A stretch of DNA of 64,000 bases. Origin: a virus. Taxonomy: Duplodnaviria > Caudoviricetes. Location: the IMG/VR virus record IMGVR_UViG_3300032004_000001, positions 23,149 to 87,148 of that record; one strand, 5' to 3'. Below the pieces are notes generated by a model. That model was not told the DNA's origin and ran no database searches. It saw only the letters and a list, made by a program, of their open reading frames with translations. Below are positions 1 to 64,000 of the stretch, piece by piece (the stretch's first letter is position 1; every line of letters begins with the position of its first letter). The translations under genes were made by a program, and so were the position numbers.

Positions 1-394
1 GAAGAAGGTAATCGTCTACAACAAGGACCCCAAGGAACTCCCTACCTTCACCGAATTCAAGCTGCCGAGCAGCCAGGGACTGGGGCAGGCGCTGGACGCC
101 ATGACGCCGGAGAAGATGCACATGCTGCACATGGCCGTAGGCCTGGCCGGCGAAGCCGCTGAAATGCTGGAGCAGGTCATGTCTCACGTCCTCGGCGCCG
201 ATCTGGATGGCGAAAACGTCCGGGAAGAAGCCGGTGACGCGCTGTTCTACACCGTGGGCCTGCTGAATGGCATCCAGACCTCGCTGCACGAAACGGCGCT
301 GGCCAACAAGGTCAAGCTGAAGGGCAAGCGCTACAAGAACGGGTACAGCGACAAGGCTGCCCAGGAGCGCGCTGACAAACAACCCGGCCAGTAA
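1..394 (+). CDS. MazG-like NTP pyrophosphohydrolase, 5'-truncated, probably two tandem MazG-like domains
   Basis: LHMAVGLAGEAAEML...VREEAGDALFY...ANKVKL..RY...YSDKAAQERADK matches the phage MazG-like pattern. The frame is open to the window edge and reads KKVIVYNK upstream, which resembles the KK.vIYgK segment of a preceding domain. Confidence 0.8.
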   Translation, partial: KKVIVYNKDPKELPTFTEFKLPSSQGLGQALDAMTPEKMHMLHMAVGLAGEAAEMLEQVMSHVLGADLDGENVREEAGDALFYTVGLLNGIQTSLHETALANKVKLKGKRYKNGYSDKAAQERADKQPGQ

Positions 395-442
395 GTGATC
401 CGCTCCCGTCGAAAGGCGGGAGCTTTGCTCAAGGAGAAAGGC

Positions 443-739
443 ATGAACATCATCTTCTGTTCACCCGCGGCGACGGGCAAAACACACTTCAAGGAAGCGC
501 TGAAGAAGCACTTCAACTGTGACCGGGTGTTCGACGATGGAGAGCTGCTCGGGCAGCGCACACCTGGTCAGGAGGCTGTAAAGCGGTCGCTCATCCTGTG
601 CACCGATCCAGCACCCTGTGACGGTGAGCTGCTCACCCGTGAGCAAATGAATAAAGCCATGGTCGCCGTCGGCGGCATCCCGATCTGGAATGACGACGGA
701 TCGGTCAACCACTGCGGTAAACGGAAAGGACTGAACTAA
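443..739 (+). CDS. small P-loop-like protein (98 aa)
   Basis: RBS AAGGAG at 431-436, ATG at 443; IIFCSPAATGKT resembles Walker A; the stop overlaps the thyX start. Confidence 0.6.
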   Translation: MNIIFCSPAATGKTHFKEALKKHFNCDRVFDDGELLGQRTPGQEAVKRSLILCTDPAPCDGELLTREQMNKAMVAVGGIPIWNDDGSVNHCGKRKGLN

Positions 740-1428
740 TGCACGCGCTCTACGTAGATCATATGGGCAACGACCTGTCGGTAGTCAAGGCTGCCAAGGT
801 CAGTTTCGCCAACGACGTCGAGGTCTCAGCTTTCATCACGCGGCTCGACGCCGAGCTGCACGAGAAGGCCACCGGCCAGAAGGTCCGCTCCCACGAGGCG
901 CTGATCCAGTACCTGGCCAGCCACGACCACTGGACGCCGTTCGCTCACACTTCGATCACCCTGCGCATGGCGGCGCCGGTACCGATCCGCACCCAGTGCT
1001 TCAAGCACAAGGTCGGCTTCGTCGAGAACGAAGAGAGCCGCCGCTACATCAGCGACCGACCGGTGCTGTTCGTGCCGGAAGTCTTCCGCCAGGCACCGGA
1101 TGGCGACAAGGTCAAGCAGGGCAGCGCCGGCCCTCATTTGGCCAGTCAATACTGGAAAGACGTGTACATCCGAGACTGCGAATACATGATCAACCAGTAC
1201 ATGAAGGCGGTGGAGGACGGCGTAGCGCCTGAGCAAGCCAGGCTGTTCCTACCCCAGGGCGTCGAGGTGAACTGGTACTGGACCGGTAGCCTGTATGCGT
1301 ATGCCCAGGCTTGGATCAAACGTACCGACAGCCACGCCCAGGAAGAGATCCGCGACTTGTTCGAACCGGTCGGCGAAATCATGGGCAAGCTGTTCCCCTT
1401 CAGTTGGAAAGCACTTACGGCGGTGTGA
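739..1428 (+). CDS. thyX: FAD-dependent thymidylate synthase
   Basis: N-terminal MGNDLSVVKAAKVSF, HDHWTPFAH, FKHKVGFVENEESRRY (phage variant of RHRx7SxR), APEQARLFLPQG, HAQEEIR. Confidence 0.93.
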   Translation: MHALYVDHMGNDLSVVKAAKVSFANDVEVSAFITRLDAELHEKATGQKVRSHEALIQYLASHDHWTPFAHTSITLRMAAPVPIRTQCFKHKVGFVENEESRRYISDRPVLFVPEVFRQAPDGDKVKQGSAGPHLASQYWKDVYIRDCEYMINQYMKAVEDGVAPEQARLFLPQGVEVNWYWTGSLYAYAQAWIKRTDSHAQEEIRDLFEPVGEIMGKLFPFSWKALTAV

Positions 1429-1429
1429 T

Positions 1430-2020
1430 ATGTACGAAGAATTTTCAGAGCTGTGTGAACTGCCTGTGTCAATTGATCTGGAGACGGCCGGCCTGGCGCC
1501 GAACGCTCCTATCCTGTCCATCGGTGCCGTGCGTTTCAGGAAGGACGGCGTCCCGCTGCCTGGACCAGAGCATGAGTTCATCTGCACCCTCGACCTGAAA
1601 GGCCAGGCACCCATTGACCCTAGCACCTTCTACTGGTGGCTGCGACAGAGCCGTGAGGCCCAGGACGCTGTGATGGAAGGAGAGGGCGGGCTGAGCCTCG
1701 GCAATGCACTCCGCGCCCTGTGGCAGTGGCTTCAAGCTGGCAGCACGGTGGTCGGAAGTCAGTCGAACTTCACCGGTGAGATGTGGATTCGCGGAGACCG
1801 CGACAGCTGTTGGCTGGAAGAGGCTCACAAGCGAGAGGGGATCAAGCCCGCGTACAAGTTCGGCATGGTGCGTGATCAGCGCACGATGGTGGCCTTCGCC
1901 GAAGCCCGCGGGGTGATCATGCCGCACCGCAGCGGTGTCGCTCACGATGCACTCGAAGACGCCCGCTACCAAGCGCAGTGCCTGCAGGCGGTATTTCAAC
2001 GCTGGCCGGAGATCGGATAA
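1430..2020 (+). CDS. DEDDh 3'-5' exo(ribo)nuclease, Rv2179c-like
   Basis: SIDLET...ILSIGAV...TFYWWLRQS...VRDQRT...HDALEDARYQA; start set at ATG 1430 just after the thyX stop. Confidence 0.85.
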   Translation: MYEEFSELCELPVSIDLETAGLAPNAPILSIGAVRFRKDGVPLPGPEHEFICTLDLKGQAPIDPSTFYWWLRQSREAQDAVMEGEGGLSLGNALRALWQWLQAGSTVVGSQSNFTGEMWIRGDRDSCWLEEAHKREGIKPAYKFGMVRDQRTMVAFAEARGVIMPHRSGVAHDALEDARYQAQCLQAVFQRWPEIG

Positions 2021-2304
2021 TGAAAGCGATGCTCAAGTTTGGATTGAAAGTAGGGCACAACCACATCCGTATGCCTGGTGGGTTGTCCAGCGCAGCGGGT
2101 GGAGCGCAGATCGCCCATCAGCCCGGGCAGCAGGATCCGCTGCAGCTGTGGTGCCTGGTTGACGACTCCCACGAGGAGGTTGTCGAGCACATCTACGTCG
2201 CCTTGACCGGCGAAGCCCTGGACTACAACAAGACATACCACCTGATGGGCACGGTACTCCTCAACGGCGGGGGCTTCGTGGTCCACGCACTCTACGTTAA
2301 ATAG
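2020..2304 (+). CDS. hypothetical protein
   Basis: ATG overlaps the upstream TAA; phage-like codon usage. Confidence 0.75.
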   Translation: MKAMLKFGLKVGHNHIRMPGGLSSAAGGAQIAHQPGQQDPLQLWCLVDDSHEEVVEHIYVALTGEALDYNKTYHLMGTVLLNGGGFVVHALYVK

Positions 2305-2312
2305 GAGAAACC

Positions 2313-5300
2313 ATGACCGAACATCCACTTCAGATCATCGACTTCAGGGCGTGCGTCAAGCACGCCTATTACGGTGTCAGCGACAAGACGCTGCACTGTG
2401 CCAAGGTCGATCGCCGGTTTGCCGAATGGCAGGCCGGTGCAGCGGACTTTCTGACCCGCTACATCCGCCCCATGCTGGAACAAGGGGCTTCACCGCGTGA
2501 AATGTTGGTGGCACACGACGCCGGCCGGGCTTTCCGGACTGGCATCTACCCTGAGTACAAGGGGCAGAAGTCGAAGAAGGACGAGAACAAAAGCCCTATC
2601 GAGATGGAGCAGTACAAAGAGCTGATGCAGTGGGCCAAACGCTTCTTCGGAGCGCTCGGCGCCACGCAGATGTTCGTCGAAGGCGTGGAAGCGGATGACC
2701 TGATTGCCTGGATCTGCAAGATGGTCAAGGGCCCCAAGGACATCCGCACCGTGGACGAGGACATGCTGCAGCTGGTCGATGGCGACACCATCGTCACGCT
2801 GAAGAACGTCCCGCACTTCGGCGCCGACGGCGTCTACCCTGAAGGCCACGAACTGGAAGGCCTGCCTTACCGGCTGACCAGCTTCGCCAAGTCGATCATC
2901 GGTGACAGCTCGGACAACTACAAAGGCGTCAACGGAATGGGTCCGGCCAAGATCAAGGCGCTGGTCCAGGCCTTTGGCATCGACGGGCTGGACCAGCTGG
3001 TAGAAATTGTCGAATCCGGCAACACCGACCTGTTGGACGAAGCCATCGCCGAGACCGGGGATAAAAACCTGATCAAGTTGAAGGAGAACTTCGCTGACTG
3101 GAAGATGGGTTGGCGCTTGGCGTGCCTGCGGCCGGAGCTGTGCTGGAAGCCGCGGCTGAAGAAGCTGACCAAGCCGAAGATCCACAAGCGTGTACCGGAT
3201 CCGACCGCCCTGTTCGAATGCTTGAAGGAAGTCGGCTGCGAGGACATGTGGGAGTCGGAATACTGCCACCTGATGCCTGCGCCTATGCTGGTCGATTCGA
3301 CCAACTGGGAGGAGATCAAGCAGGACATCTTCGAGGAGATCAAGGCCGGCAATATCACCGCGTTCGACTATGAGTCCTCGGACAAGGACCCGATCGTGGA
3401 TTTCCGCCGCGCATCTGCAGCGGGTAGCAACTTCGTCGACATGCTCAGCCAGGAGCTGGCCGGGGCATCGTTCCAGTTCGGTCGCCACCTGGAGAACGTG
3501 ATCTACATCCCGGTCGACCACAAGGACTCGAACAACGTCGACAAGCTGGTCATCCTGGAGATGCTCGAGGTCGCAGCCAGTTGCACCCAGCTGGTCTGCC
3601 ACAACGCCTTGTTTGAAGGCGTGGTGACGCAGACCAACCTGGGCAAGTGGCTGACCCAGGTGCAGGACACCCGGATCATGCAGCGTTTCTACGACGAGAA
3701 CATGGAGGCAGGCCTCAAGGCGATCTCCCTGAACTACCTCTCGTATGAGCAGACCTCGTTCCACGACACCCTGGCAGCCGGTAACGACGGCCAGGGCGTG
3801 GACATGATGTGCCAACTGACCGCCGACGAGACCTTCACCTACGGCACCGACGACAGCCTGGTAACGGGCCACCTGCACGACCTGCTGAAGCTGATGCTCA
3901 AGCTGGACGGGCAGTGGGACTTCTACCAGCGCTGGGCAGTGCGGCCGACCGAAGTGCTGCAGCGCTCCTACGTGGCCGGGGCGAACATGAACTGGGCCCT
4001 GCAGAAGCGACTGCACGCCAAGGACCTCAAGACCATTGAGGAGGGGATGATCGAGCTTCGCGAGATCCTCGAGAAGAACGTCACCGGCAACGTCACCCCA
4101 GGCTGCAAGTCGCTGATCGAAGCGGAGAAGGACTACATCTTCCGATCCGCCAAGAAGAAGGCTGAGGGCAACGCGGAAGCAGCCAACCTCAAGGTCTCCG
4201 AATGGCGCAAGAAGCTGGAAGCGTCCTGCCAGTACGTGCCGTATCGCGAAGAGTCGGTTATGCCGAAGTTCGCTTTCACCGTGATTCAGATGGCCCCGGC
4301 ACTGGAAGCTGTGAAGCTCCCGCCGCTGGAAAAGCTGACACAGAAGGCGATCAACGAGTGGTACGCCGAGGCTGGTGTGGCCGGGTTCGAAGACGAGTGG
4401 GAAATCACCGACGACCAGCGCACCGTGGTAACCGCGCTGGCTGCCGCCGTCAAGGCTGGCTGCCTGAAGATGGGCGACCTGCGCAAGGCGGCGGAAGAGT
4501 CGGAGTCCGCTGAGGACGTGGACCAGCATCGACTGGAAGCGGCTGAGGCAGCGCTAGAAGCGCTCGGCAAGGTCATCCAGCACTATGCCGGCGTCAAGCC
4601 GAGCATCGTGTCCTACGGTGACCCGCTGAACGTTGGTAGCCCGGCGCAGATGCAGCAACTGCTGTACTGCAAGATCGGCGTTCCAATGCGGCTGCGCGGC
4701 AAGCAGGCGGGCAAGGGACGGCTGTCTATCGGCATCAAGGATGCAGGCCCGTCAACCGACGAGCAGGCGATCCTGACGGCCCTGGCCAACGACGTGACCG
4801 AAGAGTGGCAGCGTGAAGCGCTGCAGGCTCTGCGCCGCGTCAAGACCGCCAGCACCCGGTGCAGCCTGTTCCACGACAAGTACCCGATGTGGCGCCACCG
4901 GGACGGCAGGGTCCATCCGTCGATCACCGACTACGGTACCGACACCGGCCGGCCAACTGGCAGCGCGCCGAACATCCTGCAGGTTCCGAAGAAAGGCGAA
5001 GGCAAAGCCATGCGCTCGATCTACATCCCGCCGAATCGTGACTACCTCTGCGTAGCCATCGACTTCAACGGGCAGGAGATCCGGCTGATGGCCAACCTGG
5101 CCCAGGACCCTGTGATGTTGTCGGTCTACGAGCCAGGCAACGAGAAAGACCTGCACAGCATGACTGGCTCCGGCATTGCCAAGATGGACTACATGGAGTT
5201 CTGCCTGGCCAAGGACAACAAGGACCACAAGCTGCACAAGCTGGCGGTGGCGATACGCGGCAAGGCCAAAACCATCAACTTCGGTATGGCCTACGGCGCG

Positions 5301-5966
5301 GGGCCTGGCACGCTGTCTCGCAACCTCATTGCTCCACTGGAGGAAGCCAAGCAGTTGCTCGAGCAAACCATGGCGCTCTACTGGCGGATCCGTCCGTGGC
5401 AGCAAGAGACCGCGGAGTTCATGAACAAGAACGGCTTCACGCTGACGGCCTTCGGCACCAAGCGCCACGCCACGCAGGACTTGTTCAGCACCGACAACGG
5501 CAAGGTTGCTCGGCAGCACCGTCAAGGCACCAACGCCACCATCCAGGGCTCAGCAGCAGACATGCTGCGCATCGTGCTAACCAGGGTGGCCGAGAGCGGC
5601 ATGATGGACCGGCTGCGCATGCAGTTCTTCGCACCGATCTACGACGAGGTGGTGTCGTGGGTGCACAAGGACGACGTGTACGACTACTGCGTGGAGATGG
5701 GCCGCTACATGGAGGAATCGACGCCTCCTGGGCACATTGTTCGCCAAGTACCGGAGTATTCCATCGGCTGCGATTGGGGTAGAGTGCAGGAACTGGGCCG
5801 CGACATCAGCCCGGAGAACGTCGCCAAGTTCGTCGCCGAGGCACTGGAAGAGGGCGTCGACATTTGGGAGAAGGATCTGCTGGAGCCGTTCGATCCTATC
5901 CGCAAAGCGACCTACATCGAGCAGGATGAAGACGAGGAGGTCGTGGTTGAAAACATCGCCGACTAA
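2313..5966 (+). CDS. polA: family A DNA polymerase with N-terminal 5'-3' (flap) nuclease and 3'-5' exonuclease
   Basis: 5' nuclease motifs EADD, TVDEDMLQL, GDSSDNYKGVNGMG; Exo I FDYES, Exo II CHNALFE, Exo III YGTDD; TGRPTGSAPNILQVP; motif A DFNGQEIR; motif B KTINFGMAYG; motif C IYDE. Confidence 0.95.
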   Translation: MTEHPLQIIDFRACVKHAYYGVSDKTLHCAKVDRRFAEWQAGAADFLTRYIRPMLEQGASPREMLVAHDAGRAFRTGIYPEYKGQKSKKDENKSPIEMEQYKELMQWAKRFFGALGATQMFVEGVEADDLIAWICKMVKGPKDIRTVDEDMLQLVDGDTIVTLKNVPHFGADGVYPEGHELEGLPYRLTSFAKSIIGDSSDNYKGVNGMGPAKIKALVQAFGIDGLDQLVEIVESGNTDLLDEAIAETGDKNLIKLKENFADWKMGWRLACLRPELCWKPRLKKLTKPKIHKRVPDPTALFECLKEVGCEDMWESEYCHLMPAPMLVDSTNWEEIKQDIFEEIKAGNITAFDYESSDKDPIVDFRRASAAGSNFVDMLSQELAGASFQFGRHLENVIYIPVDHKDSNNVDKLVILEMLEVAASCTQLVCHNALFEGVVTQTNLGKWLTQVQDTRIMQRFYDENMEAGLKAISLNYLSYEQTSFHDTLAAGNDGQGVDMMCQLTADETFTYGTDDSLVTGHLHDLLKLMLKLDGQWDFYQRWAVRPTEVLQRSYVAGANMNWALQKRLHAKDLKTIEEGMIELREILEKNVTGNVTPGCKSLIEAEKDYIFRSAKKKAEGNAEAANLKVSEWRKKLEASCQYVPYREESVMPKFAFTVIQMAPALEAVKLPPLEKLTQKAINEWYAEAGVAGFEDEWEITDDQRTVVTALAAAVKAGCLKMGDLRKAAEESESAEDVDQHRLEAAEAALEALGKVIQHYAGVKPSIVSYGDPLNVGSPAQMQQLLYCKIGVPMRLRGKQAGKGRLSIGIKDAGPSTDEQAILTALANDVTEEWQREALQALRRVKTASTRCSLFHDKYPMWRHRDGRVHPSITDYGTDTGRPTGSAPNILQVPKKGEGKAMRSIYIPPNRDYLCVAIDFNGQEIRLMANLAQDPVMLSVYEPGNEKDLHSMTGSGIAKMDYMEFCLAKDNKDHKLHKLAVAIRGKAKTINFGMAYGAGPGTLSRNLIAPLEEAKQLLEQTMALYWRIRPWQQETAEFMNKNGFTLTAFGTKRHATQDLFSTDNGKVARQHRQGTNATIQGSAADMLRIVLTRVAESGMMDRLRMQFFAPIYDEVVSWVHKDDVYDYCVEMGRYMEESTPPGHIVRQVPEYSIGCDWGRVQELGRDISPENVAKFVAEALEEGVDIWEKDLLEPFDPIRKATYIEQDEDEEVVVENIAD

Positions 5967-6294
5967 AAGTTGGTGGGACTCGTTCAAGGAGGCGGTTGGC
6001 CGCCTCCCTGACGGACCAATCAACCACACGCCGCGGGGTACGCCCATTCCGGTGGGCGGTTCCCTTCCCGACGGCAGGGAGATCGATATCGATCAGCTCC
6101 TCGCCGACAACACCCGCCTGCTGATGGAAAATCAGCGCCTGCGACAAACCATCACCGACACCGTGGAGCTTCGTCTGCAGCTGGCCAACGCCAAGCTCAG
6201 CGAAGCCGCGCTGGCCCGCCGCATCGAAGTTTTCCGCAAGACCTGGCCGGACATCCACAAGAAATTTTTCTCAACAGAAAGGAAGACGACATGA
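5947..6294 (+). CDS. hypothetical coiled-coil protein
   Basis: TTG start after GAGGAGG (5934-5940); heptad-like C-terminal half; ATGA overlap with the next gene. Confidence 0.6.
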   Translation: MKTSPTKSWWDSFKEAVGRLPDGPINHTPRGTPIPVGGSLPDGREIDIDQLLADNTRLLMENQRLRQTITDTVELRLQLANAKLSEAALARRIEVFRKTWPDIHKKFFSTERKTT

Positions 6295-7037
6295 GCTTTA
6301 ACGGACAGAGCATCAAGGCACTGGCTCACGACTACGAGACCACGGGGGTTGACGCTGGCAGTTGCGGCGTCCTGCAGTCGGCCCTGTGGATCGTCACGCT
6401 GCACCAGGACGGCAGCTACGAGGTCCACGATCAGGACCTCATGCTGCTGAACCCTGGTTGCGAGATTCACCCGGAAGCTTCGAAGGTTCATGGCTACTAC
6501 GCCCACGACCTGATCGACGAGAAGCCGTGGGAAGCCTACCTGACCGAGCAGATGCAGACGGTCAACGAGATGAACCTGGACGCGGTGATCGGCTACAACA
6601 GCGGCTCCTTCGACAACCGCATCGCTTCCCGGGTGGGCTTCCGCGCGCCGAAGTCGATCGACTTGATGAAGGCAGCGCGCAAGCTGAAGACCGAGCACAA
6701 GTGGCCCAGCGCCAAACTGGTTCACTTCTACGAGCACTTGATGGGCGAGGCCATGAACGGCGCCCACGACGCGTCGGTGGACGTGGACGCCACCCTAAAG
6801 TGCATCAAGCCGCTGTTCGGCTGGGCCAAGGTCGACAGCGTCGACGAGCTGATGGTCTGGATGAAGGGCGACGACGGCACCCTGGAGATGAAGATCGGCT
6901 TCGGCCAGCACAAAGGCAGCAAGGTGAAGAACCTGCCGCTGGATTACTGCAAGTGGCTGCTCAGTGACAAGTGCGAATTCCCGTACTCGACCGAGCTGCG
7001 TGAAGCGCTGACCCTGCGCAAGGCAGCGGGCCTGTGA
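6291..7037 (+). CDS. DEDDh 3'-5' exonuclease, ExoX/DnaQ-like, with a C-terminal FG.HKG domain
   Basis: HDYETTG, GYNSGSFD, AHDASVDV; C-terminal IGFGQHKGSKVKNLPLDYCKWLL as in ExoX. Confidence 0.88.
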   Translation: MSFNGQSIKALAHDYETTGVDAGSCGVLQSALWIVTLHQDGSYEVHDQDLMLLNPGCEIHPEASKVHGYYAHDLIDEKPWEAYLTEQMQTVNEMNLDAVIGYNSGSFDNRIASRVGFRAPKSIDLMKAARKLKTEHKWPSAKLVHFYEHLMGEAMNGAHDASVDVDATLKCIKPLFGWAKVDSVDELMVWMKGDDGTLEMKIGFGQHKGSKVKNLPLDYCKWLLSDKCEFPYSTELREALTLRKAAGL

Positions 7038-7660
7038 GGCTGCTGGGCGTGACCGGGCTGGCCAGGTCCGGTAAAGATCACGCAGCCAACTACTTGGCCA
7101 AGCACATGAACCTACACAAGTACGCCTTCGCGGAGCCGCTGAAGACCATGCTGAAATCGGTCTTCGGCGACCACTTCCACGAAGGCGATCGTTCCGGGAT
7201 CTGCCCTGAAACCGGAAAGTCGTACCGGGAGATGATGCAGACCCTCGGGACCGAGTGGGGCCGGCAGCTGATGGACGAGAACGTGTGGGTCAACCTGGTG
7301 AACCGGCGGTGGGGGGAAGTCGAAGCCGGCTGCCATCTGGTCAACGAGTACAAGGACTACAAAGGTCACCACGCCAAGCTGGCTGAGGGGATGATCCTCA
7401 GCGACGTGCGCTTCGATTCTGAGGCTCAGTGGATCCGGGACCACGGCGGGGTAATCCTGGAGGTCGTCAGGCCGGTACATCACACGGTAACGGAAAATAT
7501 TAAAAAGCAGCTGGGTATGACGGTGGGGATCCCTGGCCACCAGAGTGAGAAGGGAATCAGCCGAGCAGGTATAACCCATACGCTACTCAACGACGGGACG
7601 TTGGTCGACTTCGACATCAAGTTGATGGGATTGGTGGACGAGCTGCTGGGGCGTGACTGA
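7034..7660 (+). CDS. deoxynucleoside monophosphate kinase
   Basis: GVTGLARSGKD P-loop, FAEPLK, REMMQTLGTEWGR, SDVRFDSEA, HQSE. Confidence 0.93.
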   Translation: MRLLGVTGLARSGKDHAANYLAKHMNLHKYAFAEPLKTMLKSVFGDHFHEGDRSGICPETGKSYREMMQTLGTEWGRQLMDENVWVNLVNRRWGEVEAGCHLVNEYKDYKGHHAKLAEGMILSDVRFDSEAQWIRDHGGVILEVVRPVHHTVTENIKKQLGMTVGIPGHQSEKGISRAGITHTLLNDGTLVDFDIKLMGLVDELLGRD

Positions 7661-8181
7661 TGGCAGCCAGCATAGGCGGGGTGTTTGAAAAGGAGATGGT
7701 CATCGTCATGCGCATGCTGTTCGAGCAGCGCCTGGTGAGCTTCCACCGTCTCTCCGATACCGCTGCAGCTGGTTCCATGGTCGCCGCCCAGCCCAGCGAC
7801 TACCTGCTAGGCCTTCCTGCAGCGTGTCAAAACCTGCAGGAGGGGCAGCGGCTGTGCTTCCTCGAGGTGAAAGCCAGCGAGGAGCACAGCTCAATGCCCA
7901 AGGCCGCGGTCAGGGCTTCGCAGCGCGGGGCCATCGGCCGGTTCCGATTCCTCCTGGGGATTCCCTATTACATCCTGTTTTGGGATGCCAAGAACGGGGT
8001 CATCCAGCTGTGGGACGGCCTGGCTGTGCACGACACGGACCGGATCGACAAGAAGTTCCTGCTGGCCACCTGGCCTGACGTCGGCGTGATCAACAAGCTG
8101 CGAAGGCAGCGGGTTGTAGATTTTCTCGTCGACTACTTTCGCATCCCCTCACACGGGGATACACTGAACAAATCCCGCTAG
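7660..8181 (+). CDS. PD-(D/E)XK nuclease, putative Holliday junction resolvase
   Basis: GGVFE...QPSDY...FLEVKAS spacing resembles RecU/D14-type resolvases; replication context. Confidence 0.6.
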   Translation: MAASIGGVFEKEMVIVMRMLFEQRLVSFHRLSDTAAAGSMVAAQPSDYLLGLPAACQNLQEGQRLCFLEVKASEEHSSMPKAAVRASQRGAIGRFRFLLGIPYYILFWDAKNGVIQLWDGLAVHDTDRIDKKFLLATWPDVGVINKLRRQRVVDFLVDYFRIPSHGDTLNKSR

Positions 8182-8193
8182 TTAGCGGGATTT
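8170..8193. promoter_or_regulatory. palindromic motif copy (AAATCCCGCTAGTTAGCGGGATTT)
   Basis: 11-bp inverted arms around GT, overlapping the upstream stop, 25 bp before the ligase ATG; one of about 12 copies. Confidence 0.65.
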
Positions 8194-8217
8194 CTAATCA
8201 TTTGGGGTGAATGGACT

Positions 8218-9354
8218 ATGCAAGTTTTGTCAGAAAAGACGCTGTACAAGAATCACGGCAAGGCGATTGGGTGGTGGAAGATCGAGGCAGTGCAGCTGAA
8301 CGAAACAGCCGCCGGCCTGCGGATCACCTACGCCAAAACCATGGACGGCAAGGTTACCGAGAAGTCCTCCTCGATCCAGGCCAAGAACATCGGCCGGGCC
8401 AATGAGACCAAACCGAACGAGCAGGCGATCGCTGAAGCCCAGTCCCGCGTCAACGAACAGATCCGCCTGGGCTACGTCGAGACCCTGGAAGAAGCCGCAG
8501 CGCCTAAGACCAACGGCCTGGGCAAGAAACTGCCGATGCTCGCCGAGCCGCTGAAGAAGGTCAAGGAAAGCGACATCGACTGGGACAACGCTTTTGTACA
8601 GCGTAAGTTCGACGGTCACCGCTGCCTGCATGAAGAGTTCATTTACAGCCGCGGCGGCGTGGCGCACAACGTCCAGCACATCCTGGACTTGATCAAGAGC
8701 GAGCCCAACCTTGACGCCTTGCACCTGGACGGCGAGCTGTACATTCACGGCATGAGCCTGCAGGCCATCGGCAGCCTGATCACCAAGCCGCGCCCTGAAT
8801 CACTGGATCTGGAATACCACATCTACGACACGGTCAGCGACAAGCCGTTCCAGGAGCGGTACCAGGACCTATTCGACGCCACCGGCGGACTGTCAGTTGG
8901 GGACAAAATCCACATTGCTGAAACCCACCGCGTCCGCAGCATGGCCGAAGCCATGGTGTGGCACCGCAAGTGGGTCGCCGAAGGCTACGAGGGCAGCATC
9001 CTGCGCTGGGGCCGTGGCGGTTACGAGGACGGCAAGCGGACCAAGCGCTTGGTTAAGCTGAAGGACTTCAGCGACTTTGAAGTGAAGGTAGTGGGCTGGG
9101 AGCTGGCCGAGCAGCAGGTGGTCAAGGGCGTCACCTACCAGGTGCCTAAATTCGTCTACGAGGTGAGCACTCCCACCGGCATCAAGACCGCCAAGGTCAC
9201 GGCGCACGGATCGGTACCGGAGAAGCATGCTGAGTGGGAAGCGCTGGAAGCCGGGCTGAACATGGGCCGCATGCTGACCCTGTCGCACTTCGGCTTCACG
9301 CCCGACGGCATCCCCAACATTGCTACAGCCAAGTGCTGGTACGAGGCCCTGTGA
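8218..9354 (+). CDS. ATP-dependent DNA ligase with N-terminal WGR-like domain
   Basis: Motif I QRKFDGHRC, III LDGELY, IIIa YHIYD, IV EGSILR, V LVKLKD. Confidence 0.93.
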   Translation: MQVLSEKTLYKNHGKAIGWWKIEAVQLNETAAGLRITYAKTMDGKVTEKSSSIQAKNIGRANETKPNEQAIAEAQSRVNEQIRLGYVETLEEAAAPKTNGLGKKLPMLAEPLKKVKESDIDWDNAFVQRKFDGHRCLHEEFIYSRGGVAHNVQHILDLIKSEPNLDALHLDGELYIHGMSLQAIGSLITKPRPESLDLEYHIYDTVSDKPFQERYQDLFDATGGLSVGDKIHIAETHRVRSMAEAMVWHRKWVAEGYEGSILRWGRGGYEDGKRTKRLVKLKDFSDFEVKVVGWELAEQQVVKGVTYQVPKFVYEVSTPTGIKTAKVTAHGSVPEKHAEWEALEAGLNMGRMLTLSHFGFTPDGIPNIATAKCWYEAL

Positions 9355-9473
9355 TGAAAGACATCTTCAAGTGGGAAACCATAGGCATCAGCCTTCCCGT
9401 AGGGGTGATTTTGTCCTTCGAAATCAGCGACCACCTGAAGATGCTGGTGGAATATGCCAAGACGCTGTTCTGA
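9354..9473 (+). CDS. hypothetical 39-aa protein
   Basis: ATG overlaps the ligase TGA; weak support otherwise. Confidence 0.4.
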   Translation: MKDIFKWETIGISLPVGVILSFEISDHLKMLVEYAKTLF

Positions 9474-9519
9474 TCTACCTGGGGCAGCCCGCTGCCCCAT
9501 CATTGAAATGGATGGACCC

Positions 9520-9636
9520 ATGCCAAACGAAATCAAGAAGAAACTCGCCCTGTTCATTCTGGAGGGGTTGATCGTGCTGTCAGCGATCCCCGTCCTCTCC
9601 TACCTCTACCATTTTGCGAAAGGCTGCATGCCATGA
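9520..9636 (+). CDS. small single-pass membrane protein
   Basis: KKK followed by hydrophobic LALFILEGLIVLSAIPVLSYLY; ATGA overlap with sbcD. Confidence 0.55.
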   Translation: MPNEIKKKLALFILEGLIVLSAIPVLSYLYHFAKGCMP

Positions 9637-10700
9637 AGAAGCTGACCATTTTCACCGACCCTCACCTGGGTACAGCCCGCCAGGCGCACACGACTCGCGA
9701 GTCGTCGGCGCTGCTGCAGCTGTCGCTGTACCACCAAGCCATGTCCATCGTCTCCACCGCCGAGAACCCGGTCATCTGCGTCGGTGACCTGTTCGACAAG
9801 TCGTTCAACAAGGAGGAGGTCATCGTCCAAGGCTACAACGTCGCCAGCGCCTGCTGGATGACTCTGGCCGGCAACCACGACGAGACCAACCGTGAAGGCA
9901 GCGTGACGTCGCTGCGGGCGATCCGTGACATGGGAGCGCCGGTGTGTGCAGCGCCTAACCTGACCGATCCGTACTTCGATTGCTTCGAATCGATCTACAT
10001 GGTCCCCCACCACGCCAGCCAGGAGGTCTTTGAGGTCGCCATGCGGGACGCTGCAGCGCACGCTGCCCAGCACCGCGATGGCCTGGCCAGCTACCTGTTC
10101 CTGCACTGCAACTACAACTTTGACCTGGCCACCACGGACAACACGCTGAACCTGACCCGGCATCTGGCGCAGGAGCTGATCGGATCGTTCGACTACATCT
10201 TCATCGGCCATGAGCACAACAGCTCGACTGACCTGGGTGGCCAGGTAGTGGTCCTGGGTAACACCCATCCAACCAGCTTCCACGACGTCGGCGACAAGTT
10301 CATCTACCACTTGGAGCTGGACACCGCCGAGCTGACCAAGGAGCTGGTGTGGTCGGAGAAGGACCACTACCGCGAGATCAAGATCGGCGGCGAGATCCCC
10401 GACCTGGCCGGCGTACAGTTCGTCGACGTGGTCGGTGTGGACAGCGTGGCCAATGCCGTAGAGATCAGCGAGTTCATCCGTGAGGTGTGGAAGGCGGCGG
10501 AGTACGAGGCCCACGATCAGACCTGCTGCGAGATGTTCGCCGTGCGCAACAAGGTCGAGATCCTCGACTCGCTACAGGATGTGGACACCGAGATCGAAGG
10601 GGTTGTCGCTGAAGACCTCAAGACCCGGATTGCCCGGGAACTGGCCGGCACCGACCTGGCGCCGCTGTTTGATGAACTGGTATCGAAGGTGACAGCGTGA
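9633..10700 (+). CDS. sbcD: SbcD/Mre11-like metallophosphoesterase nuclease
   Basis: DPHLG, GDLFD, AGNHD, FIGHEH; the cognate SbcC lies 1.6 kb downstream. Confidence 0.92.
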   Translation: MKKLTIFTDPHLGTARQAHTTRESSALLQLSLYHQAMSIVSTAENPVICVGDLFDKSFNKEEVIVQGYNVASACWMTLAGNHDETNREGSVTSLRAIRDMGAPVCAAPNLTDPYFDCFESIYMVPHHASQEVFEVAMRDAAAHAAQHRDGLASYLFLHCNYNFDLATTDNTLNLTRHLAQELIGSFDYIFIGHEHNSSTDLGGQVVVLGNTHPTSFHDVGDKFIYHLELDTAELTKELVWSEKDHYREIKIGGEIPDLAGVQFVDVVGVDSVANAVEISEFIREVWKAAEYEAHDQTCCEMFAVRNKVEILDSLQDVDTEIEGVVAEDLKTRIARELAGTDLAPLFDELVSKVTA

Positions 10701-10855
10701 GGACCATAGAGCTGGCCGTATCGTTTCCGCCCAGTAACAAGGGCAGCGAGACGATTACCTTTGAGGTGGAGGATGACGCCACCGAGGAGCAGATCGCTGA
10801 GATGGCCGAGGCGGAATTCTTCAACGTGTGCAACTTTGGATGGGAAGAAAAATGA
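10697..10855 (+). CDS. small acidic hypothetical protein (52 aa, absent from ORF track)
   Basis: GTG overlaps the sbcD TGA and its TGA overlaps the next ATG; MRTIELAVSFPPSNKGSETITFEVEDDATEEQIAEMAEAEFFNVCNFGWEEK. Confidence 0.7.
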   Translation: MRTIELAVSFPPSNKGSETITFEVEDDATEEQIAEMAEAEFFNVCNFGWEEK

Positions 10856-11226
10856 TGACTCTTCAACTGCGCGTAGGATTCCCCAATAACTTGAGCTTCG
10901 CCCAGCTTCGCGAAACCAGCGTACCGCGCTGTGAGGAAAGCTACTTTCCCCTCATGAGCAAGGACGGGCCCTGGTGGGGCAACGCCATGGCCGGCGAGTG
11001 CGGGGAGGCCTGCAACGAGGTCAAGAAGATCGACCGCGACGGCTGGACCCCTGAACGCCAGCAGAAACTGGCCAAGGAGCTGGCGGACGTCGTGATCTAT
11101 GCTGACCTGCTGGCAGCGCGCTTCGGCATCGACCTAGGGCAGGCGGTGGCCGAGAAATTCAACGAAGTGTCGCTGCGCGTCGGTAGCGATCGGACTCTTC
11201 CGGTAACCAAAGGAACTGAACAATGA
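10852..11226 (+). CDS. MazG-like NTP pyrophosphohydrolase
   Basis: AMAGECGEACNEVKK...KELADVVIYADLLAARFGIDLGQAVAEKFNEV. Confidence 0.88.
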   Translation: MMTLQLRVGFPNNLSFAQLRETSVPRCEESYFPLMSKDGPWWGNAMAGECGEACNEVKKIDRDGWTPERQQKLAKELADVVIYADLLAARFGIDLGQAVAEKFNEVSLRVGSDRTLPVTKGTEQ

Positions 11227-11561
11227 ATATTCGCAACCTGGCAGTGGGCAAGAAAGCCCTGATCAACACGGATCAGTGGTTTGTGGCTCCGGATGGTCAG
11301 CAGTACAAAGCGGTGTTCGGCACCATCAAGAGCGTCCTGGACTCCACCGAAGCCCTTGGTGTTCGCACCAACGCTAAGTCCACCAACTGGTACGTGGAGA
11401 TCGGCAACCTGACGGTCGCTGGCTGCCAGATCCACTACGCTGTGCGGACTGATAGCTGCAACCTGGGCGTAACCGACAACTACGAAGTCAAGGATGGGGC
11501 ACTGCTGGAATTCAAGCAGCCCTCTCGGATCTACAACGCAGACGGAGATTACAACGTATGA
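11223..11561 (+). CDS. hypothetical protein
   Basis: ATGA overlaps on both sides; codon bias. Confidence 0.8.
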   Translation: MNIRNLAVGKKALINTDQWFVAPDGQQYKAVFGTIKSVLDSTEALGVRTNAKSTNWYVEIGNLTVAGCQIHYAVRTDSCNLGVTDNYEVKDGALLEFKQPSRIYNADGDYNV

Positions 11562-12079
11562 ATGCCTTCCACAAAGTTCGCAGCCTGTTCGACAACCTGA
11601 TCCAGAAGGCCGGCAAGGTCTCTTCGCTGACCCCTGCGCCGGAGTGGAGCCCGGAGGTCTACGAACTGCAGATCGCAGCCGACGAAGCTGCGGTGTTCAT
11701 CACGCCGGACAACGCCGGGGAGCAGAAGCTCGAGGACCTCTTCCACTACAACGGCCTGACGCCCAACGAAGCTGAGCGCCTGGCTATCCTGGCCGAGGAG
11801 ATGGGCGAGGCACTGCAGATCGTTGGCAAGATCCTGCGCCATGGCTATGAGAGCACCAGCCCTGTTAGCACGGACCTGCGTACCAACCGCGAGATGCTGG
11901 CGCACGAGCTGACCGACGTTGAGGCAGCCATCACGATGATCGCCCGGGACATCCCGGCGATTTACCGGCAGCCGGAGCACGACATCGAAATCAACAAGGC
12001 CATGCTCAAGAAGCTGATGTGGTCTCACCACCAGAAGTCCGACTTCGCCGAGTTCATCGAAGCGATGGACAAGCTGTGA
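11558..12079 (+). CDS. MazG-like domain protein with N-terminal extension
   Basis: ERLAILAEEMGEALQIVGKILRHGYES...NREMLAHELTDVEAAI gives EExxE / ExxD spacing of all-alpha NTP-PPases. Confidence 0.7.
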   Translation: MNAFHKVRSLFDNLIQKAGKVSSLTPAPEWSPEVYELQIAADEAAVFITPDNAGEQKLEDLFHYNGLTPNEAERLAILAEEMGEALQIVGKILRHGYESTSPVSTDLRTNREMLAHELTDVEAAITMIARDIPAIYRQPEHDIEINKAMLKKLMWSHHQKSDFAEFIEAMDKL

Positions 12080-12081
12080 GC

Positions 12082-12270
12082 ATGGGCCAATATCGGACTG
12101 GGCCAATATCGGACAGGGCCTCATCGGCCCTTCTCCACTACTTCGCCCAGTGCGGTCACACCCAGGAGAAGATGGACTGGCTGATGGAACAGATCCGCGA
12201 TCCACAGCCGGTCAACCTGAATCCCGCCCTCTTATCCCTGGCTGTAGCCGACGCCATCAAATCCATGTAA
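12082..12270 (+). CDS. hypothetical protein
   Basis: Starts at the upstream stop; good codon bias after the 5' 16-bp duplication. Confidence 0.55.
   Translation: MGQYRTGPISDRASSALLHYFAQCGHTQEKMDWLMEQIRDPQPVNLNPALLSLAVADAIKSM
12083..12114. repeat. 16-bp tandem direct repeat TGGGCCAATATCGGAC x2
   Basis: Exact duplication read from the sequence, followed by a partial AGGGCC. Confidence 0.9.
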
Positions 12271-12288
12271 TCTCGCTAACTAGCGACA
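12268..12288. promoter_or_regulatory. palindromic motif copy (TAATCTCGCTAACTAGCGACA)
   Basis: Consensus copy directly upstream of the sbcC RBS AGGAGG. Confidence 0.65.
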
Positions 12289-12309
12289 TATCCCTATCTA
12301 GGAGGCGCC

Positions 12310-14589
12310 ATGCGTCTGTTGTCTATCGTCACCACGAATTTCAAGAAGCTCGGCAGCATGACTGCTGACTTCACCCTGGGCCTGAACGTCATCGCCGGCG
12401 ACAATGCCCAGGGCAAGTCCACGCTGCTCGAAGCGATCGGCGTGTGCCTGTTCGGCGTCAGCATGTCCTCTTCCAAGAAAGAGAACATCCCTACCTGGGG
12501 CCAGACCAAGTTCGAGATTGAGCTGGGCTTCCAGCTGCCCTGCGGTACCTATTCCCTGACCCGCAATGGCTCGACGGCCAAGCTGCTGCGCCTGCCAACC
12601 GAGGCCGGCGCCAAGCCTGAGATCGTGGCCAACGGGAACACTGCGGTGACTGACGAAGTCGAAAGCCTGCTGGGCCTCTCGGCCAAGGATTGGAACCTGT
12701 TTGTCCAGTCCGAGCAGGGTTCCTCGGCCGGCATCCTGAAATACGGCGCTGCAGCGCTCAACCGCAAGGTTGAAGAGTTCGCCGGTGTCGACCTGATCGA
12801 CAAGGTCCAGGCTGAGGCCCAGCGCCAGTCGACCACCCACACCGGCAAGGCCGACGCCAAGTCGGTCGACGAGGAAGTGCTCAAGGCAGCTGAGGAAGCC
12901 CTTGCAGCCGCCGTTTCAACTGTCAACGAAGCAAGCGCTGCCGTGACGGCCACAACTGATGCGCTGGAACAGCACGGAGAGTTCAGCGCTTCACAGCCTG
13001 CCTCTTCCGCAGCGATGCGCCAGGCACTGGCCGATGTCGTCACCCTGTCCAACAAGATCGGAGTGGCAGAGGTCCAGGTCAAGAACATGCAGGAGCGTGT
13101 CGACGAGGCCAAAGCGCGCCTTGAAGGTCGCTCCCTGCAGGACGAGGCTGCCCTGCGCGCTGAGATGCAACAGGCGCGTAACACTGGCGGCGAGTTGGCT
13201 GTTGCCGAGAAGAACCTGCAGGACGAGCTGGCTCACCGCAAAGCTGTGCAGCAGGACACCGACGAGTCGGGTCTGGTATTGGATACCCGTCAGGTGGAGT
13301 TCAACGCTGACTGGGCTGAGTTCGAGGAGTTCGAGGAGGACGAGGTCATCGCCGAGATCGCCCTGCTCGACAAGGCCATCCCTGCCGGTGAAACCGATCT
13401 GGCCGCGCGCCAGGAAGAAGTCGGCAAGGCCAAAGGTGCCTACGACAACCTCAGCATGCTCTCGGCCGGCGCCGTGTGCCCGACCTGCAACCGGGCCAAA
13501 GAAGATCACGACCCTGCCAAACTGGCCGAGGAGGCGGAGGAAGCCAAGCAATACTGGGAGACCCGCAAGGCTTCGGTTGCTGAGCTGCAGAAGGACATCA
13601 CCGCCTGCAAAACTCGCCGCACGGAGCTGCAAGGCAGGCTGGCTGCCTACAACGCAGCTGCAGCTGCGGTTGACAAGGCCGCGGAGGGCTTCAAGTCGAA
13701 CACAGCTGCCCTGGCGGGCCTGCGCAAGGCAGAGGTGATCCAAGCCGAGCTGGACGCCGCTACCGCGGAGCTGACGGCCTCTCGCGAGGCTTATGCTGAG
13801 CTCAACGCCAAACTGAAAGGTCTGACGGCAGCAAACGAGGCGTTCAACGCCGACACCGAAGCACTGGCAAAGGCTGATAAGGCGTTGCTGGCCAACGAGG
13901 TCACGCTGCAGCTGCTCAACGACGAACTGGAGGCTATGCCTGAGCCGCCTACCGACGCTGAGGTACGCGCTGCTGAAGTGGCTGAGACAGCCTACCAGGA
14001 CGCCCTGAACCGCTGGAAAGAGAAGCGTGCCGAACTGCAGGCGGCCGTCAACGCTGCAGCACTGGAGTTGAAGCACTGCTCCCAGCTGCGCGACCTGGCC
14101 GAGGAGAAGCTGACCGGCCTGCAGGCTGACATCGCTGCAGCGCTGGAACACCAGGTGGCCGCCAAGAAGTACAGCCGCCTGGTCCAGTTCCTGCGTGAGC
14201 GTCGCCAGCAGTACCTCAAAGAGGTGTGGGACACCATCCTGGGCGTGGCCAGCAAGCTGGTGCGCACTGCCTCCAAGGATTTGATCACCCGCATCGGCAA
14301 CGATGACGGCGAGTTCCAGTTCGAGGAAGAGGGCATCATGGCTCCGGCATCGAGTGCCTCGGGCGCGCAGAAGGCTATGATTGGTGTGTCGCTGCGCATT
14401 GGCCTGGCCCGCGCGCTGTACGGCAAGGACAGCCTGTTGATCTTCGACGAGCCCACCGAGTCGTGCCGTGAGCACAACGCAGCCTCCCTGGCTGCCATGA
14501 TCGCCGGTAGCGCCAAGCAGGTGCTGCTGATCACCCACCGTGAAACTGACCAAGCGCTGGCGGAAAACATCGTCAACGTGGGGAGCTGA
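12310..14589 (+). CDS. sbcC: SbcC/Rad50-like SMC ATPase
   Basis: Walker A GDNAQGKST, Q-loop VQSEQ, long coiled coil, zinc hook CPTC, signature SGAQKA, Walker B LLIFDEP, H-loop LITH. Confidence 0.95.
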   Translation: MRLLSIVTTNFKKLGSMTADFTLGLNVIAGDNAQGKSTLLEAIGVCLFGVSMSSSKKENIPTWGQTKFEIELGFQLPCGTYSLTRNGSTAKLLRLPTEAGAKPEIVANGNTAVTDEVESLLGLSAKDWNLFVQSEQGSSAGILKYGAAALNRKVEEFAGVDLIDKVQAEAQRQSTTHTGKADAKSVDEEVLKAAEEALAAAVSTVNEASAAVTATTDALEQHGEFSASQPASSAAMRQALADVVTLSNKIGVAEVQVKNMQERVDEAKARLEGRSLQDEAALRAEMQQARNTGGELAVAEKNLQDELAHRKAVQQDTDESGLVLDTRQVEFNADWAEFEEFEEDEVIAEIALLDKAIPAGETDLAARQEEVGKAKGAYDNLSMLSAGAVCPTCNRAKEDHDPAKLAEEAEEAKQYWETRKASVAELQKDITACKTRRTELQGRLAAYNAAAAAVDKAAEGFKSNTAALAGLRKAEVIQAELDAATAELTASREAYAELNAKLKGLTAANEAFNADTEALAKADKALLANEVTLQLLNDELEAMPEPPTDAEVRAAEVAETAYQDALNRWKEKRAELQAAVNAAALELKHCSQLRDLAEEKLTGLQADIAAALEHQVAAKKYSRLVQFLRERRQQYLKEVWDTILGVASKLVRTASKDLITRIGNDDGEFQFEEEGIMAPASSASGAQKAMIGVSLRIGLARALYGKDSLLIFDEPTESCREHNAASLAAMIAGSAKQVLLITHRETDQALAENIVNVGS

Positions 14590-14590
14590 T

Positions 14591-15049
14591 ATGACCCACG
14601 ACCTGGTGATTACCCGAGCCCACTTCCATTGCGGCTCGTTGGTCGGCCCTACCGAGATCAAATTCACCACCGAAGACGGTGGTGAGCTGGTCTGGAATGG
14701 CATCGTACTGCCATGGGACGAGCCTGTGGTGGTTAGCGTCCCTGGCGACGGTGAGCTGTCCATCGAACACTGTCAGATGTCCACTGTATCCATCTCCCGC
14801 AAGGAGTATCTCATGCGCACAACCCGAATGACCTTCGAAGAAGTGACCGTCAACCCAAGCAAGTCGGGCACCTGCCCGGTGTGCGGGAAGAAGGCCAACC
14901 GCTCCACCAAGTTCATGCAGACGCTGAACCCGTTCAACACGAACGACGACGGCAGCCTGAAGACCCGGGCACAGATCCACGACGAGCTGGCGATCAAGGT
15001 CGCCGAGTGGAGAACCAAGCCCACTTTCCATGCAAAATGTGAGGGATAA
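14591..15049 (+). CDS. hypothetical protein with C-terminal CxxC domain (possible internal start at 14813)
   Basis: ATG at 14591; internal AAGGAG-ATG at 14801-14815; CPVC...TLNPFN. Confidence 0.7.
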   Translation: MTHDLVITRAHFHCGSLVGPTEIKFTTEDGGELVWNGIVLPWDEPVVVSVPGDGELSIEHCQMSTVSISRKEYLMRTTRMTFEEVTVNPSKSGTCPVCGKKANRSTKFMQTLNPFNTNDDGSLKTRAQIHDELAIKVAEWRTKPTFHAKCEG

Positions 15050-15051
15050 CG

Positions 15052-15300
15052 ATGTCGCGCACAATGACGGAAATACCGAAGGCCGGCGAAACCTTCCGGC
15101 ACCAGTCCGGCCGGGATTACACCGTGCTTTGCCTGGCCAAGGATGATGACCGGGAGGAGCTGCTGGTGATCCATAAGGGTGAGGACGGCGCCATCTGGTC
15201 TCGCCCTATCGGCAACTTCATGGGACTGCGCAATGGAATGCCGCGCTTCGAGAAGACTGCTGAGGCGGACGCCTCTGCCCTCGCGAGGAAATTGAGATGA
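15052..15300 (+). CDS. DUF1653-like SH3-fold protein
   Basis: FRHQSGRDYTVLCLA...LVIHK...IWSRPIGNF matches the YrHyKG..Y.V...wvRP..mF pattern. Confidence 0.7.
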   Translation: MSRTMTEIPKAGETFRHQSGRDYTVLCLAKDDDREELLVIHKGEDGAIWSRPIGNFMGLRNGMPRFEKTAEADASALARKLR

Positions 15301-15590
15301 CCCTGGAAGCAGTCCTCGGCGAACGCTGTCAACATTGTGGCCACGTTGAAGAGATGACCCACTGGAACCCACCAGGCAACCTGGCCCCGGTGGGGGCCTG
15401 GATGTACATCAAGCTGCCTGCTGGTGAACAGTGCCACGATGAGAGTGGCTGCGGGGTCGGCATCACGCAATCTGATGCCGTCGTCATCGCCTTCCGGACT
15501 CGGCACCTGTCCGAGCGTGAGGGAAACATGGAGTACCGGCTGCTCGATGGCAGCACGGTCTTCGGCAAGTTTTGGTGGACCCACGCTTAG
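15297..15590 (+). CDS. hypothetical protein
   Basis: ATGA overlap; last plus-strand gene before the convergence point. Confidence 0.7.
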   Translation: MTLEAVLGERCQHCGHVEEMTHWNPPGNLAPVGAWMYIKLPAGEQCHDESGCGVGITQSDAVVIAFRTRHLSEREGNMEYRLLDGSTVFGKFWWTHA

Positions 15591-15591
15591 C

Positions 15592-15621
15592 AACAAAAAG
15601 GGCGGCCCCGGCCGCCCTTCC
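15592..15621 (-). terminator. intrinsic terminator between convergent replication and lysis units
   Basis: Hairpin AAGGGCGGC-CCCG-GCCGCCCTT; on the minus strand it is followed by TTTTTGTT. Confidence 0.8.
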
Positions 15622-15623
15622 CA

Positions 15624-16160
15624 TCACCCACCGGCTACGACCGGCCCCTTCGCAAGACCCTTCAATCCCTTTCGCACCAAATCATAAGCTACTTCACAGC
15701 TGGCGCCGGCGGCTCTGGCTCGGTCAGCCTCTTCTGCCAACCCTTTTGCCAGGTGCTGAGATTCTCCAAGCAGCTGGGAATACAGAAAGGCGGCCGAGGT
15801 TGCTGCCTGGCCTCGGCGGGCAACTCCGGGATCGCAGGCGGCGGCACTGATACGCTGATCTGCTGCTTTGAGCAGCCCAGTAGTGCTGTCGCCAGCAGCA
15901 GCGACGTTGTCAGTAATCTGCTTCTGTTCATCGCGTGCCTTCTTTCCCAGTTCGTTGATCTGCAGCTGCAGCGCCTGCTCCGCCTGCCTGGCCTCTTCCT
16001 TGGCAGCGGCTGTGGCGTCATCAAAGGTCTTTCGCAGCCCTAGCAGGTCCAGGTCGGCCTGCGTGCTACGGATCTGCCAGGCGGTGTACCCGCCCGCCCC
16101 TAGACCGATAGCCAGCGCAGCGCCAACCGCGATGATCAGGACCTTGAGGTCGAACATCAC
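15624..16160 (-). CDS. Rz: i-spanin (Rz-like)
   Basis: N-terminal TM helix, Ala-rich coiled coil, C-terminal RARAAGASCEVAYD; downstream of the endolysin. Confidence 0.88.
   Translation of the reverse strand: MMFDLKVLIIAVGAALAIGLGAGGYTAWQIRSTQADLDLLGLRKTFDDATAAAKEEARQAEQALQLQINELGKKARDEQKQITDNVAAAGDSTTGLLKAADQRISAAACDPGVARRGQAATSAAFLYSQLLGESQHLAKGLAEEADRARAAGASCEVAYDLVRKGLKGLAKGPVVAGG
15689..15931 (-). CDS. Rz1: o-spanin lipoprotein (Rz1-like), embedded in Rz
   Basis: MNRSRLLTTSLLLATALLG-C lipobox and Pro-rich mature part with CIPSC, in an alternate frame within Rz. Confidence 0.88.
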   Translation of the reverse strand: MNRSRLLTTSLLLATALLGCSKQQISVSVPPPAIPELPAEARQQPRPPFCIPSCLENLSTWQKGWQKRLTEPEPPAPAVK

Positions 16161-16702
16161 GCAGCGTCCAACGCTAGCATAGCCCTACTCATACGTTTCT
16201 TGCGGTCCTCAATACCGTTGTAGCCGCCGTTGATTCTCTTGGTCTGCGCCATGATGTCGTTGGACAGGCTGTTGAGCTTGTTCTTCTTCCAAAACCAAGC
16301 TGCCGACAGGGCAGCGTATTTAGGGATCTCCAGCAGCTCCGGTTGCTCGAGCAGGCGGCGGTCACCAAACAGCGCCAGGCTGCAAGCTTCGTAGTTGCTC
16401 TTGCCGGTAACCTGGATCAGGCCGCGTCCTGCGTACAGCTGACCATCCCCGTCCTTCTCAGGCGTGTTGCCCAGTCGTTCTGCCAGACGGCCCGTGTCGT
16501 ACTTGCTCAGGTAGTCGTCACTGCCCATCTCCTTGACCACGCCGAAGCTCAAACTTTCGTGGCCCGTCTGTGCGAGGAAGGAGGCAATCGAGCGAGGGAG
16601 GGTAATGTCAGCGTATTCCAGCGCTGCGTTGATAGCGTCGACCCACTTGTTCGCGCGCGCGAGGGGGATCCCGACTGCTGCAGCCAACGTTTTAGCGTCC
16701 AT
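16157..16702 (-). CDS. endolysin, glycoside hydrolase family 19
   Basis: FLAQTGHES, LGNTP..DGDG.LYAGRGLIQVTGKSNY, AAWFW, TKRINGGYNG; likely start MDAKTLAA at 16702. Confidence 0.93.
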   Translation of the reverse strand: MDAKTLAAAVGIPLARANKWVDAINAALEYADITLPRSIASFLAQTGHESLSFGVVKEMGSDDYLSKYDTGRLAERLGNTPEKDGDGQLYAGRGLIQVTGKSNYEACSLALFGDRRLLEQPELLEIPKYAALSAAWFWKKNKLNSLSNDIMAQTKRINGGYNGIEDRKKRMSRAMLALDAA

Positions 16703-17009
16703 AGGGCATTCTCTTTCGTGCTTGGTGGAGGACTTTTGCGACGTTGCCGCCGTTGGCGACAACCAGGATCGTGACGATGGCTACGAACAACACCAGCCAG
16801 ATTTCGGAGTTCGGGGCTATGTGGGCAAAGCCGGAGTAGCCCTGCGTGGCCAGGGCCAGTGATGTGCCTGCAAGGCCGAAGGCCAGGACACTGGAGAACA
16901 TCCGTGTGCGGTGCTCACTGCTGTAAGCGATCACCGAGAAGAATGTGATCATGTGGAGCACAATGCGAATGCTTAGAAGCACTTCCCCGTAAGTAGGATC
17001 ATTGCTCAT
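16692..17009 (-). CDS. putative holin/antiholin (3 TM)
   Basis: Three hydrophobic helices, GGNVAKVL and a basic C-tail; immediately upstream of the endolysin. Confidence 0.8.
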   Translation of the reverse strand: MSNDPTYGEVLLSIRIVLHMITFFSVIAYSSEHRTRMFSSVLAFGLAGTSLALATQGYSGFAHIAPNSEIWLVLFVAIVTILVVANGGNVAKVLHQARKRMPYGR

Positions 17010-17394
17010 CGCCGCCTCGCTTTAACCGTAGGATTGCGTTAATCATCGAGGACATCCATTGTGGAAGGTCCCCGTCGTTTTTAACCATCAGGTTGAGGGC
17101 ACCGAGAACCGCAGAAGCTACAGCTGCCCCTATGACCGCTGCCAGCATTGAGCTGTTGCTGGAAAACGCAATACCCACAGCGTATCCGAACCCCCAAGAC
17201 ACCACTGTGAGTCCGATTTTGCGAATAAGTTTTAGGAACCAGGAAGATACTACGGGGTCAGGGAGGAGGACGAAGAACACGCACCCAAACGAGGCGCCCA
17301 TCGCCGAGCCAGGGTGCAGCTGCTCGAGTATGGACCACGCGTAGACTGCAGAGACCGTCAGCCACCCTGTACTCGAAGCTGGATCAGTAGTCAT
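16999..17394 (-). CDS. putative holin
   Basis: Multi-TM protein with GSAMGASFGCVFFVL; first gene of the lysis cassette. Confidence 0.78.
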   Translation of the reverse strand: MTTDPASSTGWLTVSAVYAWSILEQLHPGSAMGASFGCVFFVLLPDPVVSSWFLKLIRKIGLTVVSWGFGYAVGIAFSSNSSMLAAVIGAAVASAVLGALNLMVKNDGDLPQWMSSMINAILRLKRGGDEQ

Positions 17395-17478
17395 CAGCGG
17401 CTATTTCCTTATAACGTGTGGCCGCAGGATAGCGGTTTGCCACCTTGTTCACAAGGATCCAAGGTGGTACCGGTCGGA

Positions 17479-17772
17479 TCAGCTTGGGCGAACGGGCCTT
17501 TTACTGGCATCTGGAAAATCTACATGGCCCTCTTTCCAGGCGCGGACTTTAGTTCGGTACGCCAACCATTGTGCGCGAGTGCCTGGCATGAGGTCCGGCA
17601 CTTCTTCCCCTGCTTCGGCTTCTTCGATAGCCATTAGCTGGTTGCCAATGACCGCGATTTCAGCGTTACGCCAAGCATCTTCAATAATTACTAGCTGGGC
17701 GCGAATAGCTGCGGCAGCAGCCTCGTCTTTCATGGCTTTGGTGATCAGTTTGGACCAGTCAATATTGCTCAT
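17479..17772 (-). CDS. tail fibre-associated (chaperone-like) protein
   Basis: MSNIDWSKLIT...WLAYRTKVRAW...FPDASKRP resembles fibre assembly chaperones. Confidence 0.7.
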   Translation of the reverse strand: MSNIDWSKLITKAMKDEAAAAAIRAQLVIIEDAWRNAEIAVIGNQLMAIEEAEAGEEVPDLMPGTRAQWLAYRTKVRAWKEGHVDFPDASKRPVRPS

Positions 17773-17829
17773 TGGGCGCCTCTACTTTGACAGCATTAAA
17801 TACTAAACTTTCACCAGCTGCCTTATTGG

Positions 17830-18207
17830 TTAAACCAACAGGCTGCTCCCTGGACTCAGTTGAGCCTGAGCAAATAAATCTGCTCGTTGTTGCAGTTCTT
17901 CTTCTGTGGGCTCACGGGGTGACGGAAATGCGACCGGACCATCGGGGACGTTTTCCAATGGAACTGGGAATGCCTGTTCCTGGCTATAATTCCACGGATT
18001 TGGTAGCAACAATGTGAGTACTAGCTCACCATTGACGCGATCAATATCGCCTGCGAACCAAAGGGAGTTAATAGCACCCCAAGGCAGCGTGTCACCTTCA
18101 CCAATTGGCGACAGGTCGAAATCTTCACCATTTACAGTAAGGATATCGCCATTTTTGATAACGTCGAGGGTATCGTCACGACGTTGAGGACTTAGTATAA
18201 TTTTCAT
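17830..18207 (-). CDS. tail fibre-associated protein
   Basis: MKIILSPQRRDDTL...NGEDFDLS...ELVLTLLLP..EQAFP; this type usually follows Pseudomonas fibre genes. Confidence 0.7.
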   Translation of the reverse strand: MKIILSPQRRDDTLDVIKNGDILTVNGEDFDLSPIGEGDTLPWGAINSLWFAGDIDRVNGELVLTLLLPNPWNYSQEQAFPVPLENVPDGPVAFPSPREPTEEELQQRADLFAQAQLSPGSSLLV

Positions 18208-18726
18208 TTAGAACCACCTCCCGATAGCTATTTGTAGAACTGTAACAGTTGTAGTTGTAGAAAAGGCCGACACAGGATAGATAACAGGACCACTTGAAAC
18301 TGTACCTACCGCAACAAGCGCGGCCCATACAACTTGCCCACCAGGACCAGAAAGCGATAGTGTGACAGAGGGTAGCGATACGAAAGTACTAGCGTAGGGC
18401 GAGCCAGCTAAAGCACCCCCATAGTAATAGATACTACCTAGAAGCGAAGTCATCGCAATGTTTGGAAACGTAGCAGTGCGATGACAAATCATCGTCCCAT
18501 CAGCGTATTTGATAAAAGTTCCGTTGGTGTTAGTAGAAGTCTCAATAATAGACCCTGTAGGAACACCCCCCGACTGCGAGACAGTCCCTACAATATTCGC
18601 AACAGCGGCGGACCCTAGCCCTAATCCTGTCCTAGCCGCTGATTGCGTAGTACCTCCAGTACCCCCCATAGAAACTGGGACCGGTATACGAAGTTTAGAT
18701 AAGCTTTTAGCCAATGAAATTGTCAT
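18208..18726 (-). CDS. stand-alone tail fibre tip module, paralog of the main fibre C-terminus
   Basis: ATG overlaps the fibre TGA; GTVSQSGGVPTGSIIE...KYADGTMIC...AIGRWF shared with the upstream fibre. Confidence 0.85.
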   Translation of the reverse strand: MTISLAKSLSKLRIPVPVSMGGTGGTTQSAARTGLGLGSAAVANIVGTVSQSGGVPTGSIIETSTNTNGTFIKYADGTMICHRTATFPNIAMTSLLGSIYYYGGALAGSPYASTFVSLPSVTLSLSGPGGQVVWAALVAVGTVSSGPVIYPVSAFSTTTTVTVLQIAIGRWF

Positions 18727-20789
18727 ACAAACCACCTACCGATTGCGGTTATTACAATAGTGCAGCTTATGTTGTTTGCTGTCGGTGCAATTATATAAAA
18801 TGACTGGGAAGCTGATAGTGATGGTAATCCAGGGGTCCCAACATAAGCTGTTGCTGTTGACGAAATTACTTGTAAGTGACAATTAGGAAAAACAGCGAAT
18901 GGCATAGCAAAAGTTTTCCCAGGCACAACTGCCGAGGCGTGCATTGGGGAGTTAATGACTTGCGTAACAGCGATCGACCCTAAATCTACAGTATTACGAC
19001 AAATCATCGTACCATCAGCATACTTAGTATATGAACCGTTAGTATTACTACCAGATTCAATGATAGACCCTGTAGGTACCCCACCAGATTGGCTCACAGT
19101 TCCCACAATAGGTGCAACAGCCGCCGCCCCTAACCCAAGAGCAGTCCTTGCAGCAGCAGCAGTCGTTGCACCAGTACCGCCGTGAGCAAGGTCAATAACC
19201 TCGGTCTTAGCTACAAACTTCGCATCATCTTCGGCTTTGGTGTAATGATCTGCCAAGCTGAAGGTGCCAAATACGACCACTCCAATCTCTTCACCTGCAA
19301 CGAAAGCTTCAGTGAATACAATCGACGTGCCGTCAGTAGCGGTGTAATCGTATCCATCCCAATAGTCGAAGCCTTGCCCGGTCACAAGCATCACCGCGCC
19401 GGGGGTATAAACCAAGTTCTTCCCACCACTATCAAGCCCTGTAAGGGTGGTCTGACCTGCGGTAGTGACGAATTTGTAAGCTACCGCACTGACGTTGTTC
19501 GATTGAAGGAGTTCATAAAGGAACTTACCTTGTTTGGCCGACAGCACTTTGGTCGCATCGTCGGTGGTGACGTTATCGATGATGTCAGATTTAGCCACCT
19601 TCAGGTCCAGCGCCGACTGTTGAGCGGTGCTCACAGGTTTAGCCGCGTCAGGAGTGTTGTCGATCTGATCGATACCAAGCTGGACCTTAGTGACGACTCC
19701 CTGGAAGCCCGCTACTGATGTGACCGACTCAGTGTTGTCGATCTTGTAAAAGCTGGAAAGCGTGTTGGAATAGACCAGGGTATCGCCAACCCCGTATTCA
19801 TCCCCTGAAACTGTGCCACCAGCCGTTACTTTCCAGAAGGAAGAGGTGGAGGGCACCGCAGGGTAGCTGCCGCTGGATAGGTCGATGTTTCCCCTTTCCA
19901 CCAATCCGCCTATAACCGTACCTGCCGCTTCTACAGCTTGGTCCCGTGCGACCTCGGCCTCATCGCGCGCAGTGAATGTAACGTCGCGTGCCGTCTGCGC
20001 CTCTGTTCTGTACCCAGCAGCTTCCGCAGCGGATCCCGCCGCGTCATTCTCGCTGCCTAGAGCTGCCGCAGCGCTATTCTGCGCAGCTATCCTGTATACA
20101 GCCGCATCCTGGGCAGAGCCCGCTGCCGCTGTTTCGGATGCAAGCGCCGCGCCTTCACTCGAGGATGCAGCGCTCGCTGATGCAGCAGCTTCCAAACCAC
20201 TGGCCGCCGCCGCCCCTTCACTGGCCGCCGCCGCGGCGGCGCTAGCAGCCGCCGCATCGGCACTCTGGTCCGAGGCAGTAGCCGATGACAACGCCTGCGC
20301 TGCAGAAGCGGCGGAAGCTTCCGCGCTAGTTTGGGACGCGGTGGCCGATGCCAAGGAAGAAGCAGCGCTTGCGCTTGCGTTGGTTTCTGCCGTACTGGCC
20401 TGGCCTTGGGACGCCGCAGCATTAGCTTCAGCCACTTCCGCCGCCAGCCGGCTGGCTTCTGCCTGCGCCGCGCTGAGCGCAGCGGCTGCCACGTCAGCGT
20501 CTATATTCGCAATACCTTCGGTGATGGTATGGAGCCTGTCCACCGCGAGCTTGACGTAGCCCTGGACGGGCACCACGTAGTAGGTGGGTGTGTTACTCAC
20601 CGAGGGCCCCGCATAGGCAGGGCTGATACCCAGGGTCAGCTGATCATGTGCGTTGACAACCTCGTAGATTTTTCCATCAGGCCCTACGAACATGTCTCCA
20701 GTTCGAGTGTTGGAAACGAAGTTCGTGCCTACACCTGTGACCCCAGCGGACCCCTGTACCACACTGATCGTGCCTTCCTTGTACCACAT
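18723..20789 (-). CDS. side tail fibre / receptor-binding protein
   Basis: N-terminal MWYKEGTISV...VTGVGTNF anchor, Ala/Ser-rich stalk (Stf-like), C-terminal YTKYADGTMIC...AIGRW tip; RBS AAGGA. Confidence 0.9.
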   Translation of the reverse strand: MWYKEGTISVVQGSAGVTGVGTNFVSNTRTGDMFVGPDGKIYEVVNAHDQLTLGISPAYAGPSVSNTPTYYVVPVQGYVKLAVDRLHTITEGIANIDADVAAAALSAAQAEASRLAAEVAEANAAASQGQASTAETNASASAASSLASATASQTSAEASAASAAQALSSATASDQSADAAAASAAAAAASEGAAAASGLEAAASASAASSSEGAALASETAAAGSAQDAAVYRIAAQNSAAAALGSENDAAGSAAEAAGYRTEAQTARDVTFTARDEAEVARDQAVEAAGTVIGGLVERGNIDLSSGSYPAVPSTSSFWKVTAGGTVSGDEYGVGDTLVYSNTLSSFYKIDNTESVTSVAGFQGVVTKVQLGIDQIDNTPDAAKPVSTAQQSALDLKVAKSDIIDNVTTDDATKVLSAKQGKFLYELLQSNNVSAVAYKFVTTAGQTTLTGLDSGGKNLVYTPGAVMLVTGQGFDYWDGYDYTATDGTSIVFTEAFVAGEEIGVVVFGTFSLADHYTKAEDDAKFVAKTEVIDLAHGGTGATTAAAARTALGLGAAAVAPIVGTVSQSGGVPTGSIIESGSNTNGSYTKYADGTMICRNTVDLGSIAVTQVINSPMHASAVVPGKTFAMPFAVFPNCHLQVISSTATAYVGTPGLPSLSASQSFYIIAPTANNISCTIVITAIGRWFV

Positions 20790-20847
20790 GGCCTATTCCT
20801 TTGAGTCGCTGAGTGGCGGCAGATTACCATGAACCAAGGTGTATGGC

Positions 20848-21579
20848 TCACAGCCCTGTTATGTCAACCATCATTCCGTAGTACTGACTGTAGTAGTAGC
20901 CCCCCTGGGTAATGGTGCCCTGGAATTGTCCGCTCCTACCTCCCGCGCTTACGTCCTGCATGTATAGGCTGTCATTGACGAAAGCGTAGGCACAGGAATA
21001 GATGTCCTCATCCCACCATGTGGTCCCATCCCCGTCAGAGAACGCGCTCATTACATAGACTCCGGCAGGGCCAGCCACGGTGACTGCCATATTTGGCCCT
21101 GCCCCTGCGTACATGAGCTTTCCGTAGGGAGTCTCGTTGGCGTAAACGTCCGCCTGGTAGTCCTGGCCCGACCAGGTGAATATCGGTTTCATGTATTGGT
21201 TGTTGGAGGAAAACGCCAAGGTGCCATTCGCAGCGTAAATCTCCAGCCCGTACTTGACGCTGGGAGGGGACTTGGTAACAGAAAATATATAGAAGCTACA
21301 GACCGGGTTGTCGGGACCTGTGGTAGGCGACACAAACTCGTACGTCGTGGTGGTAGCTCCGATAGTTGTGGCGTAGAGACCCACGTCTATCCCAGGGGAG
21401 GGTCTGAAAGCTATCATAGAATCGTTCGGGGCTACTATTTGATAAAACCACCCGTTGCGGGGGAAGACCAAATTTATCACGCCTGTGAGGGTTAATTTAG
21501 ACTCGAACAGGTAGTTCTTATAACTTTCCGTTATTTGAAGAACCCCCCCGTTGTTGAATACCTGAAGACCCGCTGGCAT
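20848..21579 (-). CDS. tail tip accessory protein
   Basis: MPAGLQVFN..G..QI repeat-type start, internal YGLEIYAANG; downstream of J. Confidence 0.7.
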   Translation of the reverse strand: MPAGLQVFNNGGVLQITESYKNYLFESKLTLTGVINLVFPRNGWFYQIVAPNDSMIAFRPSPGIDVGLYATTIGATTTTYEFVSPTTGPDNPVCSFYIFSVTKSPPSVKYGLEIYAANGTLAFSSNNQYMKPIFTWSGQDYQADVYANETPYGKLMYAGAGPNMAVTVAGPAGVYVMSAFSDGDGTTWWDEDIYSCAYAFVNDSLYMQDVSAGGRSGQFQGTITQGGYYYSQYYGMMVDITGL

Positions 21580-21875
21580 TAGTAGTACCCGTATTTTATA
21601 ACGTAGGAAACCCTTGGAGTGGGGGCGAAAACAGAGGTACTGAAGGCCCAGTGAATGGTCCTGCTAGGGATGTCCAACCACACCCCAGGGCCCCTCCTGA
21701 AATATATCTGGCTATTGTCCATTAGGACTATAAACGGCGTACCGCTGGATAACGGTATTACAAACGATCCGTTAGATGTGCCCGTGCTGATAGACCCCTC
21801 AAGCCTTGTCAGCCGGGTAGTTACGTCAAGCTGCAAAACCCCTGCAGCATTCCAAATTTGTAGTCCCTGAGGCAT
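21579..21875 (-). CDS. tail tip accessory protein
   Basis: MPQGLQIWNAAGVLQLDVTTRL; directly after J. Confidence 0.7.
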   Translation of the reverse strand: MPQGLQIWNAAGVLQLDVTTRLTRLEGSISTGTSNGSFVIPLSSGTPFIVLMDNSQIYFRRGPGVWLDIPSRTIHWAFSTSVFAPTPRVSYVIKYGYY

Positions 21876-21876
21876 A

Positions 21877-24800
21877 TCAGGCCCATATCCCTAACCGCAC
21901 ACGCAACGTGCCATTTGAATCGTAGACCAGTACCACCTGGTTGGTGATCTTAACCCGGCCCTGTCCTGCCACCAGCCCGTTTATTTCGAAATCCCCGTTC
22001 TTCGCTAGTCTCCACCCTGACGAGTTAGCCACGAAGTTGGTGGATTGCAGCGTGTCAGAGATTTTGGCGAAGTCAATGGTCGCGTTCTTGATTAGAGCGG
22101 TGTTAATGAACGTGCTGTTGCCTTCAATGAAGAAGGGAATCGTCACGATGCCGCTTGCGGTGCTGATCAGTGCAAAGCGATCTGCCTGGAACAGAATTTG
22201 GCTTTGCGTCACACCTCCGTTGGTGGTGATGTCTATGCCCATGCCGGCTGCATATACCTTCCCATCTACGGTCGTCTGCAGCTTGACGGCGTACAGAGAG
22301 GACAGCCCGTCCTCCAAGCTTGCCTGCGCCTGCTGCACAACTTGTATAGAGGCGCTGTTGCCATTCACCGTGCTCTGTAAGGTGGTGATGCTGGATGCCA
22401 GGGCGCTATCGGCATCTGACAAGGCGCTCAGGCTGCTCTGTACTATCACCTTGTTGTTGTTGTAGTCCGTGCTGAGGGTCTGCCTGGCCAGGGCCTCTGC
22501 CGCATCTGCGTCAGCCCGGGCGGTGGCTTCCTGTTGGATCGCCGCGGCTATATCCTCATTAACGGTGGCTTCAAGGGTGGTGATTCTCTGAGAGAGCGCG
22601 GAATCCGCGGTTGCCATAGCCAGCTCAAGTTCAGTCAGTGACGCGCTGATCTCATCGTCAACGGTAGCTTTCAGCTCAGTGATCCGCTGGGCTAGCGCCA
22701 GGTCTTCCTCTGCCAGCACCTTTATTTGCTGTTTGAACGAAGCGGTAGCGTCGTAATCATTCAGCGCGCCTTCGAGTTCAGCGTCGTCGTCTCGGTCCCG
22801 CCAAGCAGCGCGCAGACTAGTCATCTGAGACGCCGTATAGGTGACTCGGTCGTCCACCTTGACTATATCGGTTCGGTTCTGCTCGACCTGTGCTACCAGG
22901 CCGTTAGCGTCCTCGAGGATCTGTCCTACCGATTTCCAGTACAGAGGGTTTGGAGGGGCATTGCTGCCGTCTGGTGCAGCGGGTACCGGGTTGATAGCCT
23001 GGTACAGGTCCTTGCCCTGACGTACCACGTTTGGAGGTACATAGGGATCGTTGGGGTTGTAGGCGAGAGCGTCTTCCAGGTTATCGATCTGGTCCTGCAG
23101 GTCCGCGACCGCAGCGTTCACCACCGTGGTAGCTGTATTGGTAGCGATCGGCACGATCATGTCGTTGATCTCTTGGTAGAGATCGCCGTTGAGGATGTCC
23201 TCTGTGACCGCGTTCAGGATGTCCTCGTAATCTTCCAGGGTGGTGCCCTGAGTCGAATACCAAGCGGACAACCCGTACTGGTTGGTGCCTCGCACGTAGT
23301 AGAAGTAAGTGCGGCCGGCGCGCAGCGGTGTGTCCACCAGGTACGGCCCGGTGGGCAGCTTGATGGCATTGGTGGTGATCAAGTCAGCGGGCAGCGGTAC
23401 ATCGCTACGCCAGAACTCCCAAAGTGCGTCAGGGTACGCGGTGACAGGCGTCAGCGTGATAGAGAACGTGCCCAGTGTGACCACGATTGAATCAGGTGGG
23501 ACCGGCAGCAGCATGTGTGCGATCTGCACAACTCGGCTGGTCCAGGCGCCCGGGATGCCGGATGCTGAGGATCTGACGCGGATGACCCACTCCCCGCCTA
23601 TCGCATCCTTCAAATCGTAGGAAGTCCCCGCGCCGGTGTAGACCGTCCGGAATCCCCCATCATCTGGCGACTTAACGTCCAGGATGTAGTCCGTGACCCG
23701 CACGTCCTTGGGAGGGGTCCAGCTGATGATCAGGCCCTGGTGGCGCGTGGATCCAGCGAAGTAGGTGTAGGCTTCGAAGGACAGATCCAAGGGCCCTGCG
23801 ATCGGCCCGGTCGGCAGGGTGCTGGTAGGGCGGTCAGGCAGCACCAGGTCCAGTTCGACGATGTCGTACTTACGCGGGTCGTACTCGGTCGCGGTGATGG
23901 TGTAGGTACTGCTGCTATCGTCTTCGTTGACCGTGACAACCCGGAACTGGGGCAGTTGCAGCTCTGTGGCGGTGAGCGCCCATATCGCGCCGGCTATTGG
24001 CAAGTCACTCAGCGTGCCAGTGAGGATCACCTGATTACCGTTGAACGAGCTGACCGGCATACGAGGGATACTGCCGTCCGGCAATACCACACTTAGGTAC
24101 CAGTTGCCGCTGAGTGCCAGGGTCTGCGGATCCGGTACCTGGTCCAGAGTCAAGGTCTTGTTGCCTGGCGTGATAACCCGGCCCCCCATCCTCGCCCCTT
24201 GATAGTAAGGGTCGGCGATTTCAACGATGTCCCCAGGGCGGACGTCGGCGTGATCCAGCGAAGCCTTGTAGTTGACCGTCTGCGTTTCCATCCGCTCGGA
24301 ATACAGGATCCACTTACACAGCCGCCGTGCCTGGCCACGCGAGTTGCACGCAACCGCGGTTACCCGGGTCTCTCTCCAGCCGTACAGCTCAATGCTTTCA
24401 GGATCCTCGTAGACTTCAGGCACAGCGCGCCCTTCATCATCAGGGTCGTTCCACATGGCCACAGCCACCGAGTGCCGCTCGCGCAGGCTGGTGCCGCTGT
24501 ATTCGAAGTCCCCGTCGATGACGTTGGCCGGGCTGACGATCTTCACCGGCGTGGACGGCATGTCCGCTACCGCTACCATGGTGTTGGTGCCCCAGTAGGA
24601 CATCCCACGGAAGCAGCTGGCCAGGGTGTTCAGCGCGACGGTAGCGTCCTCCTGGTCGGAGAAAATGGTGTTGCAGGTGAACCGGGGCTCCATGCCGCCG
24701 TATCCGTCCGGTACCAACTGGTCGCAATACTGCCCGATCTGGTAGATAACCCACTTGTCCACGTCGGTGAGGCCGGCGCCGATTACGGGGTGCGTGGCCA

Positions 24801-25752
24801 GGTCGTAGAAACACCAGGCAGGGTTATCGGTCCACGCCATCTTGAACGTGCCGTCCCACAACCCGGTATACACCCGCGTTTCCGGGTTGTAGTTGCTCGG
24901 TACCTTGATGATAGACAGCTTGACATCGTAGCTGCGCGACGGCATTGAAGATCCGAACAGCTTGGAGTCGATCTCGATGCCGACCAGAGCGATGTTCGGG
25001 TAGCTGAGCTTCTCTTCGATGACCTCAGTCAACAGCGTCCAACTGATCTTGTCCTGGCGCACCCCCTCTTCACTCTCTTGAGTGGTACGTCTAACTCGGA
25101 TATCGAAAGGACCGACTCCGTCCAGAGGTACTCGATAGGTGACAGGGAAAGGTGAGGTGGTCTTGCCAGTGATTGTGTCGTTGACCGCCGTGGACCACGC
25201 ACCGTTATCAGAGCGGGTATCAATCGCTATAGAGGCGCTGTAACCAACAATGTCACCATTCGGTTTCTGCTGAGATAGCGCCTGCAACTGAATTGTCACC
25301 AGGGCAGCGTCCGCATCATTGTTGCTAATCGAGCGAACAACCGGCGCGGCGAGCTTGACCTCCGTGTTGATCTCTGTGGTGCTTTCCACCGAAGGGAACC
25401 CTTCGATGTGGGTCTGTTCCGGATAGCCCTCTCTGGTGGTCAGCTTGCAGCCGGAAAAATTGGTGCTGCCATCCTGGTTCATTACTGGCGTGCCGTCCAG
25501 GTACACGGACTTCAGCCCTTCAACCAGGCCGTAAATCGGCCCGTAAGCGATCATGTCGAGGATGCGGCCCTTGACCACACTCTGCAAGGTGTTCGGCGCC
25601 TCGACAGGTGTGTGGGCTTCTCCGCCCCCTCCGCCCCCGCCTGCGCCGCGAATCTCCATATCCAGGCCGATCAGGTCTGGCATTACGTACCCTGCCTTGG
25701 ACGGCCAGCTATGCATCACTGGGCCGTATACAACTTTCTCCATAGCACTCAA
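21877..25752 (-). CDS. central tail fibre / tip attachment protein, lambda J-like
   Basis: AYGPIYGL, YPNIALVG, WTDNPAWCFYD, EPRFTCN, GCNS-like AVACNSRGQARR, FnIII-like region, C-terminal AGMG...SQILFQADRFA. Confidence 0.95.
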   Translation of the reverse strand: MSAMEKVVYGPVMHSWPSKAGYVMPDLIGLDMEIRGAGGGGGGGEAHTPVEAPNTLQSVVKGRILDMIAYGPIYGLVEGLKSVYLDGTPVMNQDGSTNFSGCKLTTREGYPEQTHIEGFPSVESTTEINTEVKLAAPVVRSISNNDADAALVTIQLQALSQQKPNGDIVGYSASIAIDTRSDNGAWSTAVNDTITGKTTSPFPVTYRVPLDGVGPFDIRVRRTTQESEEGVRQDKISWTLLTEVIEEKLSYPNIALVGIEIDSKLFGSSMPSRSYDVKLSIIKVPSNYNPETRVYTGLWDGTFKMAWTDNPAWCFYDLATHPVIGAGLTDVDKWVIYQIGQYCDQLVPDGYGGMEPRFTCNTIFSDQEDATVALNTLASCFRGMSYWGTNTMVAVADMPSTPVKIVSPANVIDGDFEYSGTSLRERHSVAVAMWNDPDDEGRAVPEVYEDPESIELYGWRETRVTAVACNSRGQARRLCKWILYSERMETQTVNYKASLDHADVRPGDIVEIADPYYQGARMGGRVITPGNKTLTLDQVPDPQTLALSGNWYLSVVLPDGSIPRMPVSSFNGNQVILTGTLSDLPIAGAIWALTATELQLPQFRVVTVNEDDSSSTYTITATEYDPRKYDIVELDLVLPDRPTSTLPTGPIAGPLDLSFEAYTYFAGSTRHQGLIISWTPPKDVRVTDYILDVKSPDDGGFRTVYTGAGTSYDLKDAIGGEWVIRVRSSASGIPGAWTSRVVQIAHMLLPVPPDSIVVTLGTFSITLTPVTAYPDALWEFWRSDVPLPADLITTNAIKLPTGPYLVDTPLRAGRTYFYYVRGTNQYGLSAWYSTQGTTLEDYEDILNAVTEDILNGDLYQEINDMIVPIATNTATTVVNAAVADLQDQIDNLEDALAYNPNDPYVPPNVVRQGKDLYQAINPVPAAPDGSNAPPNPLYWKSVGQILEDANGLVAQVEQNRTDIVKVDDRVTYTASQMTSLRAAWRDRDDDAELEGALNDYDATASFKQQIKVLAEEDLALAQRITELKATVDDEISASLTELELAMATADSALSQRITTLEATVNEDIAAAIQQEATARADADAAEALARQTLSTDYNNNKVIVQSSLSALSDADSALASSITTLQSTVNGNSASIQVVQQAQASLEDGLSSLYAVKLQTTVDGKVYAAGMGIDITTNGGVTQSQILFQADRFALISTASGIVTIPFFIEGNSTFINTALIKNATIDFAKISDTLQSTNFVANSSGWRLAKNGDFEINGLVAGQGRVKITNQVVLVYDSNGTLRVRLGIWA

Positions 25753-26318
25753 AGGATACGCTCCGCAAACAATCCAGCGCTGACCACGATACTGCCGGAC
25801 CTGCAGCGGCCGTATCCACGGGGGATCGCTACACCCTGTGTGGAGCCGTTCTTGGGGCCGGAGAAAAGGAACGATGCCTTGCTGTCCGCCGACTCTCCCG
25901 TGGTCGTCGACGCCCCGGGAATCTTCATGGTCATCTGGATGATGCCGCCGACGATCAGGCCGGCACCGGCGAAGTACAGCGCGGTCGACATACCACCGGT
26001 GAAGGGGGCAGCTACGATAGCTACGATCCCCAGGATAATTGAGAAGATGCCCCCGTTACCGCCCCCTGCGCCACGGATAGCCGGCATCAAGTGGACTTCG
26101 GTGACGTCGCCCAAGGCCACGTCAATGCTCTCTTCGTCGTCGTCGTCCTCAAGCTCCATGGGGCCGCGCAGGATGTGCCATTCTCCTTCACGGATCATTT
26201 CCCGGAATCCCGGGATCTGCAAAGCCAGGGCGTGCAAAAACTCACGAGGACTGCGAACGTCGAGCTCGAACTTCTCGCCGAACTGTGCTGCGGATCCATG
26301 CAGATACAGGGTCTTCAT
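25749..26318 (-). CDS. tail assembly protein, lambda I-like
   Basis: LYLHG...FG...HLMPAIRGAG, TM-like GIVAIV, FLFSGP.N...QGVAIPRGYG. Confidence 0.9.
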   Translation of the reverse strand: MKTLYLHGSAAQFGEKFELDVRSPREFLHALALQIPGFREMIREGEWHILRGPMELEDDDDEESIDVALGDVTEVHLMPAIRGAGGGNGGIFSIILGIVAIVAAPFTGGMSTALYFAGAGLIVGGIIQMTMKIPGASTTTGESADSKASFLFSGPKNGSTQGVAIPRGYGRCRSGSIVVSAGLFAERIL

Positions 26319-27058
26319 GCGCGTTCCTTGTGCCTTACCCACATGCCGATCAAACTGATGTAGCGGTAGATCGGCTCGATCACCGCCTTGCGCTGGCTGA
26401 CCGGCTCCCCTGTTCCAGGGTGATGATGGGTCAGCTCATTTTCCAGCAAGATGCCGCAGTGCGTCAGCGCGCCATTTCTAACCCCGATACTCGCCAGCCA
26501 AACGTCGCCCGGCCGAGGGTCATCCTTGATCCGCGAGAAGCCGGTCTCTTCCAGGCCTTCCAGAATGAAATTGGGGTTCTCATCCCACCACTTCCACTGG
26601 CGCGGCATCATCGGCAGCGTAATCCCGAAGACCTGGCCGTAGTAATCCCGCAGCAGGGAGTAGCAGTCGGTCACCCCGTGGCAGAAGGTTCTATCCAGCA
26701 GGTCATCCGTCTGCTCTGGACCTTTGCCTCCCCACCAGGTGATTCCGCTGGAGTTGACCCCGTCACACACCACAATGCCCCAGGGCACGTCGGTGTTGAT
26801 CTGGTACTGCATGTCCATAACGCCAGGGTACGCGTTACCGTTGGTGTGGCTGTGCACGACAGCGAGAAGGCCCTCTTTCGTGGCGGCCTTGATGTCGGTA
26901 GCCGAGATGTCGAAGAAATTTTCAGGGTCTTCAGCGATGTTGCTGACCTGCCTGCAGCCTTTTTTCGTGATAAGCCAGGCTCCCTCTTGAGGGAATACCT
27001 CCAGGGCTTCGGCGCGGATCTGCTCGAGGTGTTCCGTGTATAGCTGCAGCATGCTCAC
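26315..27058 (-). CDS. tail assembly protein, lambda K-like (JAB/MPN plus NlpC/P60)
   Basis: VVHSH...D metalloprotease motif; FCHGVTDCYSLLRDYY and HCGI for NlpC/P60. Confidence 0.92.
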   Translation of the reverse strand: MSMLQLYTEHLEQIRAEALEVFPQEGAWLITKKGCRQVSNIAEDPENFFDISATDIKAATKEGLLAVVHSHTNGNAYPGVMDMQYQINTDVPWGIVVCDGVNSSGITWWGGKGPEQTDDLLDRTFCHGVTDCYSLLRDYYGQVFGITLPMMPRQWKWWDENPNFILEGLEETGFSRIKDDPRPGDVWLASIGVRNGALTHCGILLENELTHHHPGTGEPVSQRKAVIEPIYRYISLIGMWVRHKERA

Positions 27059-27072
27059 TCTCCCTAGTTGCG

Positions 27073-27783
27073 CTAGCTTATCCGGCCAACCCCAGGGAAG
27101 GCAAACATTGGTAGCACTGCGCCAACACCAAAGTGTTTTTTGCAGTCGCTCAATCGCTTACCGCACTTTGCTTTAGTAGGATCTAAAGTCGGCTGGCCGT
27201 TCGGTTCATACATAGCTGCGCCTGCGTAGGGGCAGGTCACGCCCTGATAATTCCACTGCCCATTTGCCCAATAACGAAAGCGGTGCATGCAGGTATCACG
27301 AATCACTTGGCGCGCGGGTATCTTCTTTCCCTGCTGGTCCATCGGGGTGGACAGCTCGTAGGACAGCATCTTTCGGACCTGCTTGGCCTTGCGCTCCATC
27401 ACATAGTGATCGATCGGGAAGGTGGCTGAAGGGTTGGGTGATGTGCCGTCGTCGAGGTACTTGCGGTAGGTGCGTATGCGGCGCACTGGGCAGCCGATGA
27501 GATCGTCGCCGTTGAGCACCAGGCTGAGGAAAATCAGGTCCTTGGCAGCCATTGTCAAAGTCGGTCTCGGCGCGGTGCCTACCCCATTCCAGGTAAACCC
27601 GGTGGCCTCAATAGGCAGCCTGGAGTAGATGTTGCCGCCGAACTGCACTGGCCAGTTCTCCTGGCCGTCGACGATGGGGGTGAACCGCAACACCGCGTCA
27701 CCGTATGCCCGTGCGTCTATCTCGTAGAGGAAAATCTGAGGATCGCGAGAGAGCCTCTGTGCATCCGTTGCAATGAGTTCCAT
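27073..27783 (-). CDS. minor tail protein, lambda L-like
   Basis: PIEATGF, RPTL, RRIRTYRKYLD, C-terminal Cys cluster C..C..CGKRLSDC..HFG...FPG. Confidence 0.93.
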   Translation of the reverse strand: MELIATDAQRLSRDPQIFLYEIDARAYGDAVLRFTPIVDGQENWPVQFGGNIYSRLPIEATGFTWNGVGTAPRPTLTMAAKDLIFLSLVLNGDDLIGCPVRRIRTYRKYLDDGTSPNPSATFPIDHYVMERKAKQVRKMLSYELSTPMDQQGKKIPARQVIRDTCMHRFRYWANGQWNYQGVTCPYAGAAMYEPNGQPTLDPTKAKCGKRLSDCKKHFGVGAVLPMFAFPGVGRIS

Positions 27784-27793
27784 GTCAAAATCC

Positions 27794-28156
27794 TTAGCCC
27801 GGGTTGAAGTCCTGCCGGAAGCTGATGTCGAGTACCACGTTGTCGAAGGTGTCGTAGGTCAGGCTGATAGCCTCAGGGATCACCTTGATAGGAGTACCGC
27901 GTACAGGGTGAGTCCAGATGACCCCGGTCTTCTTGAGCTTGGGTAGCAGGTCGTCGTAGCACGCCTCGCCAACCTCGGGAGAGAGGTTGGACCACTTAGG
28001 CGTGAAGGATTCGCTGACCGAGTTCAGCCCAACGGATTCACGGGTCTCATAGCCATCGCCGAATTTGTGCACCTCGACGTTGGCCTGGGGCGTGTTGGAG
28101 AAATCCCAGTCGGGGTTTGGCAGTTCAACGCCTGCCGGTGGAAACGGATCAGCCAT
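27794..28156 (-). CDS. minor tail protein, lambda M-like
   Basis: KFGDGYE...GLN; located between tape measure and L. Confidence 0.88.
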   Translation of the reverse strand: MADPFPPAGVELPNPDWDFSNTPQANVEVHKFGDGYETRESVGLNSVSESFTPKWSNLSPEVGEACYDDLLPKLKKTGVIWTHPVRGTPIKVIPEAISLTYDTFDNVVLDISFRQDFNPG

Positions 28157-28157
28157 C

Positions 28158-31100
28158 TCAATTATCCCTTGTCGATCTCAGCCAGTTATCCAGCATACCT
28201 TGCGGGCGGATCATATCCTTCATCGTGCTGACCACCACGGTTTTTACCGTGTCCAGGATTTGTCGAGTCTCGCCTGCATCCCCTCCGCCCGTGCCAGGCG
28301 CCATCTGGATTACCGGTGCCAGGACGATCTCGTAGTTGTTGCCGCCTCCCGACTGACTCGCCAGCTTGGATGCGCTGTTGCCCCGGCCGGTGACGTGGGC
28401 AGGGCCGGAGACCAGCTCAGGGCCGTACTCGCCGACGATACCGGTGCGGTTGTAAGGGATGAATCCTCCGGTGTCGTACATGGTCATGCCGCCACCGCCG
28501 CCTCCCCCACCACCAGACGAGGACCCACCGGCCAATTGGCCGATCGCCAGGCCTGCTACCAACCCTGCGTTGGCGTAGCCGGTGGCACGGATGAACGTGG
28601 CCAGTCCAATGCCCATGCCGAACGGCATCTCGCCGGTTGCCCGGGCAGCCGCCAATTCTGTGTACATGATGATCTGTGCAACGGCCAGGGCCTTCTGTGC
28701 GACGAAGGCGATCTTCTGTGCAGCGCTAGCGTCCTCAGCCGCGCTGGCGAACATCCCCAGGATGTTACCGGCCGAGGCCATGGCGCCGATCAGGGCCATC
28801 TTGCCCATCTCTTCCTGGTACTTGGCGTACTGGGTGGCGACCGCGCCCTGCTGCTCGCCGGCAGTGCGCTGGATGGCGGACTTCTGATCCTGGTAAGTCT
28901 TCTCGATGCGCAGCATCTCGTCAGCGTGCGCCTGCTGCTCCAACTGCTTGGCGTTCAACTGCTCGGTCTGCAGCTGGCGCTCGCGCTCGTTGGCGGCCAA
29001 CTGGATTTCCAGACTCTTCTCTAGCTCCAGCTGGCGCTTCTCATAGGCCTTGTTGCCGTCGGACGCTTCGACCACCGTCGAAACCAGGTCAGTGAACGGC
29101 GAGCTGGAGGCATCCCCTGTGGTCAAGCCTGCTGTGGGCAGGCCGGAGGTCGCTTGGTCTAGCTGCTTCTCGCGGATCTGCATGTAGATCCGGTTGAACT
29201 CTTCCAGGCTGATCGTGCCGCGCTGCAGGTTGTCGTTGAGCACAGCCAGGTCGTTGGCGGCGATACCAAACGGCGACTGCGAGTAACCGTCTCGCAGCTT
29301 CTCCAGGGCCGTGTGCTGCTTGTCCAGCGCGTTGACAGCTTGGTAGTACTTCAGGTTCAGCTCACCAAGGGCTTTGTCCTCCTGCTCCATGGTGATGGTG
29401 CCCGCGGCGCGCAGGCGGCGCATAGCCTCTGTGCCCTTGGCCAGATCCAGTTGCGCGTAGCTGGCCTCGTCGAATTTCTTGGCCAGGGCGGTATAGGCTC
29501 GCAGGTCTTCCTCTGCTTGTCGCTCGGCTGTCTTGTCCGAGCGGCCGGCGGCCTTGGTGCTCTTGCCCTCCATGCTCTTGATTTGGCCGAGGATTTTCGC
29601 CTGTTCGCCGTAGAGCCTGGTCAGGTTTTTGGTGTCGGCTGCTTTACCCTCACCTGGTGCTTCCGCCGCCTGGATCTCCGCGCGGATCGCCTCGAGCTGC
29701 TTCTTCTGCGCAGCGAGGTTTTCCGTCTCGGACATGGTGACCAGCGCCGAGGCGCGTTTGGCCTCGGCCAGCTTCTGCTCGTCGTCCTTGAGCTTGGTCA
29801 GCAGGACCTCGCGATCCGACTCGAGCTGCGCCATGGTCTTGGCCGAACTCTCTAGCTGTTGCAGCCCTGGGCGCGCGGCCATGTCGTTGGCTGCCACCGC
29901 CGCCGCGCCCTTCTCGATCAGCTGGCGCTGGTTCTCCTTCTCGGCGGTGATGGCCTTCTCGTTGTCCAGCAACTGCTGGGCCAGCGGTGTGATTTTCTCG
30001 TAATTCTTAGCGTCAGCCTGCGCGCGCAGATCCGCCTGGATCTTGCCTAGCTGGGCTTCGGTTGTTGGTAGGTTGGCGCGGGTCTGCTGTACGTTGTTAG
30101 CGCTGCCCTGCGCCGCGGCCATCAACTCGTTACGGCGCTTGGTCAGCGCATCGACCATGGCTTGCGAGCCGGCCGCGCCTGCGCCGAAGTCTCCGCCGCC
30201 TTGCGCCAGCGAGATCGACAGGTTGGTCTGTGCGATTGCCAGGTCATTGGTCAGCTTGACCAGCTCCGCGAGGCGGTTGGCGTGTGCCTGGCCTTCGTCG
30301 ACGTAATCGTTGGTGGTCTTGCCCAGCCCGTCCAGCGACACCTGGGATTCCTTGACCCGTGCCTCGAACGTGCCGAGCATCGCCTGCAGGCCGTCCAACT
30401 CATCGCGCACAGGCTTCAGCGATTCTTCAGGCAGCCCGGCCGCCACACCCTGCTGAAGCAGGGTAGTACGGGAATTGATCCGGGCCTGCACATCCCCTAC
30501 GCCGAGCTTGTTGGACTCCAGCTGTTCCTTGAGCGCCGCGCGCTGGCGCGCCAGTCCGGTCTCCTCAATCGACTTCTTCAGCTGGTCATAGCTGCTCTTG
30601 ACGTCGTCAATAGAGTTGCGGTGGTTCAGCACCTCTTCGTCGGTGTCCGTGCTGAACACCGAGTAAATCGCCGAGCCGATACCGTAGATCAGACCCACCC
30701 AGCCCAGGGCGCGCATCACCGCGCCGGCCGCCGCCGCCATTATGCTGAGACGTGACGCTGCCCAGGCAGCCCCTGTGCCCAGCGTGGTCAGGCCGTTGGC
30801 TGCCATCACCGAAGCAGCAGCCTGTACCCGGAACGCCGTGGTGGCATTGCCTGTGGTCAGGCTCATCTGCGTCATGCCGGCTGAGGTCGCGGCCAGGCGC
30901 TCGGACACCAGGGTCAGGCGCTCGGAAGCGCCCTTGGCATCCACCGACAGCGCGCCAAACACGCTGCCTGTGGCGATTTTGTACGCGGCCACGCCGCCCA
31001 GTACCCGGGCGATCGCTTCGGCGGAGGTTTGCGCCTGCACCATCAGCCGTTCCAGGCTGGTGATGTCGGTGCCCTCGCGATACGGCTCCATCAAGTCCAG

Positions 31101-33323
31101 AACGTATTTGGTGGCGTTGGCGGTCATCTCGCGCAGGCGCATGTCCAGTTGGCTGAAGGCCTGCAGCTGGACTTCCTCAAGGCTGGACAGCATCTCCTTC
31201 CAGTCGAACTTGAGGTTGTCGGAAATGATCTTCTCCATCCGGTCGCCAGCTCCGGCGACGTTCTGGTTCTGCGCGCTGAACTCGTTGAACTGGGCCGTAT
31301 TGTCGACCAGGCCAGTCACTGCCGAGGAAGCGTACACGCCGACCAGGTCGGTGATAGCAGCCAACCGCTCAGGGCCAGGCAGGTCTTTGAACGCCCTGGA
31401 CATCTGGTTGATGATGTTGCTCAGCGACCGGGTGTTGCCTTCCGCATCCAAGATATCCAGGCTGTATTTCTTGATGACCTCGGAGCCCTGCTTGGTCGGG
31501 TTCAGCAGGTTGGTGAACATCCGGCGCAGTGCGGAACCGGAGCGAGAGCCCTTGATCCCGACGTTGGCCATAGTCTCAATGGCCGCCGTGGTTTCCTGGA
31601 TCGAGAACCCGGCAGTCTTGGCCGCTGGGCCAGCGTAGCTCAGCGAGTTGGCCAGCTGTTCGATGTCGGCGTTGGAGTTGTTCACCGCCGTGGCCATCAA
31701 GTCCACGACACCCTGCAGGTCCTTGGCCTGCATTCCGAAGGTCATCAGCACGTTGGTGGCGATGTCCGCCGAACGGCCCATATCCACGTTGGCCAGGTTG
31801 GCCAGCTGCAGTGCTGGCTTCAGCGCGACCAGAGCCTCGTTGGCCGACAGGCCAGCCATACCCAGTTGCTGCAGACCGTCGCCGACCTCAGACGCGGTGA
31901 ACACCGTCGTCTGGCCCAGGGCCCTAACCTGCATCTCCAGGGCTCGGGACTGCTCTTGAGCGTTGGTCAGCCACGGGGCCGAATCCTCCCCGCCGGACAT
32001 CACCGCGCGGGTGCGGGACATCGTTGCGTAGAACTCGGCACCGGTGATGACCGAGTCGCGCAGCGCGGCGGAGATCCCGTAGGTGGCCGTGGCCGCCAGG
32101 ACAGTGGCGCTGGTGTACATGCCGACGCTGGCATGCAGCCCGGTGAGGCCTGCGCGCAGCATAGCGGCCGACTGACTGCCTAGCTCCTGGGCTACGTTGA
32201 CCTTGGTCTGCGCCGCGCCAAAGCCCAGTAGGGCCGAAGTGGACATGCCCAGCAGCTTGTTGTGGCGTTCCTGCTCGGCGATCTGCGTCTTGAGCTGGGT
32301 AACGCGCTGGCCGTGCGAGGTGGATGCCAGCTGAGCCTGAGCCTGCAGCCTGACCAGCGCCGCTTCCTCGCGCTTGATCGCCGCCGTCATCTCGTCGACG
32401 ACTTTCTTCTCGATGGTGGCTTCGGTTATGGCCTTCTTGCGCGCGGCGATTTGCGCGTTGACCCTGGCGATCTCTTCCTGACGGCCGCCGGTCAAGCTGG
32501 CCAGAGTGGCTTGCAGCTTCTTCAGCTGCAGGTCCTCGCGCGCCGTCTCAGTGATCTCGGCCTTACGGGCCGCGATCAGCTGCTGGGTCTTTGTGATCTG
32601 CTCCTGCTGGCCACCAGTGAGCCCGGCCAGGGTCTTCTCCAGCTGGCGCAGCTGGTTGTCCAGCCTGAACTCTTCGGTGATTTGGCTGCGGCGCGCGGCG
32701 ATGTACGCCTGAGTCATCACGTTGGACCTGCCCTGGCCACTGGTCATGCCCGCCAGGGTCAGGGTCAGGTTGTCGCCGGTGATACGCAGCCGCTGCTCCA
32801 CCGTGGCCATGTTCTGCTTGTGAGCCAGGTTGGCTTTCAGGTTCGCATTAGATTTGCCGACTTCGCTGTCCGTGGCGGCGATCGCCGCGCGCAGGAACGA
32901 GTTCTCGGCGGTCATCTTGTTGGTCAGCTGAAGGGTCTTCTGCTGCCAGGCGCTGTAGGTGTTCTTGCTCGCGGTATCGTTGAGCAGCCGGCCGAGTTCA
33001 GCCAGCTCGCCGTTGTAGGCTTTGGCTTGGACGGTGGCTTTGAGGTTGTTGGCGGCCAGGCCGGACATCATCAGGTTGACGTTGTCCCGCACGGTCTGCA
33101 TGGTCTTGCCAAGCTTTTCGGCATCGGCGCCGGAGGCGACAAGGATCTTCTCGAGCTTGTCGTACTCGGCGTTCATCGTGGCCAGCAGCTTCGTGGAAGC
33201 TGAAGTGGACTTTCCGGACTTGGCCTCGAGGGTATCGAGGGCCTTACCCATGTTGGCCAGCCGCAACTGGAACTGTGCCAACTGGCTCAGCGATTCGGAG
33301 AAGTCCACTTCAAACTGAGCCAT
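28158..33323 (-). CDS. tape measure protein (TP901-type core)
   Basis: 1721 aa Ala-rich helical protein; TTVFTASEV...LGMAG...SLSYAGP.A...GIKGSRSGSALR; C-terminal YDTGG...GIVGEYGPELV. Confidence 0.95.
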   Translation of the reverse strand: MAQFEVDFSESLSQLAQFQLRLANMGKALDTLEAKSGKSTSASTKLLATMNAEYDKLEKILVASGADAEKLGKTMQTVRDNVNLMMSGLAANNLKATVQAKAYNGELAELGRLLNDTASKNTYSAWQQKTLQLTNKMTAENSFLRAAIAATDSEVGKSNANLKANLAHKQNMATVEQRLRITGDNLTLTLAGMTSGQGRSNVMTQAYIAARRSQITEEFRLDNQLRQLEKTLAGLTGGQQEQITKTQQLIAARKAEITETAREDLQLKKLQATLASLTGGRQEEIARVNAQIAARKKAITEATIEKKVVDEMTAAIKREEAALVRLQAQAQLASTSHGQRVTQLKTQIAEQERHNKLLGMSTSALLGFGAAQTKVNVAQELGSQSAAMLRAGLTGLHASVGMYTSATVLAATATYGISAALRDSVITGAEFYATMSRTRAVMSGGEDSAPWLTNAQEQSRALEMQVRALGQTTVFTASEVGDGLQQLGMAGLSANEALVALKPALQLANLANVDMGRSADIATNVLMTFGMQAKDLQGVVDLMATAVNNSNADIEQLANSLSYAGPAAKTAGFSIQETTAAIETMANVGIKGSRSGSALRRMFTNLLNPTKQGSEVIKKYSLDILDAEGNTRSLSNIINQMSRAFKDLPGPERLAAITDLVGVYASSAVTGLVDNTAQFNEFSAQNQNVAGAGDRMEKIISDNLKFDWKEMLSSLEEVQLQAFSQLDMRLREMTANATKYVLDLMEPYREGTDITSLERLMVQAQTSAEAIARVLGGVAAYKIATGSVFGALSVDAKGASERLTLVSERLAATSAGMTQMSLTTGNATTAFRVQAAASVMAANGLTTLGTGAAWAASRLSIMAAAAGAVMRALGWVGLIYGIGSAIYSVFSTDTDEEVLNHRNSIDDVKSSYDQLKKSIEETGLARQRAALKEQLESNKLGVGDVQARINSRTTLLQQGVAAGLPEESLKPVRDELDGLQAMLGTFEARVKESQVSLDGLGKTTNDYVDEGQAHANRLAELVKLTNDLAIAQTNLSISLAQGGGDFGAGAAGSQAMVDALTKRRNELMAAAQGSANNVQQTRANLPTTEAQLGKIQADLRAQADAKNYEKITPLAQQLLDNEKAITAEKENQRQLIEKGAAAVAANDMAARPGLQQLESSAKTMAQLESDREVLLTKLKDDEQKLAEAKRASALVTMSETENLAAQKKQLEAIRAEIQAAEAPGEGKAADTKNLTRLYGEQAKILGQIKSMEGKSTKAAGRSDKTAERQAEEDLRAYTALAKKFDEASYAQLDLAKGTEAMRRLRAAGTITMEQEDKALGELNLKYYQAVNALDKQHTALEKLRDGYSQSPFGIAANDLAVLNDNLQRGTISLEEFNRIYMQIREKQLDQATSGLPTAGLTTGDASSSPFTDLVSTVVEASDGNKAYEKRQLELEKSLEIQLAANERERQLQTEQLNAKQLEQQAHADEMLRIEKTYQDQKSAIQRTAGEQQGAVATQYAKYQEEMGKMALIGAMASAGNILGMFASAAEDASAAQKIAFVAQKALAVAQIIMYTELAAARATGEMPFGMGIGLATFIRATGYANAGLVAGLAIGQLAGGSSSGGGGGGGGGMTMYDTGGFIPYNRTGIVGEYGPELVSGPAHVTGRGNSASKLASQSGGGNNYEIVLAPVIQMAPGTGGGDAGETRQILDTVKTVVVSTMKDMIRPQGMLDNWLRSTRDN

Positions 33324-33716
33324 TTATCTCTTCCTCTTCCTTTTGGGCTTCCGAGGAGGGTCCTTTTCTTCAGCTGTTCGCTGAGCCTCCGCCTTCATGT
33401 ACTGATCATACAGTATGGCGTTGTCGGTTTCCTCCATTGTCAAGTAGAAGAGGCTCATTTGCTCGGGGTGCAGCCGTAAAACTCGCTCTGCGAAGTCAGC
33501 CATTTCCTGATAGCTCAGCGGCTGATACCCGGTATTGCCGAACTGCCGCCTGCGGTGCAGGCGGAAGAAGGCGTTGGCCAGCCACCGATGGATGGGCAGG
33601 GGTTCTCGGAAATCGGCAAGTTTTGGGTGCTTCTTACCGAACTTCTTCTCCAGGGCCTGAAAAGCCTGGATCCCCTTCTGCCCATACGTGATCAGGAAAC
33701 GGCAGAACTCTTTACC
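33324..33716 (-). CDS. tail assembly chaperone T segment (gpGT, probably via -1 frameshift; absent from ORF track)
   Basis: Open -1 frame GKEFCRFLITYGQKGIQAFQALEKK...FFRLHRRRQFGNTGYQPLSYQEMADF...KRKRKR*, with its stop abutting the tape measure ATG and no Met in the first half. Confidence 0.85.
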   Translation of the reverse strand, partial: GKEFCRFLITYGQKGIQAFQALEKKFGKKHPKLADFREPLPIHRWLANAFFRLHRRRQFGNTGYQPLSYQEMADFAERVLRLHPEQMSLFYLTMEETDNAILYDQYMKAEAQRTAEEKDPPRKPKRKRKR

Positions 33717-34144
33717 GTTTTGGCCACACTTTCTTCGGCTGCAGCGCGGTAGTACGAGTGGTTCAGCGAGAACATCTCAAGGAATCTCGCCAATTCGGCG
33801 TAGCGCGGGTCAAGCATCAGCTTCACGCCCAGCTCGGGGGTGTAGGCCAGCTCGCCTTCGCCTTTCTCGCCGACGTTCTTCCAATCCAACAGGCACTGCT
33901 CACAGAAGGCGATGGTGTAGATTTCCTGCAGCTTGCTCATGGCCTCGGGGGTCATGCTACCTGCGTCGTCCTTCTTCTCCAGGACTTCGCGGTTCAGGTT
34001 GAACAGCTCGCCAACCCGCGCGTCGTAGCTGGCGCCTTTGCGCGCGAGCAGAAATTGGCCGCCCATGTAGTCAGCCCACACGCCGCCGGAAGAAAGTTTT
34101 GGGTCAATCGCGATGGAAGAGAGAATAAGCATTTGAGGGATCAT
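33692..34144 (-). CDS. tail assembly chaperone G
   Basis: Lies between tail tube and tape measure; LLDWKNV...LAYTPE. Confidence 0.85.
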   Translation of the reverse strand: MIPQMLILSSIAIDPKLSSGGVWADYMGGQFLLARKGASYDARVGELFNLNREVLEKKDDAGSMTPEAMSKLQEIYTIAFCEQCLLDWKNVGEKGEGELAYTPELGVKLMLDPRYAELARFLEMFSLNHSYYRAAAEESVAKTVKSSAVS

Positions 34145-34211
34145 CCTTGGGAAAGTCGGTAACTAGCGGCGTTACTCTATCAAGAGCAACGCCGCGAGTC
34201 ACGCCCCAAGG

Positions 34212-35261
34212 TTACGGGGTAGGCACGTAGCTGATGGCGATCACGCAAGGAACGTCGACGTTGTCGCCGATGGTGACCTTGCCTGCTTCGGCGGTGAGGG
34301 TCATGGCCGACTTGTAGTCAGCGTTCTCGCCTTCAGCGTTGTTGGTCGGGGCCTGCGCCATCAGATTCGGCATCTGGATGGTGAAGGTGCCTTCAGCGGT
34401 GGAGACCGTGGTCTTCAGGCTGACGCGCTTGTTGTTCATGTGGGTGTCGAGGATGGTCTGGTCGAAGTAGTAAATCTCGCCAGAGAAGGTCACCGCGACC
34501 TTGCCCACACCGATACCCGCAGCGAACTGGTGGCCGAGACCGGACTGCTCACGAGCGTTGTTCTGGATCTGCAGCGAGGCATCGCTCCAGGTCACTTCGA
34601 GCAGGTCGTCGTTTTCGTCGCGGATCTCGATGGCCGACAGGTTGTTCGAGCTGTCAGCGATCTCGTAGTTGGCCGGCGCGGTCTTGGCGTTGCCCACCGA
34701 ACCGCCCAGGCCGTCGGCACCCGCAACCGCATTGCCATAGTCAGCATTGGCCGACATGGTGTTGCACGCCAGGGTGATCAGCTCACCATCGCCGAACTGC
34801 ATGGTGACGTCGTTCATGATGGTGCCGAAGTACCACTCATGGTCCAGGCGGTCGGTGGCCAGCGCGCCTTGGCGAACTGTTTTCTCGACGACCATGTACT
34901 GCTTCAGCTCGCCATCGGTGATGAACTTGCCCTGCAGAGGGTCGGTGGAATTGACGTCCTTCCAGGTGCCCAGCAGCGCGAGCTGGAGCAGGTCCAAGAT
35001 CCATGGAGTGGCACCGAATTCCACGGTGACCGCGCCGTTGGCACTGCCCTTGGTGTTCTTCGAACCAGAGGTACGGCGGTCGCCGCGAATTGCAGTGGAA
35101 GTCTTCGACTCCTTCTGCATGGCGAAGCCTTCGGTGGTGAACGGGATCAACTTCATCGGTACGCGCGTGGCGCCGACGAAGTCGGATTTGCTATCCAGAG
35201 GGCTGATGGCATATGCCAGCGACACCGAGGACGTATCGTTAAAACTCTTGACTTGTGGCAT
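34212..35261 (-). CDS. major tail tube protein
   Basis: About 350 aa, beta-rich; VAVTFSGEIYY; canonical position; RBS AAGGAG. Confidence 0.85.
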   Translation of the reverse strand: MPQVKSFNDTSSVSLAYAISPLDSKSDFVGATRVPMKLIPFTTEGFAMQKESKTSTAIRGDRRTSGSKNTKGSANGAVTVEFGATPWILDLLQLALLGTWKDVNSTDPLQGKFITDGELKQYMVVEKTVRQGALATDRLDHEWYFGTIMNDVTMQFGDGELITLACNTMSANADYGNAVAGADGLGGSVGNAKTAPANYEIADSSNNLSAIEIRDENDDLLEVTWSDASLQIQNNAREQSGLGHQFAAGIGVGKVAVTFSGEIYYFDQTILDTHMNNKRVSLKTTVSTAEGTFTIQMPNLMAQAPTNNAEGENADYKSAMTLTAEAGKVTIGDNVDVPCVIAISYVPTP

Positions 35262-35266
35262 AGCCG

Positions 35267-35719
35267 TCAACTCCTTTGGACGTAAATTTCAAACTCAATG
35301 TTTGTCACACCGCCGTAGGCGGTGAAGCCATGCAACGGGGCCGGTGGCACAGGTTCAAAAGTGCGGAACCTGATGCCGTTTATGGTCTGGTCCTGGAACC
35401 AGTTCGCAACTGCTTCGACCTTGCGGCCGTACTTTACCTTGTCCCGCGGGGCTTTGGTAAACAACGAGAGGTCCAGGCTCCCGAATACCTTGCGTGGTGC
35501 TACCTGCGACGGGCCTGCGCGGCCAGTGCGCTCGATGACCAACTCGAACAGCCAGAATTCCTCATCCTGCTCTAACAGCACTCCCACATCGTTGTCGCTG
35601 AGATCCGCGCCTTCTATAAAATCATAGGCGTAGAGCATGTCAGGGTCGACCTTCGTCCGGACGTACTCTCGAAAGCGGACATCCAGGTCGGACAGTGATT
35701 CCAGCATGAAGTCGCTCAT
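35267..35719 (-). CDS. tail terminator / tail completion protein (by position)
   Basis: Size and position immediately upstream of the tail tube gene. Confidence 0.6.
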   Translation of the reverse strand: MSDFMLESLSDLDVRFREYVRTKVDPDMLYAYDFIEGADLSDNDVGVLLEQDEEFWLFELVIERTGRAGPSQVAPRKVFGSLDLSLFTKAPRDKVKYGRKVEAVANWFQDQTINGIRFRTFEPVPPAPLHGFTAYGGVTNIEFEIYVQRS

Positions 35720-36222
35720 CGGTAGCTTTTCCTTACCTGGCCAGCGGCCATGCGATTCTCGAAGATACGTCGTACCTCTTCCACTGCAGCCAGCCCCGCA
35801 CCCTCTATGTTTGCGTTGTGGCCGTACTCAGTTTCCGGATCTATGGCGTTGAAGAAATAGAACACTGTGGCGGGATTGCGTCCGGCGACCAGCTTCTCTA
35901 CTACTTCACGCAGCTCCTTGTCCCGCACGAACCGCTGGGTCAGGGCAGCGTTTTTGCCCGCATCCCGGCGGCGCCCCACCGGCGGCACTCCAGGCCTGGT
36001 AGATGTTTCACGCAAGTCGCGCAGAGTCCCGTAGCGGCGCGATGCTGGGCGGCTACGCCCCTTGGCCGCTATCTGCCAATGCACCGCGGCGTTGGAGGAG
36101 TCGTGCTTCGTTACCTGGACCGCCATCACCAGCCCAGCCATCACTGCCTGGCGTATCGCCCTAGAGAAGAGGGCACCTACGTCGACACTTAGGTTACGGG
36201 CTTGGTCGGCGAACTTACCCAT
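35716..36222 (-). CDS. neck / tail completion protein (by position)
   Basis: VTKHDSSNAAVHWQ resembles the TPVDTG.A..nW segment of HK97 gp10-like proteins. Confidence 0.55.
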   Translation of the reverse strand: MGKFADQARNLSVDVGALFSRAIRQAVMAGLVMAVQVTKHDSSNAAVHWQIAAKGRSRPASRRYGTLRDLRETSTRPGVPPVGRRRDAGKNAALTQRFVRDKELREVVEKLVAGRNPATVFYFFNAIDPETEYGHNANIEGAGLAAVEEVRRIFENRMAAGQVRKSYR

Positions 36223-37133
36223 TAGACCACCCTCAAGGTGTACTGCCGGTTGCCTGCCTGAGTCTCAACGCTCTTGACCTGTTTTCTGACTCCGTTCAGT
36301 TCAAGCCACACGTCCTTGCCGCGGATGTTGACGCCGAACGGTAGGTGATCAGCTTCGAAAAACACGGTGCGGTAGGTCTGAGTGTCGGTAACCCACAGGG
36401 CGGCCTCAATTGCCTTCTCCATTACCCCTGTAACATTGAACTGGGACAGGCTCAGCTCGTACTCGTTGGTCACCTTGTTCATCACGCGCTTGCCCGCTAC
36501 GTGCAAAACGAAGTCGCTGCGATAGTCGTTCTCGTGGTCTATACGCAGCCCAAAGAACCCTGAGTCGACAAAGGAGTCCAGAACCCTGTACTTCACGCCG
36601 TGCAGGGTGATGAAGTCCCACTCCTTGGGCTGTATGTTCAATGGCAGGTAGGCATTGTAGCGCTCGATGCGCAGGTCCGTTGTGCCGTTCTCGTCTGTGC
36701 TGCTGAGGAATTCGGTATCGATGTAGCACTTGGCAAGGGTCGTATCAACCAGCCAGCCCGGGTTGGTCGGCGGGCCCTGCACAACCTTGCGTGTGATAGT
36801 GGCCAGACCAGCGCCCCCACCTGGCACGTCCGTGACCAGCTGCAGGATAGTCAGGCCGAGGTAATCCACCCCGCCGAGGGCGTCCTTTCGGGTCGTGCCC
36901 AAGAGGTACACATCCTTGGTACCGGGGTGGCGAACTGTCAAACTTTCTGGAAACACCACCGCGTTGTCGGCGAATAGCATCCGGCGCCGCGTTGGCTTGT
37001 TGAAGTTGCTGAGGAAGCGATCGGTCAAATCGATCCGGCCCAGGAAGAAGTTGGGGATCCAGGTCTCGGTGACCGGGTCCCAAGCCTCCATTGGCTCGGT
37101 GATGTGCTTGGCCGCAATCTTCTTCAGGTTCAT
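36222..37133 (-). CDS. head closure / neck protein (by position)
   Basis: 303 aa within the head-tail joining block. Confidence 0.55.
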   Translation of the reverse strand: MNLKKIAAKHITEPMEAWDPVTETWIPNFFLGRIDLTDRFLSNFNKPTRRRMLFADNAVVFPESLTVRHPGTKDVYLLGTTRKDALGGVDYLGLTILQLVTDVPGGGAGLATITRKVVQGPPTNPGWLVDTTLAKCYIDTEFLSSTDENGTTDLRIERYNAYLPLNIQPKEWDFITLHGVKYRVLDSFVDSGFFGLRIDHENDYRSDFVLHVAGKRVMNKVTNEYELSLSQFNVTGVMEKAIEAALWVTDTQTYRTVFFEADHLPFGVNIRGKDVWLELNGVRKQVKSVETQAGNRQYTLRVV

Positions 37134-37612
37134 TGCAGGTTGGCCGCCCTTGGCTGTGTGATTGGATCGCGGTCAGGGATGACACGCACAAACATCCGGT
37201 AGGGCATGGCTGTCGGCGGGGTGATGCCCAGGTCATCGACCAGGTCCGCCAGGTATGCGTCAGCTTGATCAAAGAACGCCTGGGCCATCCAGGCCCAGCC
37301 GTCTTTGTCACTGCGTTGGCCTTCGTTGGAGCCGTCAGAGACCTTCTTGAGGAAGATCACCTGGGCCATCCTGGCCACGACTCCAGCGCAGTAATACTTC
37401 GCTACCAGCGACAGCAGACGCTTCTGCTTTGCGGTTCCGGTCGAACCGTCGCCGATACCTTCCCACGCACCGGGCAAAGCCTTATCCAAGGCTGCACCCA
37501 AATCGTCGTCCAGACCTTGGGCGTCGATCTTTGCAGCGTCGATACCGTCCGATCCGTCGGCGGTGAGTACAGCCAGGATTTGCTCAGTGGAGGTCAGGTC
37601 GAAGTAGGCCAT
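37130..37612 (-). CDS. head-tail adaptor (by position)
   Basis: Helical 160-aa protein downstream of the capsid gene. Confidence 0.55.
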   Translation of the reverse strand: MAYFDLTSTEQILAVLTADGSDGIDAAKIDAQGLDDDLGAALDKALPGAWEGIGDGSTGTAKQKRLLSLVAKYYCAGVVARMAQVIFLKKVSDGSNEGQRSDKDGWAWMAQAFFDQADAYLADLVDDLGITPPTAMPYRMFVRVIPDRDPITQPRAANLQ

Positions 37613-37613
37613 T

Positions 37614-38108
37614 TCAGTCTTCCTTTTTGACCTTCAGCAGGCGGGAAGCCACCTGATTTTCCAGCCAGCCGTCCTGCAGCAAGTGGGCTTCGCCCTTGCC
37701 TTTGATCCAGGTGCCGGTTGAAGGCTGACGCAGGTCGGAGAAGGTCAAGCTTTCGACCAGGGCCAAGGTGCGCTCGGACGGCTTGCGGCCGGAGACCTTG
37801 GCTACTTCAGCCAGCTGAGCCAGGCGCTCTGCGTTGGACAGGGCTTCTTTATCAGCCTGCTCTTTTTCGGCGGCCAGGCGAGCTTCTTCCTTCTCACTGG
37901 CTTCCTTCTGAGCCTGCTCGTTCGCAGCGGCTTGCTCGTCGGCAAGTTTCTGATCGCGTGCGCGCTGTTCTTCAGCAGTCCTCTCGGCGGCTTGCTGGCG
38001 CTCGAGTTCTTCCTTCTGCTTGGCTTCTTCAGCCGCCCGGGCTTCCTGCACGCGCAGTTCTTCCTGCTCGGCGGGGGTCAATTCCTTGTCGGATTTTTTA
38101 AGTGCCAT
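37614..38108 (-). CDS. Glu/Ala/Gln-rich coiled-coil protein
   Basis: RBS AGGAGA; low-complexity EAKQ helix plus a small C-terminal domain. Confidence 0.7.
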   Translation of the reverse strand: MALKKSDKELTPAEQEELRVQEARAAEEAKQKEELERQQAAERTAEEQRARDQKLADEQAAANEQAQKEASEKEEARLAAEKEQADKEALSNAERLAQLAEVAKVSGRKPSERTLALVESLTFSDLRQPSTGTWIKGKGEAHLLQDGWLENQVASRLLKVKKED

Positions 38109-38136
38109 GATCGTGAATCTCCTGACTGTTCAATGG

Positions 38137-38165
38137 AAAGAAAGGCCGCCGGAGCGGCCCTTCTT
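38137..38165 (-). terminator. intrinsic terminator after the major capsid gene
   Basis: Minus strand GGCCGC-TCCG-GCGGCC followed by TTTCTTT. Confidence 0.75.
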
Positions 38166-38175
38166 CTTCACTTCC

Positions 38176-39351
38176 TTACTGCTCGAGGCTCAGGACGGAC
38201 CAGGCTTCGTCGTACAGACGGGTAGACATCTCGCCATAGTCCACACGGAAGCCAGTCGCTTTGCGCATCACGAACTCTTCGATGGCGTCGTACGCCGCCG
38301 AGATGTTCACGAAACGCTGGATGGCGTAACGTGGATCGAAGCCTACCAGGAGACCCGCACCGAACATGTCCGGTTCAAACGGAGTCAGGCGAGGCTGGGT
38401 GATGCCCAGGTTCATGCCTGCCCACGGGGTCTGGATCTTCGAGTTATCGACACCGGTGTTCTTCGGTGCCAAGCCATCGTCAACAGCCAGCGCGGTGTCG
38501 ATGTCGGTGAAGACTTCGCTGATGTTGGCAGTTTTGCGCATGCTGAACAGCCACTTGATGTAGGCCTTTTTGGTGATCACACCGTTGGCCACGATCGCTG
38601 AGTCGAAGTCGCCTGCTTTCAGGATCGGCAGAGCGTCCATGTCCAGGTCGGTGTCGCCCAGGACCATCGACTTCAGCTGCTCACCCACGCGGCGGATCTT
38701 GTCACCGCGCGACTGGGCTTCCATCACGATACGCACCAGGTCGATGGTGGTAGCAGCCATCGCTTCGTTCGCGATCATCAGGCCAACCGAGTTGGTCGGG
38801 ATCTTGAACGACTTTTGGCCGGTGGTGATGGAGATCATGGTTTCCGGCAGAGCCATCTGCACGATACGGCCACTGCGACTACCTTCCGGTGCCGAGGTGT
38901 CGATGATCGGCTGCTCAGCCTTCTGGCCGTTCAAGTTGCGACTGGTGGCGATCACGCTCTCCCAAATGGAGAGGATGTCGGAACCGTCATCGCGAAGGGT
39001 ATTCGCGTTCATGGTTTCCAGGATCAGCTGCGGGTACAGCAGGCGCGCTCCCAGGGAGCCGTCGGAGCCGTCGGGACGACGGAAGCCGTCAGCCTGGGTC
39101 ATGCCCGCCAGTTGCTGCATGGTCAGCGCTGGGCCGATGCGGTTTTCACCGTCCATCATGCCTGCGTTGGTCATCATCTGGTCGATCGGGTCGCCCACGG
39201 TGGGGTCGAAGTCTGCCGCTTTGTGGCGCAGGAACTGGCGCAGGTCCATGCCGGCTTCGGATGCCTGGCGGTAGAGCTCGACGTTAGCTTCGATCTCCTT
39301 GGTGACCTGCTTGCCGTTTTCGTTGGCAACGTATTTCAGTGTGCATTGCAT
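38176..39351 (-). CDS. major capsid protein
   Basis: 391 aa after protease and decoration genes, followed by a terminator; strong codon bias. Confidence 0.85.
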   Translation of the reverse strand: MQCTLKYVANENGKQVTKEIEANVELYRQASEAGMDLRQFLRHKAADFDPTVGDPIDQMMTNAGMMDGENRIGPALTMQQLAGMTQADGFRRPDGSDGSLGARLLYPQLILETMNANTLRDDGSDILSIWESVIATSRNLNGQKAEQPIIDTSAPEGSRSGRIVQMALPETMISITTGQKSFKIPTNSVGLMIANEAMAATTIDLVRIVMEAQSRGDKIRRVGEQLKSMVLGDTDLDMDALPILKAGDFDSAIVANGVITKKAYIKWLFSMRKTANISEVFTDIDTALAVDDGLAPKNTGVDNSKIQTPWAGMNLGITQPRLTPFEPDMFGAGLLVGFDPRYAIQRFVNISAAYDAIEEFVMRKATGFRVDYGEMSTRLYDEAWSVLSLEQ

Positions 39352-39385
39352 GATTTCGATTCCTTGAAATGGTGGTGGCCGGCGG

Positions 39386-39844
39386 TTAAGCCACGCGCTC
39401 CAGGAGGACGTTGGTACCCGCGCTGCCGTTGCCGATCAAGCGGATGACTTTGTACTTCCAAATCGCCGGGGTGCCCTTGCGGACTTGCGGCAGGCCGGAG
39501 GTACCCAGCGCCAGTTGGGCGCCCGCGACAACCAGGTCACCGAAGACCAGGGGAGTCGCCACGCCTGCAGCCACCTGGGCCAGGACACGGAAGCCAGTGT
39601 CAGGGCGCGCCACACCGCCGACAACGAAGCCGCCTGCGGTCGGGCCGCCGTCGATGTTGTCGATGAAGCCTTCGATCTCGTCGCCATCGACGGCCAGGGC
39701 GAAGTTGGACACGGCGCCCATCTTCACGATCTTTTGCTTGTCCTTGTCGGTGTAATTCTGGCCTGCGGCCGAACCGAGTTTGGCGGTGATGACGTTCAGA
39801 CGTTCAGGAAGAACCGTCAGTACGTTGAAATTGAAGTCAGCCAT
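39386..39844 (-). CDS. head decoration / capsid cement protein
   Basis: DKQKIVKM...LAVDGDEIEGFI; lies between protease and capsid genes. Confidence 0.7.
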   Translation of the reverse strand: MADFNFNVLTVLPERLNVITAKLGSAAGQNYTDKDKQKIVKMGAVSNFALAVDGDEIEGFIDNIDGGPTAGGFVVGGVARPDTGFRVLAQVAAGVATPLVFGDLVVAGAQLALGTSGLPQVRKGTPAIWKYKVIRLIGNGSAGTNVLLERVA

Positions 39845-39856
39845 GACTGATTCTCC

Positions 39857-41332
39857 TTAGCGCTTTTTGCTGTTGAGTTGGGAAACCTTGTGACGGAAGC
39901 CATCGGCTACCGGCAGTGCGGATTCTTGAGTCGGGGTGCTGTCGGACTGCTTACCGACCTTGAACAGCGAGGCCATCTTGGTTTGCAGCTCGTTGAACTG
40001 ACCAAGGATCTCGACCGGGCTGGTCTTCTCGACCTGCGGGCTGCCGGTGGCTACCTGCAGCTTCTTGACCGCCTGCTGGGCAACCACGACCAGACTCTCG
40101 GTCTGTGCCTGGGCTTCCTTCAGGGCAGCCTCGGCCTTGGCCAGCTTGTCGCCCAGGTCTTCAACCTTGGCTTCCAGCTTGCCGTTTTCTTTCAGGGCGG
40201 TGGTCAGGGCCTTGGCGTCGAAACCGGTGGCCGACACAGTGGTGTCCTGCTCGTCTTCGGGATTGCCCGCTTCTGCATCGGCTTTCGCTTTGGCTTCGGC
40301 AGCATCGTCCAGCACCTTCTGTGCGGCAGCTTCTTTTTCGGAAGCGTCCGTCAGTGCGGCCAAATCCTTTTCGTACTGCGCCAGCTCAGCCTTAGTAAGC
40401 ACGGTTTTTGGATCCGCGCCCGCTTCGATCTGAGCGAGTTTTTCGGCAGAGATTTTCATCTCGAACTTCCTTCTGTCGCCAGTGTTGTTTGCGGACGCGC
40501 CGCTACGAATAAGGTCATCCAGGCTTGTAATCCTGTCGACCAGCCCATTTTTCACCGCCTTCGCTGCGAAAAACGTTTTGCCGTCAGCCCAATCCTTGTA
40601 GTCGTCGAGACTCAAGCTGCGCTGCGCGGAAATATGGTTGAGGAAGAATGCATTGGTTTCCTTCAGGTTGTCCTGCAGGTACTTTTTGTCTGCTTCGCTC
40701 AAATCTTCATACGGGTTACCGATTGCTTTGAACTCGCCTTCCTTCAGCACGGTGTACTTCACGCCGAAGTTCTCTTCGGTGTTGACCAGCGTGCGAACCA
40801 CCGCAATAACGCCGATCGAGCCCAGCTCAGCCATCTTGCTGGCGGTTACCGTATCGGCGCTGGACATGATCCAGTAGCTGGCCGAGAACGATGCGCTGTC
40901 GGTGTGAGCACGGAAGGTCATGCCTTCGGCTTGCAGCTTGGCGATGTGATCGGTCACCGTGTTCAGGCCGCTGACCGCGCCGCCACCGCTGTTATGGTCC
41001 AGGACCACGTCGGTGTGGCCGCCTTCTGCCAGGATAGCCAGAGCGTCGTTGATCGCCTCGTAGCTGGTGATCTCGCCTGGGTACCACTGGTGGTAGCGGC
41101 GGTACGACGGGGTCAGCGAGCCGTGAATCTTCAGGACAGGAGTATCACCCACTTTTTCCAGCAGATACAGCCCTTTACGACGGATACTTACACCGAAATC
41201 TTGGTCGATTTCGTTGCGGTCATCGTCATACGGGTAGCTCGAGTAGGCGTCCTTGTCGAAGGTGAACTTCAGCTCGTAGCTGGAGAACTTGTTGAAGGCC
41301 GACTCCGTGCCCAGCCAGATTTCTACTGCCAT
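39857..41332 (-). CDS. S49 (SppA/ClpP-like) prohead protease with C-terminal scaffold
   Basis: NSGGGAVSG, SFSASYWIMS, AELGSIGV, GEFKAIGNP, DGKTFFA..AVKNGLVD; charged helical tail. Confidence 0.92.
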   Translation of the reverse strand: MAVEIWLGTESAFNKFSSYELKFTFDKDAYSSYPYDDDRNEIDQDFGVSIRRKGLYLLEKVGDTPVLKIHGSLTPSYRRYHQWYPGEITSYEAINDALAILAEGGHTDVVLDHNSGGGAVSGLNTVTDHIAKLQAEGMTFRAHTDSASFSASYWIMSSADTVTASKMAELGSIGVIAVVRTLVNTEENFGVKYTVLKEGEFKAIGNPYEDLSEADKKYLQDNLKETNAFFLNHISAQRSLSLDDYKDWADGKTFFAAKAVKNGLVDRITSLDDLIRSGASANNTGDRRKFEMKISAEKLAQIEAGADPKTVLTKAELAQYEKDLAALTDASEKEAAAQKVLDDAAEAKAKADAEAGNPEDEQDTTVSATGFDAKALTTALKENGKLEAKVEDLGDKLAKAEAALKEAQAQTESLVVVAQQAVKKLQVATGSPQVEKTSPVEILGQFNELQTKMASLFKVGKQSDSTPTQESALPVADGFRHKVSQLNSKKR

Positions 41333-41342
41333 GCCAGGCTCC

Positions 41343-42806
41343 TTATTGGTCTTTACCGCCGGTCTGAGCCGGGGTATCGGGCGTCAATGCCGCGCCAGTG
41401 GAAGATGTGCGATCCGTCGCGGTGGCGTCGGAGGCATCCTTGGCGTAGAAGCGGGTACCCGCGAGGAGAGCAGCGAGCCCCTGTGGCCGCATGCCAAGTT
41501 CCCAGCACGCGTGCGCCTCGTTGATAACGCCCCAGCTCAGCAGCTCAAGGACACGCTTCTGGCGCGTCCCCAGGTACGCTTCCAGCTCTATCTCTGGACG
41601 CAAGTTGATTGGGTTGAACTCGAAGGCCACGTAGCCGTCGATGCCCTGCAGGCGGCACGCCAGGGTCAGCGCCCTGGACATCACCTCTTCCACCGGCGGG
41701 CGTGTGCCCTGCACGGCCTGCAGGTAGATCAGGGTCTCGGCGTTGGACAGGCCCTGGCCGCCGGAGGCGCGCAGACCGCTGACCGAAGCCGGGGTCTTGA
41801 GCGAGGCACCGAGCATGTTGCCCAGGGTGGTCAGCATCGAGCTGTAGTCGGCCTTGTTGCCACCGGTGTCCTCGACGGTGTAAGTCACGCTGTCGTAGGT
41901 CACCACCGCGTCTTCCGGCTCCAGGCCGGCCAGCGCCTCAGTCACCTCGGCAATCACCAGGTCGAACAGCTGGCCCATCTTCACCGGATCGTTGCGGGTC
42001 TTGTCGTCAGCTGCTGCCTTGATCTTATCGGCAGCGATGCTGGCGATCAGGCGGCTGTGCCCGGTGCGGTTCAGCGCCCGGTGCATGTCTTCGATAAAGG
42101 CGTTGAAGTTCATCACCTGTGACAGGCCCGGGCGTAGCAGACTGACCGAGTAGGCCTCGTCCGGATTGCGGTTGTGCTCTGCCACGAAAACGGTAGGGAT
42201 GTTCAGCTCAATGTCGCCGTTATCCTGAGTAGGGTAGCGCCCTCCCTGGCCATCAGCTTCCCATTCAACGGTGGAATACCCGATAGGCACGAGCCGCTCG
42301 GGGCCGAACTCCTTGTCCAGCACCAACTCAAGGCCACAACCGCCTGTTGTGACGACATCCATTTGCATACTCGACAGCAGCGACTTCATCCCTGGTTTGT
42401 CGTTGTAGCCCTTGCTGTAATCGTGCAGCGTCGAGAACACATCCATGATGATGTAGGCGGCCGACATCACTTCGATACTCATGGTACCGGTGGAGTCGTA
42501 GCCAGCCAGTCTGAACCCTGCGCCCACGGAAATCGCCGCCATCGAGTTGGCGGCCGAGCTGAACATGCCGTCTTCACGGATGAGCAGTCGGATGATTTCG
42601 TTGACGTCGGTACGGGAGCTGATGTTGTTGATCGCGTTCTGGTTGAACGTCTTCAACGTGTTGGTGATCGCGGCGCCCTTGTCCAATGTGGACCCTGGGC
42701 GCTTGGCGCGGGCCTTACCGGCAAGATTTCGGGTCGGCAAAATGACCTGGGCGCTTACTGCAGCGTACCTGGATCCTTTGCTGCCCGGGGTCTTGGTGGT
42801 GGCCAT
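41343..42806 (-). CDS. portal protein
   Basis: 487 aa directly downstream of the terminase; LKTPASVSG...NAET. Confidence 0.85.
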   Translation of the reverse strand: MATTKTPGSKGSRYAAVSAQVILPTRNLAGKARAKRPGSTLDKGAAITNTLKTFNQNAINNISSRTDVNEIIRLLIREDGMFSSAANSMAAISVGAGFRLAGYDSTGTMSIEVMSAAYIIMDVFSTLHDYSKGYNDKPGMKSLLSSMQMDVVTTGGCGLELVLDKEFGPERLVPIGYSTVEWEADGQGGRYPTQDNGDIELNIPTVFVAEHNRNPDEAYSVSLLRPGLSQVMNFNAFIEDMHRALNRTGHSRLIASIAADKIKAAADDKTRNDPVKMGQLFDLVIAEVTEALAGLEPEDAVVTYDSVTYTVEDTGGNKADYSSMLTTLGNMLGASLKTPASVSGLRASGGQGLSNAETLIYLQAVQGTRPPVEEVMSRALTLACRLQGIDGYVAFEFNPINLRPEIELEAYLGTRQKRVLELLSWGVINEAHACWELGMRPQGLAALLAGTRFYAKDASDATATDRTSSTGAALTPDTPAQTGGKDQ

Positions 42807-42877
42807 GCGGCATCGATCTTCCCTAGAGATGGCGCGAGTTTAGTTGCCCAATGGGCTGAATTACAAGGGTTCTTTCG

Positions 42878-42936
42878 TCGATAGTTAGCGGGACACTTTA
42901 AGTTGGGGCAGATATCTCGCTAATTAGCGAGATATC
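42878..42936. promoter_or_regulatory. two palindromic motif copies upstream of the portal gene
   Basis: TCGATAGTTAGCGG at 42878-42891 and a perfect 26-bp palindrome GATATCTCGCTAATTAGCGAGATATC at 42911-42936 overlapping the terminase stop. Confidence 0.7.
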
Positions 42937-44729
42937 CCTCTGCCTGCCTGCTTCTTGAAGCCGAACATGCCCTTGAGGGTGTGGCCCATTTCGACCTCTT
43001 CCTCCGGTTTTCCCTTGGCTTCACTGCCGACCTTCACCGTCCTCGTGCCTGGCATCACGCCGACCACGCTGTGATCCTCGAACTGCTCGCAGGCGATCGC
43101 CGCGATGTTGCAGTAGTTCAGCGCGTGGACCCAGTGGTCCTGCTTGTCGGTCTTGATGAATTTCTCAGTGATGCTGCCGTCGATGCCGCGCTCCCTGACC
43201 TTCTTGGTCGTCTCCAGGTGCTTGAACAGCTCGATCTTCAGGTCATCCCGGTGCGGATAGTGAACCTCGCCGCCGTTGTGCTGGTTCAGTAGCAGGGTCA
43301 GAGTCTTGGTCCGGTCGGCGTTGATCACCTCGCCCTCGACCTTCTCGGCGATCGGCAGGAAGCCCTGCAGGTTGCTCACGTAGACCACCGCCTGGATACC
43401 ACTGCGCGCCATGACGAGCATGTTCACCAGGGTGATATCAGGGCCGGCGTCGATGCACAGCTTGCGCATGTTGAAGAAGTCGTATCGCTCCAGCACCTTG
43501 TCGAAGGCCGGGTCCTGGCGGGTGTTGGGGATCTTCTCCATCCAGATCACATGCCAGCCGACCGAGACCTTCACCTTCACCACCAGGTGGAGGATCTTGC
43601 CTACGTCCATCCCGCCTACCGTGCCGCAAGACACAATGCACTGGTTGAAGATCCACAGGTCCACGTCGCACAGCTTGGCCCGGTGCTCGTTGGTCACGAT
43701 GAAGCTGTTCTCAGCGTCGGAGAACGGCAGCCCTAGCACGAAGTTGAAGAAGTCGGACTTGAGCGGGTAGGCCTCGAACTGGGCGAAGATGTTCGGCGGC
43801 GTGTTGTACTTGGGTACATCCCACGGGTTGACCTGGTAGCTGTGGTTCCAGTTGTCCGGCTTCTTCTGCACCCACTGGCGCCGCGCCGGGTTGACCAGGG
43901 ATGCCCACAGGTCCTTGTGGCAGCTGGGGCAGCGCATCCACGCCGACTGGACGTCGATGCGCTCGTCGTCCAGGTTGTCCCGGCCAAACTCCAGGAGCGG
44001 CTTGTCCCAGCCTGGCAGGATCATGTCCTCGAGGAAGCTGGGGTTGACCCACTTCTCGCAGTGCTCGCACTTGCACATGTAATAGCGCTGGTCACCGGCC
44101 TGGAAGCCAATGTCGATGCCAAAGCCGTCCACGGTGGGCGTACTGAAGCGGTACCGGTAGCCGCGGTTGCCGTGGGCGTCCACGGTCTTGGCGTGCCGGA
44201 TCCGGGAGTTCAGCTTGCCGAGCACCACGTCATTGGAGAAGTCGGTTTCGTCGGAGATGATCATCTCGGCCGGTACCGAGATCGCGGCGTTGGCGCCGTA
44301 GGTGCCGATGATGTAGAGGAAGTTTCGACCGATCTTCTTCATGCCCGCGGCATCGGAACCTGCCTTGACCAGGGCCGAGTAGAACTCGCTCTGCTCGACG
44401 GCGCCGTCGATCCGGTCCTTGGAAAACTTGGTCGCCATCTCCTTGGTCGGCTGGCTGAACATCACCCGGATGTTCTTCATCACCGCCAGGATCGCCAGCG
44501 TCTTCTGGACCATCATCTCGGTCAGCCCGACCTGTGAGCACTTGCGCACGTCGATGCGCTGCGAGGTATCGCGCACGATGTCGATCTGGAACTCGTGGTC
44601 GTCGAAGCTGAATTTCTCACCTTCGACGTAGCCGTACTTGAGGATGGTCTGGTCCAGCTCCTTCATGCCCTCTTCGCGGCTGAGGGCCATCCGGAACCGT
44701 TCGGCTGTCGATCCTTGACTGTTGCTCAA
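42924..44729 (-). CDS. terL: terminase large subunit, lambda gpA-like
   Basis: RKCSQVGLTE, Walker B IISDETD, FSTPT, GDQRYY..C..C zinc module, nuclease GGMDVG, IDAGPD, DHWVHALNY; TTG start after AAGGAG. Confidence 0.93.
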   Translation of the reverse strand: MSNSQGSTAERFRMALSREEGMKELDQTILKYGYVEGEKFSFDDHEFQIDIVRDTSQRIDVRKCSQVGLTEMMVQKTLAILAVMKNIRVMFSQPTKEMATKFSKDRIDGAVEQSEFYSALVKAGSDAAGMKKIGRNFLYIIGTYGANAAISVPAEMIISDETDFSNDVVLGKLNSRIRHAKTVDAHGNRGYRYRFSTPTVDGFGIDIGFQAGDQRYYMCKCEHCEKWVNPSFLEDMILPGWDKPLLEFGRDNLDDERIDVQSAWMRCPSCHKDLWASLVNPARRQWVQKKPDNWNHSYQVNPWDVPKYNTPPNIFAQFEAYPLKSDFFNFVLGLPFSDAENSFIVTNEHRAKLCDVDLWIFNQCIVSCGTVGGMDVGKILHLVVKVKVSVGWHVIWMEKIPNTRQDPAFDKVLERYDFFNMRKLCIDAGPDITLVNMLVMARSGIQAVVYVSNLQGFLPIAEKVEGEVINADRTKTLTLLLNQHNGGEVHYPHRDDLKIELFKHLETTKKVRERGIDGSITEKFIKTDKQDHWVHALNYCNIAAIACEQFEDHSVVGVMPGTRTVKVGSEAKGKPEEEVEMGHTLKGMFGFKKQAGRGISR

Positions 44730-44732
44730 GTG

Positions 44733-45158
44733 CTACTCCTTGGAGGGATTGTTGCGTTCTTCGGCTTCCATGATCATCCGGCTAACCGTCCGGCCGATCT
44801 CTTCGCCGGTGGTGTCCTTGTTCGCCTGGACGACTACGGGTTCAGGAGCGTGGTAATCCGCAGCGCGTACCTGCTCCGACGGCGCCTCGCCAAACCGGTC
44901 CGTGGCACGGCGATTCGTAGGCCCGCCGGATGCAAAACAACTGCCTTTCTTTTCTCGTAAGTGCTTGTCTTGCAAGAACATTTCAACCAATTTTCTTTGT
45001 TCTTCGTCCAGCGGCTGCTCGATGTTGCTGATCGTAACCGGTGGGTACCGCAGCTGCTGGATGACGTTATGCAGACCCTTGACCTCCTCCTGCAGCGCTT
45101 GAAATCTACGATCCAAGTCCTTGAATTCCTTGTGAGATACCCATGGATTCAAATTCAT
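44733..45158 (-). CDS. hypothetical protein
   Basis: Translationally coupled between the putative terS and terL. Confidence 0.65.
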   Translation of the reverse strand: MNLNPWVSHKEFKDLDRRFQALQEEVKGLHNVIQQLRYPPVTISNIEQPLDEEQRKLVEMFLQDKHLREKKGSCFASGGPTNRRATDRFGEAPSEQVRAADYHAPEPVVVQANKDTTGEEIGRTVSRMIMEAEERNNPSKE

Positions 45159-45820
45159 TTCCCTTCCCTCGCCGCCTTGCGTTCTTCTTCCTCGAGGATG
45201 CGCAGCACCTCGTCCTGTTTGTCCCTTGGCAGCGTCTCCACCACCTTCAGCAGGCTCGTCTCCAGGCGCTGCACCCTGGCCAGGGTGATCACCTTGGGCA
45301 TGTCCTTGACCAGCATGCTGATCACTTTCATGGACATATTGAGCGCGTCCTTCACGCTGATGTCCAGGTTGTTTCCGCCAGGCACCGGCAGCCCCTCGGG
45401 TGTGACCACCCGGCTGGTGACCGCCTCGATCAGTTTGAGCTGCTGCTTGAACGTCACCAGCACCGATGCGTCCAGGCCGGCCATCTGCGCCACGATCGAG
45501 CGGCGAGTCGACGGCGACATGGCCTCGACGATGTCCATCTGGATGCTGTCTGGCAGCATTTCATTGCGCAGGTTCAGCATCAGCAGGCAGATGCCATCGT
45601 ACAGCGGCCGGTCGGCGTGCTTCAGCGACTCCAAGTCAACCACCGGCGGCGGGCTGTGCAGCGGCTTGTACGACTTGGGGTGGGAATCCTCCGGCGCCTT
45701 GACCAGGTCAGGTTGGTCCCAGCCGGTGTCGTCTTCACCCTCGGTCAAGGTCGGGATCTTGGTCGGCAGTTCTTCCAGTGGATTCCAGGAGCCAGGCGGC
45801 TGGCTTCGACGCGCGGCCAT
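45155..45820 (-). CDS. putative terminase small subunit
   Basis: Helical 221-aa protein near terL; assignment by position only. Confidence 0.45.
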   Translation of the reverse strand: MAARRSQPPGSWNPLEELPTKIPTLTEGEDDTGWDQPDLVKAPEDSHPKSYKPLHSPPPVVDLESLKHADRPLYDGICLLMLNLRNEMLPDSIQMDIVEAMSPSTRRSIVAQMAGLDASVLVTFKQQLKLIEAVTSRVVTPEGLPVPGGNNLDISVKDALNMSMKVISMLVKDMPKVITLARVQRLETSLLKVVETLPRDKQDEVLRILEEEERKAAREGK

Positions 45821-46110
45821 CAGTAATCCACCTCGTTGGCCAACAGCTTGGAGGGGGTGAAGTGCAGCAGCTCGCGTGCTGGGATCACGGTGGGCTGGCC
45901 CTGGATCGGCTTGCTGTTGATGCGGGCCTTGCGGTGGCGCATCTCAAATCTGCCGAACTCCCGCAGGGTCAGGGTGTTGCGATCGGTCGACAGCTGGACG
46001 ATGCCATGGAGGGTGGCGTGGATGACTTCCTTGCTCTGCTGCTTGGTCAGTCCGGTCTGCTCAGAGACCAGTGCAATCAGGTCTTGAATATTGGCGGTAG
46101 GCTTGGACAT
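45820..46110 (-). CDS. HU/IHF-like histone-like DNA-binding protein
   Basis: LIALVSEQTGLTKQQSKEVI...LTLREFGRFEMRHRKAR...IPARELLHFTPSK is the HU fold with its arm. Confidence 0.9.
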   Translation of the reverse strand: MSKPTANIQDLIALVSEQTGLTKQQSKEVIHATLHGIVQLSTDRNTLTLREFGRFEMRHRKARINSKPIQGQPTVIPARELLHFTPSKLLANEVDY

Positions 46111-46257
46111 GGTCTGGAATCCGTTCGTGGAAAAGAGGGTCGGCTGGAGCTTCTTGCTCCGTTACAGCGCGCGATGGCCGTTATCCGTGGGTCGATCGAG
46201 GATGAGGAACTCGGGGTCACGGGCCGACTTAACTCGCAGATTAGCGGGGTTTGCAGG

Positions 46258-46290
46258 CAAAAGAAAGCCCCGTGCGATGACGGGGCTTTC
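46258..46290 (-). terminator. intrinsic terminator of the tRNA unit
   Basis: Minus strand GAAAGCCCCGT-CATCGC-ACGGGGCTTTC followed by TTTT. Confidence 0.85.
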
Positions 46291-46296
46291 AGTTTT

Positions 46297-46438
46297 TGGT
46301 GCGCTCCATTGGGCCCCATGCTTTTCCGCCATCCTGGCGCCTATTCGACAGTTCCCCAGCGAAGGGTACTTCCTATCGGGCTCCCATTACCAAGTTGTCG
46401 GGCCTCTGCAGAAGGTCGAGAAACTCAGTCGCGCGCAC
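46297..46438 (-). ncRNA. candidate 142-nt structured RNA ending in CCA
   Basis: Starts 1 nt after the tRNA-Trp CCA; ends GCGCACCA just before the terminator; 5' GTGCGC pairs with 3' GCGCAC. Confidence 0.5.
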
Positions 46439-46439
46439 T

Positions 46440-46515
46440 TGGCACCGCGGGTAGGAGTCGAACCTACAACCTCTGGTTTTGGAGACCAGCGCTCTGCCAA
46501 TTGAGCTACCGAGGT
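46440..46515 (-). tRNA. trnW: tRNA-Trp (anticodon CCA)
   Basis: 76 nt; D-arm AGCTCAATTGGCAGAGC, anticodon arm CTGGT-CTCCAAA-ACCAG, T-loop GTTCGACTC, G73 and encoded CCA; one U4.C69 mismatch. Confidence 0.93.
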
Positions 46516-46518
46516 ATG

Positions 46519-46595
46519 TGGTAGAGGGTCACCGATTCGAACGGTGGAATGCTGGGATCAAAACCCAGTGCGTTGGACCACTTCGCCAACCCTCT
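46519..46595 (-). tRNA. trnQ: tRNA-Gln (anticodon TTG)
   Basis: 77 nt; acceptor AGAGGGT/ACCCTCT, anticodon arm CTGGG-TTTTGAT-CCCAG, T-arm CACCG-TTCGAAT-CGGTG, encoded CCA. Confidence 0.92.
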
Positions 46596-46647
46596 GCAAA
46601 TCTTTCGGCCGGTTGAGCATCCTTGCTCGTGTCGCATCCGCCCGAAG

Positions 46648-46667
46648 CCCGCAAGTTACCGAGATTA
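46648..46667 (-). promoter_or_regulatory. palindromic motif copy upstream of the tRNA unit (TAATCTCGGTAACTTGCGGG)
   Basis: Closely matches the copy at 12268; about 50 nt upstream of tRNA-Gln. Confidence 0.6.
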
Positions 46668-47429
46668 CTTGCCGTCGTCAAGCTGCAAATCGGACAGCGC
46701 CTTGTGCAGCAGGGTCGGGCCGATGGTCAGGTTGTCCTTGGCCAGCTTGATCACGTAGGGATCCACGTTGGCGTATAGGGATACCTCGCTGATCAGCGCT
46801 TGAATCTGACCTTCCAGGCTTTCGATCTTGCGCTGGGTCACGGCGATCAGGCGAGGGTTGCGAGTGGAGGCGGTGGCCATGTGCGCGGTGGGGATCGTGT
46901 CGCCCCTGCCCAGTCCTCCAGCAAATTCCTCCGGGTACCAGCGCTTGGGCAGAGGTGGCGTGGGGAGTATGGAGCTGTCGCAGATCCCCTTATCTACGCC
47001 AGCGAACCCTGCTGCCAGGCCGTTCTTCATCCGCAGGCGGAAGGCATCAAGGGCGGAGTCGTTGATGGTGGCGCCATTGATCGACAACTTATCAGCCTCT
47101 ACGATGAACTGGCCCTCTGGCGTGGCCCTGGCCTTCTCCATCACAGCCTTTGCAAGATCGCCCTCACTTTGCCCGGTGTCTTCGACGCCGAGAATTTTCA
47201 GCGCTTGCTCGCGGCTACTATTTTTACACCCCTGCCCGTGAACCTCAACGCTGAGCCGGCCCTGATTATCCACCTTGATCTCCCAGCCTTTTCCGTTATT
47301 ACCATTTTCGTCCTTCGGTTTGAAGTTATCGGACTTGATCGATACCCGGGTTGTGTAGGGCTTGAGCGTCATCGGGTCGACGCTGGACTCCTGCAACAGG
47401 CTGGTGATGCCGTTATTGTCCTGCTTCAT
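46665..47429 (-). CDS. hypothetical protein
   Basis: 254-aa ORF ending at the motif before the tRNAs; codon bias weaker than in neighbours. Confidence 0.65.
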   Translation of the reverse strand: MKQDNNGITSLLQESSVDPMTLKPYTTRVSIKSDNFKPKDENGNNGKGWEIKVDNQGRLSVEVHGQGCKNSSREQALKILGVEDTGQSEGDLAKAVMEKARATPEGQFIVEADKLSINGATINDSALDAFRLRMKNGLAAGFAGVDKGICDSSILPTPPLPKRWYPEEFAGGLGRGDTIPTAHMATASTRNPRLIAVTQRKIESLEGQIQALISEVSLYANVDPYVIKLAKDNLTIGPTLLHKALSDLQLDDGK

Positions 47430-47580
47430 GTTTCTTCTCCGTCTCTCGGCTGCGCAGCCAATACCCGGCGCCGAAGCAGACGGTCATGGCGATGAAATGG
47501 GTGTAGTCCAGTGTAGCCAACCATGCCGCCAACTGGTAGGCGAGGGTCAGTAACCATTCCTGGACTTGAGGGTCTTCCAT
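47413..47580 (-). CDS. small membrane protein (55 aa, absent from ORF track)
   Basis: MEDPQVQEWLLTLAYQLAAWLATLDYTHFIAMTVCFGAGYWLRSRETEKKHEAGQ; GAGGAAA upstream; overlaps the next start. Confidence 0.55.
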   Translation of the reverse strand: MEDPQVQEWLLTLAYQLAAWLATLDYTHFIAMTVCFGAGYWLRSRETEKKHEAGQ

Positions 47581-47640
47581 GTTGCGTTTCCTCGCTGGTT
47601 GGCGAGGTGCAGCGTAGCCGAAGGCTGGACGACGCGCAAT

Positions 47641-47677
47641 AAAAAGACCTCCAGGAGGACTAGGCCTGGAGGTCTTG
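47641..47677 (-). terminator. intrinsic terminator
   Basis: Minus-strand stem AAGACCTCCAGG / CCTGGAGGTCTT followed by TTTATT. Confidence 0.8.
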
Positions 47678-47717
47678 GGGCTTGCAGCTGTACTTCTTTG
47701 ATACTGGCAGCCGAACC

Positions 47718-48209
47718 TTAGCCCTCAGCCTCGTGGATGTCAATGTAGTAAGCCTGGCCCTGGACGAGGTTGGCAGCGATGTCACTGCGCACGTTGTAGG
47801 TCAGCGTCCCGTACGGGGTGTACTTGCCGTAGACGGCGTCTTCCTCGGTCGGGTTGCTCGAGTAGACGGCGCCGAAGGTGCACCGGGTGAGCGGGTCGTC
47901 GGACGAGGTGTTGAGCTCCATGACGCTGTGCAGGGTCATCTTGAGGCGGGTGACTCTGCGACCTGGGGTGCCGGTGGCGGGCTTGAGGTACTCCTCGGGC
48001 GGGGCCGGGTTGGCGGGTTCTGCCTGTGGGAGCGTGAGGCTGGCGATTCGGGGTTCGCTGATGTGGCAAGGGCCGAGTGGCTGAGGGGTTGGCACTGGTC
48101 CGCTGTGTGGGAGCGGGACGGTTGCGGCATCGAGCATCGGAGGTAGACCGGGGCGCTCGGGGAGGTCCTTGGTTGCCGGTGGAATGGTGATAGAGGATGT
48201 GCTGGTCAT
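47718..48209 (-). CDS. hypothetical protein: Pro-rich N-terminus plus small conserved C-terminal domain
   Basis: Start at ATG 48209 after ACAGGA; C-terminal FGAVY...YGKYTPYGTLTY...QGQAYYIDI. Confidence 0.7.
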   Translation of the reverse strand: MTSTSSITIPPATKDLPERPGLPPMLDAATVPLPHSGPVPTPQPLGPCHISEPRIASLTLPQAEPANPAPPEEYLKPATGTPGRRVTRLKMTLHSVMELNTSSDDPLTRCTFGAVYSSNPTEEDAVYGKYTPYGTLTYNVRSDIAANLVQGQAYYIDIHEAEG

Positions 48210-48289
48210 GGTGGTGGATCCTGTCGGGGTGGGTGAGGGTGAACGGTGCGGCAGGATGTCTTGCGGGGCTTGCGTGCCGGTGAGGAGGG

Positions 48290-48318
48290 AGGATAGGGGT
48301 AAATCGAGAAAAAGTAAA
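48290..48318 (-). promoter_or_regulatory. sigma70-type promoter (leftward)
   Basis: Minus strand TTTACT-N17-TATCCT. Confidence 0.55.
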
Positions 48319-48419
48319 AAATCCTGACGGAGACCTAGGCGCTGTGGCACGTCACTGCCGTGCAAGAAAATAGGGCCCGGGGCCACTCAAAAATCTTTCA
48401 CTTTTTTATGTTTATCTTC

Positions 48420-48448
48420 TTGACCTTATAGTCTTATACCTCTAGTAT
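48420..48448 (+). promoter_or_regulatory. sigma70-type early promoter (rightward)
   Basis: TTGACC-N17-TAGTAT, preceded by a T-rich UP-like tract. Confidence 0.7.
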
Positions 48449-48534
48449 TCGAACTGTAGCAACGCAACACGAAACACGCTCTACCGGCACCGCCCTCGGG
48501 CTTTGCCACTGGCACGGCTTCTGCCCTGCCGCCC

Positions 48535-48550
48535 CGCTCTTTAACAATTT
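48535..48550 (+). promoter_or_regulatory. boxA antitermination element
   Basis: CGCTCTTTAACAATTT matches rrn boxA TGCTCTTTAACA(ATTT); about 85 nt after the -10 box. Confidence 0.8.
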
Positions 48551-48865
48551 GGTCAACCGCTATGCGGATTAGACGACAACACAATGACAGGCCCTCAAAG
48601 CCTGGCACGGGCAAGTCTTGCCGATGATAAGGGGAACCGTGAACACAACCGGCCCTTGACCTCATCCTCAACACTTGCTTGGCCTACTGACCATCGGGGA
48701 TATACACACGGCCCCTGTGGTAAAACAACTGGACGGATATACAGGTATCACCTGCCCTATCCCGAGGATCAGTAGCCTTAACCGGTATCAACTAATCAGG
48801 CTGATTCACTATCCCATCGGGACTGTTAGACATTCGCCAAACGCCACGCACTGACCAATTGTTGC

Positions 48866-48877
48866 CACTCTTTAACA
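48866..48877 (+). promoter_or_regulatory. second, degenerate boxA
   Basis: CACTCTTTAACA, 10/12 match to the rrn consensus. Confidence 0.55.
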
Positions 48878-49128
48878 TCACTAACCGAACTATGACAACC
48901 GACCAGCACGGGTTATGCATGCTCTACCTATACCTAATTCAGCTTCACCCACTGCATACCACCGACTAACAAACAACGGTTGTACACACCGTGATAACAA
49001 GGGCGGCTTAGAACCCCGCCCTCATATAGAACTAAGCATTTAGAATTGATAACCCACTACCCTAGTTGTTTAGAACAAGTAGCTGTATCGGCTACTTGAC
49101 ATAACCAACTGAAATAAGGAATTAGATC

Positions 49129-49947
49129 ATGGCTAAGAAATCCCCCCTCGCTGTAACTTCGATGACCGTACAGGGCACCATGGTAAACAGCACTATCATT
49201 GCTGCTTACTCCCGCCGTGTGGGCAGCCTGGATGACGTGCTGTCGGTATGGGCCAACGCTGCTACGTTGCAGGTTGCCGTTCATGGTAACCGCAACTGGA
49301 TCGACAGCCTGTTTGCCTTGCCGGTGATGCGCCTCACTTCTGGCGCCTTGAGCAAGACCGGTAAAGAAGTGTTTGCGTATATCGCCGCCCACTGCCCACG
49401 GGTTGTATGGGATAAGGAACACAACAAAGTAGCACTGACCAAATTGCAGAAAGAAAGCATTCTGGCGACTCACTTTGTTGCGGTCGGTGCCACTGCTGAA
49501 TCGGAAACCGTTCAACTTCACCGGAACAAGTTCTACAAGGCCCACGGCGACTTCGCTCTGACTTTCGCCGGTTTCAAGAATCTTGAAAAGCCCGAAGTTG
49601 AAAAGGAAGAAGTAGCGCCGAAAATGACCGCTAAGGCCTTCGCCACTCAAGCCGAAAAGGCGCTGTCTTGCCTCAAGGATGACCGCTTTGTCGGCACTCA
49701 GGAAGAACTGTTTTCGGCACTGGCCCACGCCAAAGCCTTGTACTTGGCCCTTGACGCCCAGTTCGAAGCCAAGGCCAAAGCCGAACAGGCCAAGCTTGCA
49801 GAATCGGGCATCGCCGCCACCGCCGACGCCAAAGTCGACACGGCCAAGGCTGCCCAATCGGCGGGCGTCGGCACCAATCGCAACGGCAAGACCACAGGCA
49901 AGGATACCCGCGCCGGTGGAAAGGTCGAAGCCGCCCAAGCCGCCTAA
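49129..49947 (+). CDS. first early gene, hypothetical, with Ala/Lys-rich tail
   Basis: RBS AAGGA; 272 aa; VHGNRNW motif. Confidence 0.85.
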   Translation: MAKKSPLAVTSMTVQGTMVNSTIIAAYSRRVGSLDDVLSVWANAATLQVAVHGNRNWIDSLFALPVMRLTSGALSKTGKEVFAYIAAHCPRVVWDKEHNKVALTKLQKESILATHFVAVGATAESETVQLHRNKFYKAHGDFALTFAGFKNLEKPEVEKEEVAPKMTAKAFATQAEKALSCLKDDRFVGTQEELFSALAHAKALYLALDAQFEAKAKAEQAKLAESGIAATADAKVDTAKAAQSAGVGTNRNGKTTGKDTRAGGKVEAAQAA

Positions 49948-49981
49948 CTCAACCGCCCACGGCGGGCCACAAGGCCCGCCC

Positions 49982-50263
49982 ATGCTGACAAGGATATCTT
50001 CCATGCTCGCTGCTTTCCTGCTGTCGCTGTCTTGCGTTGCCGCCCCGGTGGACGCCTCAACCCCCGCCCATAACGAATGCCAGCAATTCGAATTGCAGCG
50101 CTGGGACGGGCCCCTCGCCGATGACCTCGAAACCTGCGCCACCATGGCCGAAGCCTTGCGCTTGATGGGCAAGGTCTCAACGTGCGAACTGGTGCCGATG
50201 GATGATGCCAAGCCGGCCGCTGGCACTTCGCCAAAACCCCCTGTTCCACGCTACACTTTCTAA
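49982..50263 (+). CDS. putative exported protein
   Basis: Signal-peptide-like MLTRISSMLAAFLLSLSCVAA; several Cys in the mature part. Confidence 0.65.
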   Translation: MLTRISSMLAAFLLSLSCVAAPVDASTPAHNECQQFELQRWDGPLADDLETCATMAEALRLMGKVSTCELVPMDDAKPAAGTSPKPPVPRYTF

Positions 50264-50287
50264 CCCCGATACCCGAGGAATGCCGCA

Positions 50288-50398
50288 ATGATCTACTCGC
50301 TGATTTACCGGCTTGCCGGTGCCGCCCTGGTTGCCATGTGCCTGGCGTTGACGTTGACGGTCGGCGCGGCGGTATTCCTCGGCTATCTGCCACTCTAA
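50288..50398 (+). CDS. small membrane protein (36 aa)
   Basis: GAGGA RBS; MIYSLIYRLAGAALVAMCLALTLTVGAAVFLGYLPL. Confidence 0.6.
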   Translation: MIYSLIYRLAGAALVAMCLALTLTVGAAVFLGYLPL

Positions 50399-50418
50399 CC
50401 CGTAGACTGGGTCCCACT

Positions 50419-50452
50419 GGGCCGGGCGTGCAAACGTCTGGCCCTTTTTCTT
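50419..50452 (+). terminator. intrinsic terminator within the early region
   Basis: GGGCCGGGCGT-GCAA-ACGTCTGGCCC followed by TTTTTCTTT. Confidence 0.85.
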
Positions 50453-50586
50453 TCGCGCGTGACGCATGCCTGGCATCCGGCCAGGGCTTATAGGAAAGCT
50501 TCAAGGACCAAAAACAACCTTGAAATTTTCCCATAAGTACCTGAAACACAACGATTTTCCCTCAAAAAGCATTAAGGAATTCGATC

Positions 50587-51060
50587 ATGTCCCTCATGTC
50601 CAACCTGGCCGTGGCCATCCAGAACAAAGGCGTCGACCTGTCTGCCGACCTCGACCTGCCCCTGCACCTGACGAATATCTACGCTTGCAGCGTCTACCGC
50701 TTCGACGGCTCCAAGGCGGTCCATTGCTTCATCGCCGCCGCCCACACCGCTGTGGTGGTCGCCAAGCTGGGCAACTGGTGCGTGGAGCGGCACGGCTTTC
50801 GCCCTTATCGCTCCACGGCCAAGACGCCGGTTCGCCGCCTGCGTATGAACGACCTGATCGAAAACCCCGGCGCCTACGACGCCGCGCTGCAACTTGCCAA
50901 GGACGGCGCCGAGTCGGACGTGGTCGCCGCCCTGCGCCGGATCCCTCAGTGGATCAGCGACCAGACCGGCGTGCCGATCCCGGACCTCGATGCCTACTCG
51001 GCCAGCGCCAAGTGGAACCAGCTGCGCGCCGAGATCGGCCGCCTTGCCCCCAACGCCTGA
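50587..51060 (+). CDS. hypothetical protein
   Basis: RBS AAGGA; strong codon bias. Confidence 0.8.
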   Translation: MSLMSNLAVAIQNKGVDLSADLDLPLHLTNIYACSVYRFDGSKAVHCFIAAAHTAVVVAKLGNWCVERHGFRPYRSTAKTPVRRLRMNDLIENPGAYDAALQLAKDGAESDVVAALRRIPQWISDQTGVPIPDLDAYSASAKWNQLRAEIGRLAPNA

Positions 51061-51070
51061 GGAGAATCCC

Positions 51071-51448
51071 ATGGAACGCAACAAAGCCCCGATCAGCAGT
51101 GAAGCCCAGGTCGCCAGTGCCGGGCGCACCGTGTACCAGATCGTCAAGCTGCTGAGGATGCAGCGTGCCCAGTTCGACCAGATGTTCGAGCAGGACGTCT
51201 TCGACCGTATCGTCCAGCCGGACCTGAGCAGCCTGGCTGCGTATGCCCGGGGTCTGCGCGATGCCTTCCTGGCGACCATCCTGTTCGAGCATTGCGAGTT
51301 CGGCTACCTGCTGAGGGACGGCAGTAAGGTGCAGCTGAGCCAGGTCGCAAAGGTGGACCCGGTGTCACTGATCGAGGCCTCCTGCGGATACAGCTGGAAA
51401 GACAGCGACTGGGCCTTCAGCGAATTCCGCCCGGTCCTGGACCTGTGA
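51071..51448 (+). CDS. hypothetical protein
   Basis: RBS GAGGAG; start MERNKAP. Confidence 0.8.
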   Translation: MERNKAPISSEAQVASAGRTVYQIVKLLRMQRAQFDQMFEQDVFDRIVQPDLSSLAAYARGLRDAFLATILFEHCEFGYLLRDGSKVQLSQVAKVDPVSLIEASCGYSWKDSDWAFSEFRPVLDL

Positions 51449-51669
51449 TCGCCCTCCTGCTGTCCATGGGCCTTGAGCGCTCCTCAGCGGCCCTGTGCGC
51501 CACGCTGGGGGCGTTTGCCGCCCTGGTGCTGCTCGGTGTAGGCCTGTGCAGCCTCCTGGAGCGCAGGGGAACGCACAGCCCGTGCCAGCCCCGCGGCGCC
51601 ACCCGTGTCAAACCTGGGCAGCCATGTGAAGGTGTGGCTGTACCGTTCCTGCAAGGAACAAAGAGATGA
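51445..51669 (+). CDS. putative membrane protein
   Basis: GTGA overlap; hydrophobic N-terminal half. Confidence 0.5.
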   Translation: MIALLLSMGLERSSAALCATLGAFAALVLLGVGLCSLLERRGTHSPCQPRGATRVKPGQPCEGVAVPFLQGTKR

Positions 51670-51689
51670 GGAGAGGGAGGACCAAAAAG

Positions 51690-52248
51690 CATGCAATAGG
51701 CGTGCCAGAAAAGCCTTCCTTACTTACTTACAGTAATAACAAGTGTTAAGGGGTATAGAGGGGTTAAAGGGGAGGGAAAGGAGTAATACAGCTCAGAAAG
51801 AAAGGAAGTGAAGTGACATATCGAGAAATACAAGCCAAGCACTTTTTGAAAAACTTAATACTGGGTGTGGCTTGGATTTTTGAATTTGGCACTCCGGTAC
51901 TTTTTATATGGTAGATACAGCGGATTTGTGCCCAAAACCCGCCCAAACCCCCGTCCCACCTACCCCTTAACCCTCTACCTTTTTCTCGCCCTCCCTCTCC
52001 TCCTCCTACAAACCGGCCTCTTCACAGCCGGCCTTCAGCCTCCTTGAATTATACTCTGACAGCGGCCCCCTGCCGTTCGTCGTCAACGGTGCACACACGT
52101 ACACTGAAAAAATAACTTTATCCACGGCTGAACCTAATTTTAGCTTATACTCCGGCGAGGGAGAAATTTTTGCCTTTCCTCAAAACCGCCCCCTCCCCCT
52201 TATGGTATTAGCATAAGTCCCTAACTAAAAGTCGGAATACACATAATT
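51690..52248. other. AT-rich non-coding island with opposing G-run/C-run tracts (candidate origin or control region)
   Basis: No ORF with phage codon bias; purine-rich left half, pyrimidine-rich right half. Confidence 0.5.
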
Positions 52249-53562
52249 ATGATCAGAGAAACCCTATCCGCCAGAGCGGTAGCAGAAAGATACGCTAAGC
52301 GCAAGCCTCAGAAGAAGGGGCGGGCCTCCTACCTGGCCTGTTACGTGCCTCCAGCCCCCGACGGAGAGCTGCGCGAAGGTGCCGACCAAGCCTCCCGCCT
52401 CATCACAGGTGCCCACCTGGACAAGGACGGGCCCGAGATGCGCGCAGCTGCCAACCTCTTTGCCGGGGCCCTGCTCGATGCCATCAGCTCCAGCAGCCAG
52501 CCGACCCGCACCCTGCTAGGCCCTGCCAAGTACGGTGATCAGGTGCTGGAGCATTACTGCTCCACCCTGATCAGGGGTGCGCTGGGCAAGCCCGGTGCCG
52601 ATGTGGTCAGCCCAGCGCTGGTGCCCTACTTGCTGGGGGGCGTGCCGCTCAAGACGCTGGAGGAGCTGTGCCACCGGGCGACGGAGGTGATGGAGTTTTT
52701 CCCCGAGCCGCTGAGCCGATACACCTTAGCCAACACCCTGCAAGTCGTCGGCTTCGGGGCACACATACCTCATATCCACCACGACGAGTGCTTCGATGAC
52801 TCCTACGTGGAGCCGACTCGCAAGTACAACCATCTCAGCCACCGTCAGGAGTACATCCTGAACCTGCCCCGCACCGGCAGCTATGCCCGGATCCTGATCG
52901 ACCAGGGGGCTTATCAGTGCACGCTGCGCAGGACGCTGACCAGCCACAAGCTGGAGATTATGCATACGGTGGAGCGGTTGCTGGACCCGGCGGGTGGAGA
53001 GATGACCGAACTGGCCGCGCGTAAGCGCAAGCCCCTCGACGTGACGCCACTGATGTTCACTCGGGCGGTGCGCAAGGTGTTCGAGAAGCCCTGGTCAGAG
53101 CTGGATCTAATCGGCACACAGGACGGCATATTCCAGGACGCGGAGGTGCTGATTGCCCGGCAGATCATCCACAAGCTGACCCGCAAGGCCAACCAGAAGG
53201 AGAAGATGAGCGCCACCTCCCTGGTAGGTATGTCGCTACTTACCGGCATATCAATGGCTGCATTTGTGGAATTTGCCGTCTATGATCTAAGGCGCAGGGG
53301 TGAGACCTTCATCACAGCCGAGGCGATCGAGGAGGCCATAGCGATGGTCGAAGTGTCGCCGTATTTCCGCTGTGAGGGCGAGCTGCGCAGTGCGTTGACG
53401 GAGATCCGGTACCACCCCTTGGAGAAAGCTCGCTGGGCCAGGCGGCTGCGGTCGCCTTCCCGTCCTCTATGGAGTACCAAAGGTGATTTCTATGTCAATG
53501 GCATGGACGTCAACGGAGTGGCGACGTTCAAATTCAAGCCCTACTCGATTTCGACCGATTGA
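52249..53562 (+). CDS. hypothetical protein (437 aa)
   Basis: Long ORF directly after the AT-rich island; no motif recognised. Confidence 0.85.
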   Translation: MIRETLSARAVAERYAKRKPQKKGRASYLACYVPPAPDGELREGADQASRLITGAHLDKDGPEMRAAANLFAGALLDAISSSSQPTRTLLGPAKYGDQVLEHYCSTLIRGALGKPGADVVSPALVPYLLGGVPLKTLEELCHRATEVMEFFPEPLSRYTLANTLQVVGFGAHIPHIHHDECFDDSYVEPTRKYNHLSHRQEYILNLPRTGSYARILIDQGAYQCTLRRTLTSHKLEIMHTVERLLDPAGGEMTELAARKRKPLDVTPLMFTRAVRKVFEKPWSELDLIGTQDGIFQDAEVLIARQIIHKLTRKANQKEKMSATSLVGMSLLTGISMAAFVEFAVYDLRRRGETFITAEAIEEAIAMVEVSPYFRCEGELRSALTEIRYHPLEKARWARRLRSPSRPLWSTKGDFYVNGMDVNGVATFKFKPYSISTD

Positions 53563-53566
53563 TTTC

Positions 53567-53580
53567 TCGCTTAGTAGCGA
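53567..53580. promoter_or_regulatory. palindromic motif copy (TCGCTTAGTAGCGA)
   Basis: Immediately after the 437-aa gene stop. Confidence 0.55.
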
Positions 53581-53647
53581 AGAATCCGTATCCAGTAGGA
53601 ATATCAACCAACCCCCGTAAATGGTCGGGGCTCCCAAGGTCGTCTGT

Positions 53648-54103
53648 ATGTCACACGATCAAGTCACGGACCTCGTCCGCAGCCATTGGGGAATGGTGGA
53701 CTGTCTCTTCGATGAAATCTTCCTCGACAAGCACGAGGACACGCTCCACGAGAAGGAAGTCCTCGAGGAGCTGTTCCGCTATTTCGCCAGCCACGACCCG
53801 CGCTTCCACGCGGCGGGGCTCAGGTGGAATCAGCGCGGCTATGTCGAGTACGTGGATGGCTCTGGCGCCATCTACCGGGCCGAGGGCGCCATCGCGGCGT
53901 TCCTCGGCCTGCCTGTGAACAGGTTTGGCGATGCCACGGGCAACGCGCTGAACGTGATCTATCGGCAGTTCGCCAGCCTGCTCGACGCCCGCATCTGGCT
54001 GCGCTGGCATGTGCAGAAGATGTACGGCTTCGACAGGAAGGAGCGGGATTTGTGGACGGGATACCCTAGGGAATTCCCGGTAGTTACCGAAGAAAATCAA
54101 TAA
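53648..54103 (+). CDS. hypothetical protein
   Basis: Codon bias; AAGG upstream of ATG 53648. Confidence 0.75.
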   Translation: MSHDQVTDLVRSHWGMVDCLFDEIFLDKHEDTLHEKEVLEELFRYFASHDPRFHAAGLRWNQRGYVEYVDGSGAIYRAEGAIAAFLGLPVNRFGDATGNALNVIYRQFASLLDARIWLRWHVQKMYGFDRKERDLWTGYPREFPVVTEENQ

Positions 54104-54131
54104 CTTGCAGAATTAAATAGGACTGAGAATT

Positions 54132-55250
54132 ATGAAGACGACAATGAGCATGGGCAATATCACGGCGCTGTGGCGCAACCGGGCGATGACCACGGTGCAC
54201 CCCATGCCGGCGATGGACGCGATGGACGCCTTTATTCGATCGGGAGAGGTGCCGCAGTTCCCCGCCATCCCCGAGAACATGGAGGAGGTGGACAAAGCAG
54301 GCTTCGCTTTCACCTGGGGGTTATCCGAGCCGCAGGGCTGGTGCTGGCAGCATCCTACCCTTCGCAGCGAGGAGCGCTTCCACACCCTGAACGCCGCAGT
54401 CGAGGACGCCTACTGGCACCACCTCGGCCTGGCCGCCAAGATCGCCAACCTCAAGAACAAGGGCTTCGAACTGGTCGAGGGCTTCGAACTGGTCGAGGGC
54501 GATGCCCACTTCTGGCGCTACGCCAAGGCGCACCGGACCAGTCCGTTGTTCCCGACCAAGGAGGCGGCCTGGCGCGATGCGATCAGGGTGGACGCCAAGG
54601 TGCGGGCACGACTCCTGGAGGAGGACGCCAGCGCTGCCCGGATGAGGCTGCTGCAAAACCAGCTGTGCAGCCGCAAAGGGCAGACCCAGGCAGTGCTGGA
54701 TAACGCCGTAGGTCTCACTCCTGACACCCCAGCGGTAGAAAACTCCACGGCCTTTCGCAAGCGAATCCTGGAGAGCGTCGGCTACAGCTTTGGCCATGAA
54801 TCGTTGGGCTGTAAAGGATGGGCGGCCAAGAACGGGACGTCATGCTCATCACCTGAATGGGGTCTGGAAGCCATGGTGGCGGACGCATGGGGGCACTATA
54901 TGCAGGCATTCTGTACGCCTGAAAGGGCCCACGCCCCGTACGACAGGGAAGGAATCCTCGAGCGCTTGAAGCGCTCCGCCGAGCAGGCAGAGAGCCTGCT
55001 GGGCATCGCCGACGCCCCCAACATCGCCACCGGCGAACCCTACCCCGCCGTCGGCACCCTCACCGTCGTCACGCCCCACAACACCACCTGGGGCTTCAGC
55101 CAGGTGCAGGACTACCTGTGCACCGTGCTGGCCTATGACGGCGACTATGTCTGGCTGCGCGTGGACCAGTATGACGGCCCGATGTCGGGCAGCCGGGTCA
55201 GCACTCGGGTGGACAAGGTGGACTTTCGCGGTAGCGAGGAGCAGCCATGA
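54132..55250 (+). CDS. hypothetical mosaic protein with three internal repeats
   Basis: Three G[FY]...W...AA..DA[WY] units; exact 18-bp tandem duplication at 54460-54495. Confidence 0.8.
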   Translation: MKTTMSMGNITALWRNRAMTTVHPMPAMDAMDAFIRSGEVPQFPAIPENMEEVDKAGFAFTWGLSEPQGWCWQHPTLRSEERFHTLNAAVEDAYWHHLGLAAKIANLKNKGFELVEGFELVEGDAHFWRYAKAHRTSPLFPTKEAAWRDAIRVDAKVRARLLEEDASAARMRLLQNQLCSRKGQTQAVLDNAVGLTPDTPAVENSTAFRKRILESVGYSFGHESLGCKGWAAKNGTSCSSPEWGLEAMVADAWGHYMQAFCTPERAHAPYDREGILERLKRSAEQAESLLGIADAPNIATGEPYPAVGTLTVVTPHNTTWGFSQVQDYLCTVLAYDGDYVWLRVDQYDGPMSGSRVSTRVDKVDFRGSEEQP

Positions 55251-55522
55251 AACGCATATTCGAGGCAAGGTTCTACAACGAAGCGGGCCGCTACTGCTGC
55301 TTCGAGTCGGAAGAACCTGGGGCTTGCATTACTGAGGTCGAAGCGGTCGGCAGCGGTAGCGTCACACTGTTCATCGAGCGCCCCAACCTGCCGGGGCGCC
55401 TGCCTGAGACGGTGCAGAACAGCCTGGCCCAATGGCGCTATGAAAAAGGCAAGTGGGAATCAATCAGCATCTTCACCGGCGCCGCCACGGCGATGGGCGA
55501 AGAAAAACCTCATCTGGTGTAG
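55247..55522 (+). CDS. hypothetical protein
   Basis: GAGGAG RBS; ATGA overlap. Confidence 0.75.
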   Translation: MKRIFEARFYNEAGRYCCFESEEPGACITEVEAVGSGSVTLFIERPNLPGRLPETVQNSLAQWRYEKGKWESISIFTGAATAMGEEKPHLV

Positions 55523-55524
55523 CC

Positions 55525-55788
55525 ATGGCCCACTACCAAGTCTACTGGCGCACCGGCAAGGAAGGCCCACGCGCCTCCCACTGGTACACCCTGGGCGGGG
55601 TCATAACCTGGGCCAGCCCAGTCCTTAAAAGGTGGGTAGGCAAGCGCCACGGCGACCTGATTGGAAGCCTATGGGCGACAGGCCAGCGCACCCCGATCCT
55701 CCTGGACCACCACTGCGTGCCGCCAACCATCGCCTACCACAAACAACTGAGCCAGTGCCTGGCAGCACTGGTTGAGGAGCAGCCATGA
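55525..55788 (+). CDS. hypothetical protein
   Basis: ATG 2 nt after the upstream stop; coupled to the next gene. Confidence 0.65.
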   Translation: MAHYQVYWRTGKEGPRASHWYTLGGVITWASPVLKRWVGKRHGDLIGSLWATGQRTPILLDHHCVPPTIAYHKQLSQCLAALVEEQP

Positions 55789-56036
55789 CCGACATCATCA
55801 TCTACAAAATCATTTCTCAGCCAGGCGGGGTGGATGGCCTGGACTTCAACAACAAGGGCGGGACCCTGGTCAACGCCCTGCTGAGCAAGCATGAAGCCAC
55901 CGTCCGCTACGGCAGCGACTGCCGCTACCTGATCGAGGCCGAAGTCCTGAACCTGGACTTCGCCAAACAGCGGGCAATGGCCAAACTCGACCCCATTGAT
56001 CGCCTGGCATTGTTCGGCTCGCGAGGGAAGGCATGA
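55785..56036 (+). CDS. hypothetical protein
   Basis: GAGGAG RBS; ATGA overlaps. Confidence 0.75.
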   Translation: MTDIIIYKIISQPGGVDGLDFNNKGGTLVNALLSKHEATVRYGSDCRYLIEAEVLNLDFAKQRAMAKLDPIDRLALFGSRGKA

Positions 56037-56359
56037 GAACCCACGCCCAAACCCGCCTCTACATCGAAACCGCCCGCCAGATCCTGGTCCGGGCCGGCGC
56101 CACCATCCTCCCGGCGGACAGCTGGTACGAGTGGTCGGTGCCGACCAAGATTGGCACCTTGCTGGTCAGCATCGGGGACGACTGCTGCATCACCTGCCGC
56201 TTCGAGAACATCGAGGCAGCGCTGCATGAAGGCCTGGGCGACCGGCTGAACATGCACAGCGGCAAGTGGAACTGGATGGGTGGCCACACCCATGAAGAAG
56301 ACATGTACGACCTGGCCTGCTTCCAGCGGGCATTGCGGAGGCTGAAATGGCACCACTGA
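56033..56359 (+). CDS. hypothetical protein
   Basis: Coupled start; codon bias. Confidence 0.75.
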   Translation: MRTHAQTRLYIETARQILVRAGATILPADSWYEWSVPTKIGTLLVSIGDDCCITCRFENIEAALHEGLGDRLNMHSGKWNWMGGHTHEEDMYDLACFQRALRRLKWHH

Positions 56360-56634
56360 AGTACGACCAGCGCGAGACCAACTGCCGGGTCCTCAAGATC
56401 GCCGCCCAGGCCTGGGCTCCCGGTACCAAGCTGCAGACCATCATCGTCGACGGCTGGTCCCGCGGCTTCCACCCCGACCAAACCCTGCTCGAGTGCATCC
56501 AGGCCGGCTACAGCGCCTGCATCGCCAAGCCGGCCATCAAACAGCGCTGGGACATGATGGACGCCGAGATCGAAGCGCTGCAACGGGCCGAGATGGCCGC
56601 CGATCCATTCTTTAACGAGGCTACCTGGCCATGA
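56347..56634 (+). CDS. hypothetical protein
   Basis: GGAGG RBS; codon bias. Confidence 0.75.
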   Translation: MAPLKYDQRETNCRVLKIAAQAWAPGTKLQTIIVDGWSRGFHPDQTLLECIQAGYSACIAKPAIKQRWDMMDAEIEALQRAEMAADPFFNEATWP

Positions 56635-56972
56635 AACTTGCAGCCAACCACGCAGATACCTGCCTCTCTAGCTATTGGGGCGGTCACCACCTGCCCCATA
56701 TTCAGGTCACGGTGCGCAAAGGCATGAGCCTGGGCGAACTAAAGGCTGACCTGAAAAGCGAGCTGGTCAACGGTTGCGTCATGGGCGCCGATGCACCCGA
56801 AGACGACAACGAAGAGTGGTTCGCCGCAGCCAAGGAAGCGATCGACCAGCTCGAAGCCACGGCCGGCACCGGCAACGACGTACAGCTGTTCAACGACCTC
56901 GAGGAAGATAGCGAGGAAGACGACGGCAGTGACAGCGTGTACGCCTACTTCGTGTTCACGGAGGAGGAGTGA
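56631..56972 (+). CDS. acidic hypothetical protein
   Basis: C-terminal half is very rich in Asp/Glu (DLEEDSEEDDGSDSVYAYF). Confidence 0.8.
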   Translation: MKLAANHADTCLSSYWGGHHLPHIQVTVRKGMSLGELKADLKSELVNGCVMGADAPEDDNEEWFAAAKEAIDQLEATAGTGNDVQLFNDLEEDSEEDDGSDSVYAYFVFTEEE

Positions 56973-56975
56973 GTC

Positions 56976-57755
56976 ATGACCAATAAATGTGACGGGAACC
57001 ACAGCGGACCGCGCTGTGGGGATCCTGAGTGCTGGAATGATACGCCGCGCGATTACCATTTACACAGGGATCCCGGCTGGCAGGCGAACTACGCCCTTGC
57101 GAACCGTGGCCAGCAGTACCGCTGCATCGTCTGCGGACTAGGGGGCGGTTCATGCGCCGAATACAAGCCACTCACCTACAACTGCCATAACCCCGAGTGC
57201 AGCGGCGAGAAGCACACCATGTGGCCGACGCCGCAGTACGCCAAGTACCGTGAGCAGGTACTGCTGGGCCTGAAGGTCCAGCAAGAGCTGGAAACGTGCC
57301 AGGCCGAGGTGGAACGGCTGAAAGAACGGCAAGCCGAGCACGACAACTCCAGCAGCGACCGGCAATTCTACACCAAACAGCTCCACACCCGCGCCGCCAA
57401 GGTCCTCGGCCTGGACGGTGACAACACGAGCTGGTTTGAAATTGTGGACGGCCTGGAGCGGCTCGCGGCCCTCAGCGTCACCCACATCATGCTCGACGTG
57501 GTGCCCGGTGAAGACGGCATGGGCGAGGAGGTCTACGCCAAATCGGTCCTTGAGGTCGAAGAAGCCCTGGGCCGGATGGGCGAGCAGGTTGAGAATCTGG
57601 AGAGTGACCTGACCAAAGCCCGTGAACTGCTGAACCTCGCCGACCACTACCTGGAGGAGAACTCCTTCAACAGCATTGGCGAGCCAGTCGAACACACCCA
57701 GGAGATGCGCGAGGCCTTCCGCCGGACCATCGAAGCCTACCTCACAGGAGCGTGA
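56976..57755 (+). CDS. mosaic hypothetical protein with Cys-rich N-terminus and coiled coils
   Basis: GAGGAGG RBS; several CxxC pairs. Confidence 0.8.
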   Translation: MTNKCDGNHSGPRCGDPECWNDTPRDYHLHRDPGWQANYALANRGQQYRCIVCGLGGGSCAEYKPLTYNCHNPECSGEKHTMWPTPQYAKYREQVLLGLKVQQELETCQAEVERLKERQAEHDNSSSDRQFYTKQLHTRAAKVLGLDGDNTSWFEIVDGLERLAALSVTHIMLDVVPGEDGMGEEVYAKSVLEVEEALGRMGEQVENLESDLTKARELLNLADHYLEENSFNSIGEPVEHTQEMREAFRRTIEAYLTGA

Positions 57756-58441
57756 CCATGAGCCTGAAACTGCCGCTATACGTGTACCGCCGCAAAGGTC
57801 AGCCGTCCTTTGTGGTGTGCGACAAGGCCCGCTTTGACGACCTGTCGCGGCATCCCCACCTGTTCGAAACGCAGGTAATCGGTGGGGACATCCCCGATAA
57901 CAAGGAACTCCTGCGCCTCCTGGCCCTGGCCTGGGGCACCGGTGACGTGTCCGCCGAAGACTGCCGCAAGATCGACGCCCTCATCGCCGGCCAGGATGCC
58001 CAACCTTGCCGCCCTGAACTCACCGTATGGTACGGCCCAATGCCCGAATCCAACGGTAAGTCCAACTTCACCGCCATGCTGATGCGCAAAGGCGGGTCCA
58101 CCCTGGACAGCATGACCCACGGTATCTGCCTGGAACGCAGTGAGTACCCGGACCGCGTTCGTTACGAAGCAGACAGGGCGCGCCACTTGATTGGCGAGCT
58201 GGAAAATGAACCTTGCATTCTTGACTACGACCCCGAAAAGCACAGCGGCTACAAGGAGCCGGAGGAAGAGAAGGGCTCCGGCTCCCTGGAGTTCGATGGC
58301 CTGCTGGCAGCGTTCCACGCCATCGTTTGGGCCACCGCCGAGAGCGATGACCCGACCATGGCCTATGACGAGGCCGGCAACAAGGAAGCCAAACAGCTGC
58401 AAGCCATGTACCGCGCCGCGGTCGAAGGAAGGAAAGCATGA
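57752..58441 (+). CDS. mosaic hypothetical protein
   Basis: Contains SEYPDRVRYEADRARHLIGEL..EP.ILDYD...HSGY, a module I recognise from phage accessory proteins. Confidence 0.8.
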   Translation: MTMSLKLPLYVYRRKGQPSFVVCDKARFDDLSRHPHLFETQVIGGDIPDNKELLRLLALAWGTGDVSAEDCRKIDALIAGQDAQPCRPELTVWYGPMPESNGKSNFTAMLMRKGGSTLDSMTHGICLERSEYPDRVRYEADRARHLIGELENEPCILDYDPEKHSGYKEPEEEKGSGSLEFDGLLAAFHAIVWATAESDDPTMAYDEAGNKEAKQLQAMYRAAVEGRKA

Positions 58442-58710
58442 CCCTCGAAGCACCTCGCAAGAATAAAGTCGTCTCCATCCAGGTGCAGACCACCAAACTC
58501 ACCGGGGCCGGTGTGCAGGTGGTGCCCTGGAAGGTGGCAGGCAACGACGCTACCCACTGGTCACTGTACCTGCGCTATGAGGACGGGAATGTAGAGTGGG
58601 TCCAGGACCTGCGCGTTAGTCGCTCACCTGCGGAAGTGTACGGCGAAGCCATGCTGGCGGCGGCCAAGCTGTCCATGGAGCACCAGGCGTTCATTGAGAA
58701 GGTGGTCTGA
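58438..58710 (+). CDS. hypothetical protein
   Basis: ATGA overlap; codon bias. Confidence 0.75.
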   Translation: MTLEAPRKNKVVSIQVQTTKLTGAGVQVVPWKVAGNDATHWSLYLRYEDGNVEWVQDLRVSRSPAEVYGEAMLAAAKLSMEHQAFIEKVV

Positions 58711-58712
58711 CC

Positions 58713-59153
58713 ATGACTTCCACCATCAAGGAACGCTACCTGGCCTACTGGGCCGACAACAAAACCCCGGTCCTGGAATTCACCTGCCCCTACCGGGCCT
58801 GCGCCACCACGCTCAAGGTGGCCAAGCCGCCGCGAGGCGATACCTGGGACAGCATGGCGACCTGCCCTCATTGCGAGCGGGACTTCTACTACATCGCGAC
58901 CAACCGCAAGGTGAAGACCAAGAAGCTGACGGCCGAGCCACAGCCGCACAAGCCGGTGGACCTGGAGCAATACCGCAAGGAGTTGATCCATGGTGTTTTC
59001 TACATGGTCTACGGGTCCGAAGACGGCGAAGGCCAGTCCTGGCGCGCGGCCTGGTGGGACCGCGAGGAGGACGTGTTCTTCGACAACAATGGAGAGGAGC
59101 TGGTGAACGAAGGCCTGCTGATCGTGCCGGGCGACCTGCCCGACGTACCGTGA
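58713..59153 (+). CDS. zinc-ribbon protein
   Basis: CPYRAC...CPHC. Confidence 0.75.
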   Translation: MTSTIKERYLAYWADNKTPVLEFTCPYRACATTLKVAKPPRGDTWDSMATCPHCERDFYYIATNRKVKTKKLTAEPQPHKPVDLEQYRKELIHGVFYMVYGSEDGEGQSWRAAWWDREEDVFFDNNGEELVNEGLLIVPGDLPDVP

Positions 59154-59290
59154 AGCGCGCAGCCATCCTGCTGTTGTTCCTCTGCGTCACCTACCCAACC
59201 ATCACCATCACCATCATGACCAAGGTCATGGGCCGCTGCTGGATGTTCCAGTGGCGGCACCAGTTATTCCACCGACGTGGAAAGGAGTGA
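59150..59290 (+). CDS. small membrane protein
   Basis: GTGA overlap; MKRAAILLLFLCVTYPTITITIM. Confidence 0.45.
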   Translation: MKRAAILLLFLCVTYPTITITIMTKVMGRCWMFQWRHQLFHRRGKE

Positions 59291-59292
59291 GC

Positions 59293-59829
59293 ATGAACAC
59301 GTTCATGAAAACCAACCACCGCCATCTGGCGGTGCCCCACACCATGCTCGGTGTAGAAGGGCTACTGGTGCGAATCCCCGCCAAAGACGGGCTATGGGAT
59401 ATACAGCAGTTCACCGCCAGTCGTGACTTCAAAGGTGAGGGTGGCCGCTTCGATATTACGGTCGAGTATGACCGTGGCCACCCTAGCAACAAGAGCAACG
59501 GATTCGGCATGCGCCGCAGCTTCGACGGCATCAGCGGTCCGCTGGACAGGGAGGTGGCCGCCAAATACTGGCCAGAGCTGGAGCACCTGGTGAAGTGGCA
59601 CCTGAGTAGCGAAGGGGTGCCGATGTATTACATCGAGAACACGCTTTATCTGGCGGCTAACGGCAAGTTTGAACAGGCCAGAAGATGCTGTCACTGGCTG
59701 GACGCACCCCAAGAGCTGCTGGAAGGTGCGGGCTGCTACATCGAGGTAGCGCTGCGCGACCGGCTGCCAGCCCTTCAGGAGCAGTTCCGCAAAGACCTGG
59801 CCGCAACCGGCCTTCTCCTGAACTCGTAA
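59293..59829 (+). CDS. hypothetical protein, paralog of the next gene
   Basis: AAGGAG RBS; WPELEHLVKWHLSSEGVPMYYIENTLYLA. Confidence 0.8.
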   Translation: MNTFMKTNHRHLAVPHTMLGVEGLLVRIPAKDGLWDIQQFTASRDFKGEGGRFDITVEYDRGHPSNKSNGFGMRRSFDGISGPLDREVAAKYWPELEHLVKWHLSSEGVPMYYIENTLYLAANGKFEQARRCCHWLDAPQELLEGAGCYIEVALRDRLPALQEQFRKDLAATGLLLNS

Positions 59830-59851
59830 CACACCCAAAAAGGACTGAGCA

Positions 59852-60808
59852 ATGGAAACCAAAGCAACTCTCTGCGGCGTGCCAGGCACGCTCACTGTAA
59901 TCCCGTGGGGCAAGAATGCCCGTGACGGTAAACCCGGCCTGTTCATGCACCAGAAGTGGATCAGCGAGCGCCGCACCAAGACCATCGACGGCGAGAAGGT
60001 GCTGATCCACGCCGAGGTGCGCTTCGACGACAACTGCAAGAACGGCCACAACAGCTTCGCGGTGACGGCCACTGGTTGGTACGACCATTGGAAGAGTCGT
60101 GACTGCGACTTCTGCGGGGCCTGTCACGACATGATCGAGAAGGTGTTCCCGGAGCTGAAGCACCTGATCAAGTGGCACTTCATGTCGAGCGACAGCCCGA
60201 TGCACTACGTGGCCAACACGGTGTATCACGCATCGAACCGGGATCACTACGGCCGGGTGAAGGGCGAACCAAGCAGCTGGAATGAACGCCTGATGTTCGG
60301 CGACTTCCCGATCACATTCAGCGTCAAGGAACAGGGGTTCCTGAAGTGGCTGATGGCTGCGCTGGATCATCGCGCCAAGACGCCGAAGAGTAACGCACAG
60401 CGCAAGAACTTCGATGTGGTCGAGGTACCCTATGTACCCCGGCCGGGCAGCACCGATTACAAGTTCTCGCCCAAGTACAGCTTCGACGACTGGACCGACG
60501 ACTGGTACAAGGCACCATTCGACAGCAGGGCCGAAGCCGCAGAATTCAGCGCGGCGCTCCTGAAGTACGAGGGCAGCATCAAGGTGATCAAGATCGTCAC
60601 CGGCTATGCCGACGGCAAAGAGCGCGACTTCGACGCCGCCCGCTCCTGCGGCATCTGGCCTGACGCCACCGACGAACAGCTCAGCCTGCCCAAGGACGAG
60701 CTGACAGCCTTGCTGGAGGAGCGACTGCCCAAGATGGTGGCGGACTTCAAGGCCGCCATCGAATCCACCGGCTGTTTCACCTGGGAGCCCGTCAATGTAC
60801 CTGACTGA
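59852..60808 (+). CDS. hypothetical protein, paralog of the previous gene with a central insertion
   Basis: FPELKHLIKWHFMSSDSPMHYVANTVYHA. Confidence 0.85.
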   Translation: METKATLCGVPGTLTVIPWGKNARDGKPGLFMHQKWISERRTKTIDGEKVLIHAEVRFDDNCKNGHNSFAVTATGWYDHWKSRDCDFCGACHDMIEKVFPELKHLIKWHFMSSDSPMHYVANTVYHASNRDHYGRVKGEPSSWNERLMFGDFPITFSVKEQGFLKWLMAALDHRAKTPKSNAQRKNFDVVEVPYVPRPGSTDYKFSPKYSFDDWTDDWYKAPFDSRAEAAEFSAALLKYEGSIKVIKIVTGYADGKERDFDAARSCGIWPDATDEQLSLPKDELTALLEERLPKMVADFKAAIESTGCFTWEPVNVPD

Positions 60809-61127
60809 ACTGCGTCACAACGTCGTAGCCCCCGGCCAATGGCCGGCCTACGCCGATGCCAAGATGCTGAACCTGTGCTACCCAATTGCCGACGCTACGC
60901 TCAACAGCTGGAAGGAGGCGCACGACGCCTTCAATAACCGCGAGCACCGGCGGACCAACCCCACCCACATCAGCGCCGAGCTGCACCGGGAATTCTCCCG
61001 GCTGATCGGCAAGGCGATGCTGATGGAAGAGGAGTGGTCGATCCGCTCCTTCGGCAGCAACGTGTTCCCTCGGGAATGCATGGCCTACGCCATGCTGGTT
61101 GACTGGATCGCTAAGGAGGACCGGTAA
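60795..61127 (+). CDS. hypothetical protein
   Basis: Codon bias; stop overlaps the next ATG. Confidence 0.75.
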   Translation: MYLTELRHNVVAPGQWPAYADAKMLNLCYPIADATLNSWKEAHDAFNNREHRRTNPTHISAELHREFSRLIGKAMLMEEEWSIRSFGSNVFPRECMAYAMLVDWIAKEDR

Positions 61128-61378
61128 TGAACCGAAATATAAAGAGCCTGCTGGTGATAGCAGGGGCAATGGCGATCCGCCCATTCAGGTTGTTTCCGGA
61201 CACCCTGGACACCAACAACCCAGTGCCTACGCCGCCGAGGCACAGCACTTCGAACAGCGAGTGTGACAGCTTCGAGAGTGCCCGGCGCCACAATGCGGCC
61301 GTGGCCAAACGTCATCGTCGCGCCGAGAAACTTCGGCGCCTGGAGGAAAGGAAATGCGCTACTACATCAACGATTTAA
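61127..61378 (+). CDS. small protein with Arg-rich C-terminal helix
   Basis: AAGGAG RBS; AVAKRHRRAEKLRRLEERK. Confidence 0.65.
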   Translation: MNRNIKSLLVIAGAMAIRPFRLFPDTLDTNNPVPTPPRHSTSNSECDSFESARRHNAAVAKRHRRAEKLRRLEERKCATTSTI

Positions 61379-61698
61379 CGCAGCAAGTTGTAGCGACTTG
61401 TCAGGAGCACAGCGACGTTCATATGCTCTACAACAGCCGCGAGGAGGCCACCTCGGCCTCCATGCAGCCTGGATACCTGGCCAACCTGCTGATCCAGTCA
61501 CAGAAGCCCGGCGCCACGGTGAAGGCCAGCCATAGCCAGATGCTGCGGATCGCCGAGTACCTGGAGCTGCTGACCCATATCCACGGTGAGCTGGACGCCG
61601 CCGTGTGGGACGCCGACAGCTGCCAGAACATCGCCAACTACATGGAAGCCCGCGGGCTGCGTGTCCAGGACGTCAACGACGAGCCTGAGGAGGAGTGA
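61354..61698 (+). CDS. hypothetical protein
   Basis: GGAGG/AAGGA upstream; codon bias. Confidence 0.75.
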   Translation: MRYYINDLTQQVVATCQEHSDVHMLYNSREEATSASMQPGYLANLLIQSQKPGATVKASHSQMLRIAEYLELLTHIHGELDAAVWDADSCQNIANYMEARGLRVQDVNDEPEEE

Positions 61699-61923
61699 TG
61701 AAGGGCCACAGCCAAATCATAAACAGCGCCCCGGTCACACCGCGGAATGCTGAGGTGGTGGCCAACCACATGGGTGATCCGTGTGTGCTGATTTACCCAG
61801 GCAGAAGTCAGCAGTCGTCCGTGTAAAAGATCGGCCGAGACAGCCGCCACTGCTATTCAGCCTGCCTGCTATCAAACAACTGCGTGACGACTTGAACGAG
61901 GCGATCGCTCTCCTCGAGGAGGA

Positions 61924-62247
61924 ATGATGGATACCGAAACAGTACGTGTGAAATGGGAAGTCGACGTCGAGGTCGACAAACGCATGTCGCCTCGCGAGAT
62001 TGCCCAGCATGTCGCCGAGACCTACTTCCAGGAGCGGATCTTCCGCGGGGAGCCTGATACGGCCTGCAAGTTCGAGGTGGGCGGCAGCGACGTAGACCTC
62101 AGCGACCCGGAAGACGCCTGCGTCGACCTGGCCCAGGCCGCTACTCGAGCCCTGCGTGACCTCAGCGAGCGGATCCCAGGCGTCGAAGGCATGGCATCGG
62201 TCAAGGCCCTTCAGCGCCTGATCGACCGGGCAGGGGAGACGCGCTGA
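61924..62247 (+). CDS. hypothetical protein
   Basis: GAGGAGG RBS. Confidence 0.75.
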   Translation: MMDTETVRVKWEVDVEVDKRMSPREIAQHVAETYFQERIFRGEPDTACKFEVGGSDVDLSDPEDACVDLAQAATRALRDLSERIPGVEGMASVKALQRLIDRAGETR

Positions 62248-62354
62248 TGCCCTCTTATTACGGCGGGTACAGCGCCCGCCCACCCAAGAAACTCTGGCGT
62301 TACCCGGGTGTACCGATCCCGGAGCGCCTCAAATCCAAGTACAAGGAGGCGTGA
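62247..62354 (+). CDS. hypothetical 35-aa protein
   Basis: Fills the gap with overlapping start and stop on both sides. Confidence 0.45.
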   Translation: MPSYYGGYSARPPKKLWRYPGVPIPERLKSKYKEA

Positions 62355-62635
62355 TGGCCCTCATCCCTGATCCCATGCCCTACGCCGCCCTGGGCAGTAT
62401 CATCAACGGCAACCGCTTCGTGGCCGACCCTAACATGACCGAGGGTAAGCTGGTCGAAGAACCCCGCTCCTGGAAGGAGCGCCTTTTAACCCTGCCCTGG
62501 CAGCCGATGAAGAAGACCAAGTTCAAATCCATAGAGGTGCCAAGCCGCCAGGTCGTGGTGATTGACGGCACCTACTATGCCCACCCGGCCTTGATCGAAG
62601 AGATCCGGCAGTTGACCCTCAAGGAGACGGAATGA
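62354..62635 (+). CDS. hypothetical protein
   Basis: AAGGAGG RBS. Confidence 0.75.
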   Translation: MALIPDPMPYAALGSIINGNRFVADPNMTEGKLVEEPRSWKERLLTLPWQPMKKTKFKSIEVPSRQVVVIDGTYYAHPALIEEIRQLTLKETE

Positions 62636-62880
62636 GCCAGAGCCGCCTCGGTAGCCTGGCCGAAACCACCATCAACATGTTGGTCGGGTTCTGGTTGTCA
62701 GTGGCGGTGCAGATGGTGGTCTTCCCGATGTTCGGGTATGACCTACCGCTGCACAGCAACATGGCAATCGTCGCGATCTTCACCATCGTCAGCATGATCC
62801 GCAGCTATTTGTTGCGGCGGATCTTCAACTGGCTCACAGCCAGAAGGCAGGCAGCATGCCAAAGTTCAGCGTCACCCTGA
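62632..62880 (+). CDS. 2-TM membrane protein of a widespread phage family
   Basis: MSQSRLGSLAETTINMLVGF...FTIVSMIRSYLLRRIFN. Confidence 0.8.
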   Translation: MSQSRLGSLAETTINMLVGFWLSVAVQMVVFPMFGYDLPLHSNMAIVAIFTIVSMIRSYLLRRIFNWLTARRQAACQSSASP

Positions 62881-63245
62881 TCGGCCGCGCCGACATGTTC
62901 ACCGAGGTAGAGGTAGAGGCCGAGAACGCCGAGCAGGCTGAAGCCATGGCGCAGACCAAAGCGTCTACCCGGGCGTCTGACTGGCAGTTCGAAGACTCCC
63001 CTGTCCACACAGTCGAGGCTATTGAAACCCTCGAGCTGGTTGAGGAAGAAGACCTCCCCTCGAACAAGATGAAGGTACTCGTCAACGGGAAGGAGGAAGT
63101 CCGGGAGGTGGACTATGTCCAAACCGACGGTTATCCGTCCAAACCCACGGCGGTGCCCGTATTGCACGAAGGGGAGCTGATAGGGCAGACGCTTCTGGAC
63201 GGGAAGATTTTTATCGTCGGGGGAGCAGGTAATGGCAGCCTATAA
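62856..63245 (+). CDS. acidic hypothetical protein
   Basis: VEVEAENAEQAEAMA motif; Glu-rich. Confidence 0.75.
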   Translation: MPKFSVTLIGRADMFTEVEVEAENAEQAEAMAQTKASTRASDWQFEDSPVHTVEAIETLELVEEEDLPSNKMKVLVNGKEEVREVDYVQTDGYPSKPTAVPVLHEGELIGQTLLDGKIFIVGGAGNGSL

Positions 63246-63588
63246 AAAGGGCGATATCGTCCGTTACAGCGGCGGCAGCACGGCGCTGGTAAAGCTCTCA
63301 GGACCTCACGCTGGCGGGTGGCACGGCGATCACTGTATGGGCGGCAGCTACTACGTCTCGCAAGACAGGATACAGGGACTGGCCGACGAAGAGGATCTGC
63401 GCATGTGGAAGAAGTGCGCTTGGCACCGCGGCGAGGGCATCCCTCCGGATTACCGGCCGAAGATCTTCAAGAAGGATGGGCGGTATCAGGTAAAGGTCAG
63501 TGACTACGTACCTAAAAGGTGGCTGGGGTTATTTTTCGAGTATCTGAAAGCCGCGAAAGCGTTTGTAGCCCGTCTCAATCAGCAGTAA
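63232..63588 (+). CDS. hypothetical protein
   Basis: YKKGDIVRY SH3-like start. Confidence 0.7.
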   Translation: MAAYKKGDIVRYSGGSTALVKLSGPHAGGWHGDHCMGGSYYVSQDRIQGLADEEDLRMWKKCAWHRGEGIPPDYRPKIFKKDGRYQVKVSDYVPKRWLGLFFEYLKAAKAFVARLNQQ

Positions 63589-63606
63589 TCTCGCCAACTA
63601 TCGACA
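63586..63606. promoter_or_regulatory. palindromic motif copy (TAATCTCGCCAACTATCGACA)
   Basis: 19/21 identical to the copy at 12268; overlaps the upstream TAA. Confidence 0.65.
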
Positions 63607-63616
63607 AAGGTGCAGC

Positions 63617-63787
63617 ATGACCGACGAAGAATATGTGGCGAAGATCGTGCAGATGACCAAGGAACAACTGCTTGACCACATCATGGAGAACCCCACCGAC
63701 CTCACGGACCCGTATTACCGCTAGTTCGGAAGGGCGATCCAGAAACGCTACGAACAACTCAACCCACAGAAAGGAAACACTGTATGA
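63617..63787 (+). pseudogene. small ORF interrupted by an in-frame TAG at 63722-63724
   Basis: 35 codons, TAG, then 20 more sense codons ending in a TGA that overlaps the next ATG. Confidence 0.5.
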
Positions 63788-64000
63788 AGCACATCATGTC
63801 ACATCGCTGGAAAGCGCTGCTCCTGAGCGCCGTGTTGTCCATCGCATCCTGTCTGGCGTATGCGGCGCCGCCCACCAACCTGAAGTTCTGCACCGGAGGT
63901 GTCGGGGGCTTCTACGAAGGCCTGGGCACGTCGATCGGCGGCAAGATCACCAACGACATCGGCAACACGCTGAAGGTGGTCAACACCGGTGGCAGCGTCG
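63784..64000 (+). CDS. TAXI-family TRAP substrate-binding protein (3'-truncated by the window)
   Basis: Signal peptide, then LKFCTGGVGGFYEGLG and VVNTGGSV, matching TAXI TG..GG.Y and T.GS.eN motifs. Confidence 0.7.
   Translation, partial: MKHIMSHRWKALLLSAVLSIASCLAYAAPPTNLKFCTGGVGGFYEGLGTSIGGKITNDIGNTLKVVNTGGSV

Follow-up and report, generated by a model that had tools for sequence, protein, structure and literature searches.

At its gene boundaries, an 87-kb Pseudomonas phage genome carries about 17-19 copies of a short palindromic element, which is probably the double-stranded DNA recognition site of a two-fold symmetric (and probably homodimeric) regulator encoded by the phage. The copies are non-random in number, placed mainly between genes, conserved at orthologous positions, dyad-symmetric without signatures of RNA structure, and altered together from one lineage to the next; from these features we infer that the element is bound by a protein of the phage's own, and with which sign that protein would regulate. 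The boundaries so marked lie on both transcription arms and include those of the replication/repair, tRNA, HU-terminase, portal-head, tail chaperone, fibre and lysis genes.

The element has a 14-bp two-fold symmetric core, YCGCTA-NN-TAGCGR, in which the spacer between half-sites is fixed at 2 bp and the CG dinucleotides are invariant, and it extends to about 28 bp with weaker GWWA/TWWC flanks. When sites are oriented by transcription, the symmetric 28-bp dyad aGWWAyC-YCGCTAA/TTAGCGR-GrTWWCt contains all the information, and no conserved feature stands at a fixed distance outside this block. Ten matches to TCGCTAACTAGCGA with at most two mismatches were found against 0.28 expected, and none of 100 shuffled sequences reached ten. 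A matrix built from the phages Lana and PMBT3 only, with the study genome's own sites kept out of training and a match threshold of 12 bits, yielded 17 matches at or above that threshold in the full 87,148-bp genome, against 0.3 in shuffles. The preliminary description had proposed comparing intergenic with coding DNA, and the excess is pronounced: 12 of the 17 matches are centred in intergenic DNA, which makes up 7.6% of the genome (binomial p = 1.6e-10; p = 8e-6 when the null model takes account of the stop codons that the motif contains). Sites favour the stop-codon side, being nearer the upstream stop codon than the downstream start. The interval between core and start codon varies, from 11 to 123 nt in the study phage and, in a distant relative, from 3 to 282 nt.

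All twelve copies listed in the preliminary description were recovered in the window (the whole 64,000-nucleotide stretch analysed), but the list had missed three others within it, at 5741, 53233 and 54077, and two outside it, at genome positions 5427 and 21888. The copy at 5741-5754 (TCGCCAAGTACCGG; 20.8 bits with a leave-own-out matrix) lies in the 3' part of the DNA polymerase (polA) gene and has orthologous copies in Lana, PMBT3 and UAntarctica, although protein-coding constraint may contribute to its conservation. A copy with 11-bp arms (8170-8193; 33.5 bits), whose central dinucleotide is flipped relative to Lana, overlaps the resolvase stop codon, with the ligase start 29 nt on, and an exact-consensus copy (12268-12288; 30.3 bits) follows the preceding stop codon by 2 nt and is separated by 23 nt from the start of an sbcC-like gene. 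The latter shares a TAATCTCG flank, as had been noticed, with the copies at 63586 and 46648 (the last reversed). Three copies had been judged degenerate, which holds for two of them. The first (CCGCTATCCTGCGG on the minus strand, 17422-17435; below 12 bits) lies between a hairpin at 17440-17467 and the lysis-side genes; the second (20806-20819; below 12 bits with flanks, core 13.6 bits) precedes a 688-aa tail-fibre gene, in a fibre module with a homologue neither in Lana nor in PMBT3. The third (CCGCTAATCTGCGA on the minus strand, 46234-46247) is stronger than judged, at 25 bits, and its imperfect form, which the 17422 copy shares, is kept in 9 relatives; it lies about 10 nt past a strong terminator on the minus strand (46259-46290), and 123 nt separate it from the HU-like gene downstream.

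Between the major tail and tail chaperone genes, a copy of 25.4 bits (34156-34169) partly coincides with the 3' arm of a conserved minus-strand hairpin of 13 bp (34166-34195) and has an uncompensated C.C/G.G at position pair 4/11 that is kept in 8 relatives. Two copies separate terminase from portal: the first (42911-42936; 36.1 bits) overlaps the terminase stop codon and is indeed the perfect 26-bp palindrome originally described, and the second lies at 42878-42891. They stand at fixed distances of -123 and -84, respectively, from the portal start in 9 relatives. Outer flanks of the motif sometimes change on both arms together, as at the portal site (GATATC/GATATC versus GATAAC/GTTATC), which could also reflect structure. 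Downstream of both is a conserved weak sigma70-like element, TTGTAA-18-TAAACT (42837-42866, minus strand), recognised by its match to consensus; relative to it, the centres of the two sites would fall at about -54.5 and -93.5. A copy of 20 bits (46648-46667) precedes the genes for tRNA-Gln and tRNA-Trp, 2 nt past the stop codon of a 254-aa gene, and another (47592-47605) follows a minus-strand terminator-like hairpin (47641-47674) at about 35 nt and leaves 11 nt to a 55-aa gene, whose ribosome-binding site is overlapped by the 3' end of the copy. From there to window position 53,225 no copy occurs, even a weak one, in agreement with the earlier remark that the early promoter region and first early genes are free of the motif. 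Farther on, one copy (53233-53246; 24.7 bits) lies inside a 437-aa early gene, with orthologous copies in all four phages compared, one (53567-53580; 22.7 bits) 4 nt past the stop codon of that gene, one (54077-54090; 23.3 bits) in the last codons of a 136-aa gene, 41 nt before a 372-aa gene, and one (63586-63606; 18.7 bits) 2 nt past a stop codon, with 12 nt left to the start of the following gene.

Conservation in relatives, named at the outset as a check on the motif, is extensive: about 15 site groups occupy orthologous gene boundaries in the four phages (the study phage, Lana, PMBT3 and UAntarctica), and proteins are 40-80% identical among phages that keep copies at the same boundaries. 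In the reverse direction, a matrix from the study genome only found 16 sites in Lana, 18 in PMBT3 and 15 in UAntarctica, against 0.5-0.7 in shuffles. Copies are few, and their number varies little across the study phage and its relatives (about 15-23 per genome). Spelling follows lineage. Intermediate relatives have CGGYA cores with unchanged flanks, and the commonest form in UAntarctica, CCGGTAACCAGCGG, is not self-complementary. Distant syntenic relatives are without the motif and have instead 12 exact copies of CTGTA-NN-TACAG per genome, against 0 for a control; in one of them, all 23 of 23 sites are intergenic. The geometry xxxTA-NN-TAxxx is common to both motifs, the central TA-NN-TA being kept between clades. 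Also kept in both clades, with different spelling, is an arrangement in which a sigma70 promoter (TTGACx-17/18-TATAAA) is followed by one or more dyad sites within the first ~40 nt. That this arrangement persists despite the new spelling argues for co-evolution in place with a trans-acting factor, and the change of all copies together within a lineage points to a binder encoded by the phage.

We hypothesize that the regulator is made early; as the earliest genes have no sites, it would act on all genes beyond them. The sign of its action would depend on site position. Where a site lies just past a transcription start, as at about +12 to +40 of the conserved sigma70 promoter before a 291-aa gene, the bound protein would block RNA polymerase; where it lies at about -55/-94 of a weak promoter or right after a terminator, the situation ahead of the portal, HU and 55-aa genes, re-initiation may be helped. 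Matches to sigma70-like promoters are fewer in the late arm than in shuffles, so that some phage-specific control is needed there. Sites vary in where they stand with respect to promoters and start codons; hence no single regulatory mechanism fits all copies, and their positions are compatible with both repression and activation.

As binders, the preliminary description had named the 437-aa protein (52249-53562) and HU, which stand as candidates only. In a Pfam scan of about 70 phage proteins the sole DNA-binding domain was HU-like, and a PHROGs scan of 10 phage proteins added no DNA-binding family; no helix-turn-helix or repressor family was recognised in the ~70 proteins, many of which are unannotatable, and no ParB-like domain, which palindromic sites of the ParB/KorB type (parS, OB) would call for on the same replicon, was detected in the part of the proteome scanned, including a 738-aa C5-methylase and its 343-aa neighbour. 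The HU/IHF-family gene (45820-46110, minus strand) matches Pfam PF00216 at 1e-18, has HU proteins as its nearest PDB sequences and is conserved in both clades. A second candidate is the product of the first early gene (49129-49947, plus strand), a basic 272-aa protein (pI 9.3) that is conserved in the distant clade and has more than 120 homologues, each on a contig of phage size; a third is an early 157-aa protein (50587-51060, plus strand) with an invariant FRPxRS...RR patch. The AF2 models of the 272-aa protein (pLDDT 82.5) and the 157-aa protein (pLDDT 87) had no PDB match. The phage also has a gene annotated as a DksA-like zinc finger in Lana and PMBT3.

Four other explanations were weighed. 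That the copies are RNA hairpins in polycistronic transcripts, serving as processing, stabilising or attenuation signals, possibly with a phage RNA-binding protein, is suggested by the intercistronic sites directly after stop codons; the long perfect palindromes among the copies, few in number, would form very stable hairpins as well, and complementarity survives some paired changes, such as TCGCCA/TGGCGA at genome position 5427 and in Lana. When 12 sites were folded, two were clearly better than shuffles (-14.6 and -17.8 kcal/mol, z-scores -5 to -7) and four moderately so, but six were no better. Across 67 sites, moreover, position pair 4/11 is complementary in 36, as expected for independent half-sites, with C.C or G.G in mid-stem in 30, and non-Watson-Crick pairs on the sense strand comprise 73 G-U and 76 A-C, that is, without G-U bias. 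These counts do not fit a structured RNA element, whose pairing would be kept by compensatory or wobble changes; pairing alone would also not require the invariant CG dinucleotides, nor does it suit the UAntarctica form. An intrinsic (Rho-independent) terminator was rejected, as no motif copy is among the terminator-like sites in window positions 1-56,000 and no U-tract follows the sites; the genuine terminators at 46259-46290 and 47641-47674 adjoin two sites but are separate from them. With half-sites independent, no G-U bias, few sites folding and none terminator-like, the element is read as double-stranded DNA, which makes the RNA hairpin quite improbable; judged from its sequence, the element would be a recognition site for a symmetric protein, on both transcription arms, as the preliminary description had taken its dyad symmetry to mean.

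It is unlikely, though somewhat less so, that the motif is itself a phage-specific promoter, with the central TAANTA as a -10-like element, transcripts starting just past the core, and host RNA polymerase re-programmed by a phage sigma-like or appropriator protein as the reader. The abutment of sites on upstream stop codons, leaving 11-60 nt for a leader and ribosome-binding site, would suit a promoter, as would sites directly past terminators (HU and 55-aa genes), the shortage of sigma70-like promoters in the late arm, the retention of TA-NN-TA between clades and an upstream half-site closer to consensus (9 sites versus 4); the DksA-like gene hints at action on host polymerase. A promoter requires direction, however, and the element is symmetric, its central dinucleotide in sense orientation being GT in 16 sites and AC in 15. 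Several sites end 3-12 nt from a start codon, overlapping the ribosome-binding site that a transcript begun past them would therefore lack; a strong conserved sigma70 promoter stands 12-40 nt upstream of one site; and neither a sigma factor nor an RNA polymerase was detected among the proteins scanned. A Pseudomonas transcription factor exploited by the phage would account for the lack of a recognised phage DNA-binding regulator, and 14-bp dyads are typical of bacterial helix-turn-helix dimers, but Lana, PMBT3 and UAntarctica all infect Pseudomonas and use different variants, and the distant relatives use CTGTA-NN-TACAG; we regard a host factor as very unlikely. The earlier exclusion of LexA, Fur and CRP boxes stands: the core CGCTA-N2-TAGCG does not meet the LexA spacing CTGT-N8-ACAG, nor does the distant-clade form, CTGT-N4-ACAG, and to our knowledge none of the Fur, Vfr and Anr boxes fits the motif. 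Least probable is that the copies are selfish or recombination-related repeats, either REP/MITE-like or module linkers for phage exchange, homogenised by conversion. They resemble bacterial REPs in being imperfect extragenic palindromes beside stop codons with a lineage-specific consensus, and the fibre module, a new acquisition, contains weak copies; against this, the same orthologous boundaries are kept and re-spelt in place without presence/absence polymorphism, copy number is low and stable, and the scan of ~70 proteins revealed neither a transposase nor a RAYT-like protein.

Read as the sites of a symmetric phage-encoded regulator, the motif belongs to a known kind, the genome-wide operator-like repeats of phages. 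In cluster A mycobacteriophages, the stoperators (sites of the L5 gp71 repressor) are 13-14 bp long, occur in many copies genome-wide, mostly in short intergenic gaps, and are bound by one phage protein able to stop elongating polymerase, with the specificities of site and protein co-evolving between sub-lineages (PMC9283540, PMC6550527). The study phage likewise has many intergenic copies of one short site (17 against 0.3 expected, 12 of them intergenic, and 15-18 per relative). Stoperators are, in contrast, asymmetric, oriented with transcription and bound by a monomeric repressor in temperate phages, whereas the study site is dyad-symmetric without orientation bias, no repressor family was recognised in the ~70 study-phage proteins scanned, and relatives of the study phage are described as virulent (PMC8421299). 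In cluster K mycobacteriophages, some genes have SAS (start-associated sequence) and ESAS (extended SAS) repeats at their 5' ends, and these repeats are conserved from one orthologue to another. ESAS form imperfect inverted repeats, with a consensus that is not the same in every subcluster and with the left repeat closer to it than the right; their function is still unknown (PMC3203893). The study motif shares this bias toward the upstream half-site, but SAS are asymmetric and keep a set position at the ribosome-binding site and start codon, where the study motif lies at variable distance (11 to 123 nt), and ESAS have 17-bp arms and a variable spacer where the study motif has a fixed 2-bp spacer and sites on both genome arms. 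The T1-like phages T1 and Stevie, virulent siphoviruses, carry about 16-20 mainly intergenic 22-bp repeats of unknown role (PMC4319613). These are asymmetric and co-oriented with transcription, unlike the symmetric study motif. Dual-function switch proteins such as phi29 p4, Mu C/Mor and P2 Ogr bind dyad or inverted-repeat sites as dimers, activating late promoters from about -55 to -90 and repressing where the site overlaps the promoter. Such systems have 2-4 sites per genome in a fixed promoter geometry, whereas the study phage has 17-19 in heterogeneous positions, many of them too near the next start codon for upstream activation; the portal sites, whose centres would fall at about -54.5 and -93.5 relative to a conserved but weak promoter-like element, would nevertheless resemble those of this type.

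The window covers bases 23,149-87,148 of a phage genome of 87,148 bp with 59.5% G+C. Among named phages, the Pseudomonas siphoviruses Lana, PMBT3 and UAntarctica are closest to it, with head genes about 80% identical at the nucleotide level. It is organized as two divergent arms with their origin near 48.4 kb (window coordinates throughout, unless marked as genome): the plus-strand arm runs from 48.4 kb to the contig end and then from genome base 1 to about 15.6 kb, and carries early, replication and repair genes; the minus-strand arm runs from 48.4 kb down to 15.6 kb, and carries the tRNAs, HU, terminase, head, tail, fibre and lysis genes. The only near-complete DNA match of the whole window is a rhizosphere metagenome run, a possible source of the sequence, and partial matches come from plant, food and soil metagenomes. 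The fibre module (17,400-21,900) has atypical codon usage, with ORFs missed by a codon-based gene caller; it lacks a homologue in Lana and PMBT3 and is partly common to UAntarctica and a more distant clade, and two weak copies of the motif described here are present in it all the same.

That motif, a two-fold symmetric core of 14 bp (YCGCTA-NN-TAGCGR) at gene boundaries, is clearly non-random: its consensus with at most two mismatches gives 10 matches against 0.28 expected, and all twelve copies listed in the preliminary description are present. To avoid circularity, a 30-bp matrix was trained without this genome, on Lana and PMBT3 alone; with a cut-off of 12 bits it detects 17 sites here, compared with 0.3 in the dinucleotide shuffles that served as background. 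The reverse test, with a matrix from this genome alone, finds 16 sites in Lana, 18 in PMBT3 and 15 in UAntarctica (0.5-0.7 in shuffles). Twelve of the 17 matrix sites are centred in intergenic DNA, which makes up 7.6% of the genome (binomial p 1.6e-10); since the core contains TAA/TAG in two frames per strand and would be biased to non-coding DNA from that alone, a stricter null allowing for in-core stop codons was applied, under which the enrichment retains p = 8e-6. Three copies had not been listed before (5741, 53233 and 54077), and two more strong ones lie outside the window, at genome 5427 and genome 21888. The early promoter region and first early genes (47,605-53,225) are free of the motif, weak copies included, as had been reported. 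The original observation is thus confirmed and extended.

A logo of 48 strong sites from the four genomes, each oriented by the direction of transcription, confines the information to positions -7 to +21, as the two-fold symmetric block aGWWAyC-YCGCTAA|TTAGCGR-GrTWWCt; core positions 2-3 and 12-13 are CG without exception. A -35/-10 pair at fixed distance from the motif was looked for in these sites, and there is no information outside the 28-bp block on either side. Eight intergenic copies lie at -7 to +4 nt relative to the upstream stop codon, and the gap from site to next start is 11-123 nt. Three arrangements recur. In one, found ahead of the HU-like, 55-aa and lysis genes, the site directly follows a real terminator or hairpin. 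In another, before the 291-aa gene (genome 21,836-21,901), the site lies within the first ~40 nt 3' of a strongly conserved TTGACA-18-TATAAA promoter. In the third, nine relatives keep two sites at constant distances of -123 and -84 from the start of the portal gene; downstream of both is a conserved weak element, TTGTAA-18-TAAACT, relative to which the site centres would lie near -54.5 and -93.5.

Several features of the surrounding DNA were also recorded. The sigma70 promoter in the gap between the helicase and 291-aa genes (genome 21,836-21,866; window -1312, hence outside the window) ranks as the best of host type on the replication arm and is kept in the four phages, with TTGACG-17-TATAAA as its form in the distant clade. 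At 34166-34195 (minus), 3' of the major tail gene, is a hairpin with a 13-bp stem and a 4-nt loop; in Lana it is a canonical terminator, with compensatory changes in the two arms and a U-tract behind them, and in the other phages the motif stands in place of the U-tract. The portal leader, 42807-42866 (minus), ACTAAACTCGCGCCATCTCTAGGGAAGA, is nearly invariant across nine relatives, and its conservation, far above that of neighbouring coding DNA, points to structure or regulation in this 5' leader. Upstream of the sbcC site, in the gap ahead of a 32-aa ORF, the repeat GGGCCAATATCGGAC occurs twice in direct tandem (12083-12115).

A palindrome at gene boundaries might act as an RNA hairpin, and two of the 12 copies do fold very stably as sense RNA; four are moderate, however, and six fold like shuffles, and terminator scoring of 1-56,000 called no copy terminator-like. 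An RNA stem should prefer G-U over A-C, whereas the non-Watson-Crick positions of the would-be stem in 67 sites comprise 73 G-U and 76 A-C on the sense strand, which counts against the RNA reading. In sense orientation the central dinucleotide reads GT 16 times and AC 15 times, as in an element without polarity, and position pair 4/11 is complementary in 36 of the 67 sites (C.C or G.G in 30), the number expected if the half-sites take C or G independently. The most frequent UAntarctica form, CCGGTAACCAGCGG, is not self-complementary. With no G-U bias, no polarity, independent half-sites, shuffle-like folding in half of the 12 copies and no terminator-like copy, the element is most consistent with a DNA sequence recognized, in duplex form, by a partner of two-fold symmetry, and an RNA hairpin appears quite unlikely.

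The distribution of the motif among relatives bears on the alternatives of a selfish or recombination repeat and of a site for a host factor. In the four phages, about 15 groups of sites are found at orthologous boundaries, and the portal, HU, tRNA and chaperone sites are retained in eight further IMG/VR relatives. In more distant relatives, reached through homologues (~30% identity) of the 272-aa first early protein, the CGCTA motif was not found; instead, three ~80-kb records each contain CTGTA-NN-TACAG 12 times without mismatch and a control pattern not at all. One of these records is fully syntenic with our genome, and all 23 of its sites (at most one mismatch) are intergenic, most of them 1-22 nt past the upstream stop and 3-282 nt ahead of the next start. 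Both motifs share one geometry (an outer box of three bases, then TA, two free positions, TA and the outer box again), and the "promoter then dyad" layout before the 291-aa gene is found in both clades with the dyad spelt differently. Intermediate relatives have CGGYA cores with equal GGTTATC-like flanks; a search for recurring 12-mers in them returned only GC-rich coding noise. Change of every copy in concert and in place is what a shift of specificity in one trans-acting protein predicts, and this re-spelling argues against mobile palindromes, which we consider the least probable origin of the sites, and against a factor of a shared host, which seems scarcely more credible. Many distant-clade sites are followed, 2 nt on, by a third partial half-site (ATACAG, TTACGG or ATACAA), which suggests that more than one dimer may bind, or that binding may be cooperative.

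We therefore favour, as the probable explanation, a dimeric phage regulator that would bind the dyads and control transcription at module boundaries; that the dyad is instead a symmetric phage-specific promoter is possible but doubtful. For such a regulator a position-dependent, dual-function switch would be the most economical reading. Repression or a roadblock may be indicated by the placement of the site, +12 to +40 relative to a strong promoter, in both clades, by sites overlapping ribosome-binding sites, and by the absence of polarity in the dyad; activation or promoter definition may be indicated by sites placed after terminators, by the scarcity of sigma70-like promoters on the late arm, by the -55/-94 placement at the portal gene, and by an upstream half-site closer to consensus in 9 sites versus 4.

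The preliminary description had proposed the binding site of a phage-encoded activator or repressor; this reading is partly supported, as regards the two-fold site on duplex DNA, but the search for the binder yielded no regulator. Pfam on about 70 phage proteins gave a DNA-binding family only for the HU/IHF-type protein (45820-46110), PHROGs on 10 proteins gave none besides it, and Pfam at E up to 10 gave nothing DNA-binding for four early proteins. HU seems less likely as the binder, since the bases that change from clade to clade point to direct read-out in the major groove; for this reason, and with the two TpA steps 4 bp apart and not 9, an IHF/HU-type reading likewise seems unlikely. Small or unannotated proteins common to both clades comprise the 272-aa (49129-49947), 157-aa (50587-51060) and, partly, 437-aa early proteins, HU, a 221-aa protein, a basic 81-aa protein, a DksA-like zinc-finger protein and a 69-aa protein. 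Confident AF2 models were obtained for the 272-aa protein (pLDDT 82.5), which is basic and has a tail rich in Ala and Lys, and for the 157-aa protein (pLDDT 87), in which an FRPxRS...RR patch is invariant; against the PDB neither model gave a Foldseek match at E<=0.001 or a VIA-align wide match at Z>=5. The more than 120 homologues of the first of these are all on 80-92-kb phage-like contigs or short fragments. The nearest named ESM Atlas cluster of the 272-aa protein, "Streptomyces phage repressor c", was rejected (score 0.80, chance level, without Pfam support), and an ESM Atlas search with the 437-aa protein gave no lead. The phage also encodes a 738-aa C-5 cytosine DNA methylase (genome 5863-8079); as two CpG dinucleotides are the sole invariant bases of the motif, cytosine methylation could modulate the putative binding.

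More speculatively, and with little confidence, dyad and binder might represent a new family of phage global regulators that rapidly switches DNA specificity: the TA-NN-TA centre stays constant, and at least three spellings (CGCTA, CGGYA and CTGTA) are built on it. Such a family would belong to a large clade of 80-90-kb Pseudomonas-type siphoviruses, most of them uncultured; its binder, one of the conserved early proteins with a novel fold, such as the 272-aa protein, might be a symmetric promoter-defining factor recruiting host RNA polymerase without sigma70-type -35/-10 elements. Through the motif, gene regulation becomes accessible in a large group of virulent Pseudomonas phages that has hardly been studied. 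The re-spelling of the motif by lineage is a natural experiment in the evolution of protein-DNA specificity, and it can be used directly as an assay to pick out the regulator from proteins nameless in databases; what may be a new regulator family can thus be approached by a clear experimental path. If the sites turn out to be roadblocks or portable operators, Pseudomonas and phage engineering could gain orthogonal control elements from them.

The motif goes unmentioned in the published descriptions of PMBT3 and Lana. The closest known systems are the L5-type stoperators (PMC9283540, PMC6550527), the SAS/ESAS elements of cluster K (PMC3203893) and the T1/Stevie repeats (PMC4319613), which, like the dyad, are genome-wide, intergenic and lineage-specific; the dyad differs from all of them in its fixed spacer, its lack of orientation and its presence on both arms of a virulent-type phage.
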